From contig CBDFGR010000002.1 of NCBI GenBank assembly GCA_965247115.1, forward strand, positions 1,536,001 through 1,600,000: 64,000 nt of DNA, read 5' to 3'. The DNA is from Myxococcota bacterium. Its GTDB lineage: Bacteria > Myxococcota_A > UBA9160 > SZUA-336. A program made the translations under genes and the position numbers. Shown here one piece after another: positions 1 to 64,000 of this stretch. The notes below the pieces were generated by a model. The model saw only the letters and a list, made by a program, of their open reading frames with translations. It was not told the DNA's origin and ran no database searches. Positions within the stretch are counted from its first letter, which is position 1, and every line of letters starts with the position of its first letter.

Positions 1-1
1 G

Positions 2-163
2 CGCATCAACGGGGTCACCTTCAGCTCCGTGGAGCTTCAGTCCGAGGTCGTTCGCACGACCCCAGCGGGCTTTGCGGTCTGCTTCGAGGACCTCGACCCA
101 GAGCCGCGTCGCCTGCTGGAGGAGCTGCTGTCAGGCGACGACACTGCGGGAGCCGTCTACTAG
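2..163 (+). CDS. C-terminal part of a probable PilZ-domain protein (truncated at window start)
   Basis: Manual translation ...SVELQSEVVRTTPAGFAVCFEDLDPEPRRLLEELL...* resembles the PilZ C-terminal VVR-x-GFAVxF-helix pattern; stop at 161-163. Confidence 0.6.
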   Translation, partial: RINGVTFSSVELQSEVVRTTPAGFAVCFEDLDPEPRRLLEELLSGDDTAGAVY

Positions 164-1005
164 GGCAGACCAGCCCCCGGGACCTCGACCTCGGTGAACT
201 CAATTCGCCCCCTAGCCTGAGCGCGCGTCTCGCGAGCGCTCGAGCTCGGAGCAGTGCAGACGAAGAGCGTGCGCCGCTCGGGACCACCCAGCATGCAGGC
301 AAAGGCCTGCGTTGACACCGAGATGCGTCGCGTCACTTCGCCCCCCTCGCGCACGCGTAGCACTTCCGCGCTGGTGGGTGATGCCACCCAGATCGCGCCC
401 TCCGCATCCAGGCAGATCCCGTCGGGCACCGCGCCGGGAGTGGCGGCCCACTCGCGCCGACCGGAGAGCCCGCCGTCGGCTGCCACGTCGAAGGCGGTGA
501 GCCGCGCGCGGAACGACTCGCCGACGATCAGCGTGCCCCCATCGGGCGTGATCACAGTTCCGTTCGGAAAGCCGAGCTCATCGGCAACGACGCGAGTGTG
601 GCCGTCGGGGGTCGCCAGGACAAGCTCGGCCGTCTTGAAGTCCGCCTGCGCCTCGAGGTCGAAGCCGAAGTTCCCGACGTAGGCCCGACCCTCCGCATCC
701 ACGACCATGTCGTTGCAGTGGAACGACGCCAGAGCGGAGAGGTCCGCATGCTCGACCAGGCCCCCCGGATCCAGGCGCAGGAGCTTCCTGTCCGTCATGG
801 AGACGACGAGCAGGCGACCGTCTGGCAGCCAGCCCAGACCAGACGGTTGCTGCGGGACCTCCACGATCGTCTCCGTGTTCCCCTGCATGTCCACGGCCAC
901 GACGCGGTGAAAGTGCATGTCCGAGAACCAGAGCCGCCCGTCGTGCCAGCGCGGTCCCTCGGGGAACGCGAGACCATCGACGAGGATGGAGAGCTCAGCA
1001 CTCAC
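160..1005 (-). CDS. SMP-30/gluconolactonase/LRE family protein
   Basis: FPEGPRW, CND, FPNG and PDGICLDAEG motifs. Confidence 0.9.
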   Translation of the reverse strand: MSAELSILVDGLAFPEGPRWHDGRLWFSDMHFHRVVAVDMQGNTETIVEVPQQPSGLGWLPDGRLLVVSMTDRKLLRLDPGGLVEHADLSALASFHCNDMVVDAEGRAYVGNFGFDLEAQADFKTAELVLATPDGHTRVVADELGFPNGTVITPDGGTLIVGESFRARLTAFDVAADGGLSGRREWAATPGAVPDGICLDAEGAIWVASPTSAEVLRVREGGEVTRRISVSTQAFACMLGGPERRTLFVCTAPSSSARETRAQARGRIEFTEVEVPGAGLP

Positions 1006-1080
1006 GCTGCTGATTCTAGCAGCGGCCCCTGGACCCGTGGGTGGGACCTCCTATCCTGCAGTGCCCGAGAGGAGTCCTGG

Positions 1081-3681
1081 TTGCGAGAGATTCCGGAGAA
1101 GTACGACCACGCGGAGGGCGAGGCTACCTGGAAGGAGCGCTGGGAGTCGGAGGGTCTCTACCGCTGGGACCCAACGCGGCCGCGCGAGGAGACCTTCGTG
1201 GTGGACACCCCCCCGCCGACGGTCTCGGGCTCGCTCCACGTCGGGCACGTGTTCAGCTACACGCACCAGGATGTGATCGCGCGTTACCAGCGCATGCTCG
1301 GCAAGAATATCGCCTACCCCATGGGCTGGGACGACAACGGGCTCCCCACAGAGCGCCGCGTGCAGGACTCGTTCGGGATCCGTCCCGATCCCGGCCTGCC
1401 TTACGACCCGAGCTGGAGACCTCGCCGCGACAAGAGCAAGAAGGAGCCCGTCGAGGTGGTCTCGCGCCGCAACTTCGTCGAGGCCTGCGCGCTCGTCACG
1501 GAGGAAGACGAGGCCGCCTTCGAGGAGCTGTGGCGCAACCTCGGCCTCTCGGTGGACTGGGGGCAGCAGTACGCGACGATCGACGCGCACTGCCGGCGCC
1601 TGGCGCAGCTGTCATTTCTCGACCTCACCGAGAAGGGAGAGGTGTACCAGAGCCTGTCCCCCACCATGTGGGATGTGGACTTCCAGACCGCGGTCGCGCA
1701 GGCTGAGGTCGAGGATCGCGAACGGCCGGGCGCCTACCACGACATCCGCTTCGACATCGAAGGCGGCAGCGAGCTAGTCATCTCGACGACGCGACCCGAG
1801 CTGCTCGGCGCGTGCATTGCGGTCGTCGCCCACCCCGAGGACGAGCGCTACCGGCCGATCTTCGGCAAGCAGGCGATCGTTCCGCTGTTCGGCGCAGCCG
1901 TGCCGATTCTTCCGGCGGAGCACGCGGACCCCGAGCGGGGCACGGGCATCCTGATGGTCTGCACGTTCGGCGACCTCGCCGACGTCGAGTTCTGGCGCGG
2001 TAGCGGGCTGCCACTCCGTCAGCTGCTCGCCGCCAACGGTCGGATCGCTCCGGTGCGCTTCGGCCAGGAGCCCTTCGCGAGCCGGAACGCCGCGGCTGCC
2101 AACACCGCCCACGCGGAGCTCGAGGGCAAGAGCGTCGTGCAGGCACGCAAGAGGGTCGCCGAGCTGCTTCGCGACGCCGGCCGGCTGGTCGGCGAGCCGC
2201 AGCCCGTGCGCCACCCTGTCAAGTTCTACGAGCGCGGCGAGCGGCCGCTCGAATTCGTTCCCACACGGCAGTGGTTCGTCCGGTTGCTCGAGCACAAGCA
2301 GCAGCTGATCGAGCAGGGGCGCAAGATCGCCTGGCATCCGGAGTTCATGCGCGCGCGCTACGAGGACTGGGTGGAGGGCTTGAACCAGGACTGGTGCATC
2401 AGTCGCCAGCGCTACTCGGGCGTGCCCTTTCCCGTCTGGTACCCGCTCTCCGCCGAGGGCGAGGTCGAGTACGACCGCCCGATCTTTGCGACGCTCGAGC
2501 AGCTCCCGGTCGACCCCACCTCCGAGACACCGCAGGGCTACGAGGAGGCCCAGCGCAACCAGCCCGGTGGCTTCGCCGGCGACCCCGACGTAATGGACAC
2601 GTGGGCTACTTCCTCCCTGTCGCCGCAGATCATGAGCCACTGGAAGCTCGATCCGGCACGGCACGCGCGGCTCTTTCCGATGGACGTCCGCCCGCAGTCC
2701 CACGAGATCATCCGCACATGGGCCTTCTACACGATCGTCAAGGCGTGGATGCACGAGCGCGAGGTGCCCTGGCGGAACGTCGTCATCAGCGGCTGGATCC
2801 TCGACCCCGACCGCAAGAAGATGAGCAAGTCTCGCGGCAACGTCGTGACGCCCGGCGAGCTCCTTGCCGAACACTCGGCAGACGCCGTGCGCTACTGGGC
2901 GGCGCGCGCTCGCCTCGGCGCGGACACCGCCTACGACCCGAAGATCTTCAAGCTCGGCAAGCGGCTCTGCACCAAGCTCGTGAACGCGAGCCGCTTCGCG
3001 CTCGCGCGTGTGGAGGAGAATGAGGGCGCGAGCCTCGGCGCTGAGCAGATCGTGGAGCCTCTGGACGTCGACTTCGTGACGCGCGTGCGCCGGGTCGCGG
3101 CCAAGGCCAGCAAAGAGCTCGATCGCTTCGAGTACTCCGGCGCGCTGCAGGTGACTGAGCAGGCGTTCTGGGAGTTCTGTGATCACTATCTGGAGCTGGT
3201 GAAGAGCCGCTCGTACGCGCAAGTGGACACACCGGGTCGCCGCTCAGCGCTCGCCACGCTACAGCTCGCGCTCCGGACCTTCCTGCGCCTGTTCGCACCG
3301 TTCCTGCCCTTCGTGTGCGAGGAGATCTGGTCCTGGCGTTTTGCAGGTCCGGGACGGGAGAGCTCGATCCATACGGCGCCGTGGCCCACCCCAGAGGATT
3401 CGGCCAACGTCGCGAGCGGCGATGGCGCGGATCGCTATGCCTGCGCGATCGAGCTCAGCCAGAAGATCCGTGCTGCAAAGACTCGCGCGCGGAGGAGCCT
3501 GCGCTGGCCCGTCGAGAGCCTCGACGTCTCAGGCCAGGGGGACGACGTCGCTGCCCTGCGCACGGTGCTGGCCGATGTGCTTGCCGCGGGAACGATCGCC
3601 GAGGAGCGCTGCAGAATCCGGACGGGCCCGGCTCCCGAGGGCGAGCGCTTCTCCGTAGAGGTAGTCCTGGCGGAGGAGTGA
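1081..3681 (+). CDS. valS: Valine--tRNA ligase (type-2-like, no C-terminal coiled-coil arm)
   Basis: DTPPPTVSGSLHVGH (HIGH), GTG editing motif, DWCISRQR, KMSKS; TTG start at 1081 after a GAGAGGAG SD. Confidence 0.95.
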   Translation: MREIPEKYDHAEGEATWKERWESEGLYRWDPTRPREETFVVDTPPPTVSGSLHVGHVFSYTHQDVIARYQRMLGKNIAYPMGWDDNGLPTERRVQDSFGIRPDPGLPYDPSWRPRRDKSKKEPVEVVSRRNFVEACALVTEEDEAAFEELWRNLGLSVDWGQQYATIDAHCRRLAQLSFLDLTEKGEVYQSLSPTMWDVDFQTAVAQAEVEDRERPGAYHDIRFDIEGGSELVISTTRPELLGACIAVVAHPEDERYRPIFGKQAIVPLFGAAVPILPAEHADPERGTGILMVCTFGDLADVEFWRGSGLPLRQLLAANGRIAPVRFGQEPFASRNAAAANTAHAELEGKSVVQARKRVAELLRDAGRLVGEPQPVRHPVKFYERGERPLEFVPTRQWFVRLLEHKQQLIEQGRKIAWHPEFMRARYEDWVEGLNQDWCISRQRYSGVPFPVWYPLSAEGEVEYDRPIFATLEQLPVDPTSETPQGYEEAQRNQPGGFAGDPDVMDTWATSSLSPQIMSHWKLDPARHARLFPMDVRPQSHEIIRTWAFYTIVKAWMHEREVPWRNVVISGWILDPDRKKMSKSRGNVVTPGELLAEHSADAVRYWAARARLGADTAYDPKIFKLGKRLCTKLVNASRFALARVEENEGASLGAEQIVEPLDVDFVTRVRRVAAKASKELDRFEYSGALQVTEQAFWEFCDHYLELVKSRSYAQVDTPGRRSALATLQLALRTFLRLFAPFLPFVCEEIWSWRFAGPGRESSIHTAPWPTPEDSANVASGDGADRYACAIELSQKIRAAKTRARRSLRWPVESLDVSGQGDDVAALRTVLADVLAAGTIAEERCRIRTGPAPEGERFSVEVVLAEE

Positions 3682-3694
3682 GTGCGGCGGCGCG

Positions 3695-4957
3695 CTAGCG
3701 TTGGCTGCGGAAGCGGTCACCGACCAGGACGTCGGTGCGAGCCCGGGTGACCAGCGCGAGTGAGGTCTTCTCCGACACTTTGACCACGAAGGCGCCGCCG
3801 ATCACGTCGTCCGGCACGATCACCCTCTCGAGGGTGGCCGGATCCCGAGCTTCCTGTGACGCGCGGTAGAGCTCGAAGCGGCGCCCGGGCGTGATCCCCT
3901 CGCGCAGCCCACGGTCCAGGATGACCATGTCGCCGGAGCTGGCGCGCAGCCGGTACGGCTGGTAGGCGAGCACCCGACCCTCTACGCGCTCCTCCGAGTG
4001 AACCTCGACGAACTCCGTCGGTTGCTCGACGTAGGGCATCACGCGGTCACCGGGCTCGATCTCCGAATAGGACATGGTGATGCGGACGTAGGACGACCCG
4101 GGGTGGATCTCGGTGACCTCGGCGTGGCCAAGGACCTGGACGAAGTAGCCAAGGTTCTCGAGCGTCTCCGGATGGCGGACCCTCTTGATGGTGCGAAAGA
4201 TGGTCAGCGCATCGCCCATGTGGGCCTTGCCCTCGCCCAGGCTCACGATCGTGCGCTGCCCCTGAGACGACCAGTAGTGCGCCTCGTGGCTGCCCATGAT
4301 CGCTGCGGTGCCCGTGTACTGAAGGTCGCTGACAAAGCCGTAGCGATGCAGACCCGAGAAACGCATCACCCGGCTGACACCCGTCTCCCCTTGATCCAGT
4401 GCGGCGAAGGGATCGTCCAAGGACGGAGCCTCTTCCAGCTCTTCCCCGAGGTCCGCCGGGTACGGAAGCAGCCCTTCGTCCCCCGGGATCCCGCCGGCAT
4501 ACTCCGAGCCATCGGAGTACTCCGAGCCGTCACCCGCTTCGGACCCGTCGCGGGCCTCGGAGTCAGCAGCGGCCATGTCCTCCGAACCGTCCTCGGATCC
4601 CAGGATCTCCAGGGCAGAGCTTGCGCTGAAGTCCTCGCCCGCCTCGGCCATTGCCTGCCGCAGCCGTTCCGCCTCTTCGGGCGTGAGCTTGCGCATCAGC
4701 CGCTCGCTGATCCAGACCTCGTCCTTGGGGTAGATCAGGTGAGGATTGGCGATGTACTCGTTCTCGGTCCAGACCGAGGGCCACACCCACGGAGTCCCCA
4801 GATAGTGATTGGAGATGTCCCAAAGGGTGTCTCCCCTGATGATCAGGTGGATGTACCCCTTCTCGCCGTCCCGAACCTCGACCTTGCCCTGCGCCGAGGA
4901 CAGACCGGGAAGCGTGAGGACGAGCGCGACGAGTGAGATGAGCCAGAACGAGGGCAT
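3695..4957 (-). CDS. Exported LysM peptidoglycan-binding protein
   Basis: Signal peptide; LysM HLIIRGDTLWDIS...WPSVW..N..IANPHLIYP; acidic linker; C-terminal beta domain. Confidence 0.85.
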   Translation of the reverse strand: MPSFWLISLVALVLTLPGLSSAQGKVEVRDGEKGYIHLIIRGDTLWDISNHYLGTPWVWPSVWTENEYIANPHLIYPKDEVWISERLMRKLTPEEAERLRQAMAEAGEDFSASSALEILGSEDGSEDMAAADSEARDGSEAGDGSEYSDGSEYAGGIPGDEGLLPYPADLGEELEEAPSLDDPFAALDQGETGVSRVMRFSGLHRYGFVSDLQYTGTAAIMGSHEAHYWSSQGQRTIVSLGEGKAHMGDALTIFRTIKRVRHPETLENLGYFVQVLGHAEVTEIHPGSSYVRITMSYSEIEPGDRVMPYVEQPTEFVEVHSEERVEGRVLAYQPYRLRASSGDMVILDRGLREGITPGRRFELYRASQEARDPATLERVIVPDDVIGGAFVVKVSEKTSLALVTRARTDVLVGDRFRSQR

Positions 4958-5024
4958 GCACATTCCCCTTCCGGGAAAGCATCGGCAGCGCGGAAAGTGC
5001 CCTTGAGATGGCGAAGCTGCGGCG

Positions 5025-6374
5025 CTAGCCGGACCCCCGGTTCTTCCGCCAGCTCGGGTGGGTGATTCCGAGGCGCTGCACGCGATAGTTGAGCTTGCGT
5101 CGGCTCATGCGAAGCAGATGGGCCGCGTCTTTCTGTACCCAGCTGGCGCGTTCCAGGGCCTGCAGGACGAGCGAGCGCTCTACCTCTCGGTAGTCGACAC
5201 CTTCGGCGGGCAGGCGCACCGCCATGCCTTCCCCGCCCTCGTACTCGGGCGCGTCCAGACACAGGTCGCAGCGCTCGACGCACTCGGAGTCGCCCATCAA
5301 GACCGCTCGCTCGACCACGTTGCGAAGCTCGCGCACGTTCCCTGGCCAGTGGTGTCGCATGAGCGCATCCAGCGCCCCGGGCGAGAAGCCGCGCTTGGGT
5401 CTGGCCTCCAGCCGGTTGAACTCGCGCAAGAACTCCTGCGCCAGCTCCGGGACGTCGCAAGCTCGCTGGCGCAGCAGGGGCAGCCGAATGGTGATGACGT
5501 TCAGCCGGAAGAGCAGCTCCGCCCGGAACTGACCCGCTCGGATCATCTCGCGCAGGTCCTGGTTCGTGGCCGCGATCACCCGTACGTCGACGCGCAAGGA
5601 CTGCGAGCCACCCAGACGCTCGAACTCGCGCTCTTGCAGCGCGCGCAGCACCTTGCCCTGAGTGCGCAGACTCATGTCTCCGATCTCGTCGAGGAACAGA
5701 GTCCCGCCGTCCGCCTCCTCGAAACGTCCGAGACGACGCTGCTCGGCTCCCGTGAACGCGCCACGCTCGTGACCGAACAGCTCGCTCTCGAGCAGCGGCT
5801 CTGGCAGCGCGGCGCAGTTCACCTTGACGATGCGCTGCGTGCGTCGAGGCGACAGAGCGTGAATAGTGCCGGCAACCAGCTCCTTGCCAGTCCCGGTTTC
5901 GCCGATCACGAGCACGCTGGCGCGCGAGCCAGCCACCTTCTTGATCTGCCGTCGCACGGCTTTGATCTCCGGACCGGAGCCGAGTATCGAGCGCTCGGTC
6001 TCGAGCGCCGCACTCTCGCCACGCAGACGCGCGAGCTCTACACGCAACCCAAGCTGTGCAAGCGCGCGATCGAGCTTGATGCCCAGCTCGTCCAGATCAA
6101 AGGGGAAGGCGACAAAGTCGTCCGCCCCCTGCTTGAGTGCTGCCACCTGTGCCTCGACGCAGCCGCGCGCGCAGAGTGCCAGGATCGCCGGACGCGGTGA
6201 GAGAGCGGCGAGCTCGCGCAGTCGCGCAGCGGCTGCGGGGTAGTCGAGGATCGCTGCCCGCGGGACGCCTCCCGCCAGGCGCTCCTGTACCTCGTAGCCC
6301 TGCCCGGTGAGCCATCGCTCCAACTCCGAGCGGACTTTCGAGTCCCCGCAGACCAAGACCACGCGCTCGTGCAC
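5025..6374 (-). CDS. Sigma-54-dependent transcriptional activator with atypical receiver domain
   Basis: GETGTGKE, GAFTGA, LFLDEIG, WPGNVREL, Fis-type HTH. Confidence 0.92.
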   Translation of the reverse strand: MHERVVLVCGDSKVRSELERWLTGQGYEVQERLAGGVPRAAILDYPAAAARLRELAALSPRPAILALCARGCVEAQVAALKQGADDFVAFPFDLDELGIKLDRALAQLGLRVELARLRGESAALETERSILGSGPEIKAVRRQIKKVAGSRASVLVIGETGTGKELVAGTIHALSPRRTQRIVKVNCAALPEPLLESELFGHERGAFTGAEQRRLGRFEEADGGTLFLDEIGDMSLRTQGKVLRALQEREFERLGGSQSLRVDVRVIAATNQDLREMIRAGQFRAELLFRLNVITIRLPLLRQRACDVPELAQEFLREFNRLEARPKRGFSPGALDALMRHHWPGNVRELRNVVERAVLMGDSECVERCDLCLDAPEYEGGEGMAVRLPAEGVDYREVERSLVLQALERASWVQKDAAHLLRMSRRKLNYRVQRLGITHPSWRKNRGSG

Positions 6375-6437
6375 TCGTCACCCGAGTTTCAAAAATGCAC
6401 TCGAAGTATCGGAGCGCGGCGTCCGGAAGTGAAACCG

Positions 6438-7748
6438 CTAGCGGCCGACTCCCGTATAGCGGAAGCCCAGCTTCTCGACCTCACTGCGATCGTAGACGTT
6501 GCGCAGGTCGACGAGGACCGGGCTCAAGAGGTACTCCCTGAGCCTCACGAAGTCGAGCGAGCGGAACTCGTTCCACTCCGTGGCCAGGACCAGACAGTCG
6601 CTGTCTTTCGCGACGTCGTACGCATCCTTACAGAAGGTCACATCCACGAGCTCTTCCCGAGCCCTCGGCATGGCTTGCGGGTCGAAGCAGCGCACCCCGG
6701 CACCCTCCTCCTGCAGACGTCGGATGATCCCCAGTGCGGGCGAGTCTCGCACGTCGTCCGTGTTCGGCTTGTAGGAGAGACCGAGCACGCCCACGGTCTT
6801 GCCGACCAGGGCTCCGATCTGCTCGGAGATCTTCTCGATCATGCGCTCGCGCTGTGCGTCGTTGGCGGCGATCGCCGCGGAGACGACGCGCTGCTCGACT
6901 CCGAACTCGCGGCTGAAGCTCACGAGCGAAAGGGTGTCCTTGGGAAAGCAGGAGCCGCCGTAGCCCGGCCCGGGATGCAGGAACTTGCTGCTGATCCTGC
7001 CGTCCAGTCCCATCGCGCGCGCCACGTGGTGCACGTCCGCACCGACCCTTTCCGCCAGGTTGGAGATCTCGTTGATGAAGCTGATCTTCGCCGCGAGGAA
7101 AGCGTTCGACGCATACTTGATGAGCTCGGCTGTCGCGATGTTCGTGACGACGAAGGGCACCTCGATCAAGTAGAGCGGACGGTAGAGGTCCCTGAGAATC
7201 GCGATCGCCTCATCGTCCTCCGCGCCGATCACGATACGATCGGGGCGCAGGAAGTCCTCCACCGCGCTGCCCTCGCGCAGGAACTCCGGGTTCGCGACAA
7301 CGGAGCAGCGATGCTGTTCGTTGCCGCTCTCTGCCATGGCAGCTTCGATCGTCCTCTTGACCCGCTCCGCCGTCCGCACCGGGACGGTGCTCTTCGTGAC
7401 GACCACCTTGTAGCCATCGAGACTGGCACCGATGGTGCGTGAGACGTCGTCCACGTATGAGAGGTCCGTGCTGCCGTCCGGTTGCGGAGGAGTGGGGACG
7501 GCAATGAAGATGACCAGGGCTCGCTCGACGGCTTCGCGCGCGTTCGTCGTGAAGCGGAGGCGGCCGTTGCTCGTGTTGCGGCGCACGATCTCCTCGAGTC
7601 CGGGCTCGAAGATCGGAACCTCGCCCTCCCGGAGCTTGTCGATCTTGGCCCCATCCTTGTCGACGCAGGTGACACTGATCCCGAACTCGGCGAAGCAAGC
7701 GCCCGTAACGAGCCCGACGTACCCCGTTCCGATCACCGCCACGTTCAT
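6438..7748 (-). CDS. ugd: UDP-glucose 6-dehydrogenase
   Basis: GTGYVG, KSTVP, NPEFLREG, GYGGSCFPKD, YKPNTDD. Confidence 0.95.
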   Translation of the reverse strand: MNVAVIGTGYVGLVTGACFAEFGISVTCVDKDGAKIDKLREGEVPIFEPGLEEIVRRNTSNGRLRFTTNAREAVERALVIFIAVPTPPQPDGSTDLSYVDDVSRTIGASLDGYKVVVTKSTVPVRTAERVKRTIEAAMAESGNEQHRCSVVANPEFLREGSAVEDFLRPDRIVIGAEDDEAIAILRDLYRPLYLIEVPFVVTNIATAELIKYASNAFLAAKISFINEISNLAERVGADVHHVARAMGLDGRISSKFLHPGPGYGGSCFPKDTLSLVSFSREFGVEQRVVSAAIAANDAQRERMIEKISEQIGALVGKTVGVLGLSYKPNTDDVRDSPALGIIRRLQEEGAGVRCFDPQAMPRAREELVDVTFCKDAYDVAKDSDCLVLATEWNEFRSLDFVRLREYLLSPVLVDLRNVYDRSEVEKLGFRYTGVGR

Positions 7749-8119
7749 GACCGCTCCCTCTTTCGCGCCGAGAACCGGACGCCCTCGAACACCACGATCC
7801 CGATCAAGACTCCCACGGCGTTCGCGCGAAGATCAGCGAATGAGGCAACCCGACTGGGAACCGACGCCTGGAGCCACTCCCCTAGCGCGGCAAAGCCCAG
7901 ACACGCGGCCAGCGCGATCGGGATCCGTAGCTGGGGAGGACCACCGAGGCTCCACAGGGTAACCCAGGAAAGACCGACGAACAGCGGGATGTGTACGAGA
8001 TCCATCGTGGAGGCCGAGAGCCCGAGCCGCACCAGATCTCTCGCCGGCGTGGCGGAGAGCAACAGGATCCCGCCGAGGTAGATCAGGACGACCGGGAGCC
8101 GCCGCAGCGCTGGAGTCAC
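7745..8119 (-). CDS. VanZ-like membrane protein
   Basis: Hydrophobic helices; H..LF, EWLQASVPSR.AS.ADL.AN..G pattern; overlaps both neighbours by 4 nt. Confidence 0.8.
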   Translation of the reverse strand: MTPALRRLPVVLIYLGGILLLSATPARDLVRLGLSASTMDLVHIPLFVGLSWVTLWSLGGPPQLRIPIALAACLGFAALGEWLQASVPSRVASFADLRANAVGVLIGIVVFEGVRFSARKRERS

Positions 8120-9069
8120 GGAGACTCCTCTCGCAGCCAGCGGACGAACTCGCGCAGACCAAGATCGAGGTCCACACGAGGCTCGTAGCCAAGCTCGGCG
8201 CGGGCGAGATCAATCGCCGCCCAGGTTCTTGGCACGTCCCCAGCCTGAAGCGGGTGCACCTCGCGCTTGATGGAGACTCCGAGCGCACGCTCCAGCGCGG
8301 CGATCGTCTCGTTCAACGTCACCGGTGCTCCCCTGCCGAGGTTGTAGACGTGGAAGCCCTCAGCTCGATCGAGGGCACGGAGAATCCCATCGACCAGATC
8401 CGAAACGAAGGTGAAGTCGCGCTCGCTACTCCCGTCTCCGAAGACGGGAATGGCCTCGCCGGCCAGAGCTCGGCGCGCAAAGGTGTGAATGGCGAGATCC
8501 GGGCGCTGGCGTGGCCCGTAGGCCGTAAAGAAGCGCAGGCATGTGATGGAAAAGTCAGCACTCGCGTGGAAGGAGTGACAGAGCAGCTCACCCCCGCGCT
8601 TGCTCGCGCCATAGGGCGAGAGCGGGCGGTCCGGGCGGTCCGCCTCGTTGAACGGCTCCCGCGGCCGATCTCCGTAGACACTTGCCGAGGAGGCAAAGAT
8701 CACGCGTGAGACCTCCGCTTGCGCGGCCGCATGGAGCAGCGTCGCCGTCCCCGTCATGTTGACGTCCATGTACTCCTCGGGCTCGAGCAGGCTCGGTCGA
8801 ACACCTGCACGCGCGGCGAGGTGGATCAGCGCAGCGGGACGGAACTCGCGAAGACAACGCGTGACACCGTCCCGATCGCGGATATCGAGCTCCCAGACAC
8901 CGGCGAAGCCCCGCTGGCTGCGGGCGCCTGCCAGGTTTCGCTCCTTCATCCGTCGCGGATAGAAGTCGTGAAAAGAGTCGAGCACAGCGACTTCATCCGA
9001 GCGCGCGAGCAGAGCGTCCACCACGTGCGACCCAATGGCCCCAGCCCCGCCCGTAACCAGAACCTTCAT
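8116..9069 (-). CDS. NAD-dependent epimerase (UDP-glucuronate 4-epimerase-like)
   Basis: VLVTGGAG, HLAARAGVRPS, YGASK, LRFFTAYGPRQRPDLA; ATG at 9069. Confidence 0.9.
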   Translation of the reverse strand: MKVLVTGGAGAIGSHVVDALLARSDEVAVLDSFHDFYPRRMKERNLAGARSQRGFAGVWELDIRDRDGVTRCLREFRPAALIHLAARAGVRPSLLEPEEYMDVNMTGTATLLHAAAQAEVSRVIFASSASVYGDRPREPFNEADRPDRPLSPYGASKRGGELLCHSFHASADFSITCLRFFTAYGPRQRPDLAIHTFARRALAGEAIPVFGDGSSERDFTFVSDLVDGILRALDRAEGFHVYNLGRGAPVTLNETIAALERALGVSIKREVHPLQAGDVPRTWAAIDLARAELGYEPRVDLDLGLREFVRWLREESP

Positions 9070-9091
9070 GAACAAAGCATAACGAAAAGCA

Positions 9092-9139
9092 AACCCCTAC
9101 CCGATCGGCAACCTGAACCCCTAGCCGATCGGCAACCTG
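9092..9139. repeat. Tandem 2 x 24-bp direct repeat
   Basis: aacccctacccgatcggcaacctg / aacccctagccgatcggcaacctg (one mismatch). Confidence 0.9.
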
Positions 9140-9223
9140 CAAGCGCCGCAATTGCGGCGCGCGCAGCGAAGGCCTGAGCGAAGGTGGGTGGCCCGCGGAC
9201 GCCCGCGGGCCGGGTCCCACAGG
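9138..9223 (-). repeat. REP-like family 1 copy (middle hairpin collapsed)
   Basis: Reverse complement of the TGTGGGACCCGGCCCGCGG...GCGGCGCTTGCA unit. Confidence 0.9.
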
Positions 9224-9226
9224 GAC

Positions 9227-10663
9227 TCACTCCGCGAGGCCACACTCCTTGATCTTCTGGAGGAGGGTCTTGTAGCTCACCTCGAGGATCTTGGCGGCCT
9301 TCTTGCGGTTCCAGTTCGTCTGATACAAAACTTGTCGCAGCGCCCGCCGTTCCGCCGCTCGAGCGGCTCGCTTGCCGATCTCGCGCAGCGACACACCCTC
9401 CTGCGTCGGATCGAGCTCCGGAGCCGCCTCGTCCTCTTCCTCCACTCTCGGGTGGACCGAAGCACTGGTTCCAAAAACCTCGTCCGCGATGACCTCCTCG
9501 CTTTGCAGCACGACGATGCGCTTCAGCATGTTCTCGAGCTCACGCACGTTCCCCGGCCAGGGATACTCCTTGAAGCCCTGCCGGAGGCGCTTGGACAGCG
9601 TGACTTGCTCGCGCCCGTACTCGCGGCTGTACAGCGTCAGGAAGTGGTCGGTGAGAAGCGGGATCTCCTCTGGCCGCTCGCGGAGCGGCGGCACGCGGAC
9701 GTTCACGACGTTCAGCCGGTAATACAGATCCTCGCGGAACGTGCCTTTGCGAACCATCTCCTCCAGGTTGCGGTTCGTCGCGGCCACGACGCGGACGTCG
9801 ACGCGGACCTCGGTGTGGCCGCCGAGCCGTGAGAACTCGCCGTCCTGGAGGACCTGCAGGAGCTTCGCTTGGAGCTTGGGACTCATCTCCCCGATCTCAT
9901 CGAGGAACATGGTGCCACCGCAGGCGACCTCGAACTTGCCCGGCTTGCGGGACGTCGCGCCCGTGAAGGCCCCGCGCTCGTAGCCGAACAGCTCGCTCTC
10001 GAGCAGCTCCTCGGGCAAGGCCGCGCAGTTCACCTTGACGAAGCGCTTCGTGCGCCGCGTGGACAGCTCGTGCACGGTACGCGCCACGACCTCCTTGCCC
10101 ACGCCACTTTCACCGTGGATCAATACGGTCACCCCGGCGTCGCCGATCTGCTCGAGGATCTCCCGGATCCGGTTCATCTGCTCGGAGGCCCAGAGGAACG
10201 TCGCCTTGCCGCGACCGCGTTGGCTCCCGGGCAGCTCGTCCTGGTGGACCTCGGGGGCAGAGTCGAACGCCCGCTCGAGCGCGTCCCCGAGCTCCTTCTC
10301 CTCGAAGGGCTTGTTCAGGTAGTCAACCGCGCCGATGTTCATCGCCTCCACTACGGTGGCCGCCTTGCGCACCACCGAGAGCATGATCACGGGCATGCTC
10401 GGCAAGCGGCGGCGAATCTCGCGCAGCGTGTCCAGACCACCCAGGTCCGGCATCATGACATCGAGGAAGATCGCGTCCGGCTGGGTTTCCCGCTCGAGGA
10501 GCTCTAGCGCCGCGGCGCCGTCCGCGGCCAGCACGACGTCGTATCCCAAAAGAGGCAGCAGGTTCTGCAGGTAAGCCCGAATGGCCTCTGCGTCGTCAAC
10601 GACCATCACCCGTCTGCGCGAGGGAATACTTCGCGGCGCTCCGGACCTAGTCATGGCGGTCAC
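9227..10663 (-). CDS. Sigma-54-dependent response regulator (NtrC family)
   Basis: Intact receiver (VVDD, FLDVMMP, KPF), GESGVGKE, GAFTGA, HTH; start may be ATG 10654. Confidence 0.93.
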   Translation of the reverse strand: MTAMTRSGAPRSIPSRRRVMVVDDAEAIRAYLQNLLPLLGYDVVLAADGAAALELLERETQPDAIFLDVMMPDLGGLDTLREIRRRLPSMPVIMLSVVRKAATVVEAMNIGAVDYLNKPFEEKELGDALERAFDSAPEVHQDELPGSQRGRGKATFLWASEQMNRIREILEQIGDAGVTVLIHGESGVGKEVVARTVHELSTRRTKRFVKVNCAALPEELLESELFGYERGAFTGATSRKPGKFEVACGGTMFLDEIGEMSPKLQAKLLQVLQDGEFSRLGGHTEVRVDVRVVAATNRNLEEMVRKGTFREDLYYRLNVVNVRVPPLRERPEEIPLLTDHFLTLYSREYGREQVTLSKRLRQGFKEYPWPGNVRELENMLKRIVVLQSEEVIADEVFGTSASVHPRVEEEDEAAPELDPTQEGVSLREIGKRAARAAERRALRQVLYQTNWNRKKAAKILEVSYKTLLQKIKECGLAE

Positions 10664-10710
10664 AGCTCGAGTCCATCGCTCACTCTATCGGCGAGGAACT
10701 CCGCGGGCTT

Positions 10711-10991
10711 GTCTTGTGGGACCCGGCCCGCGGGCGGCCGCGGGCCACCCACCTTCGCTCAGGCCAAAGGCCTTCGCTGCGCGCGCCGCTTCCGCGGCGC
10801 TTGCCTTGTGGGACCCGGCCCGCGGGCGGCCGCGGGCCACCCACCTTCGCTCAGGCCAAAGGCCCTCGCTGCGCGCGCCGCTTCCGCGGCGCTGCGCGCG
10901 CCGCTGCATGGGTGGGGACTCCGCAACGGGTTGCCGATTCTTCACGGAATCTGAACTTGGGAATCTGAACTTGGGGACGGTCCTTAATCTT
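10711..10991 (+). repeat. REP-like family 1 doublet (92-bp period) plus conserved tail
   Basis: Units start at 10713 and 10805; the tail ending GAATCTGAACTTGGGGACGGTCCTT is shared with the 40.15-kb locus. Confidence 0.9.
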
Positions 10992-11074
10992 GCACTCGCT
11001 GCTGGCGCGGAAGGCGTGCGCTGGCGCATGCTGTCGCCACAAAGGTGCGGATTTTTGCTGAGGTCGGGGCGTAG

Positions 11075-13072
<1,998 letters not shown>

Positions 13073-13090
13073 TCCGGGTGATGCTTTGGG

Positions 13091-13139
13091 GTTCGTGACG
13101 CCGTCGGAGGGCGGGGACCACTCCTCGCCCTCCGACTCC
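13091..13139. repeat. Palindrome family 2 hairpin between convergent ligA and rsmI (possible terminator)
   Basis: gtcggagggcgggg-accact-cctcgccctccgac; same CCGTCGGAGG...CCTCCGACTCC frame as 53401-53516. Confidence 0.7.
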
Positions 13140-13171
13140 TTGCCCGCGCTTCGTGTTCGGGTCGGGGGAGG

Positions 13172-14026
13172 CTAGTCGGGGGGGTCGGGTTTCTGTGCGG
13201 GGACGTGGGCGAGGATGCTGCGGTAGGCGGTAGTTCTGGAGACGCCCAGCTCCGTGGCCAGCTTCCGGGCTACGTCGCGGACGCTCAGGCCCGAGGCGAG
13301 GAGCTCCTCGATGTGGGGGGCGAGGTTCGTGGGGTCGGGCTCCGCGGCGGAGGCGGGGCCCTCCACGATCAAGGTGACCTCGCCCCGCGTCCGGTCGAGG
13401 TGGACCTCGCCGAGCCGGCCGCGGACGAATTCCTCGTAGAGCTTCGTGAGCTCCCGTCCGATCGCGATCCGCCTCGGGCCGAGCGTACGAAACAGGTCCG
13501 CGAGCGTGTCGTTCACCCGCCCCGGCGCCTCGTAGAATACGAGCGTTCCCGGGAACGCGGCTACGCGTTCCAGTGTCAGGTGTCGCGCGCGGCCTTTGCG
13601 CGGCAGGAAGCCCTCGAACGCGAAGGGCCGTGTCGCAAAGCCACTGCCAACGAGCCCTGCCAGCAGTGCGGACGGCCCGGGAACAGGCACGACCTCTATC
13701 CCGCCTGCAAGGGCGGCGCTCACCAGCGCAAGGCCTGGGTCCGAGAGCAGTGGGGTCCCCGCGTCCGAGACGAGCGCGATCGAGTCGCCGGTCTTCAAGC
13801 GGCCCAGGAGCATCGGGACACGCCGCGCCTCGTTGTGCGCGTGGAGTGAGACGCGCCGGGTCGGGATCTCGAAGCGCTGGCACAGGCGCGCGGTCCGCCG
13901 CGTGTCCTCGCACGCAATCAGCGCGACCTCTCGCAGCGTGCGCAGCGCTCGCACGCTCGCGTCATCTAGATTCCCGATCGGCGTCGCGACCACGTAGACG
14001 CGGCCCGGATTCTCCGATATCGTCAC
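13172..14026 (-). CDS. rsmI: 16S rRNA (cytidine1402-2'-O)-methyltransferase
   Basis: VATPIGNL, CEDTR, SDAGTPLLSDPG, PGPSA, RELTKLYEE; GTG at 14026 with a GGTGAGG SD. Confidence 0.95.
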   Translation of the reverse strand: MTISENPGRVYVVATPIGNLDDASVRALRTLREVALIACEDTRRTARLCQRFEIPTRRVSLHAHNEARRVPMLLGRLKTGDSIALVSDAGTPLLSDPGLALVSAALAGGIEVVPVPGPSALLAGLVGSGFATRPFAFEGFLPRKGRARHLTLERVAAFPGTLVFYEAPGRVNDTLADLFRTLGPRRIAIGRELTKLYEEFVRGRLGEVHLDRTRGEVTLIVEGPASAAEPDPTNLAPHIEELLASGLSVRDVARKLATELGVSRTTAYRSILAHVPAQKPDPPD

Positions 14027-14060
14027 CCGTGCCTCACCCCGGCTCTCGGTCCCGAAGGCG

Positions 14061-14438
14061 CTGGATATTCCCACCGAGCGGAACACGCGAGCACTGGGCC
14101 GCCGCGGCGAGGACATCGCACAGTCCTTCCTGGAGGACCGGGGCTACCGTATTCTCGCACGCAACGTTCACCTCCGGCACGCGGAGCTGGACCTCGTGGC
14201 CCTCGACGGCGACACACTCTGCTTCGTCGAGGTACGACTGCGCAGGAGCCGGCGCTTCGGCAGCGCCGAGGAATCGATCGATAAGCGAAAGCAGCGCCGC
14301 ATCCTTCGCGCCGCCTCGCAGCTCCTGGCCACCCGAAGCCTCCCTCGCTTCCGCAAGATTCGCTTCGACGTAATAGCAATCGACGCCTCCCATCACCCCC
14401 CGGAGGTAGGTCACTTCCGAAACGCCTTCCACCGCTAG
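14061..14438 (+). CDS. yraN: YraN family (UPF0102) putative endonuclease; start codon uncertain or non-canonical
   Basis: LGRRGEDIA..FL...GYRILARN....ELDLVA.....LCFVEVR...RFDVIAI; no in-frame ATG/GTG/TTG upstream of the conserved N-terminal helix. Confidence 0.85.
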   Translation: MDIPTERNTRALGRRGEDIAQSFLEDRGYRILARNVHLRHAELDLVALDGDTLCFVEVRLRRSRRFGSAEESIDKRKQRRILRAASQLLATRSLPRFRKIRFDVIAIDASHHPPEVGHFRNAFHR

Positions 14439-14451
14439 CCGAGCCAACCGG

Positions 14452-14546
14452 GCAAGCGCCGCGGAACGCGGCGCGCGCAGCGAAGGCCGAAGGCCTGAGC
14501 GAAGGTGGGTGGCCCGCGGACGCCCGCGGGTCGGGTCCCACAAGAC
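14452..14546 (-). repeat. REP-like family 1 copy
   Basis: Full unit between convergent yraN and rplS. Confidence 0.9.
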
Positions 14547-14550
14547 AGGT

Positions 14551-14901
14551 CTATTCGGCCGTGTAGCGCTCGCGGATCCGCGCTGCCTTGCCCCGCAGCT
14601 CGCGCAAGTAGAAGAGGCGCGAGCGGCGCACGCGGCCGCGCGACTTGAGCTCGATCCGGACCACGTTCGGCGACTGCAGGGGGAAGACGCGCTCGACGCC
14701 GACGCCGTAGGACACCTTGCGTACGGTGAACGTCTCGTGCATCCCACCCCGATGGCGCTGGAGCACAACTCCCTCGAAGACCTGCACGCGCTCCTTGTCC
14801 CCCTCCGTGATCCGGACGTGCACGCGAACGGTGTCACCGCTGCGAAACTGCGGGTGGTCGGTCCGCATGCCCTCTCTCTCGATCTCTCGAATCTCTCTCA
14901 T
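14551..14901 (-). CDS. rplS: 50S ribosomal protein L19
   Basis: [54 protein letters not shown]. Confidence 0.98.
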
Positions 14902-15626
14902 TTTCCTAACTCCCGGAGGAACTTCCGATCCTCCTCGCTCAAGCGCTCCGTCTCGAGCAGCTCCGGCCTGCGGCGCCGCGTCACGCGAAGGGACTCCTCG
15001 CGCCGAAAGCGTTCGATGCGTGCGTGATTGCCCGACAGCAAGGGCTCCGGGACGGTGCGGCCCCGGAACTCCCGGGGTCGCGTGAAGATCGGGTGCTCCA
15101 GAAGCCCCTCGCTAAAGGTGTCGGCCTGCGGCGAGATGGGATTTCCGACGACGCCGGGCACGAGCCGGGTCACAGCCTCGGTCACGACCAGGGCCGCCGC
15201 CTCTCCGCCCGAAATCACGAAGTCCCCAATTGAAAGCTCCTCGGCGCCCGTCTCCTCGAAGATCCGCTCGTCGAAGCCCGCATAGCGGCCACAGAGCAGG
15301 AGCAGCTGCCGCTCTGCAGCCAGCTCCTGGGCCAGGACCTGATCGAAGAGGCGTCCTCGAGGACCCAGCGCGCAGATCCGCGCACCTGGGAACGCGAGGG
15401 CCTCGACGGCCGCGACGACCGGCTCGCACTTGAGCACCATCCCGTCGCCCCCACCGTAGGGCTCGTCGTCCACGCTGCGCTGCTTGTCCGTGGCGTACGC
15501 TCGCAGGTCGCTGACCCGAACCTCGACGACCCCCTCGCGGCGAGCCGCGCCGAGCAGCGAGCCCTTGAGAAAGTGCTCCACCAGCTCGGGAAAGATGGTG
15601 ACGATGTCGATACGAGGGCCCGCCAT
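14898..15626 (-). CDS. trmD: tRNA (guanine37-N1)-methyltransferase
   Basis: [33 protein letters not shown]. Confidence 0.97.
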
Positions 15627-15627
15627 A

Positions 15628-16209
15628 TCAGGCCTCGTCCTCGATCATTCCTGCTGGAGGATCCAGCCAGATCTCTCCCGCCTCGAGATCCACCCGAACT
15701 AGGAGCTCGCGCAGGGCGGGTACCAGGTTTTGGTGCGAGCCCTTGCACACCACGAGCACGTCGCTGGCGCGCGTCGACCAGATCTCTTCGACTCGCCCCA
15801 GCTCGCTCCCGTCGGGGAGGCGCGCACGCAGACCGATGATCTCGCGCCAGTAGAACTCGCCCGCCGGCAGCGCTTGGATCGCTGCTTCGCGCAGCGAGAG
15901 CCGCGCTCCCTTCCACTCCACGGCCTGCTCGCGGCTGCCGAGTCCCAGCAGCTCGAGATGGGCCCGCGCGTGCCCGGCGCGGCTCGGACTCGCCGCCAGC
16001 GCGTGGCGGATCCGAAAGGGGATCTCGCCGGGGCCGCCCTCGAGACGGACCTCCGTCGCCTCTAGGAGATTCTTGAGATCCTCGCCGTGAAGCTCGACCA
16101 GCAGGCGGCCCTCGCGACCCGTCGGTCGCAGCAGCCACCCGATCTCGACCCACGTGCCGCTCCCAGTGTCGGGCAGGCTCGAAAGCTCACTTGCGCCTCT
16201 CGCAGCCAC
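15628..16209 (-). CDS. rimM: Ribosome maturation factor RimM
   Basis: Position in the rpsP-trmD operon; LPAGEFYW..IIG and PRC-barrel pattern. Confidence 0.9.
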   Translation of the reverse strand: MAARGASELSSLPDTGSGTWVEIGWLLRPTGREGRLLVELHGEDLKNLLEATEVRLEGGPGEIPFRIRHALAASPSRAGHARAHLELLGLGSREQAVEWKGARLSLREAAIQALPAGEFYWREIIGLRARLPDGSELGRVEEIWSTRASDVLVVCKGSHQNLVPALRELLVRVDLEAGEIWLDPPAGMIEDEA

Positions 16210-16234
16210 GTCCGCACAACCCGATCGCGCTCGC

Positions 16235-16504
16235 TCAGCTGGCCGCGGGCTGCGGCTCTTCCGCTGCCTCGCGCGCGCGCTTGCGAATGAGCGATGCGAC
16301 GCTGTCGCTGACGCGCGCTCCCTTACCGACCCAGGCGTCGAAAGCCTGCCGCTTGAGCGAGAGCTCGGTGCCGGGCGCGAGCGGGTCGTAGGTTCCCAGG
16401 AACTCCAGCGCGCGACCGCTGCGCTTGGTCCGGGAGTCGACAGCTACGATGCGGTACTTCGGGCGCTTCTTGGCACCCGCTCGAAACAGGCGAATGGTCA
16501 CCAT
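16235..16504 (-). CDS. rpsP: 30S ribosomal protein S16
   Basis: MVTIRLFRAGAKKRPKYRIVAVDSR...LGTYDP; ATG at 16504 with a GAGG SD. Confidence 0.97.
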   Translation of the reverse strand: MVTIRLFRAGAKKRPKYRIVAVDSRTKRSGRALEFLGTYDPLAPGTELSLKRQAFDAWVGKGARVSDSVASLIRKRAREAAEEPQPAAS

Positions 16505-16571
16505 ACTGGAGTCCTCACGGAAGGTCCGAGGCGCGCCGCGAGGCACCCTCGGAAGAAGTGAAGTGGGCGAA

Positions 16572-16598
16572 ATTATAGGCGCTTTGCGCTCGAGTCAA
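16572..16598 (-). promoter_or_regulatory. Sigma-70-type promoter for the rpsP operon
   Basis: Minus strand TTGACT-N15-TATAAT (perfect -10, short spacer). Confidence 0.6.
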
Positions 16599-16764
16599 GC
16601 GCGCCGGTACGGCGCGCCTCCTTCTCTCGGGAGCAGTCCCGACAGGCGTACCGGACTGGGTGACGCTGGGGGAGTCTGTCATAGCCCTGATCCAATGCGA
16701 TCCTGCGCACGTGCGTTACCGGGCGTCCGCAGAAATCGCACTTCTCGAGTCCGCCCTGGTCCAC
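16573..16764 (-). CDS. Small hypothetical protein with two CxxC pairs (putative zinc ribbon)
   Basis: CDFC...CRDC; GTG at 16764 lies 8 nt after a TACCTT -10-like box. Confidence 0.6.
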   Translation of the reverse strand: MDQGGLEKCDFCGRPVTHVRRIALDQGYDRLPQRHPVRYACRDCSREKEARRTGALDSSAKRL

Positions 16765-16816
16765 GCTGGCGCAAGGTAGCACAGGCGCCGCGGGGGGCGT
16801 CTGCTAGGGTTGCGGT

Positions 16817-17134
16817 GTGCGTGGCCGGCACCCAGGACGGCGCAAGAGTGGGCCACCCGAAGCGGTGGCGACTCTGTTGCCCAGCGTGCTCGACGAAGTG
16901 GGACTCGGCGCGACGTCAGACGCGGTGCAGCTCGTCCACGTCTGGGACGAGACCCTCGGCGAGCCCTTTGCTGCGAACTGCCGCCCCGAGGGTGTCCGCA
17001 AGGGGGTGGTGGTGGCCCGAGTCCCCGACTCGGCCTGGATGCAGCGTATCCAGCTCGAGAAGCCACGCATCCTGAAGCGCCTGGCAGAAGCGCTCGCGGA
17101 GCCCCCGCACGACATCCGACTCCTCATCGGCTGA
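16817..17134 (+). CDS. dciA: DUF721/DciA family protein (replicative helicase loader-like)
   Basis: W..LG......RP......V.V.DSAWMQ.IQL.K..I pattern, 105 aa. Confidence 0.8.
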   Translation: MRGRHPGRRKSGPPEAVATLLPSVLDEVGLGATSDAVQLVHVWDETLGEPFAANCRPEGVRKGVVVARVPDSAWMQRIQLEKPRILKRLAEALAEPPHDIRLLIG

Positions 17135-17723
17135 GCACGGCCGCCTCCAGGATCGCGTCGAAGCGGATCGCCCCCTCGCGCAGGAGACGCAGGTTCCCGT
17201 CGGGATCGAGTGCAACGACGCTCGACGGGGCAAGATTCCCGGCCGTCCCCGCGACGACTGGCAGCTCCTGGCCGAAGAGCTCGTGAACCTCGCAAGCGGT
17301 CCCACATGGCGCTTCCCCGCTGCGATTGCAGCTCGTCGCGGCGATCGGCCGCTCGTACAGCCGCGCCAGGCGAGCGGCGACCGGGTGCGAGGAGCACCGA
17401 AAGCCGACACCGAACTCTGTAGCCACCTGCGCGAACGCGACGTCGACCTGTTGCAGCACCAGGGTGAGGGGACCGGGCCAGAAGCGCTTGGTCAAAAGAA
17501 GCGCTGGTTCGGGAAGGCTCGGGAGCCAGGCCTCCAGCGCGCTCGCGTCCCGGACCAGCACCGAGAGCCCGCGCTCGGGCGCCCGCCCCTTGAGGACTTG
17601 GAGTGCCTCGAGCGCGCTCGGCTCGAAGACGTCGACACCGAGGCCAAAGACGGTCTCGGTGGGATAGGCCACGACCCGCCCAGTCCCGAGGAGGCGAACG
17701 GCCTCGTCCGCAGAAACGATCAA
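17124..17723 (-). CDS. tsaC: Threonylcarbamoyl-AMP synthase (YrdC/TsaC)
   Basis: VAYPTETVFGLG, LKGR, FWPGPLTLV, TSCNRSG, LREGAI; TTG start overlaps the purD stop. Confidence 0.93.
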   Translation of the reverse strand: MIVSADEAVRLLGTGRVVAYPTETVFGLGVDVFEPSALEALQVLKGRAPERGLSVLVRDASALEAWLPSLPEPALLLTKRFWPGPLTLVLQQVDVAFAQVATEFGVGFRCSSHPVAARLARLYERPIAATSCNRSGEAPCGTACEVHELFGQELPVVAGTAGNLAPSSVVALDPDGNLRLLREGAIRFDAILEAAVLSR

Positions 17724-19291
17724 CCCGCGTGGTCCCGGAGCGCCCGGAGCGCAATGTCGCTCCTGAGCTGGGCACCCTCGAACTGGATGCGACGCGCGGC
17801 GGCGTAGGCACGATCGCGGGCGGCGGCGATGCTGGCACCGCGGGCCGTGATGCCGAGCACGCGCCCACCTGCCGTCTCCCAGCGACCGCCAGAGCGGCGG
17901 GTGGCGGCGTGAAACACGAGAACCTCCGGCTCGCTCTCGAGCTCCTCGAGCCCCCTGATCTCTCGCCCCACCGGGTAGCTGCGCGGATAGCCCTCGCTCG
18001 CCAGCACGACGCACACGGCCGGATCCCCGAAGACGGGGCCTGCGGGACCCGGCGCGCGAGCGGTCGCGCGCCACCCACCTCCGCTCGGCTTCGCCTCGCT
18101 GCGCGCGCCGCTATCCGCGGCGCTTGCACCTGCGGGACCCGGCGCGCGAGCGGTCGCGCGCCACCCACCTCCGCTCGGCTTCGCCTCGCTGCGCGCGCCG
18201 CTATCCGCGGCGCTTGCACCTGCGGGACCCGGCGCGCGAGCGGTCGCGCGCCACCCACCTCCGCTCGGCTTCGCCTCGCTGCGCGCGCCGCTATCCGCGG
18301 CGCTTGCACCTGCGGGATCCGGCGCGCGAGCCGCTTGCAGAGGGAGCTGGCCCTGGGCCGCACCCACGAGCAGCGGGACGAGGTCGGACTCCATTCGGTA
18401 CAGCAGAGGCTGCGTCTCCGGGTCGCCGAAGCGGACGTTAAACTCCACCACAACGGGCTCGGCCTCGACGACCATCACGCCGACGTAGAGCACTCCCCGA
18501 TAGGGCGTGCCCTCCGCACGCAGGCCGTCGAGCGTGGGCTGAACGATCTTCTCGATGATTCGCTGCTCCACGTCGGGGCTCACAACCGGGGCCGGGGAGT
18601 AGGCGCCCATGCCTCCTGTGTTCTCGCCGCGGTCACCGTCTAGCGCGCGTTTGTGATCCTGCGCAGCGGCCAGGCACACGCTGCGCTCCCCGTCGGAGAT
18701 CGCGTAGTACGAGGCCTCCTCGCCAACGAGCCAGTCCTCGATCACGACCTCGGCACCGGAGTCGCCGAAGCGCCGCTCGCGCATGATCTCCGAGAGGGCA
18801 ACGCTCGCCTCATCCGGACCCGCGCACATGTACACGCCCTTGCCAGCCGCGAGCCCGTCCGCCTTCACGACAAGCGGCCCGCCGCGAGCGCGCACATACC
18901 GCTCCGCTTTGTCTGGGTCCGCGAAGCCCTGGTAGGCGGCAGTCGGGATGCCGTGGCGCTGCATGAAGGCCTTGGCGAAGCTCTTGCTGCCCTCAAGGCG
19001 AGCCGCGGCCGCGCCGGGCCCGAATACCGCGATCCCGGCAGCCTCGAGGTGATCCGCCAATCCCGCGACCAGGGGAACCTCGGGACCGACGACCACCAGC
19101 TGAACGTCCTCGCGTTTCACGAGCTCCACGACGGAGTCGGGGCTGGCCAGCCGCGCCTCCGCACAGCGGCCGTGTCGCCCGATGCCGTCGCTGCCCGGGG
19201 CGCAGAGCACCTCGTCGACCAGCGGGCTGCGGCCGATCGCCCAGACCAGCGCGTGCTCACGACCTCCCGAGCCCAGAACCAGGACGCGCAT
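17720..19291 (-). CDS. purD: Phosphoribosylamine--glycine ligase carrying an in-frame repeat insertion
   Basis: GSGGREHAL, LEGSKSFAK, KADGLAAGKGV, QDHKR, NTGGMGAYSP, EFNVRFGDPETQ, GGRVLG; 523 aa. Confidence 0.96.
   Translation of the reverse strand: MRVLVLGSGGREHALVWAIGRSPLVDEVLCAPGSDGIGRHGRCAEARLASPDSVVELVKREDVQLVVVGPEVPLVAGLADHLEAAGIAVFGPGAAAARLEGSKSFAKAFMQRHGIPTAAYQGFADPDKAERYVRARGGPLVVKADGLAAGKGVYMCAGPDEASVALSEIMRERRFGDSGAEVVIEDWLVGEEASYYAISDGERSVCLAAAQDHKRALDGDRGENTGGMGAYSPAPVVSPDVEQRIIEKIVQPTLDGLRAEGTPYRGVLYVGVMVVEAEPVVVEFNVRFGDPETQPLLYRMESDLVPLLVGAAQGQLPLQAARAPDPAGASAADSGARSEAKPSGGGWRATARAPGPAGASAADSGARSEAKPSGGGWRATARAPGPAGASAADSGARSEAKPSGGGWRATARAPGPAGPVFGDPAVCVVLASEGYPRSYPVGREIRGLEELESEPEVLVFHAATRRSGGRWETAGGRVLGITARGASIAAARDRAYAAARRIQFEGAQLRSDIALRALRDHAG
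18039..18331 (+). repeat. Intragenic tandem array of REP-like family 1 variant, 3.25 x 90 bp
   Basis: Identical units at 18039, 18129 and 18219 plus a 23-bp partial unit at 18309. Confidence 0.97.
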
Positions 19292-19299
19292 CACTCCTC

Positions 19300-19420
19300 C
19301 TTGTGGGACCCGCGCGCGGGCGGCCCTCCCGCGGGTCAACGACCCGCGGGCCGCTGACGGCTTCCCACCTTCGCTCAGGCCTACGGCCTTCGCTGCGCGC
19401 GCCGCTATGCGGCGCTTGCA
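19300..19420 (+). repeat. REP-like family 1 copy with expanded first stem, abutting the purD SD
   Basis: TTGTGGGACC...CCCACCTTCGCTCAGGCCTACGGCCTTCGCTGCGCGCGCCGCTATGCGGCGCTTGCA. Confidence 0.88.
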
Positions 19421-19470
19421 GGCTGCCTATTCTAGCGCTCAGGCTTACGACCTTCGGCGCGTTTCTTGGG

Positions 19471-20592
19471 TCAGCAGATGACCCGGGGGATGCGCGGGCC
19501 GATCCGGACCAGGATCTCGTAGGAGATGGTGTCGGCGGCCAGGGCCAGCTCCTCGACACGAAGCTCGAGCGCGGCGCGCCGGCCGAAGAGGAGCACCTCG
19601 TCTCCCTCGTGGCCCTCCCCGACCCGACCCACGTCGACGGTCGCCAGGTCACAAGAGACGCGGCCCACGAGCGGGACGCGTCGGCCGCGATGGCCGACCT
19701 GCAGGCGATTCCCCGCCGCCCGCGGCAGACCGTCCGCGTAGCCGATCGGCAGGGTCAGGATGCGCGTCGCATCCGGCGTCTCGTACGTCCCCCCGTACCC
19801 GATGCGCATGCCCGCAGGGACGTCCTTCGCCAGGCAGACACGCGCACACAGCGTCATCACCGCCTCGAGCGCGTGCCCGCCCTCGAGCGTGGGGTCGGCC
19901 CCGTACAGCGCGAGGCCGGGGCGTACTGCCGTCGTGTCCGGGGTCGCGCCCCGCACGATCCCTGCGGAGTTGTCGATGTGGGTCCACTCCGGCTCGAAGC
20001 CCGCGTCGCGGACCTGCGCGAGGAGCTCCCCGAACAGCTTGCGTTGGCGCTCGGTCACGGCGGACGAAGGATCGTCCGCCTCCGCCAAGTGGCTCATGAC
20101 CCCTTCCAGACCGACCTCCGGGGTCGAGCCCAGACGCTCGAGGATCGGCGTCAGATCCCGCGGCAGGAAGCCCAGGCGTCCCATCCCCGTGTCCAACTTC
20201 AGGTGGACAGGCGCACGCACTCCCGCCCGCTTCGCCGCAGCCGCGACCGCTTCCAGATGCTGCAGGCGCAGCAATGTTGGCACCACCTGAAGGGCCAGCA
20301 GCTCGTCCGCGTGTTGCGGCGTAAGCGGCCCCGCCAGCAGGAGAATCGGTGCTCGGATCGAGGCCTGCCGCAGCTCCCGCGCCTCCTCCAGCGTGACCAC
20401 GGCGAGCGCGTCGCAACCTGCGCGCACGAGGGCATGCGAGACCGGAACGACACCGTGTCCGTAGGCGTTCGCCTTGACGACCGCGATCACGCGTCGGTCC
20501 CGCGCCTGCTGCCGGAGCTGGGCGTAATTCCGCTGCAGCGCGCCGAGGTCGATCTCGGCCCAGGCGCGCGCCTTCTCCTCGGTCACCTTCAC
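19471..20592 (-). CDS. alr: Alanine racemase
   Basis: AVVKANAYGHG (PLP lysine), HLKLDTGMGRLG, RPGLALYG, IGYADG, GRVSCD. Confidence 0.96.
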   Translation of the reverse strand: MKVTEEKARAWAEIDLGALQRNYAQLRQQARDRRVIAVVKANAYGHGVVPVSHALVRAGCDALAVVTLEEARELRQASIRAPILLLAGPLTPQHADELLALQVVPTLLRLQHLEAVAAAAKRAGVRAPVHLKLDTGMGRLGFLPRDLTPILERLGSTPEVGLEGVMSHLAEADDPSSAVTERQRKLFGELLAQVRDAGFEPEWTHIDNSAGIVRGATPDTTAVRPGLALYGADPTLEGGHALEAVMTLCARVCLAKDVPAGMRIGYGGTYETPDATRILTLPIGYADGLPRAAGNRLQVGHRGRRVPLVGRVSCDLATVDVGRVGEGHEGDEVLLFGRRAALELRVEELALAADTISYEILVRIGPRIPRVIC

Positions 20593-20670
20593 GCCCCAGA
20601 CTGTAGGGGCGCCCGCAAGTGGTGTCTTGCGTTTGAACTTCCACACTGCATCGCTTACCGTCGAAACTGG

Positions 20671-20871
20671 ATGAGATTCGAACTCAACGGCGAGTCTCAG
20701 CACGTCCCGGAACCCCTCAGCGTGCGCGATCTGCTGGAACGCTTCGGGCTTGGGAAACGTCGTGTCGCCGTGGCGATCAACGCCGAGGTCGTGCCGAGAT
20801 CTCGGTTCGAGCTGGCCCGGATCCACGAGGGCGATCACATCGAGGTCATCCAGGCCGTCGGAGGCGGATAA
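20671..20871 (+). CDS. thiS: Sulfur carrier protein ThiS
   Basis: 66 aa, [12 protein letters not shown], ends AVGGG; directly before thiG. Confidence 0.95.
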
Positions 20872-21650
20872 TGTCCGGGAGCTATCGACTCGGGGATGCC
20901 GAGTTCCACTCGCGCTTGATCATCGGCTCGGGGAAGTACAAGTCTTTCGAGGAGAACCGCCAGGCGCTGGACGAGAGCGGTGCGGAGCTGATTACGGTCG
21001 CCGTGCGCCGTATCGATCTCTCGAGCCGCGACGCCGGCTCCCTGCTCGATTACATCCCACCGGACCAGTTCCAGCTGCTGCCGAACACGGCCGGCTGCTA
21101 CACCGCGAAGGAGGCCGTCACCACCGCCCAGCTGGCTCGCGAGCTCCTCGACACCCCACTCGTCAAGCTCGAGGTGATCGGCGACGAGCGTACGCTGTTC
21201 CCCGACACTAGCGAGACGCTGGAGGCGGCCCGGATCCTGATCGCGGAAGGCTTCACCGTGCTGCCGTATATCACCGACGATCCGGTGGCCTGCCTCAGGC
21301 TCGAAGAGCTGGGCTGTGCTGCAGTCATGCCGCTGGGGGCGCCAATCGGCTCCGGCCTCGGAATCCGCAACCCGACGAACATTCGCATCATCCTGGAGAG
21401 CGTCAGCGTCCCGGTCATTGTAGATGCTGGTGTGGGCACGGCCTCCGATGCCGCGATCGCTATGGAGCTCGGCTGTACCGCGGTCCTGATGAACACCGGA
21501 ATCGCCGCGGCGAAGGACCCCCTCAAGATGGCGCGCGCAATGCGTCTGGCGGTGGAGAGCGGGCGCATGGCCTACGAGGCCGGGCGCATGCCGAGCCGAC
21601 TCTACGCCCAGGCCTCCAGTCCCATGGAGGGGCGAATCGACGTACCGTGA
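20871..21650 (+). CDS. thiG: Thiazole synthase
   Basis: [33 protein letters not shown]. Confidence 0.97.
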
Positions 21651-22270
21651 TCCCGCGCCTCTGCTACATCACAGATGCCGAGCGAGGGACCGGCGGGCGC
21701 CCGCTGGCACAAGTGCTGAAGGACTCGGCCCGCGGCGGAGTGGAGCTCGTGGTGCTGAGAGAGCCCCAGCTAGAGGGCAGCGAATGGGAGGCTCTCTTGC
21801 AGCAGATCGCCCCGCTGCGCGAGGAGGGGCTCAGAGTGGTCGCCAGTCGCCGCTTGGACGTGGCTAGAGCCTGCGAGCTGGATGGCGTCCACCTGGCGGC
21901 CGACGCGATCAGCGTAGCCGAGGCTCGCGCCTGGCTGGGGCCGGGGGCCCTGATCGGATATTCGGCCCACTCGGGCAGCGAGGCTCGCGACGCTGCCGCC
22001 GCCGGCGCAAGCTATGTGACACTTTCGCCGATCTACCAGACAGCGTCCAAACCCGGGACTGCCGGTCGGGGCTGCGCCTGGCTGGCGCAAGAGCTGCGGG
22101 AGGTGGAACTTCCCGTACTCGCACTCGGCGGCCTGACACCGGAACGCACACCGGAGGTGCTGGAGGCCGGAGCCTGGGGCGTCGCGGCAGTGTCCGCGAT
22201 CGGCGCGGCTCCGGACGTCAGGGCGGCCGTCGGTGAATTTCAGAACGCACTCAAGGAGAACGCACCATGA
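21647..22270 (+). CDS. thiE: Thiamine-phosphate synthase (ThiE/TenI family)
   Basis: [28 protein letters not shown]; in the thi operon. Confidence 0.8.
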
Positions 22271-23721
22271 CTCGCGCCTCACTCCTCGTACCGTTCGTCG
22301 CGAGCTTGGTCGGCTGCACAAGCCTGCCGAGCGCGCTCGCGAACGATCCGCTGGAGGCCCTGCAGACCCGGGTCATCGACGTCAACCACGCGGCGAGCCC
22401 CTCCGTCGTCCACATCGAGGCGGCGCTCAAGGTCAACAACCGGCGCAAGCTGGTGACAGGCTCCGGCTTCATTACCCATCCCGAGGGCATCGTGGTGACA
22501 AACGAGCACGTGGTCGAGCGGGCGCAGAAGGTCACCGTCCTGGTTCCTGGACGCGAGGGTCGCTATGCGGCGCAGGTCGTGGGAACGGACAAGCAGACGG
22601 ACCTCGCGGTCCTGCGCATCGAGCCGCGCGAGGGGGAGCCGCCTTTCGCCGCAGCCGCACTCGGTGACTCCGACCAGCTGCGCGTTGGGGAGTGGGTGAT
22701 CGCGATCGGAAATCCCTACGGGCTGGAAGGGACGGTCTCGCTTGGGATCGTGTCGGCCAAGGGCCGGGATCTGAAAGAAGGGAATCTGCTGAACGACTTC
22801 ATCCAGACGGACGCCATGATCGATCACGGCTCGTCGGGCGGACCTTTGCTCGATCTGGACGGGCTGGTCGTAGGCGTGAATTCCCGCGGCCAGGGTCGCG
22901 GCATCGGCTTCACCATCCCCATCAACACGGCCAAGCAGGTCGCGGCCGATCTGCTGGGCGAGGGGCGCATCGCGCGCGGCTATCTCGGCGTGTCCATTCA
23001 GCCGCTCGATCGCGAGCTCGCCCGCTACTGGGGCATCGAGCAGATCCACGGCGTGATCGTCGGCGCGGTGACGCACCAATCGCCTGCCCAGAATGCCGGG
23101 CTCCACGTGGGCGACATCATCACGCGCTTCGACGGCGAGGAGATCCGCGCGGAGAAGGACGAGGACATGGGCCAGTTCCAGCGCCTGATCGCGGCCATGC
23201 AGGCGGGGGAGGAGGTCGCGATCGACGTATTGCGCGGTGGTGAGCACAAGACCGTTACCGCGACGCTGAGCGCCCAGCCCAAGGTCGTACCCGATGAGGA
23301 AGAGACCGAGCTCGGCTTCACCGCCCAGGAGGTGACCGAGATCCTCTATCGATCCCACCGTCTCGAGCAACGCTCCGGGGTGCTCTGCTCCTTCGTCGAG
23401 CGCGGCTCGGAGGCGGCTGAGGCGGGCATGGCACCTGGAGACCTGATCGTGGAGGTCGAGGGGGTCGAGATCCGCGACATCGAGGAGTTCCGGCAGGCGA
23501 TGAGGGACCTGCGTCCTGGCACTCCGTTCCTGATCCGGGCGCTGCGTGGCGACAACATGCGGTACATGCTGGTCGTGCCGCGTTCCGGCGACTTCCGGGC
23601 CGCAAGCGCGAGACCCGAGCGGCAGCTTGCGCGCAAGATCGATGTGCGAGCCAGAGACGAGGGCGGGGAGGGAACAGATCTTGCGCAGTCATCCTCTGAA
23701 GGCAGGCGGATCACCAAATAG
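22267..23721 (+). CDS. HtrA/DegP-like serine protease with 2 PDZ domains, putative lipoprotein
   Basis: TNEHVV, DLAVL, TDAMIDHGSSGGPL; LVGC lipobox-like. Confidence 0.9.
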   Translation: MTRASLLVPFVASLVGCTSLPSALANDPLEALQTRVIDVNHAASPSVVHIEAALKVNNRRKLVTGSGFITHPEGIVVTNEHVVERAQKVTVLVPGREGRYAAQVVGTDKQTDLAVLRIEPREGEPPFAAAALGDSDQLRVGEWVIAIGNPYGLEGTVSLGIVSAKGRDLKEGNLLNDFIQTDAMIDHGSSGGPLLDLDGLVVGVNSRGQGRGIGFTIPINTAKQVAADLLGEGRIARGYLGVSIQPLDRELARYWGIEQIHGVIVGAVTHQSPAQNAGLHVGDIITRFDGEEIRAEKDEDMGQFQRLIAAMQAGEEVAIDVLRGGEHKTVTATLSAQPKVVPDEEETELGFTAQEVTEILYRSHRLEQRSGVLCSFVERGSEAAEAGMAPGDLIVEVEGVEIRDIEEFRQAMRDLRPGTPFLIRALRGDNMRYMLVVPRSGDFRAASARPERQLARKIDVRARDEGGEGTDLAQSSSEGRRITK

Positions 23722-23755
23722 GGCGGCGGAGCCCGCCGTCAAAGGGACTGGCCCG

Positions 23756-25111
23756 ATGAAGAGCACCCTACTCGCTTGGGTCGTCCTTCCGATCCTCGCG
23801 ATCGGGAGCACGGCTGTAGCCGACGTCGACACGCGCCGCACCCCCATTGTGAAGGCCGTAGAGCGCGTTGGCCCAGCCACAGTGAACATCACCTCGACCC
23901 AGGAGGTGCGCCAGCGGGCCAATCCCTTCTTCAGCTCGGACCCGTTCATCGAGAAGTTCTTCGGCACCTTCCTCGATCCCCGGCGCCGAACGGTCAGCAG
24001 CCTGGGTACCGGCCTCATCATCGGGCCAGAGGGCCAGGTGCTGACGAACGAGCACGTCCTGGCCGGCGCGACACAGATCCACGTCGTGCTCGCCGACGGG
24101 CGCGAGTTCGACGCCGAGCTCATCGGCGCGGACCCGGAGACGGACCTCGCGGTCGTGCAGATCAGCGCGGACGAGCCGCTGCCCTTCGTGGAGCTCGGGA
24201 GCTCGGAGGATCTGCTGATTGGCGAGACCGTGATCGCGATCGGGAACCCTTTCGGCCTGCACCACACGGTAACAACCGGCGTGCTCTCAGCGGAGAACCG
24301 CTCGATCCGCGCGGGCGACCGCGAGTACCACGGGTTCCTGCAGACCGACGCAAGTATCAACCCAGGGAACTCGGGCGGACCGCTGCTCAACATCGACGGC
24401 GACGTGATCGCCATCAATACCGCCATCTTTCGCGAGGCGGAGGGAATCGGCTTTGCCATCCCGATAGACAGGGCGAAGCGGGTCGTCGACGACCTCTTGA
24501 CCCACGGCGAGGTCATTCCGGTCTGGCTGGGCCTTCGCCTGCAAGACCTCACCCAGAGCCTCCGCGACGCGTTCACTGCCCGCGCGACGGGCGGCGTCCT
24601 GATTACGCACGTCTTCGCTGACTCCCCCGCGCAGCGCGCGAAGCTGCGCCGTGGCGACATCCTGCTCGAGCTGGATGGGACGAAGATCGGCACCGCGCGC
24701 AACTACTTCGAGGTCCTGGCCGGGCTGACCGATGGGGACCGCGCCGAGCTCGTGATCGACCGCGGGGGAGATCAACATCGGCAGGAGACGCACGCTGAGA
24801 TCTTTCCGGAGAGCAGGGCCGACGAGCTGGCTCAGATCCTTCTCGGTGTGGAAGTTGCGGAGATAGACAGTGAGCCGGGGGCCCGCCGCCGGGGCAACCG
24901 CGGCCTCGTAGTGCGGCGTGTCATCCCCCGTAGCTCAGCGGATTACAAGAGGATTCGACCAGGCGATGTGATCCTGAAGATCGACCAGGACCCGGTCGAG
25001 GATCGTGTTGCCTTTCGCAAGGCGATTACTAAGCTTCGCGGACGTGGACAGGTGCTCCTTCTCGTCCAGCGCGAGCGCTATGGCTACTACGTGACCCTGG
25101 ATCTGTCCTAG
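23756..25111 (+). CDS. HtrA/DegQ-like serine protease with 2 PDZ domains
   Basis: Signal peptide; TNEHV, DLAV, TDASINPGNSGGPL. Confidence 0.93.
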   Translation: MKSTLLAWVVLPILAIGSTAVADVDTRRTPIVKAVERVGPATVNITSTQEVRQRANPFFSSDPFIEKFFGTFLDPRRRTVSSLGTGLIIGPEGQVLTNEHVLAGATQIHVVLADGREFDAELIGADPETDLAVVQISADEPLPFVELGSSEDLLIGETVIAIGNPFGLHHTVTTGVLSAENRSIRAGDREYHGFLQTDASINPGNSGGPLLNIDGDVIAINTAIFREAEGIGFAIPIDRAKRVVDDLLTHGEVIPVWLGLRLQDLTQSLRDAFTARATGGVLITHVFADSPAQRAKLRRGDILLELDGTKIGTARNYFEVLAGLTDGDRAELVIDRGGDQHRQETHAEIFPESRADELAQILLGVEVAEIDSEPGARRRGNRGLVVRRVIPRSSADYKRIRPGDVILKIDQDPVEDRVAFRKAITKLRGRGQVLLLVQRERYGYYVTLDLS

Positions 25112-25130
25112 ACCGCAGGAGAGGAATTCG

Positions 25131-26579
25131 ATGAGACACGGCAAGGTTCTGGCGGCGATCGGCTTCGCGTTTGGGGGATTGCTGATCCTCACCCAACCGC
25201 TGGGCCTGGAGCTGCGGCTGAGCGAAAAGAGTGCCCACGCCCGCGTCGCGGGCGACGCCTTCTGGACGGACGGACAACCCGGCCCCACGCTCGGCAGGCC
25301 CGACTCGGTGGCGGATCTGGCCGAGGCCCTGTCTCCCGCGGTCGTGAACATCAAAACGGAGCGGAAGAGCAGCGCTCGCAGTCCCGACATCTTCGAGGAG
25401 TTCTTCGGGCGCCGCCGTCCTCGGGGAGGACCGCCTCCACAGTTCCGCACCGACGCGACGGGCTCGGGCTTCGTAATCTCCGAGGACGGCTACATCGTGA
25501 CGAACAACCACGTGGTGGAGGGAGCCGACAAGATCGTTGTGGTGCTGGACAACGGAGAGGAGCTCGATGCGGAGATCGTCGGTCGTGACCCGGAGACGGA
25601 CCTGGCGTTGCTCAAGATAGACGCCGATCACGAGCTCAACGTCGCACCGCTAGGTGACTCCGACGCCATCCGCGTCGGCGATTGGCTCATGGCGATCGGC
25701 AATCCCTTCGGACTCGATCACACGGTTACCCTCGGCATCCTGTCCGCGCGCGGCCGCAACATCAACGCAGGAAGGTACGACGACTTCCTGCAGACCGACG
25801 CGAGCATAAATCCTGGCAACTCGGGTGGACCGCTGTTCGACATGCGCGGGCGCGTGATCGGGATCAACACGGCAATCAACCAGAACGGTCAGGGCATCGG
25901 CTTTGCCATCCCGATCAACATGGCGAAGGATCTGCTCCCTCAGCTGCGCGCCGTGGGCGCGGTGACGCGAGGCTGGCTCGGTGTGCAGATTCAGCGCGTG
26001 AACCCGGCCCTGGCGAAGAGCTTCGGGCTCGATGAGCCGCGCGGCGCCCTCATCTCCATGGTCTTCGAGGACGGGCCGGCGGACAAGGCCCGGATCAAGC
26101 GCGGCGACGTGATCGTCGAGTTCGACGGCTCCGCGATCGACGAGTTCAACGACCTTCCGAGAATCGTGGCGAATACCGCTCCCGAGAGCGAGGTCTCGGT
26201 CAAGGTGCTGCGCGACGGTAAGGCCAAGACCCTCAAGGCAAGGCTCGGCAAGCTGGAGGAGGACCAGGTCCAGCTGGCATCGACCGAGCGCCACGATTCC
26301 GAGTGGGGCTTCGAGGTGGAGGCCCTGACCAGCGACATCGTGGAGAGGCTCGATCTGGACAAGGACCTGTCCGGCGTCCTGGTAACGGGCGTCGATCCCG
26401 AGTCAGGTGCCTACGATGAGGGGCTGCGCCAGGGCGACATCATTCTCGAGGTGAACCGCACCGAGGTCTCCCGGCCCGACCAGGTGACCCGGGCGCTCGA
26501 GAAGGAAGACGAGCACGCCGTGCTTCTCGTGCAGCGAGGCGAGGCGACGCTGTATCTCGCGATCGAGCGGGAGCGGTAG
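25131..26579 (+). CDS. DegP/DegQ (Do family) serine protease with 2 PDZ domains
   Basis: TNNHVV, DLALL, TDASINPGNSGGPL, RGWLGVQIQ. Confidence 0.95.
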   Translation: MRHGKVLAAIGFAFGGLLILTQPLGLELRLSEKSAHARVAGDAFWTDGQPGPTLGRPDSVADLAEALSPAVVNIKTERKSSARSPDIFEEFFGRRRPRGGPPPQFRTDATGSGFVISEDGYIVTNNHVVEGADKIVVVLDNGEELDAEIVGRDPETDLALLKIDADHELNVAPLGDSDAIRVGDWLMAIGNPFGLDHTVTLGILSARGRNINAGRYDDFLQTDASINPGNSGGPLFDMRGRVIGINTAINQNGQGIGFAIPINMAKDLLPQLRAVGAVTRGWLGVQIQRVNPALAKSFGLDEPRGALISMVFEDGPADKARIKRGDVIVEFDGSAIDEFNDLPRIVANTAPESEVSVKVLRDGKAKTLKARLGKLEEDQVQLASTERHDSEWGFEVEALTSDIVERLDLDKDLSGVLVTGVDPESGAYDEGLRQGDIILEVNRTEVSRPDQVTRALEKEDEHAVLLVQRGEATLYLAIERER

Positions 26580-26582
26580 GGC

Positions 26583-27251
26583 TCAGCGCGCAATCAGCAG
26601 TCGGATCCGATTGCCTGCCTTCTCGGAGTGGTCGGCGAGGTCCCCGATCCACCCAATGATTTGGTACCAGAACACCACGGTGACCGGTGCGAGCGTATCC
26701 TCGAGCGTGAAGAGCTCTCTTCGGAGCGAGCCTTCCAGCTGGTCACAGTTCTCTTCCAGAGCGCCGAGGTCCTCGATCATCCGCGCGACGTAGTCCGCCT
26801 CTCGACCCCGAAAGCCGGTCTCGATCAGCTCGTCCAGCTCATCGACGACCGTCGCGACCTTCTCGCACGCCAGCACCACCTCGCGTGAGAGCTGGATCAG
26901 AATCGCCTTCATGGACTCGGGCACGCTCATCTGGCGCTCGACCAGCAAGCCGGCAACGTCCTGAGCGATGTCTGCGATGGAGTCCTGTACGTCGAGGATC
27001 TCGAGCAAGTCACGCCGGTCGACCGGCAGCAGCAGGCGACGCGGCAAGTGGGCGCGCAGATCGTTCTTGAGCTTGTCCGCCTCGCCTTCGAGCTCATCGA
27101 TTTGCCGCTCCAAGCTGCGCACGCGTTCCATGTCATCCTCGCAGAGTGCGAGGACGAGCGGCGGCACCCGGCGGGCACACTCGAGCACCACGTGCATGTG
27201 TTCCTGTAGAGGCTTGAACGGAGACTTTGCAAAGAGATCGAGAAACGCCAT
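26583..27251 (-). CDS. DUF47/TIGR00153 phosphate transport regulator
   Basis: SPFKPLQEHM, LE.EAD..K..LR.HLP, QD.IAD; adjacent to PiT. Confidence 0.9.
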   Translation of the reverse strand: MAFLDLFAKSPFKPLQEHMHVVLECARRVPPLVLALCEDDMERVRSLERQIDELEGEADKLKNDLRAHLPRRLLLPVDRRDLLEILDVQDSIADIAQDVAGLLVERQMSVPESMKAILIQLSREVVLACEKVATVVDELDELIETGFRGREADYVARMIEDLGALEENCDQLEGSLRRELFTLEDTLAPVTVVFWYQIIGWIGDLADHSEKAGNRIRLLIAR

Positions 27252-27263
27252 CTCGTACGCCTC

Positions 27264-28505
27264 CTAGGCGGTCAGCAGACCCCGGTAGAAGTAGAAGAAG
27301 AAGATCGCGAGTCCCGCGCCCACGGGCAGGGTCACCACCCACGCCAGAACGATGGTTCCGATCACCCGAAAGTCGATCGCGGCGATCCCTCGCGCGAGCC
27401 CCACCCCGAGAACGGCGCCGACGAGAGTGTGGGTCGTCGAGACGGGCAGGCCGAAGCGGCTGGCAATCACGATCGTGGTCGCGGCGGCGAACTCCGCTGC
27501 ATAGCCGCGGGTCGGGGTGAGCTCGGTGATTTTCTCTCCGATCGTGAGCATCACGCGGTAGCCGAGAGTCGCGAGCCCCACGACGATACCAGCGCCTCCG
27601 ACCAGCAACAGCCAGCCTGGAACGGGCGACTCGGCCTCGATGAGGCCCCCCTGAGCCGTCTCGATTACCGCCGCCATGGGCCCGATCGCATTCGCCACGT
27701 CGTTGGAGCCGTGCGCGAAAGCCACGGCGCAGGCGCTCATCACCTGCAATGAGCCGAACATGCGCTCGACCGTAGCAAAGTGGAAGCTGCGATCAGCGTT
27801 CGGGTCGGGCTGAAGCCGGCGCAGCAGCAGGGCCGCAACAACCGCCCCGAGCACCCCGAGAACCCCGGTAATGGTCAGGGCCTGCGGCAGGCTGAAGTCA
27901 TTCCAGTTCTTCAGACCCTTGAACAATGTCACCATGCCGATCACCGCGATCACGGCAAAGACGTACAGCGGTCCCCACCTCTTAACCTCCCGCACAGGAT
28001 CTTCGCGATCCAGGATCAACCAGCGGGTACCCGTGAAGATGATGAAGGCCAGAGAGCCGGACAGAAGCGGCGAGACGACCCACGACACCGTGATCCGGCC
28101 GAGCTTGGCCCACTCCACGGCATCCCAGCCCAGCGCGACCGCTCCGAATCCCGCAATGGCCCCGACGATCGAGTGCGTCGTGGACACGGGCCAGCCTAGA
28201 CGCGACGCGATGAGGAGCCAGGTGCCGGCGGCCGTAAGGGCCGCGAGCATCCCGGCGATCAGCACGTCCGGACGTTCTCCGACCACTGCCGGATCCAGGA
28301 TCCCGCCTCGGATCGTCTTTGTGACGTGCCCACCGACGAGGTACGCGCCGGCGAACTCGAGGACGGCGGCGACGACGATCGCCTGCCGGATGGTCAGCGC
28401 GCGCGAGCCGACCGACGTTCCCATGGCGTTCGCGACATCGTTGGCGCCGATCGAGAACGCAGTATAGAGACCGAGCGCAATCGCCAGACCAATGACGAGG
28501 TCCAA
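27264..28505 (-). CDS. pitA: PiT family inorganic phosphate transporter
   Basis: GANDVANA, PVSTTH (twice), HGSNDVANA. Confidence 0.93.
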   Translation of the reverse strand: MDLVIGLAIALGLYTAFSIGANDVANAMGTSVGSRALTIRQAIVVAAVLEFAGAYLVGGHVTKTIRGGILDPAVVGERPDVLIAGMLAALTAAGTWLLIASRLGWPVSTTHSIVGAIAGFGAVALGWDAVEWAKLGRITVSWVVSPLLSGSLAFIIFTGTRWLILDREDPVREVKRWGPLYVFAVIAVIGMVTLFKGLKNWNDFSLPQALTITGVLGVLGAVVAALLLRRLQPDPNADRSFHFATVERMFGSLQVMSACAVAFAHGSNDVANAIGPMAAVIETAQGGLIEAESPVPGWLLLVGGAGIVVGLATLGYRVMLTIGEKITELTPTRGYAAEFAAATTIVIASRFGLPVSTTHTLVGAVLGVGLARGIAAIDFRVIGTIVLAWVVTLPVGAGLAIFFFYFYRGLLTA

Positions 28506-28606
28506 CTCTTCCCCCTCCTGGAGAACTCGGCGCCAACTTACCCGATTGCCCTTTCGTAGGAAAGCTCGCTCAGCAGAGCCGACTTGCCTGGGCTACTGTC
28601 AGGGCA

Positions 28607-29386
28607 ATGGGCGCGCTCGGCTCGTTTACGTCCCTCATACGTAGTATCGCCTGCTGGCCGCTGATCGTGCTGTCCACGCTGTACTACTGCACCACCGCGA
28701 TCATCATGGCGTTGCGGGGCCGGACCCCCGAAGACATTCACCGCGCCTACCTTGGCTTTGCAAGGCTCTGCATGCGCGTGGCGGACACACGTATGACAAT
28801 CCACGGCGCAGAGCAGCTCGGTCCGGATGAAGCATACGTCGTGGTGTCGAACCATGAGAGCAACTGGGACTCGCCTATACTCATCGCAGCGTTTCCACAG
28901 CTCTGCATCAGGTTCGTGGCAAAGAAACAGCTGCTGCAGATCCCGGTCTTCGGTCGGGCGCTTCGAGTCTCGGGCAACATCATCGTCGACAGGGATCGAC
29001 GCGGTACGGACCTGAAGCGGATCGATCAGCAGATGAGCGTTCGCGCCTCGAACGTGTCGATCCTGTTCTTCGCCGAGGGCCGACGATCGCGCGACGGGTC
29101 TTTCCACGCCTTCAAGATGGGAGCCTTTGCCACTGCACTCTCGCACGGGCTCCCGATCTTGCCAGTGGCCGTTGCGGGCCCGCGGAGGCTATGGCCCCCA
29201 GGAGGCCTGAGGATTCGGCCGGGTCCGGTGGCGATCGAGGTAGGCGCGCCCATTCCGGTAGACGGACTCGAGTTCGCTGATCGGCAGGCACTTCGCGACC
29301 AGACGCGTGAGCTCATCGGCAAGCTTCGCGCGCGAGCCCGAGAGCGGCTGCGCGACATGGACGTGGACCCCGGGGGGATCGATTAG
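28607..29386 (+). CDS. plsC: 1-acyl-sn-glycerol-3-phosphate acyltransferase
   Basis: NHESNWD (HxxxxD), FAEGRRS, FKMGAF. Confidence 0.88.
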   Translation: MGALGSFTSLIRSIACWPLIVLSTLYYCTTAIIMALRGRTPEDIHRAYLGFARLCMRVADTRMTIHGAEQLGPDEAYVVVSNHESNWDSPILIAAFPQLCIRFVAKKQLLQIPVFGRALRVSGNIIVDRDRRGTDLKRIDQQMSVRASNVSILFFAEGRRSRDGSFHAFKMGAFATALSHGLPILPVAVAGPRRLWPPGGLRIRPGPVAIEVGAPIPVDGLEFADRQALRDQTRELIGKLRARARERLRDMDVDPGGID

Positions 29387-29402
29387 GGTAGAATCCGGCC
29401 CC

Positions 29403-30260
29403 ATGCAGCCCAGCACCCGTCGCGCTCCCGGCAAGGACGGCATAGAGATCAACGTCATCGAGTGGAGTACCGCAGGTACGCCACTCGTCTTCGTTCACGG
29501 GTTTGGCAACGACGCACATGTATGGGACGACATCGCTCCGATCATGGCGCCCCACTACCGTGTGGTCTGCCTCGATCTGCGCGGACATGGTGATTCCGGA
29601 CGCGATCCCGACGCTGACTACCACCCGGACAGCATGGCTACCGACCTGGAGTGTGTCTTCGATTCGCTTGGCATCGAACGGCTGGTGCTCGTCGGTCACT
29701 CGCTGGGCGGACGCGTCTCGATGCACTACGCCGGACGCAACCTGGAGAGGCTGGCCGGACTCGTGATCGTCGATACGGGACCGGAGCACGATCCGCGCGG
29801 AGCCACGCGGATCAGCATGGACATCCAGCAGAGCTCGCACAGCTATGACTCGATCCGGGAATACGAGCGGGTACTCGTCCGCCAGTACCCCGTAACGCCG
29901 CCGGAGGCACTGTCTCGCCTGGCCAGGGAGTGGCTACGCGAGCGTCCGGACGGGCGCTTCGAGCTGAAGCTCGATCCGAACCTGATGAAGGGGCGCGCAC
30001 GTGCCTCGGAGCCGGAGCAGGAGAAGCGCTCCCGCGAGGATACGGAGTTGCTGTGGGAGACGCTGAAGAAGCTGCCCTGCCCCACCCTGGTAGTGCGTGG
30101 CGCGGCTTCGGACATTCTGGATGCGGATACCGCGGACAGGATGGTGGACGAGGCAATTCCGAATGGGAAGTTGGCGGTGATCGGGCGTGCCGGGCATTCG
30201 GTGATGCTGGATAACCCGGGGGAGTTCGAGAAGGTTTTTTGCGACTTCGTGTTGGGGTGA
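29403..30260 (+). CDS. Alpha/beta hydrolase
   Basis: HGFG, DLRGHG, GHSLGG nucleophile, AGHSV. Confidence 0.9.
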   Translation: MQPSTRRAPGKDGIEINVIEWSTAGTPLVFVHGFGNDAHVWDDIAPIMAPHYRVVCLDLRGHGDSGRDPDADYHPDSMATDLECVFDSLGIERLVLVGHSLGGRVSMHYAGRNLERLAGLVIVDTGPEHDPRGATRISMDIQQSSHSYDSIREYERVLVRQYPVTPPEALSRLAREWLRERPDGRFELKLDPNLMKGRARASEPEQEKRSREDTELLWETLKKLPCPTLVVRGAASDILDADTADRMVDEAIPNGKLAVIGRAGHSVMLDNPGEFEKVFCDFVLG

Positions 30261-30264
30261 GGTC

Positions 30265-31626
30265 CTAGGTCGTTTCGTCGGAGGCGTCGCTCTCAGGTGG
30301 TTGTGGGGGTGGACGAGGGGGTGTTGGGAGGCGGGTTAGGATTAGCATGGCCAGGGTGGCCGCTATGCCGGAGGCGGCGAGGATTCCGACTTTGGCTGCG
30401 TCCAGGGTGGAGGCGTCCAGCGCGAGGCCCGCGATGAAGAGGGCCATCGTGAAGCCGATGCCTGCCAGCAGGCCTCCACCGAGGAGGGCTGCCCAGCCAA
30501 CGCCCTCGGGCAGCGCGGCTAAACCGAAGCGGATTGCGAGCCAGCTAAAGAGCAGGATGCCGAGCGGCTTGCCGACCACAAGGCCCGCGGCAACCGCGAT
30601 CGCGACCGGGTCGCCAAAGTCGGAGAGCGAAATCGCCACGCCGGCATTGGCTAGCGCGAACAACGGCATGATGATGAAGCTCACCCAGGGATGGAGCACC
30701 AGCTCGATATACTCGAGCGGGGAGACCATCTCTCGTGTAGTGCGGCGCAAGCGCTGCACGCGCGCTGCACGCTTCGACGGGCTCGCCCCCTCCCCGCGCA
30801 GAACCTCCTCGGCACGCCGCAACAGGTTGCCGAAGAACGTCTCGCTCAGATAGGAGCGTGCGGGGGTCAAGAGGCCGAGGATCACGCCGGCGATCGTGGC
30901 GTGCACACCCGACTCGTGAAACGCGACCCAGACCGCCACTCCGCACAGCGAATAGAGCCCGACGGAACGCACTCCGAGCCTCTGGAGGCCCAGGATCAAC
31001 ACGAGCAAGAGGGCCGCCACAACGAGCGCGCCCAGGTGAATCGCCTCGGTGTAGCCGACAGCGATCACCAGGATCGCCCCAATGTCGTCTGCGATCGCCA
31101 GCGAGAGGATTAACACGCGGAACCCGCGCGGTATGCGCGAGCCGAGCAGCGCGAGACAGCCCACGACGAAGGCAATGTCGGTCGCCATCGGAATGCCCCA
31201 GCCGGATTGCCCGGGCTCGCCGAGCTGGAGCAACAGATAGAGCGAGGCAGGCGCGATCATCCCGCCGAGCGCGGCTGCGATAGGCAGGCTCGCCGCGCGC
31301 AGGTTACGCAGCTCGCCGATCACGAGCTCGCGCTTGACCTCGAGCCCGATCACGAAAAAGAAGATCGCCATCAGACCATCGTTGATCCAGTGCTGCAGGG
31401 AGTGGTGCATCTCGAGCGATCCGACGACGAAGCCCAACGGTGTGCTCCAGAAGGCCAGGAAGCCATCGGCGGCGGGAGAGTTGGCGAGCACGAGCGCAAC
31501 GAGCGTCGCCGCGAGAAGCACGAATCCGCTCGCGGCCTCCACGTGAAGGAAGCGATCGAACGGTGCTACCAGGCGATGGATGGGCTCCCGGGGCAGCTCG
31601 ATTCGATCGGAGGACGGCTGGGCCAT
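30265..31626 (-). CDS. nhaA: Na+/H+ antiporter NhaA
   Basis: WINDGLMAIFFF, GWGIPMATDIAF, LAIADD, GIGFTM. Confidence 0.96.
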   Translation of the reverse strand: MAQPSSDRIELPREPIHRLVAPFDRFLHVEAASGFVLLAATLVALVLANSPAADGFLAFWSTPLGFVVGSLEMHHSLQHWINDGLMAIFFFVIGLEVKRELVIGELRNLRAASLPIAAALGGMIAPASLYLLLQLGEPGQSGWGIPMATDIAFVVGCLALLGSRIPRGFRVLILSLAIADDIGAILVIAVGYTEAIHLGALVVAALLLVLILGLQRLGVRSVGLYSLCGVAVWVAFHESGVHATIAGVILGLLTPARSYLSETFFGNLLRRAEEVLRGEGASPSKRAARVQRLRRTTREMVSPLEYIELVLHPWVSFIIMPLFALANAGVAISLSDFGDPVAIAVAAGLVVGKPLGILLFSWLAIRFGLAALPEGVGWAALLGGGLLAGIGFTMALFIAGLALDASTLDAAKVGILAASGIAATLAMLILTRLPTPPRPPPQPPESDASDETT

Positions 31627-31634
31627 CTTCGCGG

Positions 31635-32228
31635 CTACGGGGCGGGGACTTCTTCTATAGGCTCGTCGATGTCGTCGTATTCGAGGCGGAGGGCCCGGCT
31701 CATGGTTGCGTGGAGGGCATAGGTGCAGATGACGTAGGTGAGCTCGAGGATGGTCTCGTCGGAGAGTTCCGCTTGGAGGGCAGAGAACGTGCCGTCGGAG
31801 ACGCGGCCTCCGGAAAGGACCAGGGCGTCTGAGTAGGAGAGGACGGCGCGTTCCAGCGGGGAGTAGTGCTCGGAGGTGGTCCAGGAGGGGATGTCACGGA
31901 TCTGGTTCTCGCTGAGACCTACTGCGCGGGCGGCCTTGCAGTGCTGGGAGTAGACGAATTTGCTGGCGCCGCCGAAGCCGGCGCGCAGGATGCCGAGCTC
32001 GCGCAGCTTCGGGTCTACTAGGCTGCCGTCGCGGTTGTAGAGGGCGAAGCCGGCAACGGCATGGTTGAAGACCTCGGGGACCAGGGCAAAGATGGTCCAC
32101 CAGTTGCCCGGAGTGCCGGTGGAGGTACCAGGCTCTTTGACCGGGTCTCTATCTCCAAAGAGCTGGTCGTACATGCTACGCACCTCTGCGGTCGCCTCCG
32201 AGCGCGGTACCTGGCGCAGCCGCGGCAC
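31635..32228 (-). CDS. Carboxymuconolactone decarboxylase/AhpD-like family protein
   Basis: DPKLRELGILR, FVYSQHCK, ERAVL.Y.D.L pattern. Confidence 0.8.
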   Translation of the reverse strand: MPRLRQVPRSEATAEVRSMYDQLFGDRDPVKEPGTSTGTPGNWWTIFALVPEVFNHAVAGFALYNRDGSLVDPKLRELGILRAGFGGASKFVYSQHCKAARAVGLSENQIRDIPSWTTSEHYSPLERAVLSYSDALVLSGGRVSDGTFSALQAELSDETILELTYVICTYALHATMSRALRLEYDDIDEPIEEVPAP

Positions 32229-32229
32229 C

Positions 32230-32370
32230 TCAGGCCACCGGCGCCAGGGCTCGCGTATGCACCGGCAGGAACAAATCTGTGTAGCCCAGCGAGTCGAGCT
32301 CCTGGATCCAGTCTCGCTGCTCGAGGATGGGAACTCCCTCGAGCGGGATGGTCATACCGTGGCGCTTCAT
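32230..32370 (-). pseudogene. N-terminal remnant of an LLM-class (F420-type) oxidoreductase
   Basis: GGAGG SD then MKRHGMTIPLEGVPILEQRDWIQELDSLGYTD, followed by unrelated sequence and a stop at 46 aa. Confidence 0.65.
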
Positions 32371-32416
32371 GTACATCCTCCGGGAGACGCAGCTCTGGAG
32401 ACCGCATGGTACATGA

Positions 32417-33094
32417 ATGCCCCACCCGCCCGAGATGCCCGGTCGCCTGACTCGCGCCTTCTTCGCGGGTCCATGTCTCGAGGTGGCTCGAGAGCTGCTC
32501 GGCTGCAGGCTGGTCCACCAGCTCGAGGCGGGCACGCGCCTGTCGGGGCGCATCGTGGAGGTGGAGGCGTACCTCGGCGACGGCAGCGACCCGGGCTCCC
32601 ACTCCCACAACGGTCGGACCGCTCGCAACGCGTCGATGTTCGGAGCACCAGGCGTCTTCTACGTCTACCGCAGCATGGGGATTCACGTTTGCGCCAACGT
32701 GGTGTGTGAGCCCGCTGGCAGCGGCGCCGCCGTGCTGCTGCGCGCCGTCGAGCCTTGTGACGGGATCGAGTGGATGCGCCGACGACGCGGCAACCGACCC
32801 GAGCGCGAGCTCACAAACGGTCCAGGGAAGCTTTGCCAGGCGCTCGGCATCCGCCTCGACCACGATGGCCATTCCGCGCTGAGCGGCTCGCTGCGCCTGC
32901 AAGCTGCCGAGAGCCGCCCCGCTACGATCATGCACAGCCCCCGCATCGGTCTCAAGAAAGGGGCCGACCTCTGGCAGCGTTTCTTCGTCGCGGACAGCCC
33001 TTGGGTGAGCTCCTCGCCACACAATCGGCGGGCTTGCTCCTTACCACCTATCATGGGCGGGCCATGGCTCCGCCCGACTCGAAAGGCGAGATGA
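32417..33094 (+). CDS. mpg: DNA-3-methyladenine glycosylase (AAG/MPG family)
   Basis: VARELLG, GRIVEVEAY, YVYRSMGIH, LLRAVEP, NGPGKLCQALGI, PRIG. Confidence 0.93.
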   Translation: MPHPPEMPGRLTRAFFAGPCLEVARELLGCRLVHQLEAGTRLSGRIVEVEAYLGDGSDPGSHSHNGRTARNASMFGAPGVFYVYRSMGIHVCANVVCEPAGSGAAVLLRAVEPCDGIEWMRRRRGNRPERELTNGPGKLCQALGIRLDHDGHSALSGSLRLQAAESRPATIMHSPRIGLKKGADLWQRFFVADSPWVSSSPHNRRACSLPPIMGGPWLRPTRKAR

Positions 33095-34113
33095 GAGCGC
33101 GCGAGCGCTTCCTCCGCGCCTGCAGGGGCCAGCCCGTCGACCGACCCCCGGTCTGGCTGATGCGGCAGGCGGGGCGTTACCTGCCGGAGTACCGCAAGCT
33201 CCGTGAGCAGGCGAGCTTCCTCGAGCTGTGCGCAGATCCGGATCGAGCGACCGAGATCTCGCTGCATCCGCATCGGCGCTTCGGCGTGGACGGCGTCGTC
33301 GTCTTCTCCGACATCCTGGTTCCCCTCTCCGGCCTGGGCATCGAGCTCCAATTCGATCCGGGGCCGGTCGTACGAAATCCGGTGCAGAAAGGCGCCGACC
33401 TCGAGAGGCTCGACGGTGACGTCGAGCAGGCCATGGAGCCCACCTGCGAGGCAATCCGTCGGCTCAAGCGGGAGCTCGGCGAGGAGGCCGCCATCATCGG
33501 CTTTGCCGGCGCGCCGTGGACCCTGGCAGCATACGCCTGTGAGGAGAAGCTCTCCCGCGACGTGGAGTACCTCATGGGCCTGTCCTACAGCGAGCCCGAG
33601 CTCGTCGATCAGCTCCTGGATCGCATGGCGGAGATCAGCGCCGAGACGCTCCGCGTGCAGATGGAGGCCGGGGCCGACGTGCTCCAGATCTTCGATACGT
33701 GGGCGGGCATGCTGTCCGTCGCGCGCTTCGAGCGCCTCGCGGGACGGGCACTACGACGGGTGCTCGAGCTGCTTCCAAGCCACAGGCCACCGCTGATTAT
33801 CTTTGCCCGGGCTGCCTCGCACCTGATGGAGTCGATCGCGGACGTCGGGCCCGACGTGGTTTCACTCGACTGGCGGACGGACCTCGCCGAGGCCGCGCGT
33901 CGTATCGGAGAGCGCGTGTCGCTGCAGGGGAACCTCGAGCCCGCCGCGCTCAAGGCTCCGCCGCAGCAGATCGAGGCGGCCGTGGATGCGCTCGTGCGCG
34001 ACGGCCGAGCTGCGCGGGGTCACATCCTGAACCTGGGACACGGCGTGCTGCCCTCAGTCCCCGTCGAGGGGGTGGCCGCCTTCGTCAGAGCCGCGCAGCG
34101 AGCTCGCGCCTGA
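33091..34113 (+). CDS. hemE: Uroporphyrinogen decarboxylase
   Basis: PVWLMRQAGRYLPEY, FSDIL, GFAGAPWTL, QGNLEP, NLGHG. Confidence 0.96.
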   Translation: MRARERFLRACRGQPVDRPPVWLMRQAGRYLPEYRKLREQASFLELCADPDRATEISLHPHRRFGVDGVVVFSDILVPLSGLGIELQFDPGPVVRNPVQKGADLERLDGDVEQAMEPTCEAIRRLKRELGEEAAIIGFAGAPWTLAAYACEEKLSRDVEYLMGLSYSEPELVDQLLDRMAEISAETLRVQMEAGADVLQIFDTWAGMLSVARFERLAGRALRRVLELLPSHRPPLIIFARAASHLMESIADVGPDVVSLDWRTDLAEAARRIGERVSLQGNLEPAALKAPPQQIEAAVDALVRDGRAARGHILNLGHGVLPSVPVEGVAAFVRAAQRARA

Positions 34114-34119
34114 GTCTGC

Positions 34120-34218
34120 CTTGCGGGTCTTGCGGGATCCGGCGCGCGAGCGGTCGCGCGCCACCCGCTCTTCGTTCGCCTACGGCTCACTGCGCACCGC
34201 GCCTACGGCGCGGCTTGC
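34120..34218 (+). repeat. REP-like family 1 copy (purD-type stem 1) between convergent genes
   Basis: GGCGCGCGAGCGGTCGCGCGCC stem; duplicated CTTGCGGG head. Confidence 0.85.
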
Positions 34219-34227
34219 GGGGGTCCG

Positions 34228-36294
34228 CTAGTCGCCCGCGATCTCCTCGATCAGGCGGCGCTTTGGGATTGGTTTGCTCAGGTAGATGTCGCAGCCGGCG
34301 GCTATACATTTCTCTGCGTCACCCTGCATTGCGTTTGCCGTGAGTGCGATGATCCGTCCCCTGTAGCCCGCGTCGCGCAGCTTTCGCGTCGCTGCGTAGC
34401 CGTCGAGGATGGGCATCTGGATGTCCATCAGGATCACGTCGAAGGGACTGCCAGCGGACTTCGCCTCGATGGCGCGCTCGTACGCGAGCAGTCCGTTACC
34501 GACGATCTCTACCTTGGCCCCCGCCAGGCTCAACATCCGGTTGATCAGCCGCTGATTGTCCTCTCCGTCCTCCGCCAGCAGGACGCGGAGCCCGTCCAGG
34601 CTCGGCTCGTCACCGAGCTCGCTCAAATCCGGTGCTACCTCTGCGAGCTTCGAGAGCGCCTCTAGCGGACTCGTAAACAGCTCGGAACCCTCGAGAGAGC
34701 CTGTCTCGATCGTGGCCACGAAGCGGCTCCCGGGCGTGTCCTTCTCCTCAATCGTAACGCTTCCGCCCAGCAGTTCGGCAAGGCTACGCGAGATGGAGAG
34801 GCCGAGGCCCGTGCCGCCGAAGAGACGTGTCGTCGACATGTCCGCCTGCGAAAAGGGCTTGAAGAGACGCTCGTGATCCTCGGGATCGATGCCGATGCCC
34901 GTGTCCTCGACCACGAAGCGCAGCATCGGCTGCTCCACCTCCGGAGGGCTGACAAGGCTCACGATCAGGCGGACGCTGCCGCGGTCCGTGAACTTGATCG
35001 CGTTGCCCAGCAGGTTGAGAAGGATCTGCTGCACCCGGGTCGGATCCGTCTCTATCTCCTCCGGGACAGGTGTGTCGTAGCCAATCTCGAAGACGAGGTC
35101 CTTCTCTGCCATGCGCGGCTCGATCACCTCTCTTACGCGTTGCAGCAGGTCCGCAGTTGCGCAGGGTATGCGCTCAACGCTGAGGTTCCCTGTCTCGATC
35201 TTCGAGACGTCGAGGATCTCGTCGATCAGCCCCAGCAGATGCTCGCCGTTGCGCCGCACCGTGCGCGAGAACTCGACGCGCTCTGCTTTGGAGCGCGCTT
35301 CGGGGAACAGCTCGGCGTAGCCCAGGATCGACATCATGGGAGTGCGCAGCTCGTGGCTCATGTTCGCTAGGAAATTGGTCTTCGCCTCGGCAGCTGTCTC
35401 GGCCGCGCGCAGAGCCTCAGCCAGCTCGCTGTGACGTCGCAGCAACAGCTCGTTGCTTCTGCGCCGGTGCATGGCCTGGCCCAGGGTAAGCCCGATGTTG
35501 TGCATGAGCGAGACCGAACGGATCTCGCGTGGTCGGGGCTCGACGTCAAACAGCTCGACCACCGCCATCACGTCGTTCGCCACCGAGGCCGGGAACGCGA
35601 CTGCCCCGCGAACCTCTTCTGAGCTGGGCCTGCCGAACCAGTCCTGACCTTGCACGTCTTCTACCCAGAGCGCTTCTCCGCGCTCCAGCACCCTGCCAGG
35701 GAGCTCGGCACCCCGCTCGAATTCAAGCGAGCGGCTCGCCTCGACAAAGTTGCCGGCCAGATCGGGAGCCGAGACGTGCCAGATGTCTCCGGGGCGAAGG
35801 CGACCCGGGTCTTCCAGGTCGACCACATAGACGTGACCAATTGGCCAGCATAGGAACCTGCAGATGAGCTGACAGCACGCCGCGAGAGCGGCCTCGAAGT
35901 CTCCCTGTCGATCGACGATCCGGCTGATCTGGCCCAGTAGCCGAAGCTCGGCCTCCGAACGCTGAAGATCGCGGTGCGCATGCTGGTGGATCTCGAGCAT
36001 GGCGTCTACGGCGCGCGCGAACTCCGCAAACTCGCGGACCTCGGTCCGGACCTCGGCACACGAGCTCGGCTCGAGAGGCGTCCCTCTCCCGATCATCTGC
36101 GAGAGATCTGCGAGCGGATCGAGGGCCAGGCGCAGGAGCGCGCGGTGAACTGCGAGCGCCGCCGCCCCCACGACAGCAAACGCGAGCAGGCCGGATAGCG
36201 CGGCGCGCGGCCACGGCGAGAGTCGTTGTCCCACGGCCGCCTCGAGGCACACTGCGACGAGTGCGGCGAGCACGCCGACAACCGCCAGCCTCAT
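34228..36294 (-). CDS. Membrane hybrid sensor histidine kinase/response regulator with GAF domain
   Basis: 2 TM helices, GAF, SHELRTP, NAIKFT, DTGIG, GGTGLGL, receiver LMDIQMP/KP. Confidence 0.93.
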   Translation of the reverse strand: MRLAVVGVLAALVAVCLEAAVGQRLSPWPRAALSGLLAFAVVGAAALAVHRALLRLALDPLADLSQMIGRGTPLEPSSCAEVRTEVREFAEFARAVDAMLEIHQHAHRDLQRSEAELRLLGQISRIVDRQGDFEAALAACCQLICRFLCWPIGHVYVVDLEDPGRLRPGDIWHVSAPDLAGNFVEASRSLEFERGAELPGRVLERGEALWVEDVQGQDWFGRPSSEEVRGAVAFPASVANDVMAVVELFDVEPRPREIRSVSLMHNIGLTLGQAMHRRRSNELLLRRHSELAEALRAAETAAEAKTNFLANMSHELRTPMMSILGYAELFPEARSKAERVEFSRTVRRNGEHLLGLIDEILDVSKIETGNLSVERIPCATADLLQRVREVIEPRMAEKDLVFEIGYDTPVPEEIETDPTRVQQILLNLLGNAIKFTDRGSVRLIVSLVSPPEVEQPMLRFVVEDTGIGIDPEDHERLFKPFSQADMSTTRLFGGTGLGLSISRSLAELLGGSVTIEEKDTPGSRFVATIETGSLEGSELFTSPLEALSKLAEVAPDLSELGDEPSLDGLRVLLAEDGEDNQRLINRMLSLAGAKVEIVGNGLLAYERAIEAKSAGSPFDVILMDIQMPILDGYAATRKLRDAGYRGRIIALTANAMQGDAEKCIAAGCDIYLSKPIPKRRLIEEIAGD

Positions 36295-36402
36295 GAGCAC
36301 CGCTCTACACAGCGTAAGTCCGCCTGGGCTCAACCGGAAACACCCACACACGACCTATCGTCGGCGGGCGGGGATCCCTGAGAGAGAGGACTGGACCCCG
36401 GC

Positions 36403-37542
36403 TCAGAAGCCTAGCAGCGTCGCGTAGCGGTCGCGGTGGTAGCTGGCGTCACCCAGCGTAAACTGCGCCACTCGGGCTCGCTTCAGGAACAGGCCGATCT
36501 CCTCCTCGTCGGTCATCCCGATGCCACCGTGCATCTGCAGCGCCTCGTTTCCGACCAGGAACGCCGTGTCACTGAGGCGCGCCTTCGCCACGCTGGCCAG
36601 CTTGGGAAGATCAGGTCGACCCTCATCGACTGCCTGCAGCGCGTCGAGCACGATCGAGCGAGCCAGCTCGATCTCCACGAACATACTCGCCGCGCGGTGC
36701 TTGAGCGCCTGGAACGAGCCAATCGGTACGCCGAACTGCTTGCGGTCCTTCAGGTACTGTAGCGTGCGATCGTACGCCTCGAGGCAGGTGCCGAGCATCT
36801 CCGCGGAGAATACGGCGGTGGCGCGGTCGAGCACCGCGTCGAGCACGTCGGCACCAGCGCCGACCGTGCCCAGCACCGCGGAACGCTCCACGCTGACCCC
36901 GTCGAGCTCGACGTTCGCGGCGTTGCGGCTATCCACCATGATCGTTCGCATGCGGGTCACGCCTTCTGTCGCGCCATCGAGCAGGAACAGCGTCAGGCCG
37001 TCGCGCTCGCTTGGCGCACCGGAGGTCCGAGCCACAACGACCAGCTGATCGGCGACGTGACCGTCCAGCACGAAGGTCTTCTTGCCGCGGAGTGTGTAGC
37101 CGCTGGGCGTCTGCTCGGCGCGCGTGGCGATCGCGTAGGGATCGTGGCGCGTGCCTTCTTGCAGCGCGAGCGCCAGGATCCGTTCGCCCTTACAGAGCGC
37201 GGTCAGCACATCCTTGCGCTGCGTCTCGTTGCCGCCGATGAGCACGGCGTTACCCGCAAGCAGGACCGTCGAGACCAGCGGCGAGGCGAGCAGCACGCGC
37301 CCGGTCTCCTCGAGGACGATGCCGAGCTCCGCGTGGCCCATGTCGACGCCCCCGACCTCCTCGGGAAAGATGATCCCGGCCCAGCCGAGCTCGGCCATCT
37401 CCTTCCATAGCTCGCGCGAGAATCCGTCGGAGCTCTCCTCATCGCGCAGCTTGCGCAGCTCCGTCACAGGAGCCCGTTCGCGCACGAACTCGCGCGCTGT
37501 TTCCTTGAGCAGCTCCTGCTCTTCCGTCAGTACGAGTGCCAT
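36403..37542 (-). CDS. Acyl-CoA dehydrogenase, short (beta-type) subunit
   Basis: RKQFGVPIGSFQALKHR, QMHGGIG; lacks the C-terminal GTxE segment. Confidence 0.9.
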   Translation of the reverse strand: MALVLTEEQELLKETAREFVRERAPVTELRKLRDEESSDGFSRELWKEMAELGWAGIIFPEEVGGVDMGHAELGIVLEETGRVLLASPLVSTVLLAGNAVLIGGNETQRKDVLTALCKGERILALALQEGTRHDPYAIATRAEQTPSGYTLRGKKTFVLDGHVADQLVVVARTSGAPSERDGLTLFLLDGATEGVTRMRTIMVDSRNAANVELDGVSVERSAVLGTVGAGADVLDAVLDRATAVFSAEMLGTCLEAYDRTLQYLKDRKQFGVPIGSFQALKHRAASMFVEIELARSIVLDALQAVDEGRPDLPKLASVAKARLSDTAFLVGNEALQMHGGIGMTDEEEIGLFLKRARVAQFTLGDASYHRDRYATLLGF

Positions 37543-37558
37543 CTCGTATCTCCGCAAC

Positions 37559-38752
37559 TCAGTCCGGCAGCCCGAGCACACGCTTGGCCACGATGTTCAG
37601 CTGGACCTCGGAGGTTCCGCCCTCGATCGAGTTGGCCTTGGAGCGCAGCCAATCGCGAGTCGTACTGAGCTCTCCAGCACTGAAACCCTCGCCCTCCCAG
37701 CCGAACGCCTGGGTGCCGAGTGCGGCGACCAGAAGCTCGTAACGGCGCTTGTTCATCTCGGTGCCGTAGTACTTGAAGATCGAAGAGGTGGCCCCCGGCC
37801 CCTGTCCTGCCTTCGCCTCCGCAGCCGAGCGGCGCGCTGTCGCGGTGAAGCACGTCTCGTCCATCATCTGCTGAGCGACGCGATCCCGGAGGATGGGATC
37901 CGCGATCTTGCTGTCCTTCGTGCCCACGTACTCGACCGCCAGCTCGGCCAGGCTCGGGCCACCGGCCTTGCCTCGCAGACCAAAGCCCATCCCGCCAATC
38001 ATCGAGCGCTCGTGTTGCAGCAGACGCTTCGCGATGGTCCAGCCGCCGTTCAACGTCCCGATGAGATTGCCTTTGGGGACCTTTACGTCCTCGAAGAAGG
38101 TCTGACAGAAGAGAGACGACCCGCTGATCAGCTTGATGGGCGCGACGGACACCCCCTCGGACTTCATGTCGAATAGCAGGAAGCTGATCCCGTCGTGTTT
38201 TGGGGCGTCGGGATTTGTCCGCACCAGACAGAAGATCCAGTCGGATTCGTCCGCCATCGAAGTCCAGATCTTCTGCCCGTTCACGAGATAGTGATCACCC
38301 TTGTCGTCTGCGCGCGTCTGGAGCCCTGCCAGGTCCGAGCCCGCTCCCGGCTCGCTGTAGCCCTGACACCAGCGGATTTCACCGCGGACGATCTTGGGGA
38401 GATGCTCCTGCTTCTGCTCCTCTTCTGCGAACTCCAAGAGGACGGGACCGAGCATCGAGAGGCCGAAGCTCAGCAGCGGCGGGCGACACTTTTGCGCCGC
38501 CATCTCCTCTGCGAGCACGCGCGCCTCGGCGTTCGAGAGCCCGCCACCGCCGTACTCGCGCGGCCAGGTCGGTGCGGTCCAGCCCTTCTCCGCCATGCGG
38601 TCGAGCCACAGCTTCGAGTCGGGGTTGGCGTAGGTGGCGTCCCGGCCACCCCACGTGGCGTCCTGGGGCCTCGTCCTGTCTCGCAGCGATGCGGGGTAGC
38701 TCTCTTCCAGCCAGGTCCGGGCGGACCGACGAAACTCGTCTAGATTCTCCAA
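37559..38752 (-). CDS. Acyl-CoA dehydrogenase, catalytic (alpha-type) subunit
   Basis: WCQGYSEPGAGSDLA, GQKIWTS, LQHER, SIEGGTSEVQ. Confidence 0.93.
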   Translation of the reverse strand: MENLDEFRRSARTWLEESYPASLRDRTRPQDATWGGRDATYANPDSKLWLDRMAEKGWTAPTWPREYGGGGLSNAEARVLAEEMAAQKCRPPLLSFGLSMLGPVLLEFAEEEQKQEHLPKIVRGEIRWCQGYSEPGAGSDLAGLQTRADDKGDHYLVNGQKIWTSMADESDWIFCLVRTNPDAPKHDGISFLLFDMKSEGVSVAPIKLISGSSLFCQTFFEDVKVPKGNLIGTLNGGWTIAKRLLQHERSMIGGMGFGLRGKAGGPSLAELAVEYVGTKDSKIADPILRDRVAQQMMDETCFTATARRSAAEAKAGQGPGATSSIFKYYGTEMNKRRYELLVAALGTQAFGWEGEGFSAGELSTTRDWLRSKANSIEGGTSEVQLNIVAKRVLGLPD

Positions 38753-38852
38753 GGGGGTGATCCTCCAGCAAGGGGGCTCGCGCCCGAGGCGGGAGCGCGC
38801 CCATCCTGCCAGCCGGTCGGGGCTTTGTCGAGGGAGGCGTTAAGATCACGGC

Positions 38853-39401
38853 ATGCGGGCGCTGCGCAACATCCTCGGACTGGAGACGCAAGAGCGGGCG
38901 GCGGACGCGGCCCGCGACACGGAGACCGTCGCCCGGATCGCCGCCGAGCTCGAGCAGCTCGAACCCGACGAGGCGCGGTTCCTGGCAGCCTTCGCCTACG
39001 TTCTGGCGCGGGTAGCAGGGGCCGACCTCGAGATTTCGGAAGCGGAGACCCAGGAGATGATCGGAAGCGTGCGCGAGTTCAGCGAGCTGCAGCCCGCGCA
39101 GGCCACACTCGTGGTGCTCATCGCGAAATCACACGCGACGGCGCTAGGAGGCACGGAGAACTACGTCGTAACGCGACAGTTCCGGACGCTGGCCAGCCGC
39201 CCCCAGCGAATCGGTCTCATGCGCTGCCTGTTTGCCGTGGCGGCTGCGGACGAGAACATCTCGTCGGTGGAAAATGCGGAGATCAGTCAGATCGGGGCGG
39301 AGCTCGGCTTCACCAGCGAAGAGGTCGCCGGTCTGCGCTCCGCCTTTCGCGACCAGCTCGCGGTCATGAAGAACCCGCCTGGCAAGGGGGAAGCCCGATG
39401 A
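38853..39401 (+). CDS. TerB-family protein
   Basis: LARVAGADLEISEAE, LFAVAAAD..IS..E...I.QI..ELG. Confidence 0.8.
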   Translation: MRALRNILGLETQERAADAARDTETVARIAAELEQLEPDEARFLAAFAYVLARVAGADLEISEAETQEMIGSVREFSELQPAQATLVVLIAKSHATALGGTENYVVTRQFRTLASRPQRIGLMRCLFAVAAADENISSVENAEISQIGAELGFTSEEVAGLRSAFRDQLAVMKNPPGKGEAR

Positions 39402-39436
39402 AGCTCGGGATCACGCTCGTCCCGGAGGCCGTGTGA
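39398..39436 (+). pseudogene. 12-codon bridging mini-ORF MKLGITLVPEAV, possible gene-deletion scar
   Basis: ATGA overlap with the upstream stop and GTGA overlap with the downstream start. Confidence 0.45.
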
Positions 39437-40146
39437 CGGCCCTGCGGGCGGTCCTGTTCGACTTCGGCGGCACACTGTACGACTACGGCTCGCTGGCGCG
39501 CGCCGAGGCGGAGAGTCTGGGCCAGCTGATCGAGTGGGCTGGAATCGATGCTCCTCCCGAGGAGGTCCGGCTCGCGCAGCGAGAGTCCGCACGCAAGGTG
39601 TTCACGGAGTACCTGAGTCGGCCCTTCTACCTGCACAGGGATCTGTTCAACGACACGCTGCGCGAGCTCCTGGCGAGCTTCGGCAAGGACGCAGAGGCGG
39701 GCTGGCTCGACCGCTACCGCGCGGCGCAGTGGGCGGGGCACGCGCGCGACCTGGAGCTCCGCCCGGGAGTCACCGAGACGCTGTCGACGCTCCGTGCCCG
39801 GGGTCTCCACGTCGGCATGGTGAGCAACATCGATGAAGATCAACTCAAGCACCTGCTCGAGATCTCCGGGGTGCGCCCGTACTTCAACGCGATCCTCTCC
39901 AGCGAGCGAGCGGGGTCGTGCAAACCGAACGGCGCGATCTTCGAGCGGGCCCTGCGCAGCGCCGGCTGCGCGCCGCACGAGGCACTGTTCGTCGGCGACT
40001 CGCGCCCGGCCGACGTGGCCGGGGCGAATGCGACCGGGCTGCGCTCCGTCCTCATCTGGCACCGCGCGGACCGGCCGCCGCCCACGGGCGACCCCGAGCC
40101 AACCCACGTGATCCGCTCGATCCCCGAGCTGCTCGACCTGGCCTAG
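39433..40146 (+). CDS. HAD-superfamily hydrolase
   Basis: LFDFGGTL, VSN, KP..AIF, FVGD...DVAGA. Confidence 0.9.
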   Translation: MTALRAVLFDFGGTLYDYGSLARAEAESLGQLIEWAGIDAPPEEVRLAQRESARKVFTEYLSRPFYLHRDLFNDTLRELLASFGKDAEAGWLDRYRAAQWAGHARDLELRPGVTETLSTLRARGLHVGMVSNIDEDQLKHLLEISGVRPYFNAILSSERAGSCKPNGAIFERALRSAGCAPHEALFVGDSRPADVAGANATGLRSVLIWHRADRPPPTGDPEPTHVIRSIPELLDLA

Positions 40147-40150
40147 TCGG

Positions 40151-40545
40151 GTCTTGTGGGACCCGGCCCGCGGGCGGCCGCGGACCACCCACCTCCGCTC
40201 AGGCCTACGGCCTTCGCTGCGCGCGCCGCTTCCGCGGCGCTTGCCTTGTGGGACCCGGCCCGCGGGCGGCCGCGGGCCACCCACCCCCGCTCAGGCCTAC
40301 GGCCTTCGCTGCGCGCGCCGCTTCCGCGGCGCTTGCATGGTTGCCAAGCCCCGCAGGGAATTGCCGGTTCTCCACAGAATCTGAACTAGGTGGGAATCTG
40401 AACTTGGGGACGGTCCTTCGTCTTAACTTCTTTGGACGAGGTTGGAACTTCTGGTCACTCTGGCGGGACTCTTGAGCACAGTCGTTTATTTGGGCGTCGT
40501 TGCGGTCGTCTCAGGCGGAGTAGGTTCTGATTCAGTGACCGTCCC
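40151..40545 (+). mobile_element. REP-like family 1 doublet plus conserved tail plus ~140-bp segment bounded by inverted GGGACGGTC (non-autonomous element candidate)
   Basis: Units at 40153 and 40245; tail shared with 10.9 kb; GGGACGGTC at 40407-40415 and its reverse complement at 40537-40545; lower-GC interior. Confidence 0.6.
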
Positions 40546-40590
40546 TGGTCCGGGGATGGTCTGACGTCCGTCGGATGGGGAATGCGAGGC

Positions 40591-41493
40591 CTAGACGAGC
40601 TTGGTGCGGCCGACAAGGGCTCGGTTGAGGTGTCTGCCTAGCCAGTCTGGCTCGGACTCACCAGCGAGTCGGCGACGCGCGTCGATGTAGGGCGGAAGAT
40701 AGCGCAGGCGGGGCGGTAGCCAGCGCTGGCCTCGGAGGAGCTGGATCGAGGCCGAGAAGACGGCGCGCTCGCGCGCCCGGCCGAACGACAGGCCGAACTC
40801 GGCGCGCAGCCGTTCCGGCAAAAGTGCCGCTGTCATGACCCGATACCAGCGCATGAAGGGGCCGAGGCCAGGCAACGGGGGGCAGAACAGCAGCTCGGCA
40901 ATCTCGCGGGCCGCTGGCGTAACCTCGAGCTCAGGGGACATCCACATCCGGCGGTTGTAGGCCTCGAACTCCAGCCAATCCGCAGGAAGCGCTGCTCGCG
41001 GGATCCCGAAGAGCGAGGCGAAGCGCGTCGTCTCCTCGTAGTACGCGCTCTTCTCTGCCGTGCTGAGTCTGCGCACGGTGAGCTCGAAGACGCGAACGGA
41101 AGTGTCCCACAGGGTGGAGTGAACCCAGAGCGCGCCCTCGCGCTCCAGCGCGCCGGGGACAGGGGCGTGCATGGCGTACACGCGGCGGGAAGCGCGCAGG
41201 GCCAGGTCGAGGTCACCAAACACCATGGCAAACACGTTCGTGAAGGTATTCTGGAAGCGCCGCATCGGGTTCTGTCGGAGTCCGGACCATTGATCGATCG
41301 CATGCGCCACCGACGGAAGCGCGAGCTGCAGCAGCGCTGCGCGACCTGCGCCCAGGAACACGGCTGCGTGTCGGTTGACCAACCAGACCTGGGAGCTCGG
41401 ACCGAAGAGCCCCGCGTTCGGATGTCGAACCCGAGCACGAAGCCGTGCCAGGTCCTTCTCGAGCTCGTGCGGGTCGAGCGAGATCGAGCTCAC
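40591..41493 (-). CDS. DUF2236/MpaB-like oxygenase family protein
   Basis: GLFGPSS..W, GRAALLQLA.P, WVHSTL, YYEE...FA.LFG, LLPERLRAEFGL. Confidence 0.85.
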   Translation of the reverse strand: MSSISLDPHELEKDLARLRARVRHPNAGLFGPSSQVWLVNRHAAVFLGAGRAALLQLALPSVAHAIDQWSGLRQNPMRRFQNTFTNVFAMVFGDLDLALRASRRVYAMHAPVPGALEREGALWVHSTLWDTSVRVFELTVRRLSTAEKSAYYEETTRFASLFGIPRAALPADWLEFEAYNRRMWMSPELEVTPAAREIAELLFCPPLPGLGPFMRWYRVMTAALLPERLRAEFGLSFGRARERAVFSASIQLLRGQRWLPPRLRYLPPYIDARRRLAGESEPDWLGRHLNRALVGRTKLV

Positions 41494-41617
41494 ACAAGTG
41501 CACGGGCGCAAGAGCACATCGGAATGATTCTGTCACACTCGTGCAGGCGCCCGCGTGCTAGGCTCGGGAATCACCGCGACCCGGTTTCATGCGGGGCTGC
41601 GGTGGGGAGCCGAGTCG

Positions 41618-43156
41618 GTGTCACTCACGCTCGAGACACGCTACGGATGGGTTCGCGCTGCGGCCGAGCGCGGCGTACAGACGTACCGCGGGATCCCGTA
41701 CGCACGACCTCTCCTCGGCCCACTTCGACATCGTCCACCGCTGCCACCGGAGCCCTGGGAAGGCGTTCGGGAGTGTCGGGAGTTCGGGGCCGCGGCCCCG
41801 CAGAATCCGCCGAAGATCCCCTCACTGTTCGAAGGCGCAGCCCCGCGCTGGAGCGACGACTGCCTCAGCCTGAACATCTCGACTCCGGGTCTGGACGGAG
41901 AACCGAAGCCTGTGCTGGTCTGGATTCACGGCGGAGACTTCGTCGAGGGCTCGGCCTCCAAACCCGGACTTACCGGCCGTGCACTCGCGCGCCGGGGAGA
42001 CATAGTCGTGGTCACGATCCAGTACCGACTGGGCGCCCTGGGGTTTCTGGATCTGGCTGCCGCGGAGCCGGCTGCCGCGGAGCCGGGTGCCGCCGAATCC
42101 GGCGCCGGATCCGCGAACCTGGGGCTGCTGGATCAGGTCGCGGCACTCGAGTGGGTGAACAGCGAGATCGACGCCTTCGGCGGTGATCCCGCAAACGTCA
42201 CCGTATTCGGCAGCGGCGCCGGGGCAGGCTGCGCCGCCGCGCTGCTTGCGATGCCGCGGGCCCGCAGGCTGTTCCAGCGCGCCATCCTGCAGAGTCCGGT
42301 ACTGCACGTCTGGGATCGCGAGGCGTCCAGTGAGATCGCCCGCAGCTTGCTCGCGGAGCTCGGAGTCTCCGCGGCAGGCCTGGCCGGAATCCCGACCGAT
42401 CAGCTGCTGGCAGCCCAGCAGCGCGTGGAACAGCGACTCGGCGGCAACGCGGACGGGTGGGTGTTCCGTCCCAGCGTGGACGGAGAGACGCTGCCGTCCG
42501 CCCCCCTCGCGGCGATTGGCGCCGGCGAGGCACGAGAGCGCGAGCTCATCGTCGGCACCAACCTGGACGAGGCGCGCATTGCATGCGTCGAGGATCCCTC
42601 CGAGCTCGGCCTGAGCGAGGCAGAGCTCCAGAGGCGCTGCCTCACCCTTGCGCCCGACGAAGCGAGCGCCCGGCTCGCCATCGCGACATATCGCGGGGCC
42701 CGGCTCGGCGCCGCGGCGAGCCCGAGCTCAGTCTGGTCGGCGATCGAGTCCGACCGCCTGTTCCGCTACCCCGCTGCGCAGCTCGCCGAGGCGCAGGCGG
42801 GCACTGGCACACGCGTGTTCGCCTATCTCTTCAGCTGGCCCTCGCCGGTGGGAGGAGGTGCGCTGGGCGCCTTTCACGGGCTTGAGGTTCCCTTCGTCTT
42901 CGGCACGCGCCGCCATCACGCTCTGCGCCGCTTTGTTGGCGGTGGCGACGAGGCCAAACAGCTCTCCCACAGGATGAGCGACGCGTGGATCGGCTTCGCG
43001 CACGCGGGCGAGCCGAGCTGCCCCGGTCTCGGACGCTGGCCTGCCTACGTCGCTCCCGAGCGCCGCACGCTCGTGCTCGGCAGCAAGCCCGAGGTAATCG
43101 GCGCTCCCATGGAAGCGGAGCGCGCTCTGTGGGATCGACTCCGGTCCATCCGGTGA
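41618..43156 (+). CDS. Type-B carboxylesterase-fold protein lacking the catalytic serine
   Basis: RGIPYA, DDCLSLNI, VWIHGG, YRLGALGF, NLGLLDQ, FGGDPANVTVFGSGAG. Confidence 0.88.
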   Translation: MSLTLETRYGWVRAAAERGVQTYRGIPYARPLLGPLRHRPPLPPEPWEGVRECREFGAAAPQNPPKIPSLFEGAAPRWSDDCLSLNISTPGLDGEPKPVLVWIHGGDFVEGSASKPGLTGRALARRGDIVVVTIQYRLGALGFLDLAAAEPAAAEPGAAESGAGSANLGLLDQVAALEWVNSEIDAFGGDPANVTVFGSGAGAGCAAALLAMPRARRLFQRAILQSPVLHVWDREASSEIARSLLAELGVSAAGLAGIPTDQLLAAQQRVEQRLGGNADGWVFRPSVDGETLPSAPLAAIGAGEARERELIVGTNLDEARIACVEDPSELGLSEAELQRRCLTLAPDEASARLAIATYRGARLGAAASPSSVWSAIESDRLFRYPAAQLAEAQAGTGTRVFAYLFSWPSPVGGGALGAFHGLEVPFVFGTRRHHALRRFVGGGDEAKQLSHRMSDAWIGFAHAGEPSCPGLGRWPAYVAPERRTLVLGSKPEVIGAPMEAERALWDRLRSIR

Positions 43157-43509
43157 TGTGGATCTGGATCGCAGCCCTCTCCGGCGCGCTTGGCGTGGCC
43201 GCGGGCGCCCTGGGATCTCACAGCCTGGAGACGCGTCTCAGTCCAGCCATGCTGTCCGCCTGGAACACGGCCGTGCTGTACCACCTGCTGCACAGCGTGG
43301 TCCTGCTGGCGCTGGGCCTCTTCACCATCTCCACGCAACGCGACGTGCGTCTGCCCGCGACCCTGTTCAGCGCGGGCGTGTTGCTCTTCTCGGGCTCGCT
43401 CTACGCTCTTGCCCTGTCAGCACCGAGCGCACTCGGTCCGCTCACCCCGCTCGGTGGGCTGTGCCTGATCATGGGCTGGCTGTCGCTCCTGTCCCTCCTG
43501 CGACGCTGA
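43156..43509 (+). CDS. DUF423 (YgdD/TMEM256) membrane protein
   Basis: GALGSH, TAVLYHLLH, LFSGSLYAL, TPLGG. Confidence 0.9.
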   Translation: MWIWIAALSGALGVAAGALGSHSLETRLSPAMLSAWNTAVLYHLLHSVVLLALGLFTISTQRDVRLPATLFSAGVLLFSGSLYALALSAPSALGPLTPLGGLCLIMGWLSLLSLLRR

Positions 43510-43566
43510 CACCCACGAAGCCCTTCGTCGCATCCGGAGCCTGGACGTCCTCCGACGTCCTCCAAC

Positions 43567-45246
43567 CTACTCCGTAACCGCACCCAGCGAAGCACTCGAC
43601 ACCAGCTTTGCGTACTTGGCGAGCACGCCCCTGCGGTAGTGCGGCTCAGGCGCGGTCCAGGCGCTGCGCCGTCTCTCGATCTCCGCGGCGTCGACGTTGA
43701 GCTCGAGGATCCGTTTCTTGGCGTCTATGGTGACACTGTCACTCTCGTGGACCAGAGCGAGAGGGCCACCCACCTGGGCTTCTGGCGCTACGTGTCCCAC
43801 AACCATGCCGTAGGTGCCGCCCGAGAAGCGGCCGTCGGTGATCAGCCCGACCGATTCCCCGAGGCCCTTGCCGATGAGGGCGCTCGTCGGCGTGAGCATC
43901 TCGCGCATGCCGGGTCCCCCCTTCGGGCCTTCGTAGCGGATCACGAGCACATCGCCCGGACGAATTCGATCCTCCATGATCGCGTCCATACACGCCTCCT
44001 CGGAGTCGAAGACACGAGCGGGCCCGGTGATGGAAAGGGACTTCAGCCCGCTGATCTTCGCGACTGCGCCGTCTGGCGCGAGGTTGCCCCGCATGATGGC
44101 GAGGTGCCCTTCCCCGTAGATGGGGCGGTCGAGCGGGTGCACGACGCCCTGTCCGGAAGGCGGGACCGCCGACACATCGGCCAGGTTCTCCGCGATCGTC
44201 TTCCCCGTCGCCGTCAAGCAGTCCCCGTGCAGCAGGTCCGCTTCGAGCAGCATCTTCATGATCAACGGGATTCCGCCGACCGCGTGCAGATCCGTCGCCA
44301 CGTACTTGCCGGACGGCTTCATGTTCGCGATCACCGGGACACGCTCGCGGATCCGCTCGAAGTCGTCGAGCTCGAGCTTCACATCGCTGGCGTGCGCGAT
44401 CGCCAGCAGGTGCAGAACCGCGTTGGTAGAGCCGCCGGTCGCCATCACAACGCTGATGGCGTTCTCGAAGGCTTGCCTCGTCATGATCTCTCGAGGCCGC
44501 AAGTCGCGTTTGACGAGCTCCAGCAGCGCAAGCCCGCTCAGCCTCGCGCTCTCGCGCTTCTCGGCGTCCTCGGCTGCCATGGTGGACGAGCCCGGCAGGC
44601 TCATGCCCATAGCCTCGATGGCGCTGCTCATGGTGTTCGCGGTGAACATCCCACCGCACGAGCCCTTGCCGGGACAGGCACGTCGCTCGATCTCCAAAAA
44701 GTCCGCGTCACTGAGCGCACCCGCACCGTGCTCTCCGACGGCCTCGAAGACACTCACAACCGTGAGGTCGCGGCCCGCGTAGTGCCCGGGCTTGATCGTT
44801 CCGCCGTAGACGAAGAGCGCGGGGATGTCCAGGCGCCCGATCGCGATCAAGGCACCCGGCATGTTCTTGTCGCAGCCGCCGACCGCCAGGACGCCGTCCA
44901 TGCACTGTCCCCGACACACCGTCTCGATCGAGTCGGCGATGACCTCCCGACTGACGAGGGAGCACTTCATGCCCTCGGTCCCCATCGAGATGCCGTCGCT
45001 GACTGTGATCGTGCCGAAGGTCTGAGGCATGCCTCCAGCGGACCGGATCGCCGCGGCCCCCTCAGCCGAGAGCTCTCCAAGGCCTGCATTGCAGGGCGTG
45101 ATGTCGCTCTGCGCGCTGGCCACACCCACGATGGGTTTGCCGAAATCTCCGTCCGTGAAACCCACCGCTCGCAACATGGCGCGGTTCGGCGCTCGGTTTT
45201 CTCCCTCGGTGATCAGCTTGCTGCGCGAGTTCAGATCCTTGCTCAT
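43567..45246 (-). CDS. ilvD: Dihydroxy-acid dehydratase
   Basis: [40 protein letters not shown]. Confidence 0.97.
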
Positions 45247-45256
45247 AGCCCCTATT

Positions 45257-46585
45257 CTACCCAGCTCTGGACTGACGGTGGCTACCGGGTCCCGGTTCGC
45301 GTCGTCCGCACCAGGCGCAGAAGCGCCAGAACTCGCTAGGCACCGGCCAGCGACAACGCGGGCAGCGGGCGGGAAGCTCCGGGTGGCTCCACAGGCGGGC
45401 CGGCTTCTGCTTGCAGACCGGGCAGTAGCGCATGAAGGGCCGCAGCTGTCCGTCGCAGCCGCGACGGCTACAGGCTCGCGTGGCCCTCGGATCCCGGCGC
45501 GGCTGCCGGCCGCTGCCCTCGAAGCGTCCAGCGAAGCACCACGGACACGCGGTCCAGTCCGCCTGGACGCCGCGCTCGCACCAGGGACAGATCAGTCCCG
45601 CGGGGGTGATCTCCGCGAACGAGTTCTCGCCGCTTCCGCACCAGGGGCAGAACGGCATCTCCTCGGCCATGGCACCGTCGCAGCGATGGCAGCGATATCT
45701 CATGCGCAGCGAGCTGCCGTGCAGCCTGCGGAAGAGCTCCGCCTGCACCACCAGGGGAGAGGGTGCGGGAGCGGGGGCCCGTCGTCGCTTGCGCGGCCGG
45801 ACGGGCGATACCGCGCGCTCGGCCTTCTCGAGCGCGCGCTGAAACGCGATCGCGTCCGCGTAGCGACGGCGCGGCTCGAACTCGGAGGCCTTGCGGAGTA
45901 CGGACATCAGGGGCTTGGGCACCCTTGACACAAAGCGCCTGTAGCCCGGAGGCGGCCATTCGAAGGGCCAGCTCAACAGCTTTCCGCCGAGCAGCTCATA
46001 GGCGATCAGGCCCAGGGAGAAGACGTCCGAGGAGAGGGTCGGTCGGCCGTACGCTTGCTCCGGAGCCATGTACCCGAGCGTGCCCGCCTCGGTCAGCGAC
46101 CGCTCCGGACCGGCGAAGCGGGAGACGCCGAAGTCTCCCAGTGCCGCGCGGCCGTCTGCGAAGATCATGACGTTCTCGGGCTTCACGTCGCGATGCATCA
46201 GCCGACGCTCGTGGGCGTAGGCCAGACCGGCCGCCACGTCGCGCACTACGCGCAGTGCCACGCGTCCAGAGCGCCGCGCGCCCGCATAGGTCGCCAGCGA
46301 GGTTCTCGCGAGCTCGGTGACCAGGACGAAGTGTCCCTCCATCCAGTCTGCATTGCGGATGGCAACGATGTTCGGGTGGGAGAGACGGCTCGCGATGCGC
46401 GCTTCGCGCTCGATCTCGGCGCGGCCATGCTGACCGACAACGGCAGACTGAATGATCTTGAGCGCGACACGACGCTGCTCGATGCTGTCGCGCGCCGCCC
46501 AGACGTCCGCCGCGGAGCCCCTTCCGATCCGCCGCTCGAGACGATACTTGCCGAGGCGGACCCCCTTGCGCAGTACCGCGGGCAT
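45257..46585 (-). CDS. Hanks-type Ser/Thr kinase with C-terminal zinc-ribbon array
   Basis: [25 protein letters not shown]; eight Cys pairs in the C-terminal part. Confidence 0.9.
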
Positions 46586-46619
46586 GCGCCTCCTTACCAA
46601 CTGGCCCGGTCCGCGCCGA

Positions 46620-47099
46620 TCAGGCGTAAATCAGCCGCGTGAGAAACTCGGCTACGCAGGCCGGCTTCGGCTCACCTTCGATCTCGACGCTGACCTTCTG
46701 TTTGAGCTGCAGCGTGTTGGGCGCGACCTCGTCGGCCGAGACGAGCTCCCTGCTGGCCCGGACCCGGGAGTCCACCTTGACGGGGAAGGGGAAGCGGACG
46801 CGGTCGAGCCCGTAGTTCACACCCATGACCATCCCCGCGTAGGCCTCAGGAGCCGCATTGGGGACACTCTGCTGGAGAAAGGGCAGCAGCGAGAGGGTCA
46901 GAAAGCCGTGAGCGATCGGAACCTTGTACGGCGACAGCTGCGCACACTTCTCGGGGTCGACATGGATGAACTGGTGGTCGCCGGTGGCATCGGCAAACAG
47001 GTTGATCTGACTCTGATCCACCACGTGCCACTCGCCCGGACCTTCGATTTCGCCGACACGGGCCTGGAAGCGCTCCGACGCCTGCTCGAGCTTACTCAC
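46620..47099 (-). CDS. MaoC-family dehydratase
   Basis: FADATGDHQFIHVD, IAHGFLTLSL, NYGLDRVRF. Confidence 0.92.
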   Translation of the reverse strand: MSKLEQASERFQARVGEIEGPGEWHVVDQSQINLFADATGDHQFIHVDPEKCAQLSPYKVPIAHGFLTLSLLPFLQQSVPNAAPEAYAGMVMGVNYGLDRVRFPFPVKVDSRVRASRELVSADEVAPNTLQLKQKVSVEIEGEPKPACVAEFLTRLIYA

Positions 47100-47119
47100 T
47101 GGGTTCCTCCTCTGGCCGT

Positions 47120-47210
47120 GTCTTGTGGGACCCGGCCGCGGGCGGCCGCGGCCACCCACCTCCGCTCAGGCCTTCGGCCTTCGCTGCGCGCGCGCATTCG
47201 CGCGCTTGCA
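47120..47210 (+). repeat. REP-like family 1 copy (shortened stem 1, altered stem 3)
   Basis: GGCCGCGG-GCGG-CCGCGGCC; GCGCGCG-CATT-CGCGCGC. Confidence 0.9.
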
Positions 47211-47305
47211 GGGTGGTCCTGGGTCATCACCAGAGAAGGTTAACCACGAGGATGGGTGTGGTGCCAGCCTGGCCCCAACTTGGCGCTAGCGGGTATGCTC
47301 GGGAC

Positions 47306-47659
47306 ATGGGTGCGCTTGTGCTTTATCACAACCCTCGCTGCTCGAAGAGTCGCGCTGCCCTGGCACTGCTCCAGGGACGTGGGGCCGCGTTCGAGCTGGT
47401 CGAGTATCTCGAGACGCCGCTGAGCCGGAAGGATCTGGAGAACCTTCAGCGCAAGCTCGGGTTGCCCCCCTCGCAGTGGGTTCGCCGCAAAGAGGAGGCG
47501 TTTCGTGAGGCTGGGCTGTCCGCCGAGAGTACGGAGGCCGAGATCCTCGACGCCATTGCTGCTCGCCCGATCCTGCTCGAGAGGCCCATTCTCGTGCGCG
47601 GCGAGCACGCCGCCATCGGTCGACCCACCGAGCGGCTGCTCGACCTCCTGGACGAGTAG
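47306..47659 (+). CDS. ArsC/Spx family reductase
   Basis: YHNPRCSKSR, LLERPIL, IGRP. Confidence 0.9.
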   Translation: MGALVLYHNPRCSKSRAALALLQGRGAAFELVEYLETPLSRKDLENLQRKLGLPPSQWVRRKEEAFREAGLSAESTEAEILDAIAARPILLERPILVRGEHAAIGRPTERLLDLLDE

Positions 47660-47704
47660 TAGGATAGAAAAAAGCCAAGCGCGGTTCGGCGCGAGAGGAG
47701 CAAC

Positions 47705-48154
47705 ATGGACGAAGAGCGCGTCAAGGAGATCGTCAACGACATGAAGTTCTTCAGCGGGAAGGGCGAGATGGCGATCGACGAGATCGCGATGATCCAGCCC
47801 GGCCTCGCCCGGATCATGCCGGAGATCGGCAACCGTGCCTGGAAGCTCTACTACGCTGCCAAGGCCGAGAACTGGCCCAACGCGATGTACCAGTGGAAGG
47901 AGGCCAAGAAGCTGTTCGAGGTCGCAGCATACACGCGGCCCAAGTACGAGGAGGCGATCGAGGAGTATCTCCGCGACGACTGGGCGCTGCTGGAGGTCGC
48001 GATCGTAGACCAGAACCTCGAGAAGTTCCTCGAGAGTTTCGACCAGTGCGTGGACTCCGCCAACGCGTGGCACGAGAAGAAGGACAAGCCCTTCATCCGG
48101 TGGAAGGTCCCCGATCAGCCCCCTCCCGACCTCGACCTGACGCCGCGAAAGTAA
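47705..48154 (+). CDS. Hypothetical helical protein resembling cytochrome-c'-like proteins but without CxxCH
   Basis: GAGAGGAG SD; QPGL..IM...KLYYA....NW..A.Y...ANAWH...FI..K.P..PP. Confidence 0.7.
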   Translation: MDEERVKEIVNDMKFFSGKGEMAIDEIAMIQPGLARIMPEIGNRAWKLYYAAKAENWPNAMYQWKEAKKLFEVAAYTRPKYEEAIEEYLRDDWALLEVAIVDQNLEKFLESFDQCVDSANAWHEKKDKPFIRWKVPDQPPPDLDLTPRK

Positions 48155-48157
48155 GGG

Positions 48158-49273
48158 CTAGACGAGCGAGCGCTGCCTCAGCTTGAGGCGCTCGTCGTAC
48201 GCACCACGCACGAGCTCGGCATCTCGGATGAAGTATTCGAGCTCCGAGAGCAGCAGCGCCTGAGGACCGTCGCAGAGCGCCTCCTCGGGCTTGGGGTGGA
48301 CGTCTACAAGGACCAGATTCGCTCCGGCAATGATGCCCTGCGCTGTCGCGTGGACGATGTCGAGCAACCCGTCGGGTGCGGTTTCGCGCTTTCCGACCGA
48401 GTGCGAGGGATCGATGCAGACCGGAAGCCGCGTGAGTCGCTTCACGACGGGCACGTGTGCGAAGTCGACGAAGTTGCGGTGGGGGTCGCCCAGGTTCGAC
48501 TTCATGCCTCGCAAGCAAAAGATGATCTTGTGGTTGCCCCCCGAGGCAACGTACTCGACCGCGTTCAGCGATTCCTCGAGCGTGATGCCCATCCCGCGCT
48601 TGAAGAGCACGGGGTAGTCCTGCTGCGAGCCGACGACCTTGAGCAGCTCGAAGTTCTGGGCGTTACGCGTGCCGATCTGCAGCATGACGCTGGTCGGCTG
48701 TCCGGCGGCCTGGAGCGCGTCGTGGATCTCGTCCACCTGCCCGGCGTGACAGACCTCCATGGAGATCACGCGGATCCCGTACTTGCCGGCGATGTCGAAC
48801 AAATAGGGGAGGCACTCCGCGCCGCGACCCTGGAAGTCGTAGGGACTCGTGCGCGGCTTGTAGGCACCGGCCCGCGTGGTTTCGATGCCGAGCTGGTGCA
48901 GCACACGGAACGTGGCCTCCACGCTCTCCGGGGTGTCCACGGCGCACAGTCCTGGGAAGACGTGGAAGCTCTCCTGGCTGAAGTGGACGCCGTTGTGCTC
49001 GAAGCCGACGGCCTCGCCCTGTCCTTCGTGACGCCCGATCGAGCGGTAGCGCACGCGGATCCGGATCACGCGCTCGACCGCAGAGAACTCGTCGAATTGC
49101 TCCTCCGAGACAGACCCGGTCGAGCCAAGCAGGTAGACCTCGGTCAGCGCGCGTGTCGCACCCTGGATCGCACGTACCTCCGTACGCACGTCTGGGTAGC
49201 TCTCCGCCATCCGCACGACCCGGTGCACTTCTTCCGAGTCCGGGAGAACGTCCGATTTCATCACGATGATCAT
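48158..49273 (-). CDS. aroF: DAHP synthase, type I-beta with N-terminal regulatory domain
   Basis: GLCAVD, RAGAYKPRTSPYDFQG, QIGTRNAQN, KRG, DPSHS, HPKPEEALCDG. Confidence 0.9.
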   Translation of the reverse strand: MIIVMKSDVLPDSEEVHRVVRMAESYPDVRTEVRAIQGATRALTEVYLLGSTGSVSEEQFDEFSAVERVIRIRVRYRSIGRHEGQGEAVGFEHNGVHFSQESFHVFPGLCAVDTPESVEATFRVLHQLGIETTRAGAYKPRTSPYDFQGRGAECLPYLFDIAGKYGIRVISMEVCHAGQVDEIHDALQAAGQPTSVMLQIGTRNAQNFELLKVVGSQQDYPVLFKRGMGITLEESLNAVEYVASGGNHKIIFCLRGMKSNLGDPHRNFVDFAHVPVVKRLTRLPVCIDPSHSVGKRETAPDGLLDIVHATAQGIIAGANLVLVDVHPKPEEALCDGPQALLLSELEYFIRDAELVRGAYDERLKLRQRSLV

Positions 49274-49485
49274 GGCTCGCGAAATATATCCGCTTTCAGG
49301 AGCCGCGTCTCTTCGCGCCGCGTCTTTGCGCAGTCCGCCCAGATCGGACTCTGACGATATCCCGTCAACGGGGGAGCAGGTCTGCCGGGATTCCGTCGGT
49401 AATATCTGCCGGGCGGAAAGTCCCGCCTGGCTCGAGCGTGTCCACCGGCGCTGCTCCGTGCCCACCCCGGACCCACGCCGCGCGG

Positions 49486-49501
49486 AGGCACACGGGTTGC
49501 A
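49486..49501 (+). promoter_or_regulatory. Sigma-54 promoter upstream of the helical-repeat gene/activator pair
   Basis: AGGCAC-ACGGG-TTGCA (GG-N10-GC). Confidence 0.65.
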
Positions 49502-52000
49502 GTGCGCGACGCCGTGTTGTGTCCCGGTTCCAAGTTGCCCCCCCTCGCGGGACCCGGTACCTGTCTTGCGGGACTGGGCCCGCGGGCGGCCGGGGGCTAC
49601 CCGCCTCCCCGGAGACCTAGGGCCTTCGCTCTTCGCGCTGCCATCGGGGCGTTTGCGGGGGGTCTGCGCAGGCTCGGCCCGGTACTGTCACTCGCACTCG
49701 CGCTGTCCGGAGCTGACCACGCGCTTGCGCAGGAAGCGCCGACGCTGATCGATTCGAAGGTCTGGCAGGAGCGCTTCCGGGAGTGGGTCGAGCAGCAACT
49801 CGTGCGCGATCAGATCGACGCCGCCGCGGAGAACCTGCCGACCCTGGATCGGCGGCTGGTCCTGCGCGTGCTCGACCGGCTCGAAGACGACTTGCTCATC
49901 TCGCTGCGCGAGGTGCCCTCGCTGCCAGAGGACGCGCTGGTGAAGATGCTCGCGCGAGGGCTCGACGGCCCCGCGTTGGTCTCGGCGCGACTCTTCGCCG
50001 ACGGCCAGACGGCGCAGGCTCTCGAGATCCTCGGGACGCCCGAGCTCGCCGAAGACGCGCCGACCCAGCACCTGCGGGCCCAGCTCCTTGACAACCTGAG
50101 CGCGGACCTGCCGCCGCTCTATCGGCTCCAGGTGATCGAGCTCTACCGCGAGGCGCTGCGTCTCGACGGGGAGCTGCCCCAGGCGAATCGCGCCCGCCTG
50201 CGCATCGGTCAGATCTATCTCGAGCTCCGTTTCGCGAGAGAGGCACGTGCGGCACTGCGCACGCTCCTGGAGAGAGACCTCCCTGAGTCCTACCGAAGGG
50301 CGGCCCAGCTCTCGCTGGCGGAGGCTGCCTACGTGGACCGCGCTCCGGTTCGCGCGATCGAGCACCTCGCGATGATCGACCTGGAGGCGGTCAGCCCCGC
50401 GACTCGCGACTGGGTCTCCCGGCGGCACGCGGACAGTCTCGTCAAGCTGGAGCGCTACGGAGAAGCGATTGCGCTCTACCGGCGCGTCCTCCGCGCCGAC
50501 GTACCCCTCGAGCCGCTGGTCGCGGTGAACCTCGCGTTCGCCCTGTTACACACGCGCGAGTGGCGCGCCGCTCCCGAGCTCCTCGATCCGATCGTCGCGG
50601 GAACCGCCTCGCGTCCCACCCGCGCGATCGCCGCCATGCTGCTAGCCCGCGCGCAGCGCCGCCTCGTGTCATTCAAGGAGGCCTCTCAGTCCGCCACTCG
50701 CGCGACGGAGCTCGCTCCCGGTACCGAGGTCGCTGCGCTCGCGGCCGTCGAGACGCTCGAGGCGGAGCGTGCTCTCCACAACGACTCGGTCCCGCTTCCC
50801 CCCGGGACAGCTCCTCTCGTGCAGAGCACGACCTTCATTCCAGCGGTCGGACTGCTGACCTATCTCGTACAGGCTGCTCCCAGTCCCGGAGATACCCCAC
50901 AGGAGCAGAGACGCCGTCTGGGCTCACTCGCGGTCACGCTTCCGCCCGGCATCGTTCAGCACCTGGCCTACACGGATCTGGTTACCTGGCTCGCCAGCGA
51001 CCTTGCAAGAATCGCAACCCGGCAGATCGAGCCAGACCCCTCGGTTCTCGCGGACACGGGTCGCTACCTGCGACCCCAAACGATGGACGAAGACGTCCTT
51101 CTGCTCGCGATCGAGTCCCAGATGCTGGCGGGAGATCACAATCGCTGTGCCCGCTGGGCACGCACGCTGCAGCGCCGTGAGCCGCGGCCGCTGCGCCGCG
51201 GCATCGGAACGTGGCGCGAGGTCACGTGTCGTCTGCCTGGCGCAGAAGACGTCAATGCGGCGCGGCGCATGATGGTGCTCGCCGACAGTGGCGCCGCGGG
51301 GCCATTCGCGCTGGCCGTCGCCGCGGTCGCGGCCGAAACGTACGTGCAACGGGGAGACCTCGAGCGCGCGGCTCTCACCTTCGCGCGAGCGGTCGAATCG
51401 TTCTCGGAGCCGACCTTCGTGGGACCTGTGCTGCTCCGCCTCGGGGAGATCGAGGTCGCCCTGGGCCAGGATGCGCTGGCTCTTAACCGGCTGTCACGAG
51501 GACTCACGCTCTCGGACGCCCCGGACGCCGCCTCCGAACCCTTTCGCAAAGCGGGGATCGTCGCACTGGCCCGGGTCGCCGCCCGCAGCGAGAAGCCCGA
51601 GCGCGCGCTGCGTCTCCTCCAGGCCGAGCACGACCGCGCGGAAGACTGGTGGGCAGAGGCGTACGCCTACCTACTCCTCCACACCGGTGCCACGGATCCG
51701 CCAAAAGGCGACAGCCTCTTCGCCCGTGGCGCTCGCGCCCAAGACGAGATCAAGACCATGCGCGCGAGGCTACAACGCGTACAACGAAGACGAGCCCGCA
51801 ACCGCCGCCCCCCACACAGCGGCCCCCCCCCTCGCAACCTAGCCCCACCTCCGCCAGCAAACGCGTCCACCGCACGACACGGCAACCCGCAAGCGCCGCA
51901 AAGCGGCGCGCGCAGCGAAGGCCGCAGGCCTGAGCGAAGGTGGGTGGCCCGCGGCCGCCCGCGGGCCGGGTCCCACAAGACGCGGTCCCACAAGACATGA
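49502..52000 (+). CDS. Large TPR-like helical-repeat protein, probably exported; start uncertain; both ends include repeat-derived sequence
   Basis: Ala/Leu-rich helical pairs (ARLRIGQIYLEL, LLRLGEIEVALG); signal-like RRLGPVLSLALALSGADHALA; lies before the flagellar activator. Confidence 0.7.
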   Translation: MRDAVLCPGSKLPPLAGPGTCLAGLGPRAAGGYPPPRRPRAFALRAAIGAFAGGLRRLGPVLSLALALSGADHALAQEAPTLIDSKVWQERFREWVEQQLVRDQIDAAAENLPTLDRRLVLRVLDRLEDDLLISLREVPSLPEDALVKMLARGLDGPALVSARLFADGQTAQALEILGTPELAEDAPTQHLRAQLLDNLSADLPPLYRLQVIELYREALRLDGELPQANRARLRIGQIYLELRFAREARAALRTLLERDLPESYRRAAQLSLAEAAYVDRAPVRAIEHLAMIDLEAVSPATRDWVSRRHADSLVKLERYGEAIALYRRVLRADVPLEPLVAVNLAFALLHTREWRAAPELLDPIVAGTASRPTRAIAAMLLARAQRRLVSFKEASQSATRATELAPGTEVAALAAVETLEAERALHNDSVPLPPGTAPLVQSTTFIPAVGLLTYLVQAAPSPGDTPQEQRRRLGSLAVTLPPGIVQHLAYTDLVTWLASDLARIATRQIEPDPSVLADTGRYLRPQTMDEDVLLLAIESQMLAGDHNRCARWARTLQRREPRPLRRGIGTWREVTCRLPGAEDVNAARRMMVLADSGAAGPFALAVAAVAAETYVQRGDLERAALTFARAVESFSEPTFVGPVLLRLGEIEVALGQDALALNRLSRGLTLSDAPDAASEPFRKAGIVALARVAARSEKPERALRLLQAEHDRAEDWWAEAYAYLLLHTGATDPPKGDSLFARGARAQDEIKTMRARLQRVQRRRARNRRPPHSGPPPRNLAPPPPANASTARHGNPQAPQSGARSEGRRPERRWVARGRPRAGSHKTRSHKT
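49563..49656 (+). repeat. Degenerate REP-like family 1 copy
   Basis: gtcttgcgggactgggcccgcgggcggccgggggctacccgcc...ggccttcgct...gcgtttgc. Confidence 0.75.
51889..51996 (-). repeat. REP-like family 1 copy with duplicated head, inside the 3' end of the upstream ORF
   Basis: Full unit plus a repeated ggtcccacaagac, directly followed by ATGA. Confidence 0.9.
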
Positions 52001-53367
52001 TCGGGTACCTGGATCTCGGCGAGCAGGGCCTCGTGCGGGCTGCACTGGAACGCAGCGGGCACCCCGTGCGCGAGCTCGGCAACCGCGACGCCGCAAGTGG
52101 CGCGCTCGTCTCTGGTCGCCTCGACGCGCTCGTGATCGAGGCCGCAGCCATCACGGAGCCCGAAGAGACTCTGCTCGAGCAGGCACGGGCGCACTCGGTC
52201 CCGACACTGGCCATAGGCCGTGATCGCAGCGTGGGCGCGGCGGTAGCAGTGTTGCGTGCGGGCGCTACGGACTACTTGGCGTCTCCCTTCGAGTACGAGA
52301 GCCTGCTCCGCTCCATCGACAGGCTGGTCGACGAGTCCAGCACAACGGCCATCCTGAGTCCGCCCACGCCTCTAGTGAGCGGCGATCCCGCCGTGCACGC
52401 AACGCTCGAGCTGCTGCGGTCCGTCGCGGCCAGCGAAGCGACGATCCTGATCGAGGGCGAGAGCGGCACGGGAAAAGAGCTCCTCGCCGCGCTCGTTCAC
52501 GCGTCATCTCCGAGGCGCGAGCGGGAGATGGTCTGCGTCAACTGCGCCGCCCTGCCCAGCGGTCTCGTCGAGAGCGAGCTGTTCGGGCACGAGCGGGGCG
52601 CGTTCACCGGCGCCATCGGCCGCTCCATCGGCAAGTTCGAGCTGGCGCACGGAACCACGCTCCTGCTCGACGAGATCGGTGAGCTGGAGCTACAACCACA
52701 GGCGAAGCTCCTCCGCGTGATCCAGGAACGGCAAGTACAGAGGGTCGGAGCCAGGAGACCCCTCCAGGTCGACTTCCGGATCGTGGCGACCACGAACCGC
52801 AATCTGGAAAAGGACGTGGCGGCTGGACGCTTTCGCGAGGATCTGTTCTACCGGCTGAACGTCGTCCCGGTGCGCCTCGCACCACTGCGCGATCGTCCCG
52901 GTGACGTGGCACTGCTTGTCGAGCACTTCTTGAGGCGGCACGCGGAGGGGGGCCGCCCGGTTCCGTCGCTCCCAGCCGAGACCCTTCGACTGCTCGAGGA
53001 ACACAGCTGGCCGGGTAACGTACGCGAGCTCGAGAACGTCATCGAACGACTCGTGCTGACGCGAGGCGACCGCGCGGTGCGTCCAGAGGATCTCGCCTTC
53101 GTCGTACCGCCGGACCGGCCTCGAAACGAGACTTCTGAACGACCCGCCTTCCGAACCATCCGCGCAATGGAGCGCTGGCTCATCGTCGACACCCTGACCC
53201 GTCTACAGGGAAACCGGACGCAAGCAGCGCGCGAGCTCGGCATCAGCCTGCGCACGCTGCGCAACAAGATCAGAGAGTACGAGATCACCGAACCGTCCAC
53301 CCTCCCCCGAACCGGCACAGCCCGCCCCCCCACCACCCAGGAGCGCACTGCAAAGGCAGAAGCCTGA
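51997..53367 (+). CDS. Sigma-54-dependent activator with pseudo-receiver domain (FleQ/FlrA/FlrC-like flagellar regulator)
   Basis: GESGTGKE, GAFTGA, WPGNVREL, HTH; directly upstream of the flgB sigma-54 promoter. Confidence 0.88.
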   Translation: MIGYLDLGEQGLVRAALERSGHPVRELGNRDAASGALVSGRLDALVIEAAAITEPEETLLEQARAHSVPTLAIGRDRSVGAAVAVLRAGATDYLASPFEYESLLRSIDRLVDESSTTAILSPPTPLVSGDPAVHATLELLRSVAASEATILIEGESGTGKELLAALVHASSPRREREMVCVNCAALPSGLVESELFGHERGAFTGAIGRSIGKFELAHGTTLLLDEIGELELQPQAKLLRVIQERQVQRVGARRPLQVDFRIVATTNRNLEKDVAAGRFREDLFYRLNVVPVRLAPLRDRPGDVALLVEHFLRRHAEGGRPVPSLPAETLRLLEEHSWPGNVRELENVIERLVLTRGDRAVRPEDLAFVVPPDRPRNETSERPAFRTIRAMERWLIVDTLTRLQGNRTQAARELGISLRTLRNKIREYEITEPSTLPRTGTARPPTTQERTAKAEA

Positions 53368-53402
53368 ATGAAAGGTGGTGCGGCCCGTTCGCGACTCGCC
53401 CC

Positions 53403-53513
53403 GTCGGAGGTCGGGATCATCCCCCGCAGGACCTCGCTACTCAGCTGGACCCGCGTCGAGCACGCCTCGGACACCGCTACACGGTCCTGCGGGGGATGAT
53501 CCCGACCTCCGAC
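53403..53513. repeat. Perfect 31-bp inverted repeat with 49-nt spacer (palindrome family 2)
   Basis: 53403-53433 is the exact reverse complement of 53483-53513. Confidence 0.95.
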
Positions 53514-53535
53514 TCCCAGCCACCACCAGCAACCC

Positions 53536-53628
53536 TGCAAGCGCCGCGCGAGCGGCGCGCGCAGCGAAGGGCATAGCCCTGAGCGGAGGTGGGTGGCCGC
53601 GGCCGCCCGCGGCCGGGTCCCACAGGAC
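53536..53628 (-). repeat. REP-like family 1 copy
   Basis: Shortened stem 1; stem 2 variant AGGGC-TAT-GCCCT. Confidence 0.9.
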
Positions 53629-53717
53629 CCAGGCAAGAACTGCCCCGTGGCCTGTCGCGTATGGACTCGCTCAGCACGCCTGAGCCCGCATGTCTGCGAC
53701 CGCGCCGGCGAAGCTCC

Positions 53718-53733
53718 TGGCACGGCGATTGCT
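53718..53733 (+). promoter_or_regulatory. Sigma-54 (-24/-12) promoter of the flagellar operon
   Basis: TGGCAC-GGCGA-TTGCT, full consensus, 40 nt before the flgB ATG. Confidence 0.9.
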
Positions 53734-53772
53734 CAAGTGCAGCGCGGATATGCACGGGGAAGGTTTCTGCCC

Positions 53773-54159
53773 ATGGGCCTGATCGACAACCCGCTCTCTT
53801 CGGTCCTCGAGAAGGTTCTGGCGCACCACAGCCTGCGCCACGACGTGATCGCGTCCAACATCGCCAATGCAAACACGCCAGGGTACACCGCGTTCGATCT
53901 GGCACTGCGGTCGCGTCTCGACGAGGCGGCACCTCTCCTGGTCAGAACCAGCGACTCCCGACACATGAGCTCGGAGCGCCTCGACGAGAGCGGCTCTCTG
54001 CTCCAGAAATCCAGGGCTCCCGCAGGGCTCGATGGCAACAACGTCTCCCTCGAGCAGGAGTTCCTCAAGCTCTCCGAGAACGGAATGCTCTACCAGGTCA
54101 CCTTCGAGCTGATGGACAAGTGGGGCGGTCTCAACCCGATCGCGAGGGAGACGCGATGA
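53773..54159 (+). CDS. flgB: Flagellar basal-body rod protein FlgB
   Basis: IASNIANANTPGY, DGNNVSLEQE. Confidence 0.93.
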   Translation: MGLIDNPLSSVLEKVLAHHSLRHDVIASNIANANTPGYTAFDLALRSRLDEAAPLLVRTSDSRHMSSERLDESGSLLQKSRAPAGLDGNNVSLEQEFLKLSENGMLYQVTFELMDKWGGLNPIARETR

Positions 54160-54587
54160 GCTTCTTCACGTCGTTGAAACTCTCGGCGTCCGGCCTCCAG
54201 GCCGAGCGACTCCGGGTCGACCTGGCGACCTCGAACCTCGCGAACGCGAACTCGACCCGTACTCCAGAGGGCGGACCGTATCGTCGGATGGACGCGGTGT
54301 TGCGGGCTCGACCGCTGGAAGGGGCCTTCGGTGAGCGGCTGCGGCGCAGCTTTCGCACCGCCTCCGTCGAGCAGATTGTGAGCGACTCGCGTCCGCCGCG
54401 AGAGGTGTTCAGCCCGGGTCATCCGGACGCAGACGAGAACGGCATCCTGCGGCTCCCGAACGTACAGATCGTGGAGGAGATGGTGAACCTCATGAACGCG
54501 AGGCGCTCCTTCGAGGCAAACCTCGCGGCGCTGCGAATGAGTCGCGAGATGGCGCAGCGCGCGCTCCGCATCGGAAGGACCAGCTGA
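54156..54587 (+). CDS. flgC: Flagellar basal-body rod protein FlgC
   Basis: SASGLQAERLR, NLANA, GGPYRR, PGHPDAD, PNV..VEEM...RSFEAN. Confidence 0.96.
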   Translation: MSFFTSLKLSASGLQAERLRVDLATSNLANANSTRTPEGGPYRRMDAVLRARPLEGAFGERLRRSFRTASVEQIVSDSRPPREVFSPGHPDADENGILRLPNVQIVEEMVNLMNARRSFEANLAALRMSREMAQRALRIGRTS

Positions 54588-54874
54588 TGGCGGTAGATCC
54601 GATCGGTGGTGGCGTCTTTGCGGATCCGAAGCGCTTCACGCAGAAAACGGGGGGCGAAGACTTCGCGGAGACCGTCACGCGCGTCCTCAAGCAGGCAAAC
54701 AGTGATCAGGTGAACGCGGCTGGAAAGATCAAGGAGCTCAGCGTCGACGGTGAGGGCTCCATTCACGAGACCATGGTCGCAGTATCGAACGCTGAAGGCT
54801 CGTTCCGGCTGATGATGGAGATACGCAACCGGATGATCGAAGCGGTCAACCGGCTGCTTCAGACACAGGTGTAG
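54587..54874 (+). CDS. fliE: Flagellar hook-basal body protein FliE
   Basis: IHETMVA..AE.SFRLMMEIRNR; position in operon. Confidence 0.92.
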   Translation: MAVDPIGGGVFADPKRFTQKTGGEDFAETVTRVLKQANSDQVNAAGKIKELSVDGEGSIHETMVAVSNAEGSFRLMMEIRNRMIEAVNRLLQTQV

Positions 54875-54883
54875 AGGAAAAGC

Positions 54884-56467
54884 GTGGACCGACTGGCAAA
54901 GCTGTTCGCTGATCTGGGCAAGTTCTGGCAGGGCCTGAACTCCGCCCAGCGCATCGCGGCGCTGTCCATCGCCCTGATCACCGGTGGCACCCTGGCGCTT
55001 CTCGTGAACCTGGCCAGCAGGCCCCAGTACACCACGCTCTATTCCGAGCTCAGTCCGAGCGACGCCCAGACAATCGTGGAGCAACTCCGGAGCCGTCAGG
55101 TCCCGTTCAAGCTCACTCACGCCGGCACCACCATTCAGGTACCGCTCCCGCGTGTGTACGACATGCGCCTGGAGCTCGCTGCCCAGGGCCTGCCTAGCGC
55201 CGGACCCGTGGGCTTCGAGGTCTTCAATGATTCCGGACTCGGACTGACGCCCTTTCAGGAGAAGGTGCGTTTCCGCAGGGCGCTCGAAGGAGAGCTCTCG
55301 CGCACGATCAGCCAGATCGACTCGATCGAGTTCGCGCGCGTTCACATCAACATCCCCGAGCGCGCCGTGTTCCGCCGCGAGCAGAAGAAGGCGAGCGCGG
55401 CCGTGGTCGTGAAGCTTCGTGGCGGCCGTGCGCTCGGCGTGGGCGAGACGGCCGGGATTGGACACCTCGTCTCCGCGGCGGTCGACGGACTCGTAGCGGA
55501 TCAGGTCACACTACTCGACACCAAGGGTCGCCTGCTGGCACGTGCGGGATCCAGCGATGGAGAGGGCCTCGCGACGGCAGCCTTCGACGCGCAGCGCGTG
55601 ATCGAGAAGAACCTCTCCGAGCGCGCGCAGACGCTGCTCGACGCGGCCCTCGGCGAGGGCCGCTCGGTGGTCACGGTCTCAGCGCTGATCGACCGTCGCC
55701 GGATCGAGGAGAACCAGGATCGCATCAACCCCGACGAGACCGCCGTGCTGAGCGAGCAGGTTACAGAGGAAGAGCGCTCGGAGAGCAGCGCGAGTGCTGG
55801 TGGTGTGCCCGGTACGCCGACGAACGTGCCCGGTGGCGCAGGAGCGACCACTGCGGCCGGGCCGCCTTCGACGGAGACCGTGACCCGCGCGACCACGAAC
55901 TTCGAGGTCAGCCGCACGAAGAGCCACACCGTCATCCCCATGGGCAGCCTGCAGAGCCTGTCGGTGGCCGTGCTCGTCGACGGAAACTACACGACTCCTG
56001 AAGCAGCTCCCGGCGAGGAGGAGGCAGCTCCTCCGAAGCCCGTCTACGAGCCTCGCAGCGCGGAGGAGATCGGCCAAATCACCCAGATCGTGCAGCGCGC
56101 GGTGGGCTTCAACGAGGAGCGCGGCGATCAGATTGCCGTGCAGAACCTGCAGTTCCGGTCCCCGCTCCAGGACGTGGGCTCCGCCGCGAGCCTACCGCTC
56201 TGGCGCAGCCCCGAGCTCTTCCTGCTTCTGCCCTCGGTCGCGCGCACCCTCGCGCTCCTGGGCGGGATCGTGATGCTGATCTTCTTCGTGCTACGGCCCG
56301 CACTCAAGCAGCTGTCTGTGGCGAATGTGATCGCATCGGGTCCGACGCAGCAACAGGGCGAGACCGGAATGCTGGAGCTACCAAAACAGGGTGAGCTCGT
56401 GATTCCCATCTCCAAGGATGACGCCAGGCTGGCAGCCAATACGATGAGACAATGGCTGCGCGAGTAA
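54884..56467 (+). CDS. fliF: Flagellar MS-ring protein FliF
   Basis: GFEVF, RALEGELSRTI, ARVHI, GGVPG, LSVAVLVDG, VGF...RGD. Confidence 0.96.
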   Translation: MDRLAKLFADLGKFWQGLNSAQRIAALSIALITGGTLALLVNLASRPQYTTLYSELSPSDAQTIVEQLRSRQVPFKLTHAGTTIQVPLPRVYDMRLELAAQGLPSAGPVGFEVFNDSGLGLTPFQEKVRFRRALEGELSRTISQIDSIEFARVHINIPERAVFRREQKKASAAVVVKLRGGRALGVGETAGIGHLVSAAVDGLVADQVTLLDTKGRLLARAGSSDGEGLATAAFDAQRVIEKNLSERAQTLLDAALGEGRSVVTVSALIDRRRIEENQDRINPDETAVLSEQVTEEERSESSASAGGVPGTPTNVPGGAGATTAAGPPSTETVTRATTNFEVSRTKSHTVIPMGSLQSLSVAVLVDGNYTTPEAAPGEEEAAPPKPVYEPRSAEEIGQITQIVQRAVGFNEERGDQIAVQNLQFRSPLQDVGSAASLPLWRSPELFLLLPSVARTLALLGGIVMLIFFVLRPALKQLSVANVIASGPTQQQGETGMLELPKQGELVIPISKDDARLAANTMRQWLRE

Positions 56468-57477
56468 GCCGCGGAAAACGGCGCATCACCGGCCCGCACA
56501 GGGTCGCAGTGGTGCTGCGTCTCCTCGACGAGGAGGTCGCGATGGAGGTCCTGCGTCACCTGGGGGACAGGGATCTCGCTCGCATCAATCGGGCCGACAC
56601 CGAACTGGGTCACCCTTCCGAAGAGGTGTTGAGGGGGATCGCCGGCGAATTCAAGGAGCGCCTGTTCGGAGGCGGGCACGAGCTCGCCGGCGTCCAGAGC
56701 AAGCGCGTCGAGTCCCTGATCCGTCAGGTGTTCGACGAGGATCGGCTCGAGGCCATTCTCGGCCGCGAAGACATCGACATCGGCAAGATCTCCGACACTC
56801 TGGTCGAGATCGACCCACGCGTGATCGGGCGCATCCTGACGCGCGAGTACCCGCAGACCTGCGCGCTGATCCTGTCGCAGCTGCCTTCGCTCCAGGCCGC
56901 CCAGGTGCTGCTCTCGCTACCGGAAGAGCTGCGCGTAGACGTGGTAATGCGCCTGGCGCGCATGGAGAAGATCGGCGAGGACATGCTCGAGGAGCTCAAC
57001 CGCGCGCTCGAGCGAGAGATCGCAGGCTTCGAGGGGGCGTCGCAGTCGCAGGAGATGGAAGGCGTCGACCTGGCAGTCCAGCTGTTCATGAACATGGACC
57101 GGACGAACGAGTCGGCGCTGCTCGATGCGATCTCGGAGCAGGACGAGGAGATCGCGGACCTGATTCGCGAGCGCATGTTCACTTTCGAGGACATGCTGGG
57201 AGTCGACGACCGCGGCATCCAGACGGTCCTGCGTAACATCGATAACCAGACGTTGGTGCTCGCGCTGAAGGGCGCCGAGCCCGAGATGCTCGACAAGTTC
57301 CTGTCGAATGTTTCGCAGCGCGTCTCGGCCTCGCTCGTCGAGGACCTGGAGACGATGGGGCCGGTGCGGCTCTCGGAGGTGGAGGGCTCGCAGCAGAAGA
57401 TCGCGAACATCGCGCGCGAGATGGTGGACCGTGGCGAGATCGTGATTCCGGGGAGGGGCGAAGATGAGCTCGTCTGA
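56452..57477 (+). CDS. fliG: Flagellar motor switch protein FliG
   Basis: EYPQTCALILS, MFTFED, LALKGA, MGPVRLSEVE. Confidence 0.95.
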   Translation: MAARVSRGKRRITGPHRVAVVLRLLDEEVAMEVLRHLGDRDLARINRADTELGHPSEEVLRGIAGEFKERLFGGGHELAGVQSKRVESLIRQVFDEDRLEAILGREDIDIGKISDTLVEIDPRVIGRILTREYPQTCALILSQLPSLQAAQVLLSLPEELRVDVVMRLARMEKIGEDMLEELNRALEREIAGFEGASQSQEMEGVDLAVQLFMNMDRTNESALLDAISEQDEEIADLIRERMFTFEDMLGVDDRGIQTVLRNIDNQTLVLALKGAEPEMLDKFLSNVSQRVSASLVEDLETMGPVRLSEVEGSQQKIANIAREMVDRGEIVIPGRGEDELV

Positions 57478-58096
57478 GTTCCTGCGCCGCCCCGAGCTGG
57501 TCGACCTGCACGAGTCTGACGCGGCACCGGCGCCTCAGACCTTCGAGGAGCACACCGAGTTCGAACGGCTCGAACCGGGACCCGCGCGTGAGATCACTCC
57601 AGAGCAGGCGTACAAGAGCGGACTCCACGAGGGCGAGCGGATCGGACGCGAAGCGGCGCACAAGGAGCTCCAGCCTATCCTCGGCGAGCTACAGGCGGTA
57701 ACAGCGTCGATGGCGCGGGTGCGGGAGCAGAGGCTGGATGATCTGGAGGGCGAGCTGCTCGCCATCTCTAGCGAGATAGCGCGCCGCATTCTGCGGGGCG
57801 AGCTGCAGCAGCCAGGCGATACGGTCGTGCGCATGGCACGCACCTGCATCGAGGAAATCCGGGACGAGGGCAGCGCCGTCTTGCGCGTGAACCCGCAGGA
57901 TCTCGAACTGATCCGCATCCACCTGGCCGAGCTCGAGTCGGAGCTCGCGGAGACATCGATCCAGACCCAGGCCGACCCGTCTGTCGCCCGCGGCTGCGTG
58001 CTGCTCGAGACGCCGACGCGCTGCTACGAGGGTCGGCCCGAACGGATTCTCGACGCGGCGTTGCAGAAGCTCCAGACCCTGGACGAGGAAGACTGA
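57464..58096 (+). CDS. fliH: Flagellar assembly protein FliH
   Basis: AYxxGxxEGxxxG repeats, LRVNPQD, D..V.RGCVLLET. Confidence 0.88.
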   Translation: MSSSEFLRRPELVDLHESDAAPAPQTFEEHTEFERLEPGPAREITPEQAYKSGLHEGERIGREAAHKELQPILGELQAVTASMARVREQRLDDLEGELLAISSEIARRILRGELQQPGDTVVRMARTCIEEIRDEGSAVLRVNPQDLELIRIHLAELESELAETSIQTQADPSVARGCVLLETPTRCYEGRPERILDAALQKLQTLDEED

Positions 58097-59403
58097 TGTC
58101 GACTCCCCAGGCGCTGCTGGACGTTGTTGGAACCCTCGGCCCGCCCGTGGGTGGTCGACTCACTGCTGTGCGTGGGGTCGTCGCCGAGGCGCACGGCCTC
58201 GAGCTTCCGATCGGCGGCCTGGCCGAGATCGAGACACCGCTGGGACTGACGGCGGCCGAGGTCGTCGGCTTCCGTGCGGAGTCCATCCAGCTCATGCCCC
58301 TTGGCCCCATGAGCGGCGCGGCCGTTGGAGCCCGGGTCTGGCCGCGCTCCCGCGAGGCGGGAGTCCCCGTGACGCAGCGCATGCTCGGTCGCGTGGTCGA
58401 CGCGGTCGGAGAGCCGATCGACCAGGGGCCGCCGCTCCTACCGGAGGCGTTCGCGCCGCTGTATCGCGAGCAGATCTCTCCGCTCGACCGACCTGTCATC
58501 GACACGCCGCTCGACGTGGGCGTACGCGCCGTGAACTGCACCGCGACGCTGGGGCGAGGCCAGCGGGTAGGTCTCTTCGCGGGCTCCGGAGTCGGCAAGA
58601 GCACGCTACTCGGGATGATCGTGCGCGGCACGAACGCCGACGTCCGCGTCGTGGGCCTGATCGGGGAGCGAGGCCGAGAGGTGCGCGAGTTCATCGAGCG
58701 CGAGATCGGCGTCGCGCGCGAGACCACTATCGTGGTCGCCGTTCCCGCAGATTGCTCTCCGCTGCTACGCACCCGAGGCGCCTACGTCACGACGGCCATT
58801 GCGGAGTGGTTCCGAGACCAGGGCGCGGACGTGCTGCTCTTGATGGACTCGATCACGCGCTTCGCCTTTGCCGCGCGCGAGATCGGTCTGGCGAGGGGCG
58901 AGCCCGCAACGACCAAGGGCTATACGCCCAGCGTGTTCGCCGAGCTGCCGAAGCTGCTCGAGCGAGCCGGGCGCACCAACAGTGGCAGCATCACTGGCAT
59001 CTACTCCGTGCTCGTGGAGGGCGGGGACATGGAGGATCCAATCGCGGATAGCCTCCGCGCGATCCTGGACGGCCACATCGTCCTCTCACGCGATCTTGCG
59101 GATCGCGGTCAGTTTCCCGCGATCGATGTCCTCAGCAGTGTGAGCCGCGCGATGCCGCTCGTCACCGACGACGTACACCGGGGGCACGCCACGCACCTGC
59201 GTCGCCTGCTCGCCGCGTACCGCGATGCGGAAGATCTGATTCAGGTCGGGGCCTACGCAGCGGGCAGCGATGCCAGCGTCGACGAGGCGATTCAGCGCAG
59301 GCCACTCATCCAGCAGCTGCTGCAGCAGGAGCGCGCAACGTCGGTGTCGCTGGCCAACTCCTGGAGCGAGCTCGAACGCGCACTGGTGGAGGAAGTCCAG
59401 TGA
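58096..59403 (+). CDS. fliI: Flagellar export ATPase FliI
   Basis: FAGSGVGKS, LIGERGREV, LLLMDSITRFA, DGHIVLSR. Confidence 0.96.
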   Translation: MSTPQALLDVVGTLGPPVGGRLTAVRGVVAEAHGLELPIGGLAEIETPLGLTAAEVVGFRAESIQLMPLGPMSGAAVGARVWPRSREAGVPVTQRMLGRVVDAVGEPIDQGPPLLPEAFAPLYREQISPLDRPVIDTPLDVGVRAVNCTATLGRGQRVGLFAGSGVGKSTLLGMIVRGTNADVRVVGLIGERGREVREFIEREIGVARETTIVVAVPADCSPLLRTRGAYVTTAIAEWFRDQGADVLLLMDSITRFAFAAREIGLARGEPATTKGYTPSVFAELPKLLERAGRTNSGSITGIYSVLVEGGDMEDPIADSLRAILDGHIVLSRDLADRGQFPAIDVLSSVSRAMPLVTDDVHRGHATHLRRLLAAYRDAEDLIQVGAYAAGSDASVDEAIQRRPLIQQLLQQERATSVSLANSWSELERALVEEVQ

Positions 59404-59837
59404 GGCGCTCCAAGCTCCACGTGATCCGGCGCCTCGCCAAGCTGGAGACGGACCGCGCGCTGCGCGGACTTGGTGAGACCCAGTCGAGCGTGCGACGAGT
59501 CCAGGGAGCCCTCGACGACGTCCATGCCTCGGCCCAGGAGTCGCGACGCGCCCGCGCACTGGACGCGGGTGAGCAGCTCGACGCGGCCGCGATCACGGCC
59601 GCGCATCGGCGCGAGCTGTGGCTCACGACGAGAGATGAGTCACTGAGCGGCGAGCTCGGGGTGGCGCAACTTGCCGCGGAGGCAGCCCGCGAAGGTGTCG
59701 CAGAGGCGAAATTGCGCGTGCGCGCCATCGAGAACGCGATCTCGCGCCGCGAGGAGCGTGCTCGCCAGGAGGCCCGGCGTGCCGAGAGCCGTCGCCTGGA
59801 CGAGCTCACGCGGGGCCGCCCGGGAGAGGAGCCATGA
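59400..59837 (+). CDS. fliJ: Flagellar export protein FliJ
   Basis: 145-aa coiled coil directly after fliI, C-terminal E...LDE. Confidence 0.75.
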   Translation: MRRSKLHVIRRLAKLETDRALRGLGETQSSVRRVQGALDDVHASAQESRRARALDAGEQLDAAAITAAHRRELWLTTRDESLSGELGVAQLAAEAAREGVAEAKLRVRAIENAISRREERARQEARRAESRRLDELTRGRPGEEP

Positions 59838-60277
59838 TCCCGCGGCCGCTCATCGCGTCGGCACTCCTCATCCTGCCGCTGCCCGTGGCTGCGGAGCCGG
59901 GCGACGTCCCGCGCGCCGTTGCGGACCCCAGTCTCGCGGTGCAGGCACTCGAGCTCGAGGCCCGCAAGGGCGCGCTCAAGCTGCTCGAAGAGGATCTCGA
60001 GCGCCGGCTCGTAGAACTCAGCGCCCTGAGCGCGGAGGTGTCCGCCGCACTCGCTCCCGGAGAGGAGAAATCAGACCACGACCTCAAGACCCTGATCTCG
60101 TTCTACCAGGCGATGAAACCGAAGAGCGCCGCGCAGCTGCTCGAGAAGCTCCCGGCACAGCTCGCCGCCAACGTCCTGGCAGCAATGAAGACACGCGAGG
60201 CCGGGAAGATCTTGAACGTGATGGCCGCGGACCGAGCTGTGCGGATCTCGCGGCTGATGGCGGGGGAGAAGCGATGA
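59834..60277 (+). CDS. MotE/MgtE-N-like flagellar protein
   Basis: Coiled coil then YQAMKPKSAA...LAAMK.REAGKIL..M. Confidence 0.8.
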   Translation: MIPRPLIASALLILPLPVAAEPGDVPRAVADPSLAVQALELEARKGALKLLEEDLERRLVELSALSAEVSAALAPGEEKSDHDLKTLISFYQAMKPKSAAQLLEKLPAQLAANVLAAMKTREAGKILNVMAADRAVRISRLMAGEKR

Positions 60278-61812
60278 GCGAAGCGCTACCGCTCTCGCGC
60301 CTGATGGAGGCAGTCGGCGGGCTCGACGGCACGGTCGAACGGGCCGGCATCGAAACTCCCGTACCGATCGAGGCGGAGTCTGCAAATTCCTTCCACGGCG
60401 CGCTCCGAACGGCAGACCTCCTACTCGGCGCGCAGCCGGCGGCGACCGCCGTCGAGAACCTCTTGATCGAGCTCGATCCGGAAGCGGCTCCCGCCGAGCT
60501 TCCGGCGCCGGGGGCGCCCAGGATGATGGGGTTCCTCGATGTGGGCGCGGCGCGCCTGGCGACTTCCCAGGAGCAACAGGAAGCCTCTGATCCGGAGCTG
60601 GGCTCCACAGAGGGCCGCTCCTCTTCGGGCTCGGCTGGCGAGCAGCCCGCGAGTATTCTCGAAGCACTCGCACAACGAGTCGCGCAAACGTCGCAGCTCG
60701 CGCAAACGTCGCAGCTCCCGCAGCTCGCGCAGACGACTACCGGACCTGGCTTGCAACCGTCCGTCCCGACAGACCCGGCGACGAGCGGGAACGCTGCTGG
60801 TGGACACGATGGTCCGAGCCCGTCTAGTGAAAGCGCCAGCGCACTCCAGGCGGCAGCCGGCCTGCCCGAGCAGGGCCACACTTCGGAGCGTAGTACAGGG
60901 CGCGTGGCGGACTTGCCTGAGCTGCGGGATCTGACGGAGCTACGGGAGCGCCCGGCCAGCAATCCTGCGGACGACGCCCGATTGTCGGACGCTGCTCAGC
61001 AGACAGCGGTTGCCGCAACGCGCGAGTCCTCTACGCCTGGAGAAGCCCGCTCCACGCCACCAGCCACTGCGCGCTTTGACGGGATCCCGCAACAGCAGGC
61101 GGCTCCGGAATCCGAGGCGCGCGCCGAGAGTGCGCCGCGCACGAGCGCCGGAGGTTCCCTTCCGTCTTTCGATTCCCTCTCCCAGGGAAGCGACGATCCG
61201 GGAAGGGAGACGTCTCGCCCGACCACGGCGGAGCTATCCGAGCTCGGCAGCCAGAACGGAGCGCGCATCAAACAGGACGCGAGCTCCTCATCGATCCCAC
61301 AGGCACAGCTGACGAGCGCGCCGCAGGCCCAGAGCGCTACCCAGGACACCGCTCCGACGCGCGAGCCTCGCGCCCTGCCCGAGCTGCCCGTCGAGAACGA
61401 GACGGAGATCATCCGCGAGGCGCGTCTGCTCACTCAGGCCGGAGGGGGTCAGGCGCGCATCCAGCTCCACCCGCCACAGCTCGGCGAGCTGAGCCTGCGC
61501 GTCGTCGTCACGGATCAGAGCGTTTTCGTGAGCTTCGTGGCAGAGCACGGGCAGATCGCTGACGTGCTGGCGCGCCACCTGCCAGAGCTGCGCCAAGCCT
61601 TGGAGGGCATGGGACTCCGGATGGAGAACCTCGAGCTAGAGGCGCGAACGGCCAGGGACGAGGCTGACAAGTTCGGCTCCCGCGGCTCGGCCGGCGACAG
61701 AGAGACGCGGGACGGGATGCGCCAGGGGCTCCCAGGAGCTCATACCGACGTGCTGCTGCCACTGCCGCGCGTATCGCCGAACAGCCTCGGCACCGTCGAC
61801 GTGACCATCTGA
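60274..61812 (+). CDS. fliK: Flagellar hook-length control protein FliK
   Basis: Long disordered N-terminus; ARIQLHPPQLGEL...LPELRQAL domain. Confidence 0.9.
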   Translation: MSEALPLSRLMEAVGGLDGTVERAGIETPVPIEAESANSFHGALRTADLLLGAQPAATAVENLLIELDPEAAPAELPAPGAPRMMGFLDVGAARLATSQEQQEASDPELGSTEGRSSSGSAGEQPASILEALAQRVAQTSQLAQTSQLPQLAQTTTGPGLQPSVPTDPATSGNAAGGHDGPSPSSESASALQAAAGLPEQGHTSERSTGRVADLPELRDLTELRERPASNPADDARLSDAAQQTAVAATRESSTPGEARSTPPATARFDGIPQQQAAPESEARAESAPRTSAGGSLPSFDSLSQGSDDPGRETSRPTTAELSELGSQNGARIKQDASSSSIPQAQLTSAPQAQSATQDTAPTREPRALPELPVENETEIIREARLLTQAGGGQARIQLHPPQLGELSLRVVVTDQSVFVSFVAEHGQIADVLARHLPELRQALEGMGLRMENLELEARTARDEADKFGSRGSAGDRETRDGMRQGLPGAHTDVLLPLPRVSPNSLGTVDVTI

Positions 61813-61829
61813 GTGGATAGGAGCGGAAG

Positions 61830-62639
61830 ATGGAAGAAGTAACAGCACTGACGCCCACCACCGATTCCTTCGAGAGCTCGACGACCACACTGGAACAGGC
61901 AGGGCTGGACCGAGATGCGTTCCTGCGCATCTTCCTCACGCAGCTCCAGTTCCAGGATCCGCTGAACCCGCAGGACTCGAGCGAGCTGAGCGCGCAGCTG
62001 GCGACCTTCAGTCAGCTGGAGCAGTCCATCGTTCAGGCCGACCAGCTGCGGGAGGTCAACGAACGACTCGAGTCGTTGATCGAGGCGACGAATCGCACAC
62101 AGGCCGGACCGACGCTCGACCCGGTCGCTCTGATCGGCAGGCAGATCGAGGTAGACGTCGACGAGCTGCTCGTTCCCGCAACGGGGGAGTCGATCCAGCT
62201 CGGCTTCGAGCTGAATCAGACCGACGCCGAGTTTCTGAGCTTCCTCGCCAGCGACGCATCCGGCAACCTCTTCGGGCTCGCGGCAAGCGGCGCCGGAGAG
62301 GGCGCGATCTACGCCCCGGGCCACTACACGCTGAGCTTCTCGAACGGGTCTCCACGCTTGCAGGCGCCGGGGCAGGATCCTGTCGAGCTCATCTTCTTTT
62401 CGCTGACGGAGCTGCCGAACGGAGAGCTCGCGGTGGACCCGGACGCGAATCCGCTCGTCTTCTCCACGGGCTCGACCTACGGCTTTCAGGTCGAAGCCAG
62501 CGGAGCGAACAATCAGCGCACCTCACTCGCCACCACCACGGCGGGGGTCGTGACGAGTGTGCGCGTCGTTGATGGCTTTCCCGTTCTGGTCGTTGGTGGC
62601 CAGGACATCGACCCAACCCAAATCCTTCGGATCCAGTAG
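61830..62639 (+). CDS. flgD: Flagellar hook capping protein FlgD
   Basis: DAFLRIFLTQLQFQDPLNP, QLATFSQLEQ. Confidence 0.93.
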   Translation: MEEVTALTPTTDSFESSTTTLEQAGLDRDAFLRIFLTQLQFQDPLNPQDSSELSAQLATFSQLEQSIVQADQLREVNERLESLIEATNRTQAGPTLDPVALIGRQIEVDVDELLVPATGESIQLGFELNQTDAEFLSFLASDASGNLFGLAASGAGEGAIYAPGHYTLSFSNGSPRLQAPGQDPVELIFFSLTELPNGELAVDPDANPLVFSTGSTYGFQVEASGANNQRTSLATTTAGVVTSVRVVDGFPVLVVGGQDIDPTQILRIQ

Positions 62640-62653
62640 AGGAGCATGCTGAC

Positions 62654-64000
62654 ATGGGAATTCTGACCAGTCTCTTTGCGGGTGTGTCGGGGATGAATGC
62701 TGCGGGGCAGCAGATCTCCATCATTGGTGACAACATCGCGAACGTAAACACTCCGGGCTTCAAGGCGTCCCGCGCCGAGTTCCAGGACGTGCTGGCGGGG
62801 AATCTCGCGGGATCGGGAAGCGCGGGCCAGATCGGCGCCGGTGCGCGGCTCGCGGGCGTGAACCAGAGCTTCACGCAGGGCTCGCTCGAGGCCACGGACG
62901 TGACGACGGACCTCGCGATCGATGGCGGCGGCTTCTTTGTCCTGCAGGACACCACGGGCATCTCCTACACGCGCGCGGGCCTGTTCCGGCTGGACAGCAC
63001 GCAGCAGCTGGTCAACGCCCAGGGCCAGTCGGTGCTCGGCTTTGGCATCTCACCCGGCGGGCTCCCGAACGGCGCACTCGGAGCGGTCGTCCTGTCGAAC
63101 ACGGCCTCTGTGCCCTCCGCCACGGCTGCGGTCGACGTGAACGTCAACATCGACCCGAACGACACGGCGATTCCTGCGGGGAACCCGTTCGACCACCTGG
63201 ATCCCATCAGTCACTCCAACTTCCAGACGGGGATCCGAGTCTTCGATTCGCTCGGCAATCCGCGAAACGTCACCATTCACTTCCGCAAGGATGACGCGGT
63301 GGCGAACCGCTGGGTCTGGTTCGCGGGCGTGAATCGCAGCGACCTGGACATGGCGGCGTACGGCGGTGCCTTCGCTCAGGGTCCTGCTGGCGCGCAGACA
63401 CAGTTCATCCCGGTCCAGAGCGGTACGCTCGACTTCGACAGTACCGGTGTGCTGAGCCTCGAGACTGCCGCCGCCCTGTCGATCCAGTTCGACCACGACG
63501 GGGACGGGGCTCTCGACGGTGCCGCAGAGCCGACGCCGCAGCTCTTTCGCTGGGCGGACGGTGCCAACACCGCCACCATCGGCTTCGACTTCGGCAACTC
63601 GCTCACGGAAGGCGGTACAGGGGCTGACCGGACGACGCAGTTCGGCGGCTCCACTGCTGCGGGCGTGAACAACTTCGTCCGCTTCATGGACCAGGACGGC
63701 TTCTCGGCCGGCTCGCTGCAGAGCGTGGCCATCGACGAGTCGGGCTTTGTGACCGGCTCCTTCTCGAATGGACAGGTGACGCGCCTCGCTCAAGTGGCGC
63801 TGGCCACCTTCCCGAGCGTGAACGGGCTCTCTCGCCTTGGCAAAAACAACTACACCGAGACCTCCGCCTCGGGAAACGTGATCGTCGGCTCGCCGAATCA
63901 GGCGGCCTTCGGCGCGATTCGATCCGGCTTCCTGGAGCAGTCGAACAGCGACCTGGCGGACCAGTTCGTCAAGCTGATCATCGCTCAGCGGGCCTTCCAG
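62654..64000 (+). CDS. flgE: Flagellar hook protein FlgE (truncated at window end)
   Basis: Manual translation MGILTSLFAGVSGM...GDNIANVNTPGFK, DLAIDGGGFF, YTRAG.F, LEQSNSDLA..QRAFQ. Confidence 0.95.
   Translation, partial: MGILTSLFAGVSGMNAAGQQISIIGDNIANVNTPGFKASRAEFQDVLAGNLAGSGSAGQIGAGARLAGVNQSFTQGSLEATDVTTDLAIDGGGFFVLQDTTGISYTRAGLFRLDSTQQLVNAQGQSVLGFGISPGGLPNGALGAVVLSNTASVPSATAAVDVNVNIDPNDTAIPAGNPFDHLDPISHSNFQTGIRVFDSLGNPRNVTIHFRKDDAVANRWVWFAGVNRSDLDMAAYGGAFAQGPAGAQTQFIPVQSGTLDFDSTGVLSLETAAALSIQFDHDGDGALDGAAEPTPQLFRWADGANTATIGFDFGNSLTEGGTGADRTTQFGGSTAAGVNNFVRFMDQDGFSAGSLQSVAIDESGFVTGSFSNGQVTRLAQVALATFPSVNGLSRLGKNNYTETSASGNVIVGSPNQAAFGAIRSGFLEQSNSDLADQFVKLIIAQRAFQ

Follow-up and report, generated by a model that had tools for sequence, protein, structure and literature searches.

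The closest described counterparts of the repeat family treated here are the GTAG-type REP, BIME, and REPIN elements with their RAYTs, including the E. coli y and z2 REPs (PMC8266576, PMC6006769, PMC3733652). As portrayed in those papers, they are intergenic and high in copy number, form inverted dimers, tandems, and mosaic clusters, lie next to stop codons, and carry an AA/GC mismatch on one strand; the E. coli TnpA-REP requires the AA-GC bulge (PMC8266576). They are 20 to 40 nt long and have a free GT[AG]G foot. Intragenic REPs are also described, in gene types listed in PMC3733652. The same paper summarizes the Rickettsia palindromic elements, which insert in frame in conserved protein genes and keep the frame.

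How does the present locus compare? The window (the whole 64,000-nt stretch of DNA analyzed) contains copies of a hairpin repeat of about 92 bases, of which the genome of this uncultured myxobacterium-like bacterium (G000) carries about 190. A first-pass annotation had reported about 15 copies at 11 loci. All 11 were recovered in place, and a hidden Markov model (HMM) built from the window copies gives 15 matches in the window (Table 1) and 192 in the genome (10 on C1, 63 on C2, and 119 on C3), which fall at 159 loci; copy counts here combine HMM and pattern matches. About 139 of 150 loci are intergenic. The features listed first above, from intergenic position and high copy number to the one-strand mismatch, recur: with 192 copies and, within 1.5 kb, 22 pairs arranged tail to tail but 3 head to head (19 tandems are adjacent), this is a high-copy extragenic palindrome often arranged as inverted dimers, and its insertions that keep the frame of dnaE2 and of helicase genes resemble intragenic REPs. 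Unlike GTAG-type REPs in those accounts, it has three to four helices over its roughly 92 nt, tandem G·A pairs, and GNA tips, with no free GT[AG]G foot, no REPtron in the genome, and no RAYT that tracks it. The in-frame insertions also recall the Rickettsia elements as summarized, which differ in sequence and lineage, while the copies here are mostly intergenic. The repeat is set apart from MITEs by its ends, which are imperfect direct repeats (CTTG[CT]), and by the absence of a consistent target duplication. An Rfam covariance-model search, including Flavo-1 and Acido-Lenti-1, showed that no described noncoding RNA family matches the element; RF01687 matched solely in G013, a genome without the core (138 candidates scored per genome). 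The literature search, which took in neither subscription journals nor bioRxiv supplements, found no description of the family. It is a new, orphan REP-like family, one that probably moves as single-stranded DNA (ssDNA), and the evidence supports a non-autonomous, structure-conserving, REP-like, mobile element.

Table 1. Copies of the repeat and associated features in the window. Strand is given as read head first; the GNA loops lie on the other strand.
Feature	Position	Strand	Remark
Full copy, H2 collapsed	9138..9225	-	Head adjoins stop codon of sigma-54 regulator gene 9227-10606
Tandem pair of copies	10711..10897	+	
Terminal repeat of second family (TIRYT-type, GGGGACGG), tail side	10968..10983	+	
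Full copy behind rplS	14451..14546	-	G002: opposite-orientation copy in same gap
purD, open frame, insertion in linker ahead of C-terminal domain	17720..19291	-	
Three 90-nt units in frame in purD	18039..18308	+	Missing from one contig, run X4
Internally deleted remnant, head joined to tail, in purD	18309..18339	+	
Branched-H1 variant	19300..19420	+	17 such in genome
Empty site	20619..20638	+	G002 has copy joined after GTCTTGC
Full copy, short-H2 subfamily	34127..34219	+	Missing in G002
Tandem pair, head behind HAD hydrolase gene stop codon	40151..40337	+	
Tail-side extension: conserved linker and TIRYT-type miniature element	40338..40545	+	First terminal repeat 40401-40416
Full copy	47120..47210	+	G002: none seen at same site
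Decayed copy	49563..49657	+	Partly shared with G002
Full copy 51888-51981, preceded by truncated head 51982-51997	51888..51997	-	
Full copy	53536..53628	-	Third repeat family 53404-53512 on tail side

The stem covariation reported earlier is borne out by an alignment of 35 sequences from across genomes. There, 94.2% of cells pair versus 87.0% in shuffles, both partners change in 11 of 25 pairs, and covariation scores 0.220 versus 0.093 +/- 0.008 (slid controls, at most 0.056), a score that is not a probability because the 35 sequences are related. Of the three-hairpin layout, the quoted stem variants are present; a fourth, basal helix had been overlooked (GTGGG/CCCAC in 129 copies, GCGGG/CCCGC in 22, and mixed in 8; n = 172). 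The GTGG head had been likened to a REP foot, which it is not, because it is paired in this covarying stem and varies to GCGG together with its partner; the unpaired 5' GT[AG]G foot of GTAG-type REPs is absent, and GTGG sits on the non-GNA strand. Nor do the loops vary freely, as first supposed. The H2 triloop, read on the opposite strand, is mostly GNA (102 of 150 copies; TNC in 4), and the H1 loop is mostly GCG[GT] (172 of 192 copies parsed with it, one mismatch allowed). C(GNA)G tips number 258 of 292 on the strand opposite to the earlier reading and 0 on the other (TNC). Tandem G·A/G·A pairs flank these mini-hairpins (GA/GA in 159 of 164), the AA/GC mismatch, a feature of REP group 2, is found in the stem in 143 of 159, and the GNA strand gives the better DNA fold in 149 of 153. 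Structure is conserved, as had been proposed, and the phrase "structure rather than sequence" is too strong because the unpaired GA/GA and AA/GC positions are the most conserved letters. The conserved core consists of two hairpins on one strand, an AA/GC-mismatch stem and, after it, a stem that has tandem G·A/G·A pairs and ends in a C(GNA)G tip; the third stem-loop varies by lineage. Of the ssDNA- or RNA-structured, non-autonomous element envisaged at first, the non-autonomous part holds, and base patterns lean toward ssDNA. According to PMC13037366, C(GNA)G tips form stably in DNA, far less so in RNA.

Does the element move? Relatives supplied both filled and empty sites, including those of in-frame insertions in purD and dnaE2, and copies have been gained at new sites. 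The purD, 34127, and 20619 sites differ from G002/G001. At 18039, purD carries the 3.25 copies in frame; the net insertion in a DNA alignment is 288 nt versus G002 and 291 nt versus G001, and the tandem number differs between strains. The dnaE2 insertion is present in G000 and G002 and absent from G001 and G014, and a further in-frame copy occurs in an AddA/RecB-like helicase gene. PurD and DnaE2 retain inserts of 30 to 96 residues. Contigs of 7 public runs yielded no clean empty alleles except the purD shortening.

At its head the element ends at a fixed point; at its tail the end varies. Head-side shared flanks (34, among 151 copies) are all parts of the element itself; 75 of the 151 share 15 to 324 nt on the tail side, tandem or inverted partners included. 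In 46 of 81 cases, no more than 5 nt separate the head from a stop codon. Stop-codon type was rejected as the target sequence: of 45 cases, TAG accounts for 21, TGA for 16, and TAA for 8, as at genome frequency. The head/tail difference in stop adjacency is limited to this genome, since both ends abut stops in G010 and the wide set, and the strand in sense behind stop codons is here mostly the non-GNA strand. CTTGC occurs at 2 of 4 informative empty sites, dnaE2 and 20619, whose empty alleles already contain CTTGC(G); the exact motif is missing at purD and at the G002 copy opposite window position 9100. Binning at 200 kb (three contigs, with weak GC skew) gave no visible bias toward either replication strand.

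The invariant core is found in 47 of 61 relatives and also in many Myxococcota-type genomes, with 0 to 371 copies among close kin; the 371 matches are in G010, a genome that is 100% complete. The account placed first, tentatively and at somewhat less than an even chance, is that of a noncoding mobile REP-like repeat copied as folded ssDNA by a putative tyrosine (HUH-type) nuclease from elsewhere. The GNA strand would fold when DNA is unwound, and the enzyme would recognize the unpaired letters and attach the fixed head to a target often offering CTTG(C). The copy would end loosely on the tail side, taking along neighboring DNA and at times replacing target DNA. Selection would then retain gene-sparing copies, those directly abutting stop codons or keeping the frame within linkers, and the enzyme gene may be unlinked, lost, or transient.

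What candidates for this enzyme do the genomes offer? The window itself contains no mobilizing enzyme, just as the first-pass annotation had said. Its suggestion of a RAYT as the handler fared worse. G000 has 6 Y1 genes by Pfam and 16 plus L001 by tblastn; the 16 are all at least 2.7 kb from any copy, and neither they nor L001 form a cognate RAYT flanked by the repeat. Among 69 further Y1 loci, none has a true core within 700 nt. All four Y1 genes of G017 do have a core about 180 to 350 nt upstream, a link that, given the 0 of 69, may reflect one event inherited by four paralogues. Across the 61 genomes, RAYT presence does not track the core (Fisher p = 1.0, rho 0.11): a RAYT-profile match is absent in 17 of 28 genomes with at least 10 core matches, including G010, which has no Y1_Tnp match either. 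With no adjacent Y1 gene in G000 and no tracking, Y1/RAYT was rejected as the cognate. The TIRYT L001 was rejected because it owns a second family and because core and HTH lie in different frames, and a PATE or IS200-IS605 derivative because 5 genomes have no TnpB zinc finger and G010 no Y1_Tnp match. Neighbor clustering over about 300 loci gave housekeeping families only, and genes with the repeat on both sides are ordinary.

IS91-type elements target CTTG/GTTC and undergo one-ended transfer. The partner could instead, if improbably, be a site-specific nuclease or recombinase for ssDNA from some other class or an unknown one (Ssn-like GIY-YIG, IS110, or IS91-type Y2). In its favor, CTTG is the IS91 target, and IS91-type genes occur in G000, G002, G010, G011, and G019. 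Resident IS91-type elements, however, often end in CCTATCC-like sequence, unlike the head, and Y2 genes occur in low-copy genomes too and do not track the family; this candidate was rejected. IS110, found in 1 of 5 genomes, was rejected for the same want of tracking, as were reverse transcriptase, GIY-YIG, TnpB, DUF559, and inovirus Rep. A precedent is that of the CGTC-tagged REPs, repeats without a transposase (PMC3733652) that were afterwards tied to SsnA, a GIY-YIG nuclease of the NTS-SRM kind (PMC11893778). As these papers present them, they share with the present family the transposase-orphan state, ssDNA hairpins, and intragenic copies; unlike them, the family has no CGTC tag and the degenerate SRM motif in 0 of 192 copies, and its high-copy genomes showed no small GIY-YIG gene. 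G000, G002, and G010 each have a single GIY-YIG match, within a long frame of about 650 to 670 codons read as UvrC, and none has a small single-domain GIY-YIG gene flanked by repeats. The other high-copy genomes tested have no DUF559 or TnpB zinc finger, and no transposase or site-specific nuclease family is represented among 124 small neighbors (G000 neighbors of <300 amino acids were inspected by eye).

Could the host do without a dedicated transposase? In a rather unlikely alternative, the folded GNA strand signals host replication proteins to prime or restart, as the complementary-strand origins of ssDNA phages do; synthesis would start at the head and run variably past the tail, and host recombination or repair would integrate the product at short homology (CTTGC). 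This accords with the fixed head, the variable tail, and the missing enzyme. The G4 and ssiA priming sites contain mini-hairpins, and the d(GCGNAGC) units of such phage and plasmid sites, as given in PMC13037366, have the same one-strand C(GNA)G tips; unlike them, the repeat has hundreds of dispersed chromosomal copies. The collapsed core is also found in 9 viral stretches (reversed control, 0); plasmid and phage BLAST gave nothing meaningful. Three are Zot-bearing inoviruses and a fourth has the same layout, and each of these four has the motif between genes and in the same strand as the genes, a likeness to inovirus intergenic regions confined to the collapsed core and to sequence. On the other side, the remaining five come from tailed phages, viral matches to the two-hairpin pattern in full number 0 to 1, and GCGNAGC units can arise convergently. 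Inovirus Rep PF23343 is absent from all 61 genomes, and a copy number of 0 to 371 among close kin is beyond what host housekeeping proteins alone would explain. The bolder form of this idea, that a filamentous-phage-type ssDNA origin motif turned into a chromosomal selfish repeat without its own transposase and spread by host priming, must be considered improbable. Host priming on the mini-hairpin strand would copy out from the fixed head, drag along variable downstream DNA, and insert the product after stop codons and within protein linkers.

Template switching in palindromes could, by itself, also produce stem covariation. A host regulatory or chromosome-structure signal (at mRNA 3' ends or for protein binding), spread by gene conversion and local duplication only and covarying in this way, would suit the placement behind stop codons, the mosaic modules, and the strain differences in purD tandem number; it is very unlikely, however, given gains at unrelated sites and within essential genes, a sense strand behind stop codons that is mostly non-GNA in this genome, and the fact that the letters conserved best are mismatches, which template switching would erase. 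Least probable of all is an RNA intermediate, transcribed and retro-inserted with one precise and one truncated end, which would account for the unequal ends, the use of all three stop codons at genome frequency, and tRNA adjacency in low-copy genomes, but is opposed by GNA triloop tips that favor DNA, by the lack of an Rfam family, and by a reverse transcriptase in just 1 of 5 other high-copy genomes and far from the copies here.

The family bears on the question of how REP-like repeats spread in genomes without a cognate RAYT, and a complete genome with as many as 371 copies and no detectable Y1 gene makes it a sharp test case. The small invariant core is directly usable as bait, and exact filled and empty alleles are available in coding genes. 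Should the bait yield a new ssDNA enzyme, or the core prime host replication, a new route of spread would emerge; if neither happens, it adds another lineage-specific REP-like family to those known, one whose DNA-fold signature is unusually clear. The second family, on the tail side, is a separate element, with no copy in 380 kb of G010, the genome in which the hairpin family reaches its highest density. It fits TIRYT/TnpA-Y1 subclass 2.1 as defined in PMC3733652 and PMC6006769: the Y1-HTH gene L001 lies between inverted repeats of the GGGGACGG type, and 47 to 48 of 173 hairpin copies carry an identical linker or terminal repeat.

The hairpin element, a repeat of ~92 nt, works like a REP and is very probably a mobile repeat that folds as single-stranded DNA. 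It is present at all 11 loci that the first-pass annotation reported, where an HMM built from 12 window copies gives 15 matches. Across the 5.17-Mb source genome (G000) the count is 192 matches at 159 loci, with a median nearest-neighbour identity of 94.7%, and the genes that adjoin copies are housekeeping ones such as ligA, rsmI, trmD, alr, and fliI. Of 61 relatives compared, 32 are matched by a 201-nt query and 47 contain the short invariant core, at 0 to 371 copies per genome (reversed control, 0 to 4). A stricter core pattern matches an estimated 2,700 stretches in GTDB genomes and ~9,000 in metagenomes; the 80 GTDB titles listed read Myxococcota, Myxococcales, or Deltaproteobacteria, along with some labelled Spirochaetales, Proteobacteria, or "bacterium." No Rfam family matches the element, and the literature searched held no description of it. 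By the tests applied, it does not belong to the GTAG, CGTC/SRM, MITE, IS91, or Rfam families.

What does the element look like? In the orientation used by the first-pass annotation, it runs from the head (G)TCTT through helices H1, H2, and H3 to a tail of CTTGC plus a looser 8 to 9 nt. The basal stem of H1 is GTGGG/CCCAC in 129 of 172 parsed copies, GCGGG/CCCGC in 22, and mixed in 8; H1 also has an internal loop, ACCC/A, topped by an 8- to 9-bp upper stem that is perfect in 134 of the 172 by hand count. The remaining features are best described on the opposite strand, here called the GNA strand. There, the H2 triloop is GNA in 102 of 150 copies and TNC in 4, always closed by a C-G pair, and H2 is surrounded by GA and GA in 159 of 164, an arrangement that would allow tandem sheared pairs. 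H3 places AA facing GC in 143 of 159. Among 292 copies from other genomes, the letters that the search pattern did not fix give GNA loops in 258, TNC in none, and complementary stems in 288; GA/GA and AA/GC were preset by that pattern and hence count as no evidence from that set. H3 inserts of at least 7 nt form a perfect hairpin in 150 of 191 cases, with 39 different arms (shuffled mean, 15.6). Since H1 is missing or swapped for other modules in many relatives, the core of the family is H3 plus H2. DNA GCGNAGC mini-hairpins are highly stable and their RNA versions far less so (PMC13037366), and the Escherichia coli TnpA-REP needs an AA-GC bulge (PMC8266576). From these sequence features we infer that the element would serve as a folded ssDNA substrate.

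A collapsed form of the core also occurs in nine IMG/VR stretches (reversed control, 0). Three encode Zot, one with an HUH Rep as well and one with an ssDNA-binding protein, and a fourth has an inovirus layout without Pfam support. In these four the motif is intergenic and on the gene strand, which is the strand that inoviruses package. The likeness supports ssDNA folding, with convergence a possible alternative, and motivates reading the hairpin element as a putative ssDNA origin motif turned chromosomal repeat. The other five are tailed-phage regions, the motif lying upstream of a DUF5710-like gene (Pfam-confirmed in one). Tailed-phage contigs L230 and L178 carry a Betaproteobacteria-1 motif (RF02932) at a distance of ~180 nt from the collapsed core.

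Filled and empty sites were sought in relatives, and differing alleles were found at purD, dnaE2, and 20619. When genes were called with a simple model, 11 of the 150 loci were placed inside them, some owing to wrong starts or ends. The clear in-frame copies, all on the GNA strand, are in purD, an AddA/RecB-like helicase, dnaE2, an ImuB/DinB-like polymerase, and a putative cheW (assigned by eye). The purD insertion adds 288 nt relative to one relative (G002) and 291 nt relative to another (G001), in a linker between residues ~315 and ~425. That in dnaE2 is common to G000 and G002 and is missing from both copies in G001 and from G014; the empty alleles carry CTTGCG at the head junction, and at the tail end the insertion takes the place of ~12 to 15 host nt. 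At 20619, where G000 has no copy, the G002 copy is joined after GTCTTGC. Exact CTTGC is missing at purD and at the G002 copy opposite 9100. In purD, one contig (depth, 7) of a public sequencing run fuses 18048 to 18319, with exactly three units gone. Separately, three other strains have a 56-nt insertion at 43544-43549 that is missing from G000.

The two ends behave differently. The head-side flank is common to another locus in 34 of 151 full copies, by eye always a whole or truncated hairpin element, and the tail-side flank in 75 of 151, over a continuous range of 15 to 324 nt, a tally in which partners in tandem or inverted arrangement are counted. In 44 of 153 copies a partial head stands in front (background, 8%), and 47 of 173 copies carry the same linker. 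We read this asymmetry as one-ended copying from the fixed head. Pairs in G000 are tail-to-tail in 22 cases and head-to-head in 3, with 19 adjacent tandems. A co-oriented stop codon is found no more than 5 nt from the head in 46 of 81 cases and from the tail in 1 of 78, all three stop types occurring at genome frequency. Is a target word responsible? In G010, a relative, and in the wide set, stops adjoin tails as well as heads (stop no more than 2 nt from the tail in 11 of 26 and 24 of 111 cases, respectively), so the flushness is better explained by trimming plus selection.

Two other repeat families accompany the element. The second, with 102 copies and a conserved interior of ~110 nt, fits the TIRYT description (PMC3733652, PMC6006769); its terminal repeat lies within 130 nt of 48 of 173 hairpin-element copies. 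It brackets a Y1-HTH gene (G000:C3:2177117-2178064) whose catalytic core and HTH tail are out of frame with each other. The third is represented in the genome by 29 exact matches to a 12-mer and accounts for a weak MIR5084 match in Rfam.

Accompanying repeat families in the window
Family	Position	Description
Second	10968-10983	TIRYT-type miniature element
Second	40401-40545	TIRYT-type miniature element
Third	53404-53512	Long inverted repeat, frequently flanking the tail of the hairpin element

Which enzyme might move the hairpin element? The RAYT or HUH gene flanked by copies, for which the first-pass annotation had proposed a search, did not emerge in G000, whose 16 genes of the Myxococcota-type Y1 family all lie at least 2,774 nt from any copy. 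A more sensitive RAYT profile found matches in 11 of the 28 genomes with a high copy number and in 12 of the 33 with a low one (P = 1.0), a comparison among non-independent kin and several incomplete genomes. In the 100% complete G010, which contains 371 cores, there is no Y1, reverse transcriptase, IS110, TnpB zinc finger, DUF559, or inovirus Rep match and a single GIY-YIG match, in a long frame. It also has three IS91-type genes, the ends of which are unlike the element. The 124 small neighbour genes include no transposase or site-specific nuclease family. One positive link comes from G017, in which the core lies upstream of four of four Y1 genes and 6 of ~14 hairpin-type matches are near Y1 genes; the link was not repeated at 69 other loci (70 of 256 matches sampled). 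At one G017 locus (C52:21000-27000), Y1 and small membrane-protein genes are bracketed by 273-nt direct repeats (93%) containing the core, a possible cargo cassette. REPs without a gene of their own are known and are put down to gene loss (PMC6006769). An HUH enzyme acting in trans is a candidate at slightly less than even odds.

The Myxococcota-type Y1/HUH family itself has >4,400 homologues and is weakly seen by Pfam. Its 16 loci in G000 (e.g., C3:117662-118369) have a common upstream promoter-like block, and transposon remnants precede many copies. Among the 24 core loci of five low-copy genomes, 8, at seven places (L119, L120, L128, L130, L133, L134, and L137/L138), have a tRNA gene no more than 70 nt away; elsewhere, such proximity is found for 1 of 53 tRNAs in G000 (within 400 nt) and, in the wide set, for 12 of 293 copies. 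Lastly, G000 encodes a 71-amino-acid bacterial histone-fold protein next to groEL (C2:1056930-1057145; L683:430-645, minus strand), with a below-cutoff match to NF043032 (E = 1e-8) and an archaeal-type histone fold as its best PDB match.

Follow-up and report, generated by a model that had tools for sequence, protein, structure and literature searches.

An in-frame tandem repeat of variable copy number within purD of an uncultured member of Myxococcota, probably derived from a genome-wide selfish repeat

The purD locus and its repeat array

The window analysed in this study is a stretch of 64,000 nucleotides from the genome of an uncultured bacterium of Myxococcota (G000; 5.17 Mb, 3 contigs, 66% G+C). 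On its minus strand, an ORF at 17720-19291 encodes a phosphoribosylamine-glycine ligase (PurD) of 523 aa, which scored 492.9 bits against TIGR00877 (cut-off 288) and contains the Pfam domains GARS_N, GARS_A and GARS_C. Searching the genome with GARS_A (PF01071) gave this gene as the single match above the cut-off. The earlier note had left room for an intact second purD and a decaying copy here; no second gene was present above the cut-off, and the sole copy had neither a stop nor a frameshift. Both purF and purM were also found above cut-off. The TGA stop of purD overlaps the TTG start of a tsaC/YrdC-family gene (17124-17723, minus strand), the only one in the genome as indicated by a single match to PF01300; its score against TIGR00057 was 115 bits, just below the cut-off of 123. 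The overlap agrees with the suggested coupling of the two genes. The tsaC gene is usually essential, and because its start overlaps the purD stop, a frameshift in purD would probably be polar on it.

TRF detected a tandem repeat at 18039-18331 with a period of 90, 3.3 copies and 99% matches. Comparison of the units bore out three 90-bp units of 30 codons each (18039-18308, minus strand), 100% identical to one another, plus a 23-bp head, and the peptide proposed for them was confirmed in the stop-free 523-aa frame. The head, with 1 base changed, is joined directly to an 8-bp unit tail (18332-18339); on this arrangement and on comparison with the sister genome G002, the stretch 18309-18339 (minus strand) is read as a collapsed fourth unit, so that the whole insert amounts to 101 codons, compared with 5 codons between LP and PVFG in G002. 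The insert is located between GARS_A (residues 101-293) and GARS_C (425-515), that is, in the linker before the C-terminal domain, as had been proposed, and PurD is 92% and 82% identical in amino acids to that of G002 on the two sides of the insert. The purD unit is private: within this genome its closest copy is 91% alike, and neither its head nor the loop of its third hairpin is seen outside purD. No Rfam family matched 17900-19500 above threshold, the one chance match having an E value of 0.67.

The insert was absent from PurD of all 30 relatives, 28 by reading of the sequence, L015 by length, and G001. Between RFGDPE and the C-terminal domain, all 26 relatives that could be measured (one could not) have 40-45 residues, compared with 138 here. 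PurD of G002 is 427 aa long. The prediction that deletion of 270 bp would leave a 433-aa PurD of normal length was thus half right, in that such an allele exists (see below) and the normal length is approximately 427 aa.

The purD gene is under purifying selection. Over 422 codons compared with G002, its dN/dS was 0.116, which ranks at the 21st percentile among 766 gene pairs with a median of 0.159, and outside the array 11 strain differences were observed, 10 silent and 1 exchanging Lys for Arg; the silent difference at 18650 had high depth and may stem from other organisms. These measures concern another species and strains of which many lack the units, so full activity of the three-unit allele is not established by them. 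No halo of mutations was seen beside the array, with third-position divergence of 0.28-0.34 in the adjacent regions and 0.18-0.50 in the rest of purD.

AlphaFold modelling of the 523-aa protein (28 sequences) gave a pTM of 0.81, with pLDDT of at least 90 at 378 of 523 residues and below 50 over residues 328-413; the enzyme fold is predicted to be kept and the insert to be disordered. The model resembled solved GAR synthetases in Foldseek with TM scores of 0.94-0.95 (target-normalised). At the RNA level, the array was calculated to fold at -198 kcal/mol per 315 nt, as against -138 to -164 in array-free windows of purD, and each unit carries GGAGG on the sense strand; a cost of the array is therefore possible. 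Among 1.84 billion representative proteins, similar peptides amounted to 4 weak hits (E up to 0.001), of which the 2 inspected were unrelated repeats, and a metagenome scan with a pattern from the purD flank returned 24 loci, none encoding PurD.

Copy number of the array among strains

The array was surveyed in 7 of 24 listed sequencing runs, one per study, all in the form of assembled contigs. Unitigs of X1, which may be the sample behind this assembly, broke exactly where the allele of the window predicts changes in 31-mer multiplicity, and depths were 8.9 and 11.4 in the flanks, 22 in the two-copy part and 32.2 in the three-copy part, corresponding to 3 units. Contigs of X2 and X4 spanned the right filled junction with unit sequence attached, which indicates at least 1 unit, and those of X5 forked at the end of the head with depths of 5.75 and 3.1, read as approximately 2 units. 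In X7 and X9, from two studies, a single contig omitted exactly 270 bp and joined 18048 to 18319, the shorter side being 128 and 149 bases, respectively. X6 held both states: a loose end running from the head into post-array sequence (zero units) and a contig over the filled junction without differences. As the head is 23 bases long and a false path at k = 31 would need 30, the zero-unit allele was taken to be present in the reads themselves.

Filled alleles were thus present in 5 of the 7 runs (5 studies) and zero-unit alleles in 3. As in an intragenic VNTR, whole in-frame units differ between strains (0, at least 1, approximately 2 and 3 units in the 7 runs), in agreement with the proposal that the array is expandable at constant frame. 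The zero-unit contigs mean that a 433-aa PurD allele occurs in nature; it retains the 31-bp collapsed unit, which codes for most of an 11-residue remnant linker.

The assembly is of an uncultured genome in 3 contigs, and its identical tandem units could arouse suspicion of an artefact, a possibility that the earlier note had also raised. The unitig ends and 1:2:3 depths of X1 fit the allele of the window, and both junctions, or the right one, were crossed in runs of other studies. These results contradict an artefact, the probability of which is negligible; the purD array is real.

The R1 repeat family, its host genes and R2

A profile built from 164 copies of the repeat, designated R1, was used to search the genome with nhmmer and gave 198 hits at 162 sites, among them the purD unit, which is therefore a variant of the intergenic repeat of the window, as had been suggested. 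R1 spans approximately 92 bp and forms three stems whose two arms change together, with symmetric changes in length, while the loops vary freely; stem 2, for example, occurs as AGGCC/GGCCT, AGGGC/GCCCT or GGC/GCC. The hairpins are deduced from these two-sided changes between copies and not from folding of single units, which fold no better than shuffled sequences (z -1.1 to -1.2). Eight of the 162 sites are in called genes and 154 outside them, in a genome that is 86% coding. Convergent gaps are enriched, containing 60 of the 154 intergenic sites compared with 260 of 1822 gaps longer than 90 bp (odds ratio 3.8, on our own gene calls).

Neighbouring copies are often arranged head to tail, with 27 same-strand pairs. 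The contrast drawn earlier between a period of 92 bp in intergenic arrays and 90 bp in purD applied within this window; genome-wide, array periods ranged from 61 to 115 bp and 90 bp occurred at two sites outside called genes, so that compatibility with the purD frame appears as a filter on ordinary variation. Longer intergenic arrays were also seen, with six units of period 76 at G000:C3:1870737-1871232 and five units of period 92 in G002 (L112:6883-7348). In the window, dimers of period 92 lie on the plus strand at 10708-10893, followed by a piece of a second repeat, R2 (10960-10989), and at 40149-40342, with an R2 element (40393-40545) abutting the 3' tail and the whole extending over 40149-40545. 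Single copies are present on the plus strand at 34125-34222, 47118-47215 and 49559-49660, and on the minus strand at 9133-9225, 14447-14550, 51884-51982 and 53531-53629. Another copy, between alr and purD (19331-19424, plus strand), has the orientation of the array and is found at the same site in G002. Elsewhere in the window (22574-26468), three related genes follow one another at intervals of approximately 1.5 kb and are associated with the direct-repeat families D7, D11, D15 and D20.

With blastn, R1 was detected in 29 of the 61 genomes that represent the class and in 20 of the 31 other genomes of the family. A scan of GTDB with the R1 core pattern gave 44 loci; the copies verified by nhmmer were in Myxococcota or Deltaproteobacteria records, and the rest were chance matches or other repeats. 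Of the 5.8 Mb of G002, 1.67 Mb were compared with the source genome, providing 48 comparable sites, 27 shared and 21 not. Unshared sites were replaced rather than clean, several having remnants or R2 in place of R1. R1 does not resemble a MITE, since its two ends differ, no signal of target duplication was obtained (5-mers common to both flanks in 12 of 123 copies, 17.7 in shuffles) and its empty sites are not clean. Thirty-four called genes lying between neighbouring R1 copies looked by eye like ordinary host genes, without a cargo or nuclease gene among them.

Besides purD, R1 is inserted internally and in frame in genes for CheW, DnaE2 (PHP domain), ImuB and an AddA/RecB-type helicase, and at the junction between LpxI and a Gfo/Idh/MocA oxidoreductase. 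R1 is thus found both between genes and in frame in 6 internal hosts of unrelated families. G002 has inserts at the same sites in CheW, DnaE2, ImuB and the LpxI-oxidoreductase ORF, of other lengths and with open frames, and only a 15-base R1 remnant in AddA. G001 has no insert in CheW and carries an independent in-frame R1 copy on the opposite strand in the same ImuB loop. No further in-frame inserts were found among additional G002 and R1-family loci under the filter applied. The inserts in PurD, CheW, DnaE2, AddA and LpxI code for different peptides, because the reading frame through R1 changes from gene to gene, and no peptide is conserved.

All six internal inserts of the source genome read one strand, the one more often closed by stops; on the opposite strand, 102 of 107 copies have no stop in any of the three frames. 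Neutrality does not predict this bias. Co-directional intergenic copies were divided 30 to 25 between the strands, and 16 of the 25 on the other strand start no more than 7 bases from the end of the upstream gene. Of 5 relatives, 4 have lpxI and the oxidoreductase gene as separate genes, and the two overlap stop to start in G001 and G011; in G000 (G000:C2:1436772-1438769, equal to L032:773-2770, minus strand; also L064) and G002 they form one ORF, and the 75 bases that precede the second domain contain no start codon. This ORF is likely a gene fusion made by the repeat. Its structure predicted from a single sequence had a mean pLDDT of 40.9, too low to be informative. At G000:C3:1790500-1797500 (L034; L033), the adjacent imuB and dnaE2 of a mutagenesis cassette and an AddA-type helicase gene 8 kb off all carry R1, which echoes the bias toward repair genes in the available part of PMC3733652. 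Copies at or near gene ends extend the C-termini of a thioredoxin-fold multiheme protein and an unknown protein (G000:C2:193470-193564 and C2:734469-734560), and another lies in a weakly called gene (C3:1308587-1308685).

R2 was recognised as the spacer of tail-to-tail R1 pairs. It has 54 sites in the genome and is a MITE carrying the inverted ends of a tyrosine transposase flanked by terminal inverted repeats (TIRs), often placed between two inverted R1 copies. At 38 of the 54 sites R2 is within 100 bp of R1, with 50 contacts at the R1 3' tail, at a distance of approximately 22 bases, and 1 at the head. A Y1 transposase gene with R2-type ends is present at L039:1044-1872 (minus strand; G000:C3:2177k); it is frameshifted before its C-terminal part and scored 76.2 bits against NF047646 (cut-off 80). 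Five other Y1 matches in the genome are of another type and lack such ends. A GGTCCC motif closely precedes the start codon in relatives of the L039 transposase and also terminates R1 on the strand that purD reads.

By circumstantial association, an HUH tyrosine transposase of the TIR-flanked kind is a tentative candidate for the mobiliser of R1. R1 flanked tyrosine-transposase genes at none of 25 loci, and the TIR-flanked transposase query had no match in G002, a genome rich in R1; the transposase is therefore a lead only. The nearest R1 copy was at least 3.4 kb from each of the 6 Y1 matches in G000, so no flanking of RAYT-type genes was seen in this genome. A GIY-YIG enzyme was also considered and rejected, the sole match in the genome being a frame of 669 aa that lies 3.7 kb away from the closest R1 copy.

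Origin of the array and comparison with known systems

The likely explanation of the purD array is that a selfish repeat present throughout the genome has come to lie in frame and survives because it merely lengthens a loop predicted to be disordered. After the split from G002, one R1 copy would have entered the linker, replacing approximately 15 bases, and would have become a head-to-tail dimer, as often in this family, of which one unit collapsed to head and tail. That the unit is private, with its nearest copy 91% alike, suggests a single old insertion. Slippage or recombination between the 23-bp heads may then delete or duplicate whole units. The stop-free 90-bp unit would have been filtered rather than designed, copies that shift the frame, and would be polar on tsaC, being lost. 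PurD would be made with an Ala/Gly/Ser/Pro/Arg-rich loop of 41 to 101 residues and presumably stays active.

The alternative that copy number is selected, with loop length or mRNA structure setting PurD activity or tsaC translation in the manner of a contingency locus, can appeal to the changes of length by 90 bases that keep the frame, the coexistence of filled and zero-unit alleles in one sample, the strong folding of the array mRNA, the stop-start coupling to tsaC and the retention of four other in-frame inserts in two species with dS near 0.37. It is unlikely, for the array is missing from 30 relatives, the frame of R1 differs by gene with no peptide conserved and only 4 weak hits in the protein search, and intergenic arrays vary likewise. 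A wider form of the same idea, in which R1 generates protein linkers reversibly by entering loops, growing and shrinking in frame, leaving coding scars and welding genes, and selection sets the number of purD units so as to adjust purine synthesis or tsaC translation, is doubtful. In the earlier note the repeat had been described as a selfish hairpin that is tolerated or domesticated. The selfish part agrees with our results; domestication lacks support, since the array is missing from some conspecific strains and from all the relatives, peptides differ from host to host and a period of 90 bp is found outside the gene as well.

It could also be supposed that the long allele harms its carriers or lacks activity and does not last, having been amplified recently in purine-scavenging strains and being purged by collapse to the zero-unit form. 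The identity of the three units does indicate a recent amplification, the zero-unit state is frequent, occurring in 3 of the 7 runs, and AddA of G002 is down to its 15-base remnant. Such an account is unlikely: 5 of the 7 runs, each from its own study, contain filled alleles, the strains concerned differ by SNPs that are nearly all silent, the modelled catalytic domains are intact and purD is free of stops and frameshifts. The reverse direction, with the 31-bp remnant being old and full units copied in from elsewhere by gene conversion or targeted reinsertion, would fit the turnover of insertion sites (G000 and G002 disagree at 21 of the 48 that could be compared, and at several of these a remnant or R2 takes the place of R1) and the double hit on the ImuB loop; it is very unlikely, as the genome offers no donor, the third-hairpin loop and head being private to purD and the nearest copy only 91% alike. 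Taken together, R1 is best read as a selfish repeat of the REP/RPE kind that is tolerated in permissive loops and is not domesticated.

Rickettsia palindromic elements (RPEs; Ogata et al. 2000, 2002, via PMC10969869), invoked previously as the precedent for in-frame repeats, hold as such in the available part of that article. They are described there as dispersed elements of approximately 100-150 bp, present between genes and in frame in housekeeping genes and apparently compatible with the protein fold, with nearly half of the sites intragenic. R1 is likewise dispersed, between genes and in frame in unrelated genes, and for PurD the host fold is kept by prediction around a loop insert. R1 differs in having a GC-rich and apparently unrelated sequence, in residing in a free-standing 5.2-Mb genome with approximately 5% of its sites intragenic, in lacking a conserved peptide and in forming head-to-tail arrays whose copy number varies among strains. 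In-frame palindromes have also arisen from other repeats, according to the portion of PMC3184786 consulted.

As given in the main text of Di Nocera et al. (2013, PMC3733652), intragenic GTAG/CGTC REPs make in-frame inserts, with clusters coding for 43-82 aa, in hosts including dnaE2 and recB/uvrD. R1 shares with them the in-frame location, the enrichment in convergent gaps and the host classes DnaE2 and RecB/UvrD-type helicases, and differs in its unit of 90-94 bp with three stems, compared with 20-40 bp and one stem; of 123 full R1 copies, only 7 had a GTAG/CGTC tag close to an end. That text, in the part available, mentions no strain-level change of copy number inside a gene for these REPs, and its 4 text supplements do not list purD. 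Pneumococcal BOX elements (Croucher et al. 2011, PMC3049150), in the sections seen, have fixed A and C ends and variable B modules and lie mostly in spurious or terminal ORFs, although two S. suis genes are intact despite box modules. R1 is similarly dispersed and folded, with tandem modules that vary among strains and open frames; it differs by repeating the whole unit, and by doing so inside a core enzyme.

A further likeness is to TIRtron/TIRYT elements (TnpA-Y1 subclass 2.1), as outlined in the available parts of PMC3733652 and 10.1101/279083, since the Y1 transposase here is flanked by long inverted repeats, R2, which abut R1. The R2 motif GGGGACGG is one base off the motif GGGG[AT][CG]A[CG] published for these elements. 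The difference is that R1 itself flanks no such gene and that the gene here is frameshifted. Mycobacterial MIRU-VNTRs, in the extract of PMC3914561 used, are dispersed tandem repeats of 46-101 bp with copy number varying among strains, and R1 can be likened to them by description; inserts inside enzymes are not mentioned in that extract.

The purD array is accordingly a variant of known phenomena: coding palindromes and variable arrays are each known, and the variant lies in their combination in a sole-copy enzyme. In the literature searched, which excluded most subscription journals, no report was found of the R1 family, of a palindromic insert in purD or of such a copy-number series in a sole-copy enzyme. 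The array reveals no new enzyme or pathway. Coding palindromes are usually seen as fixed inserts, which leaves open whether they are neutral or useful. Here one locus presents, in living populations, a series that runs from the empty site of the sister species through a 31-base scar to arrays of one to three complete units, with the frame kept throughout, and because these alleles belong to a sole-copy enzyme that is easily scored by complementation, the cost of a coding palindrome would be directly measurable. The array may also serve as a strain marker, and it illustrates a route by which mobile DNA may add loops to proteins and join genes.
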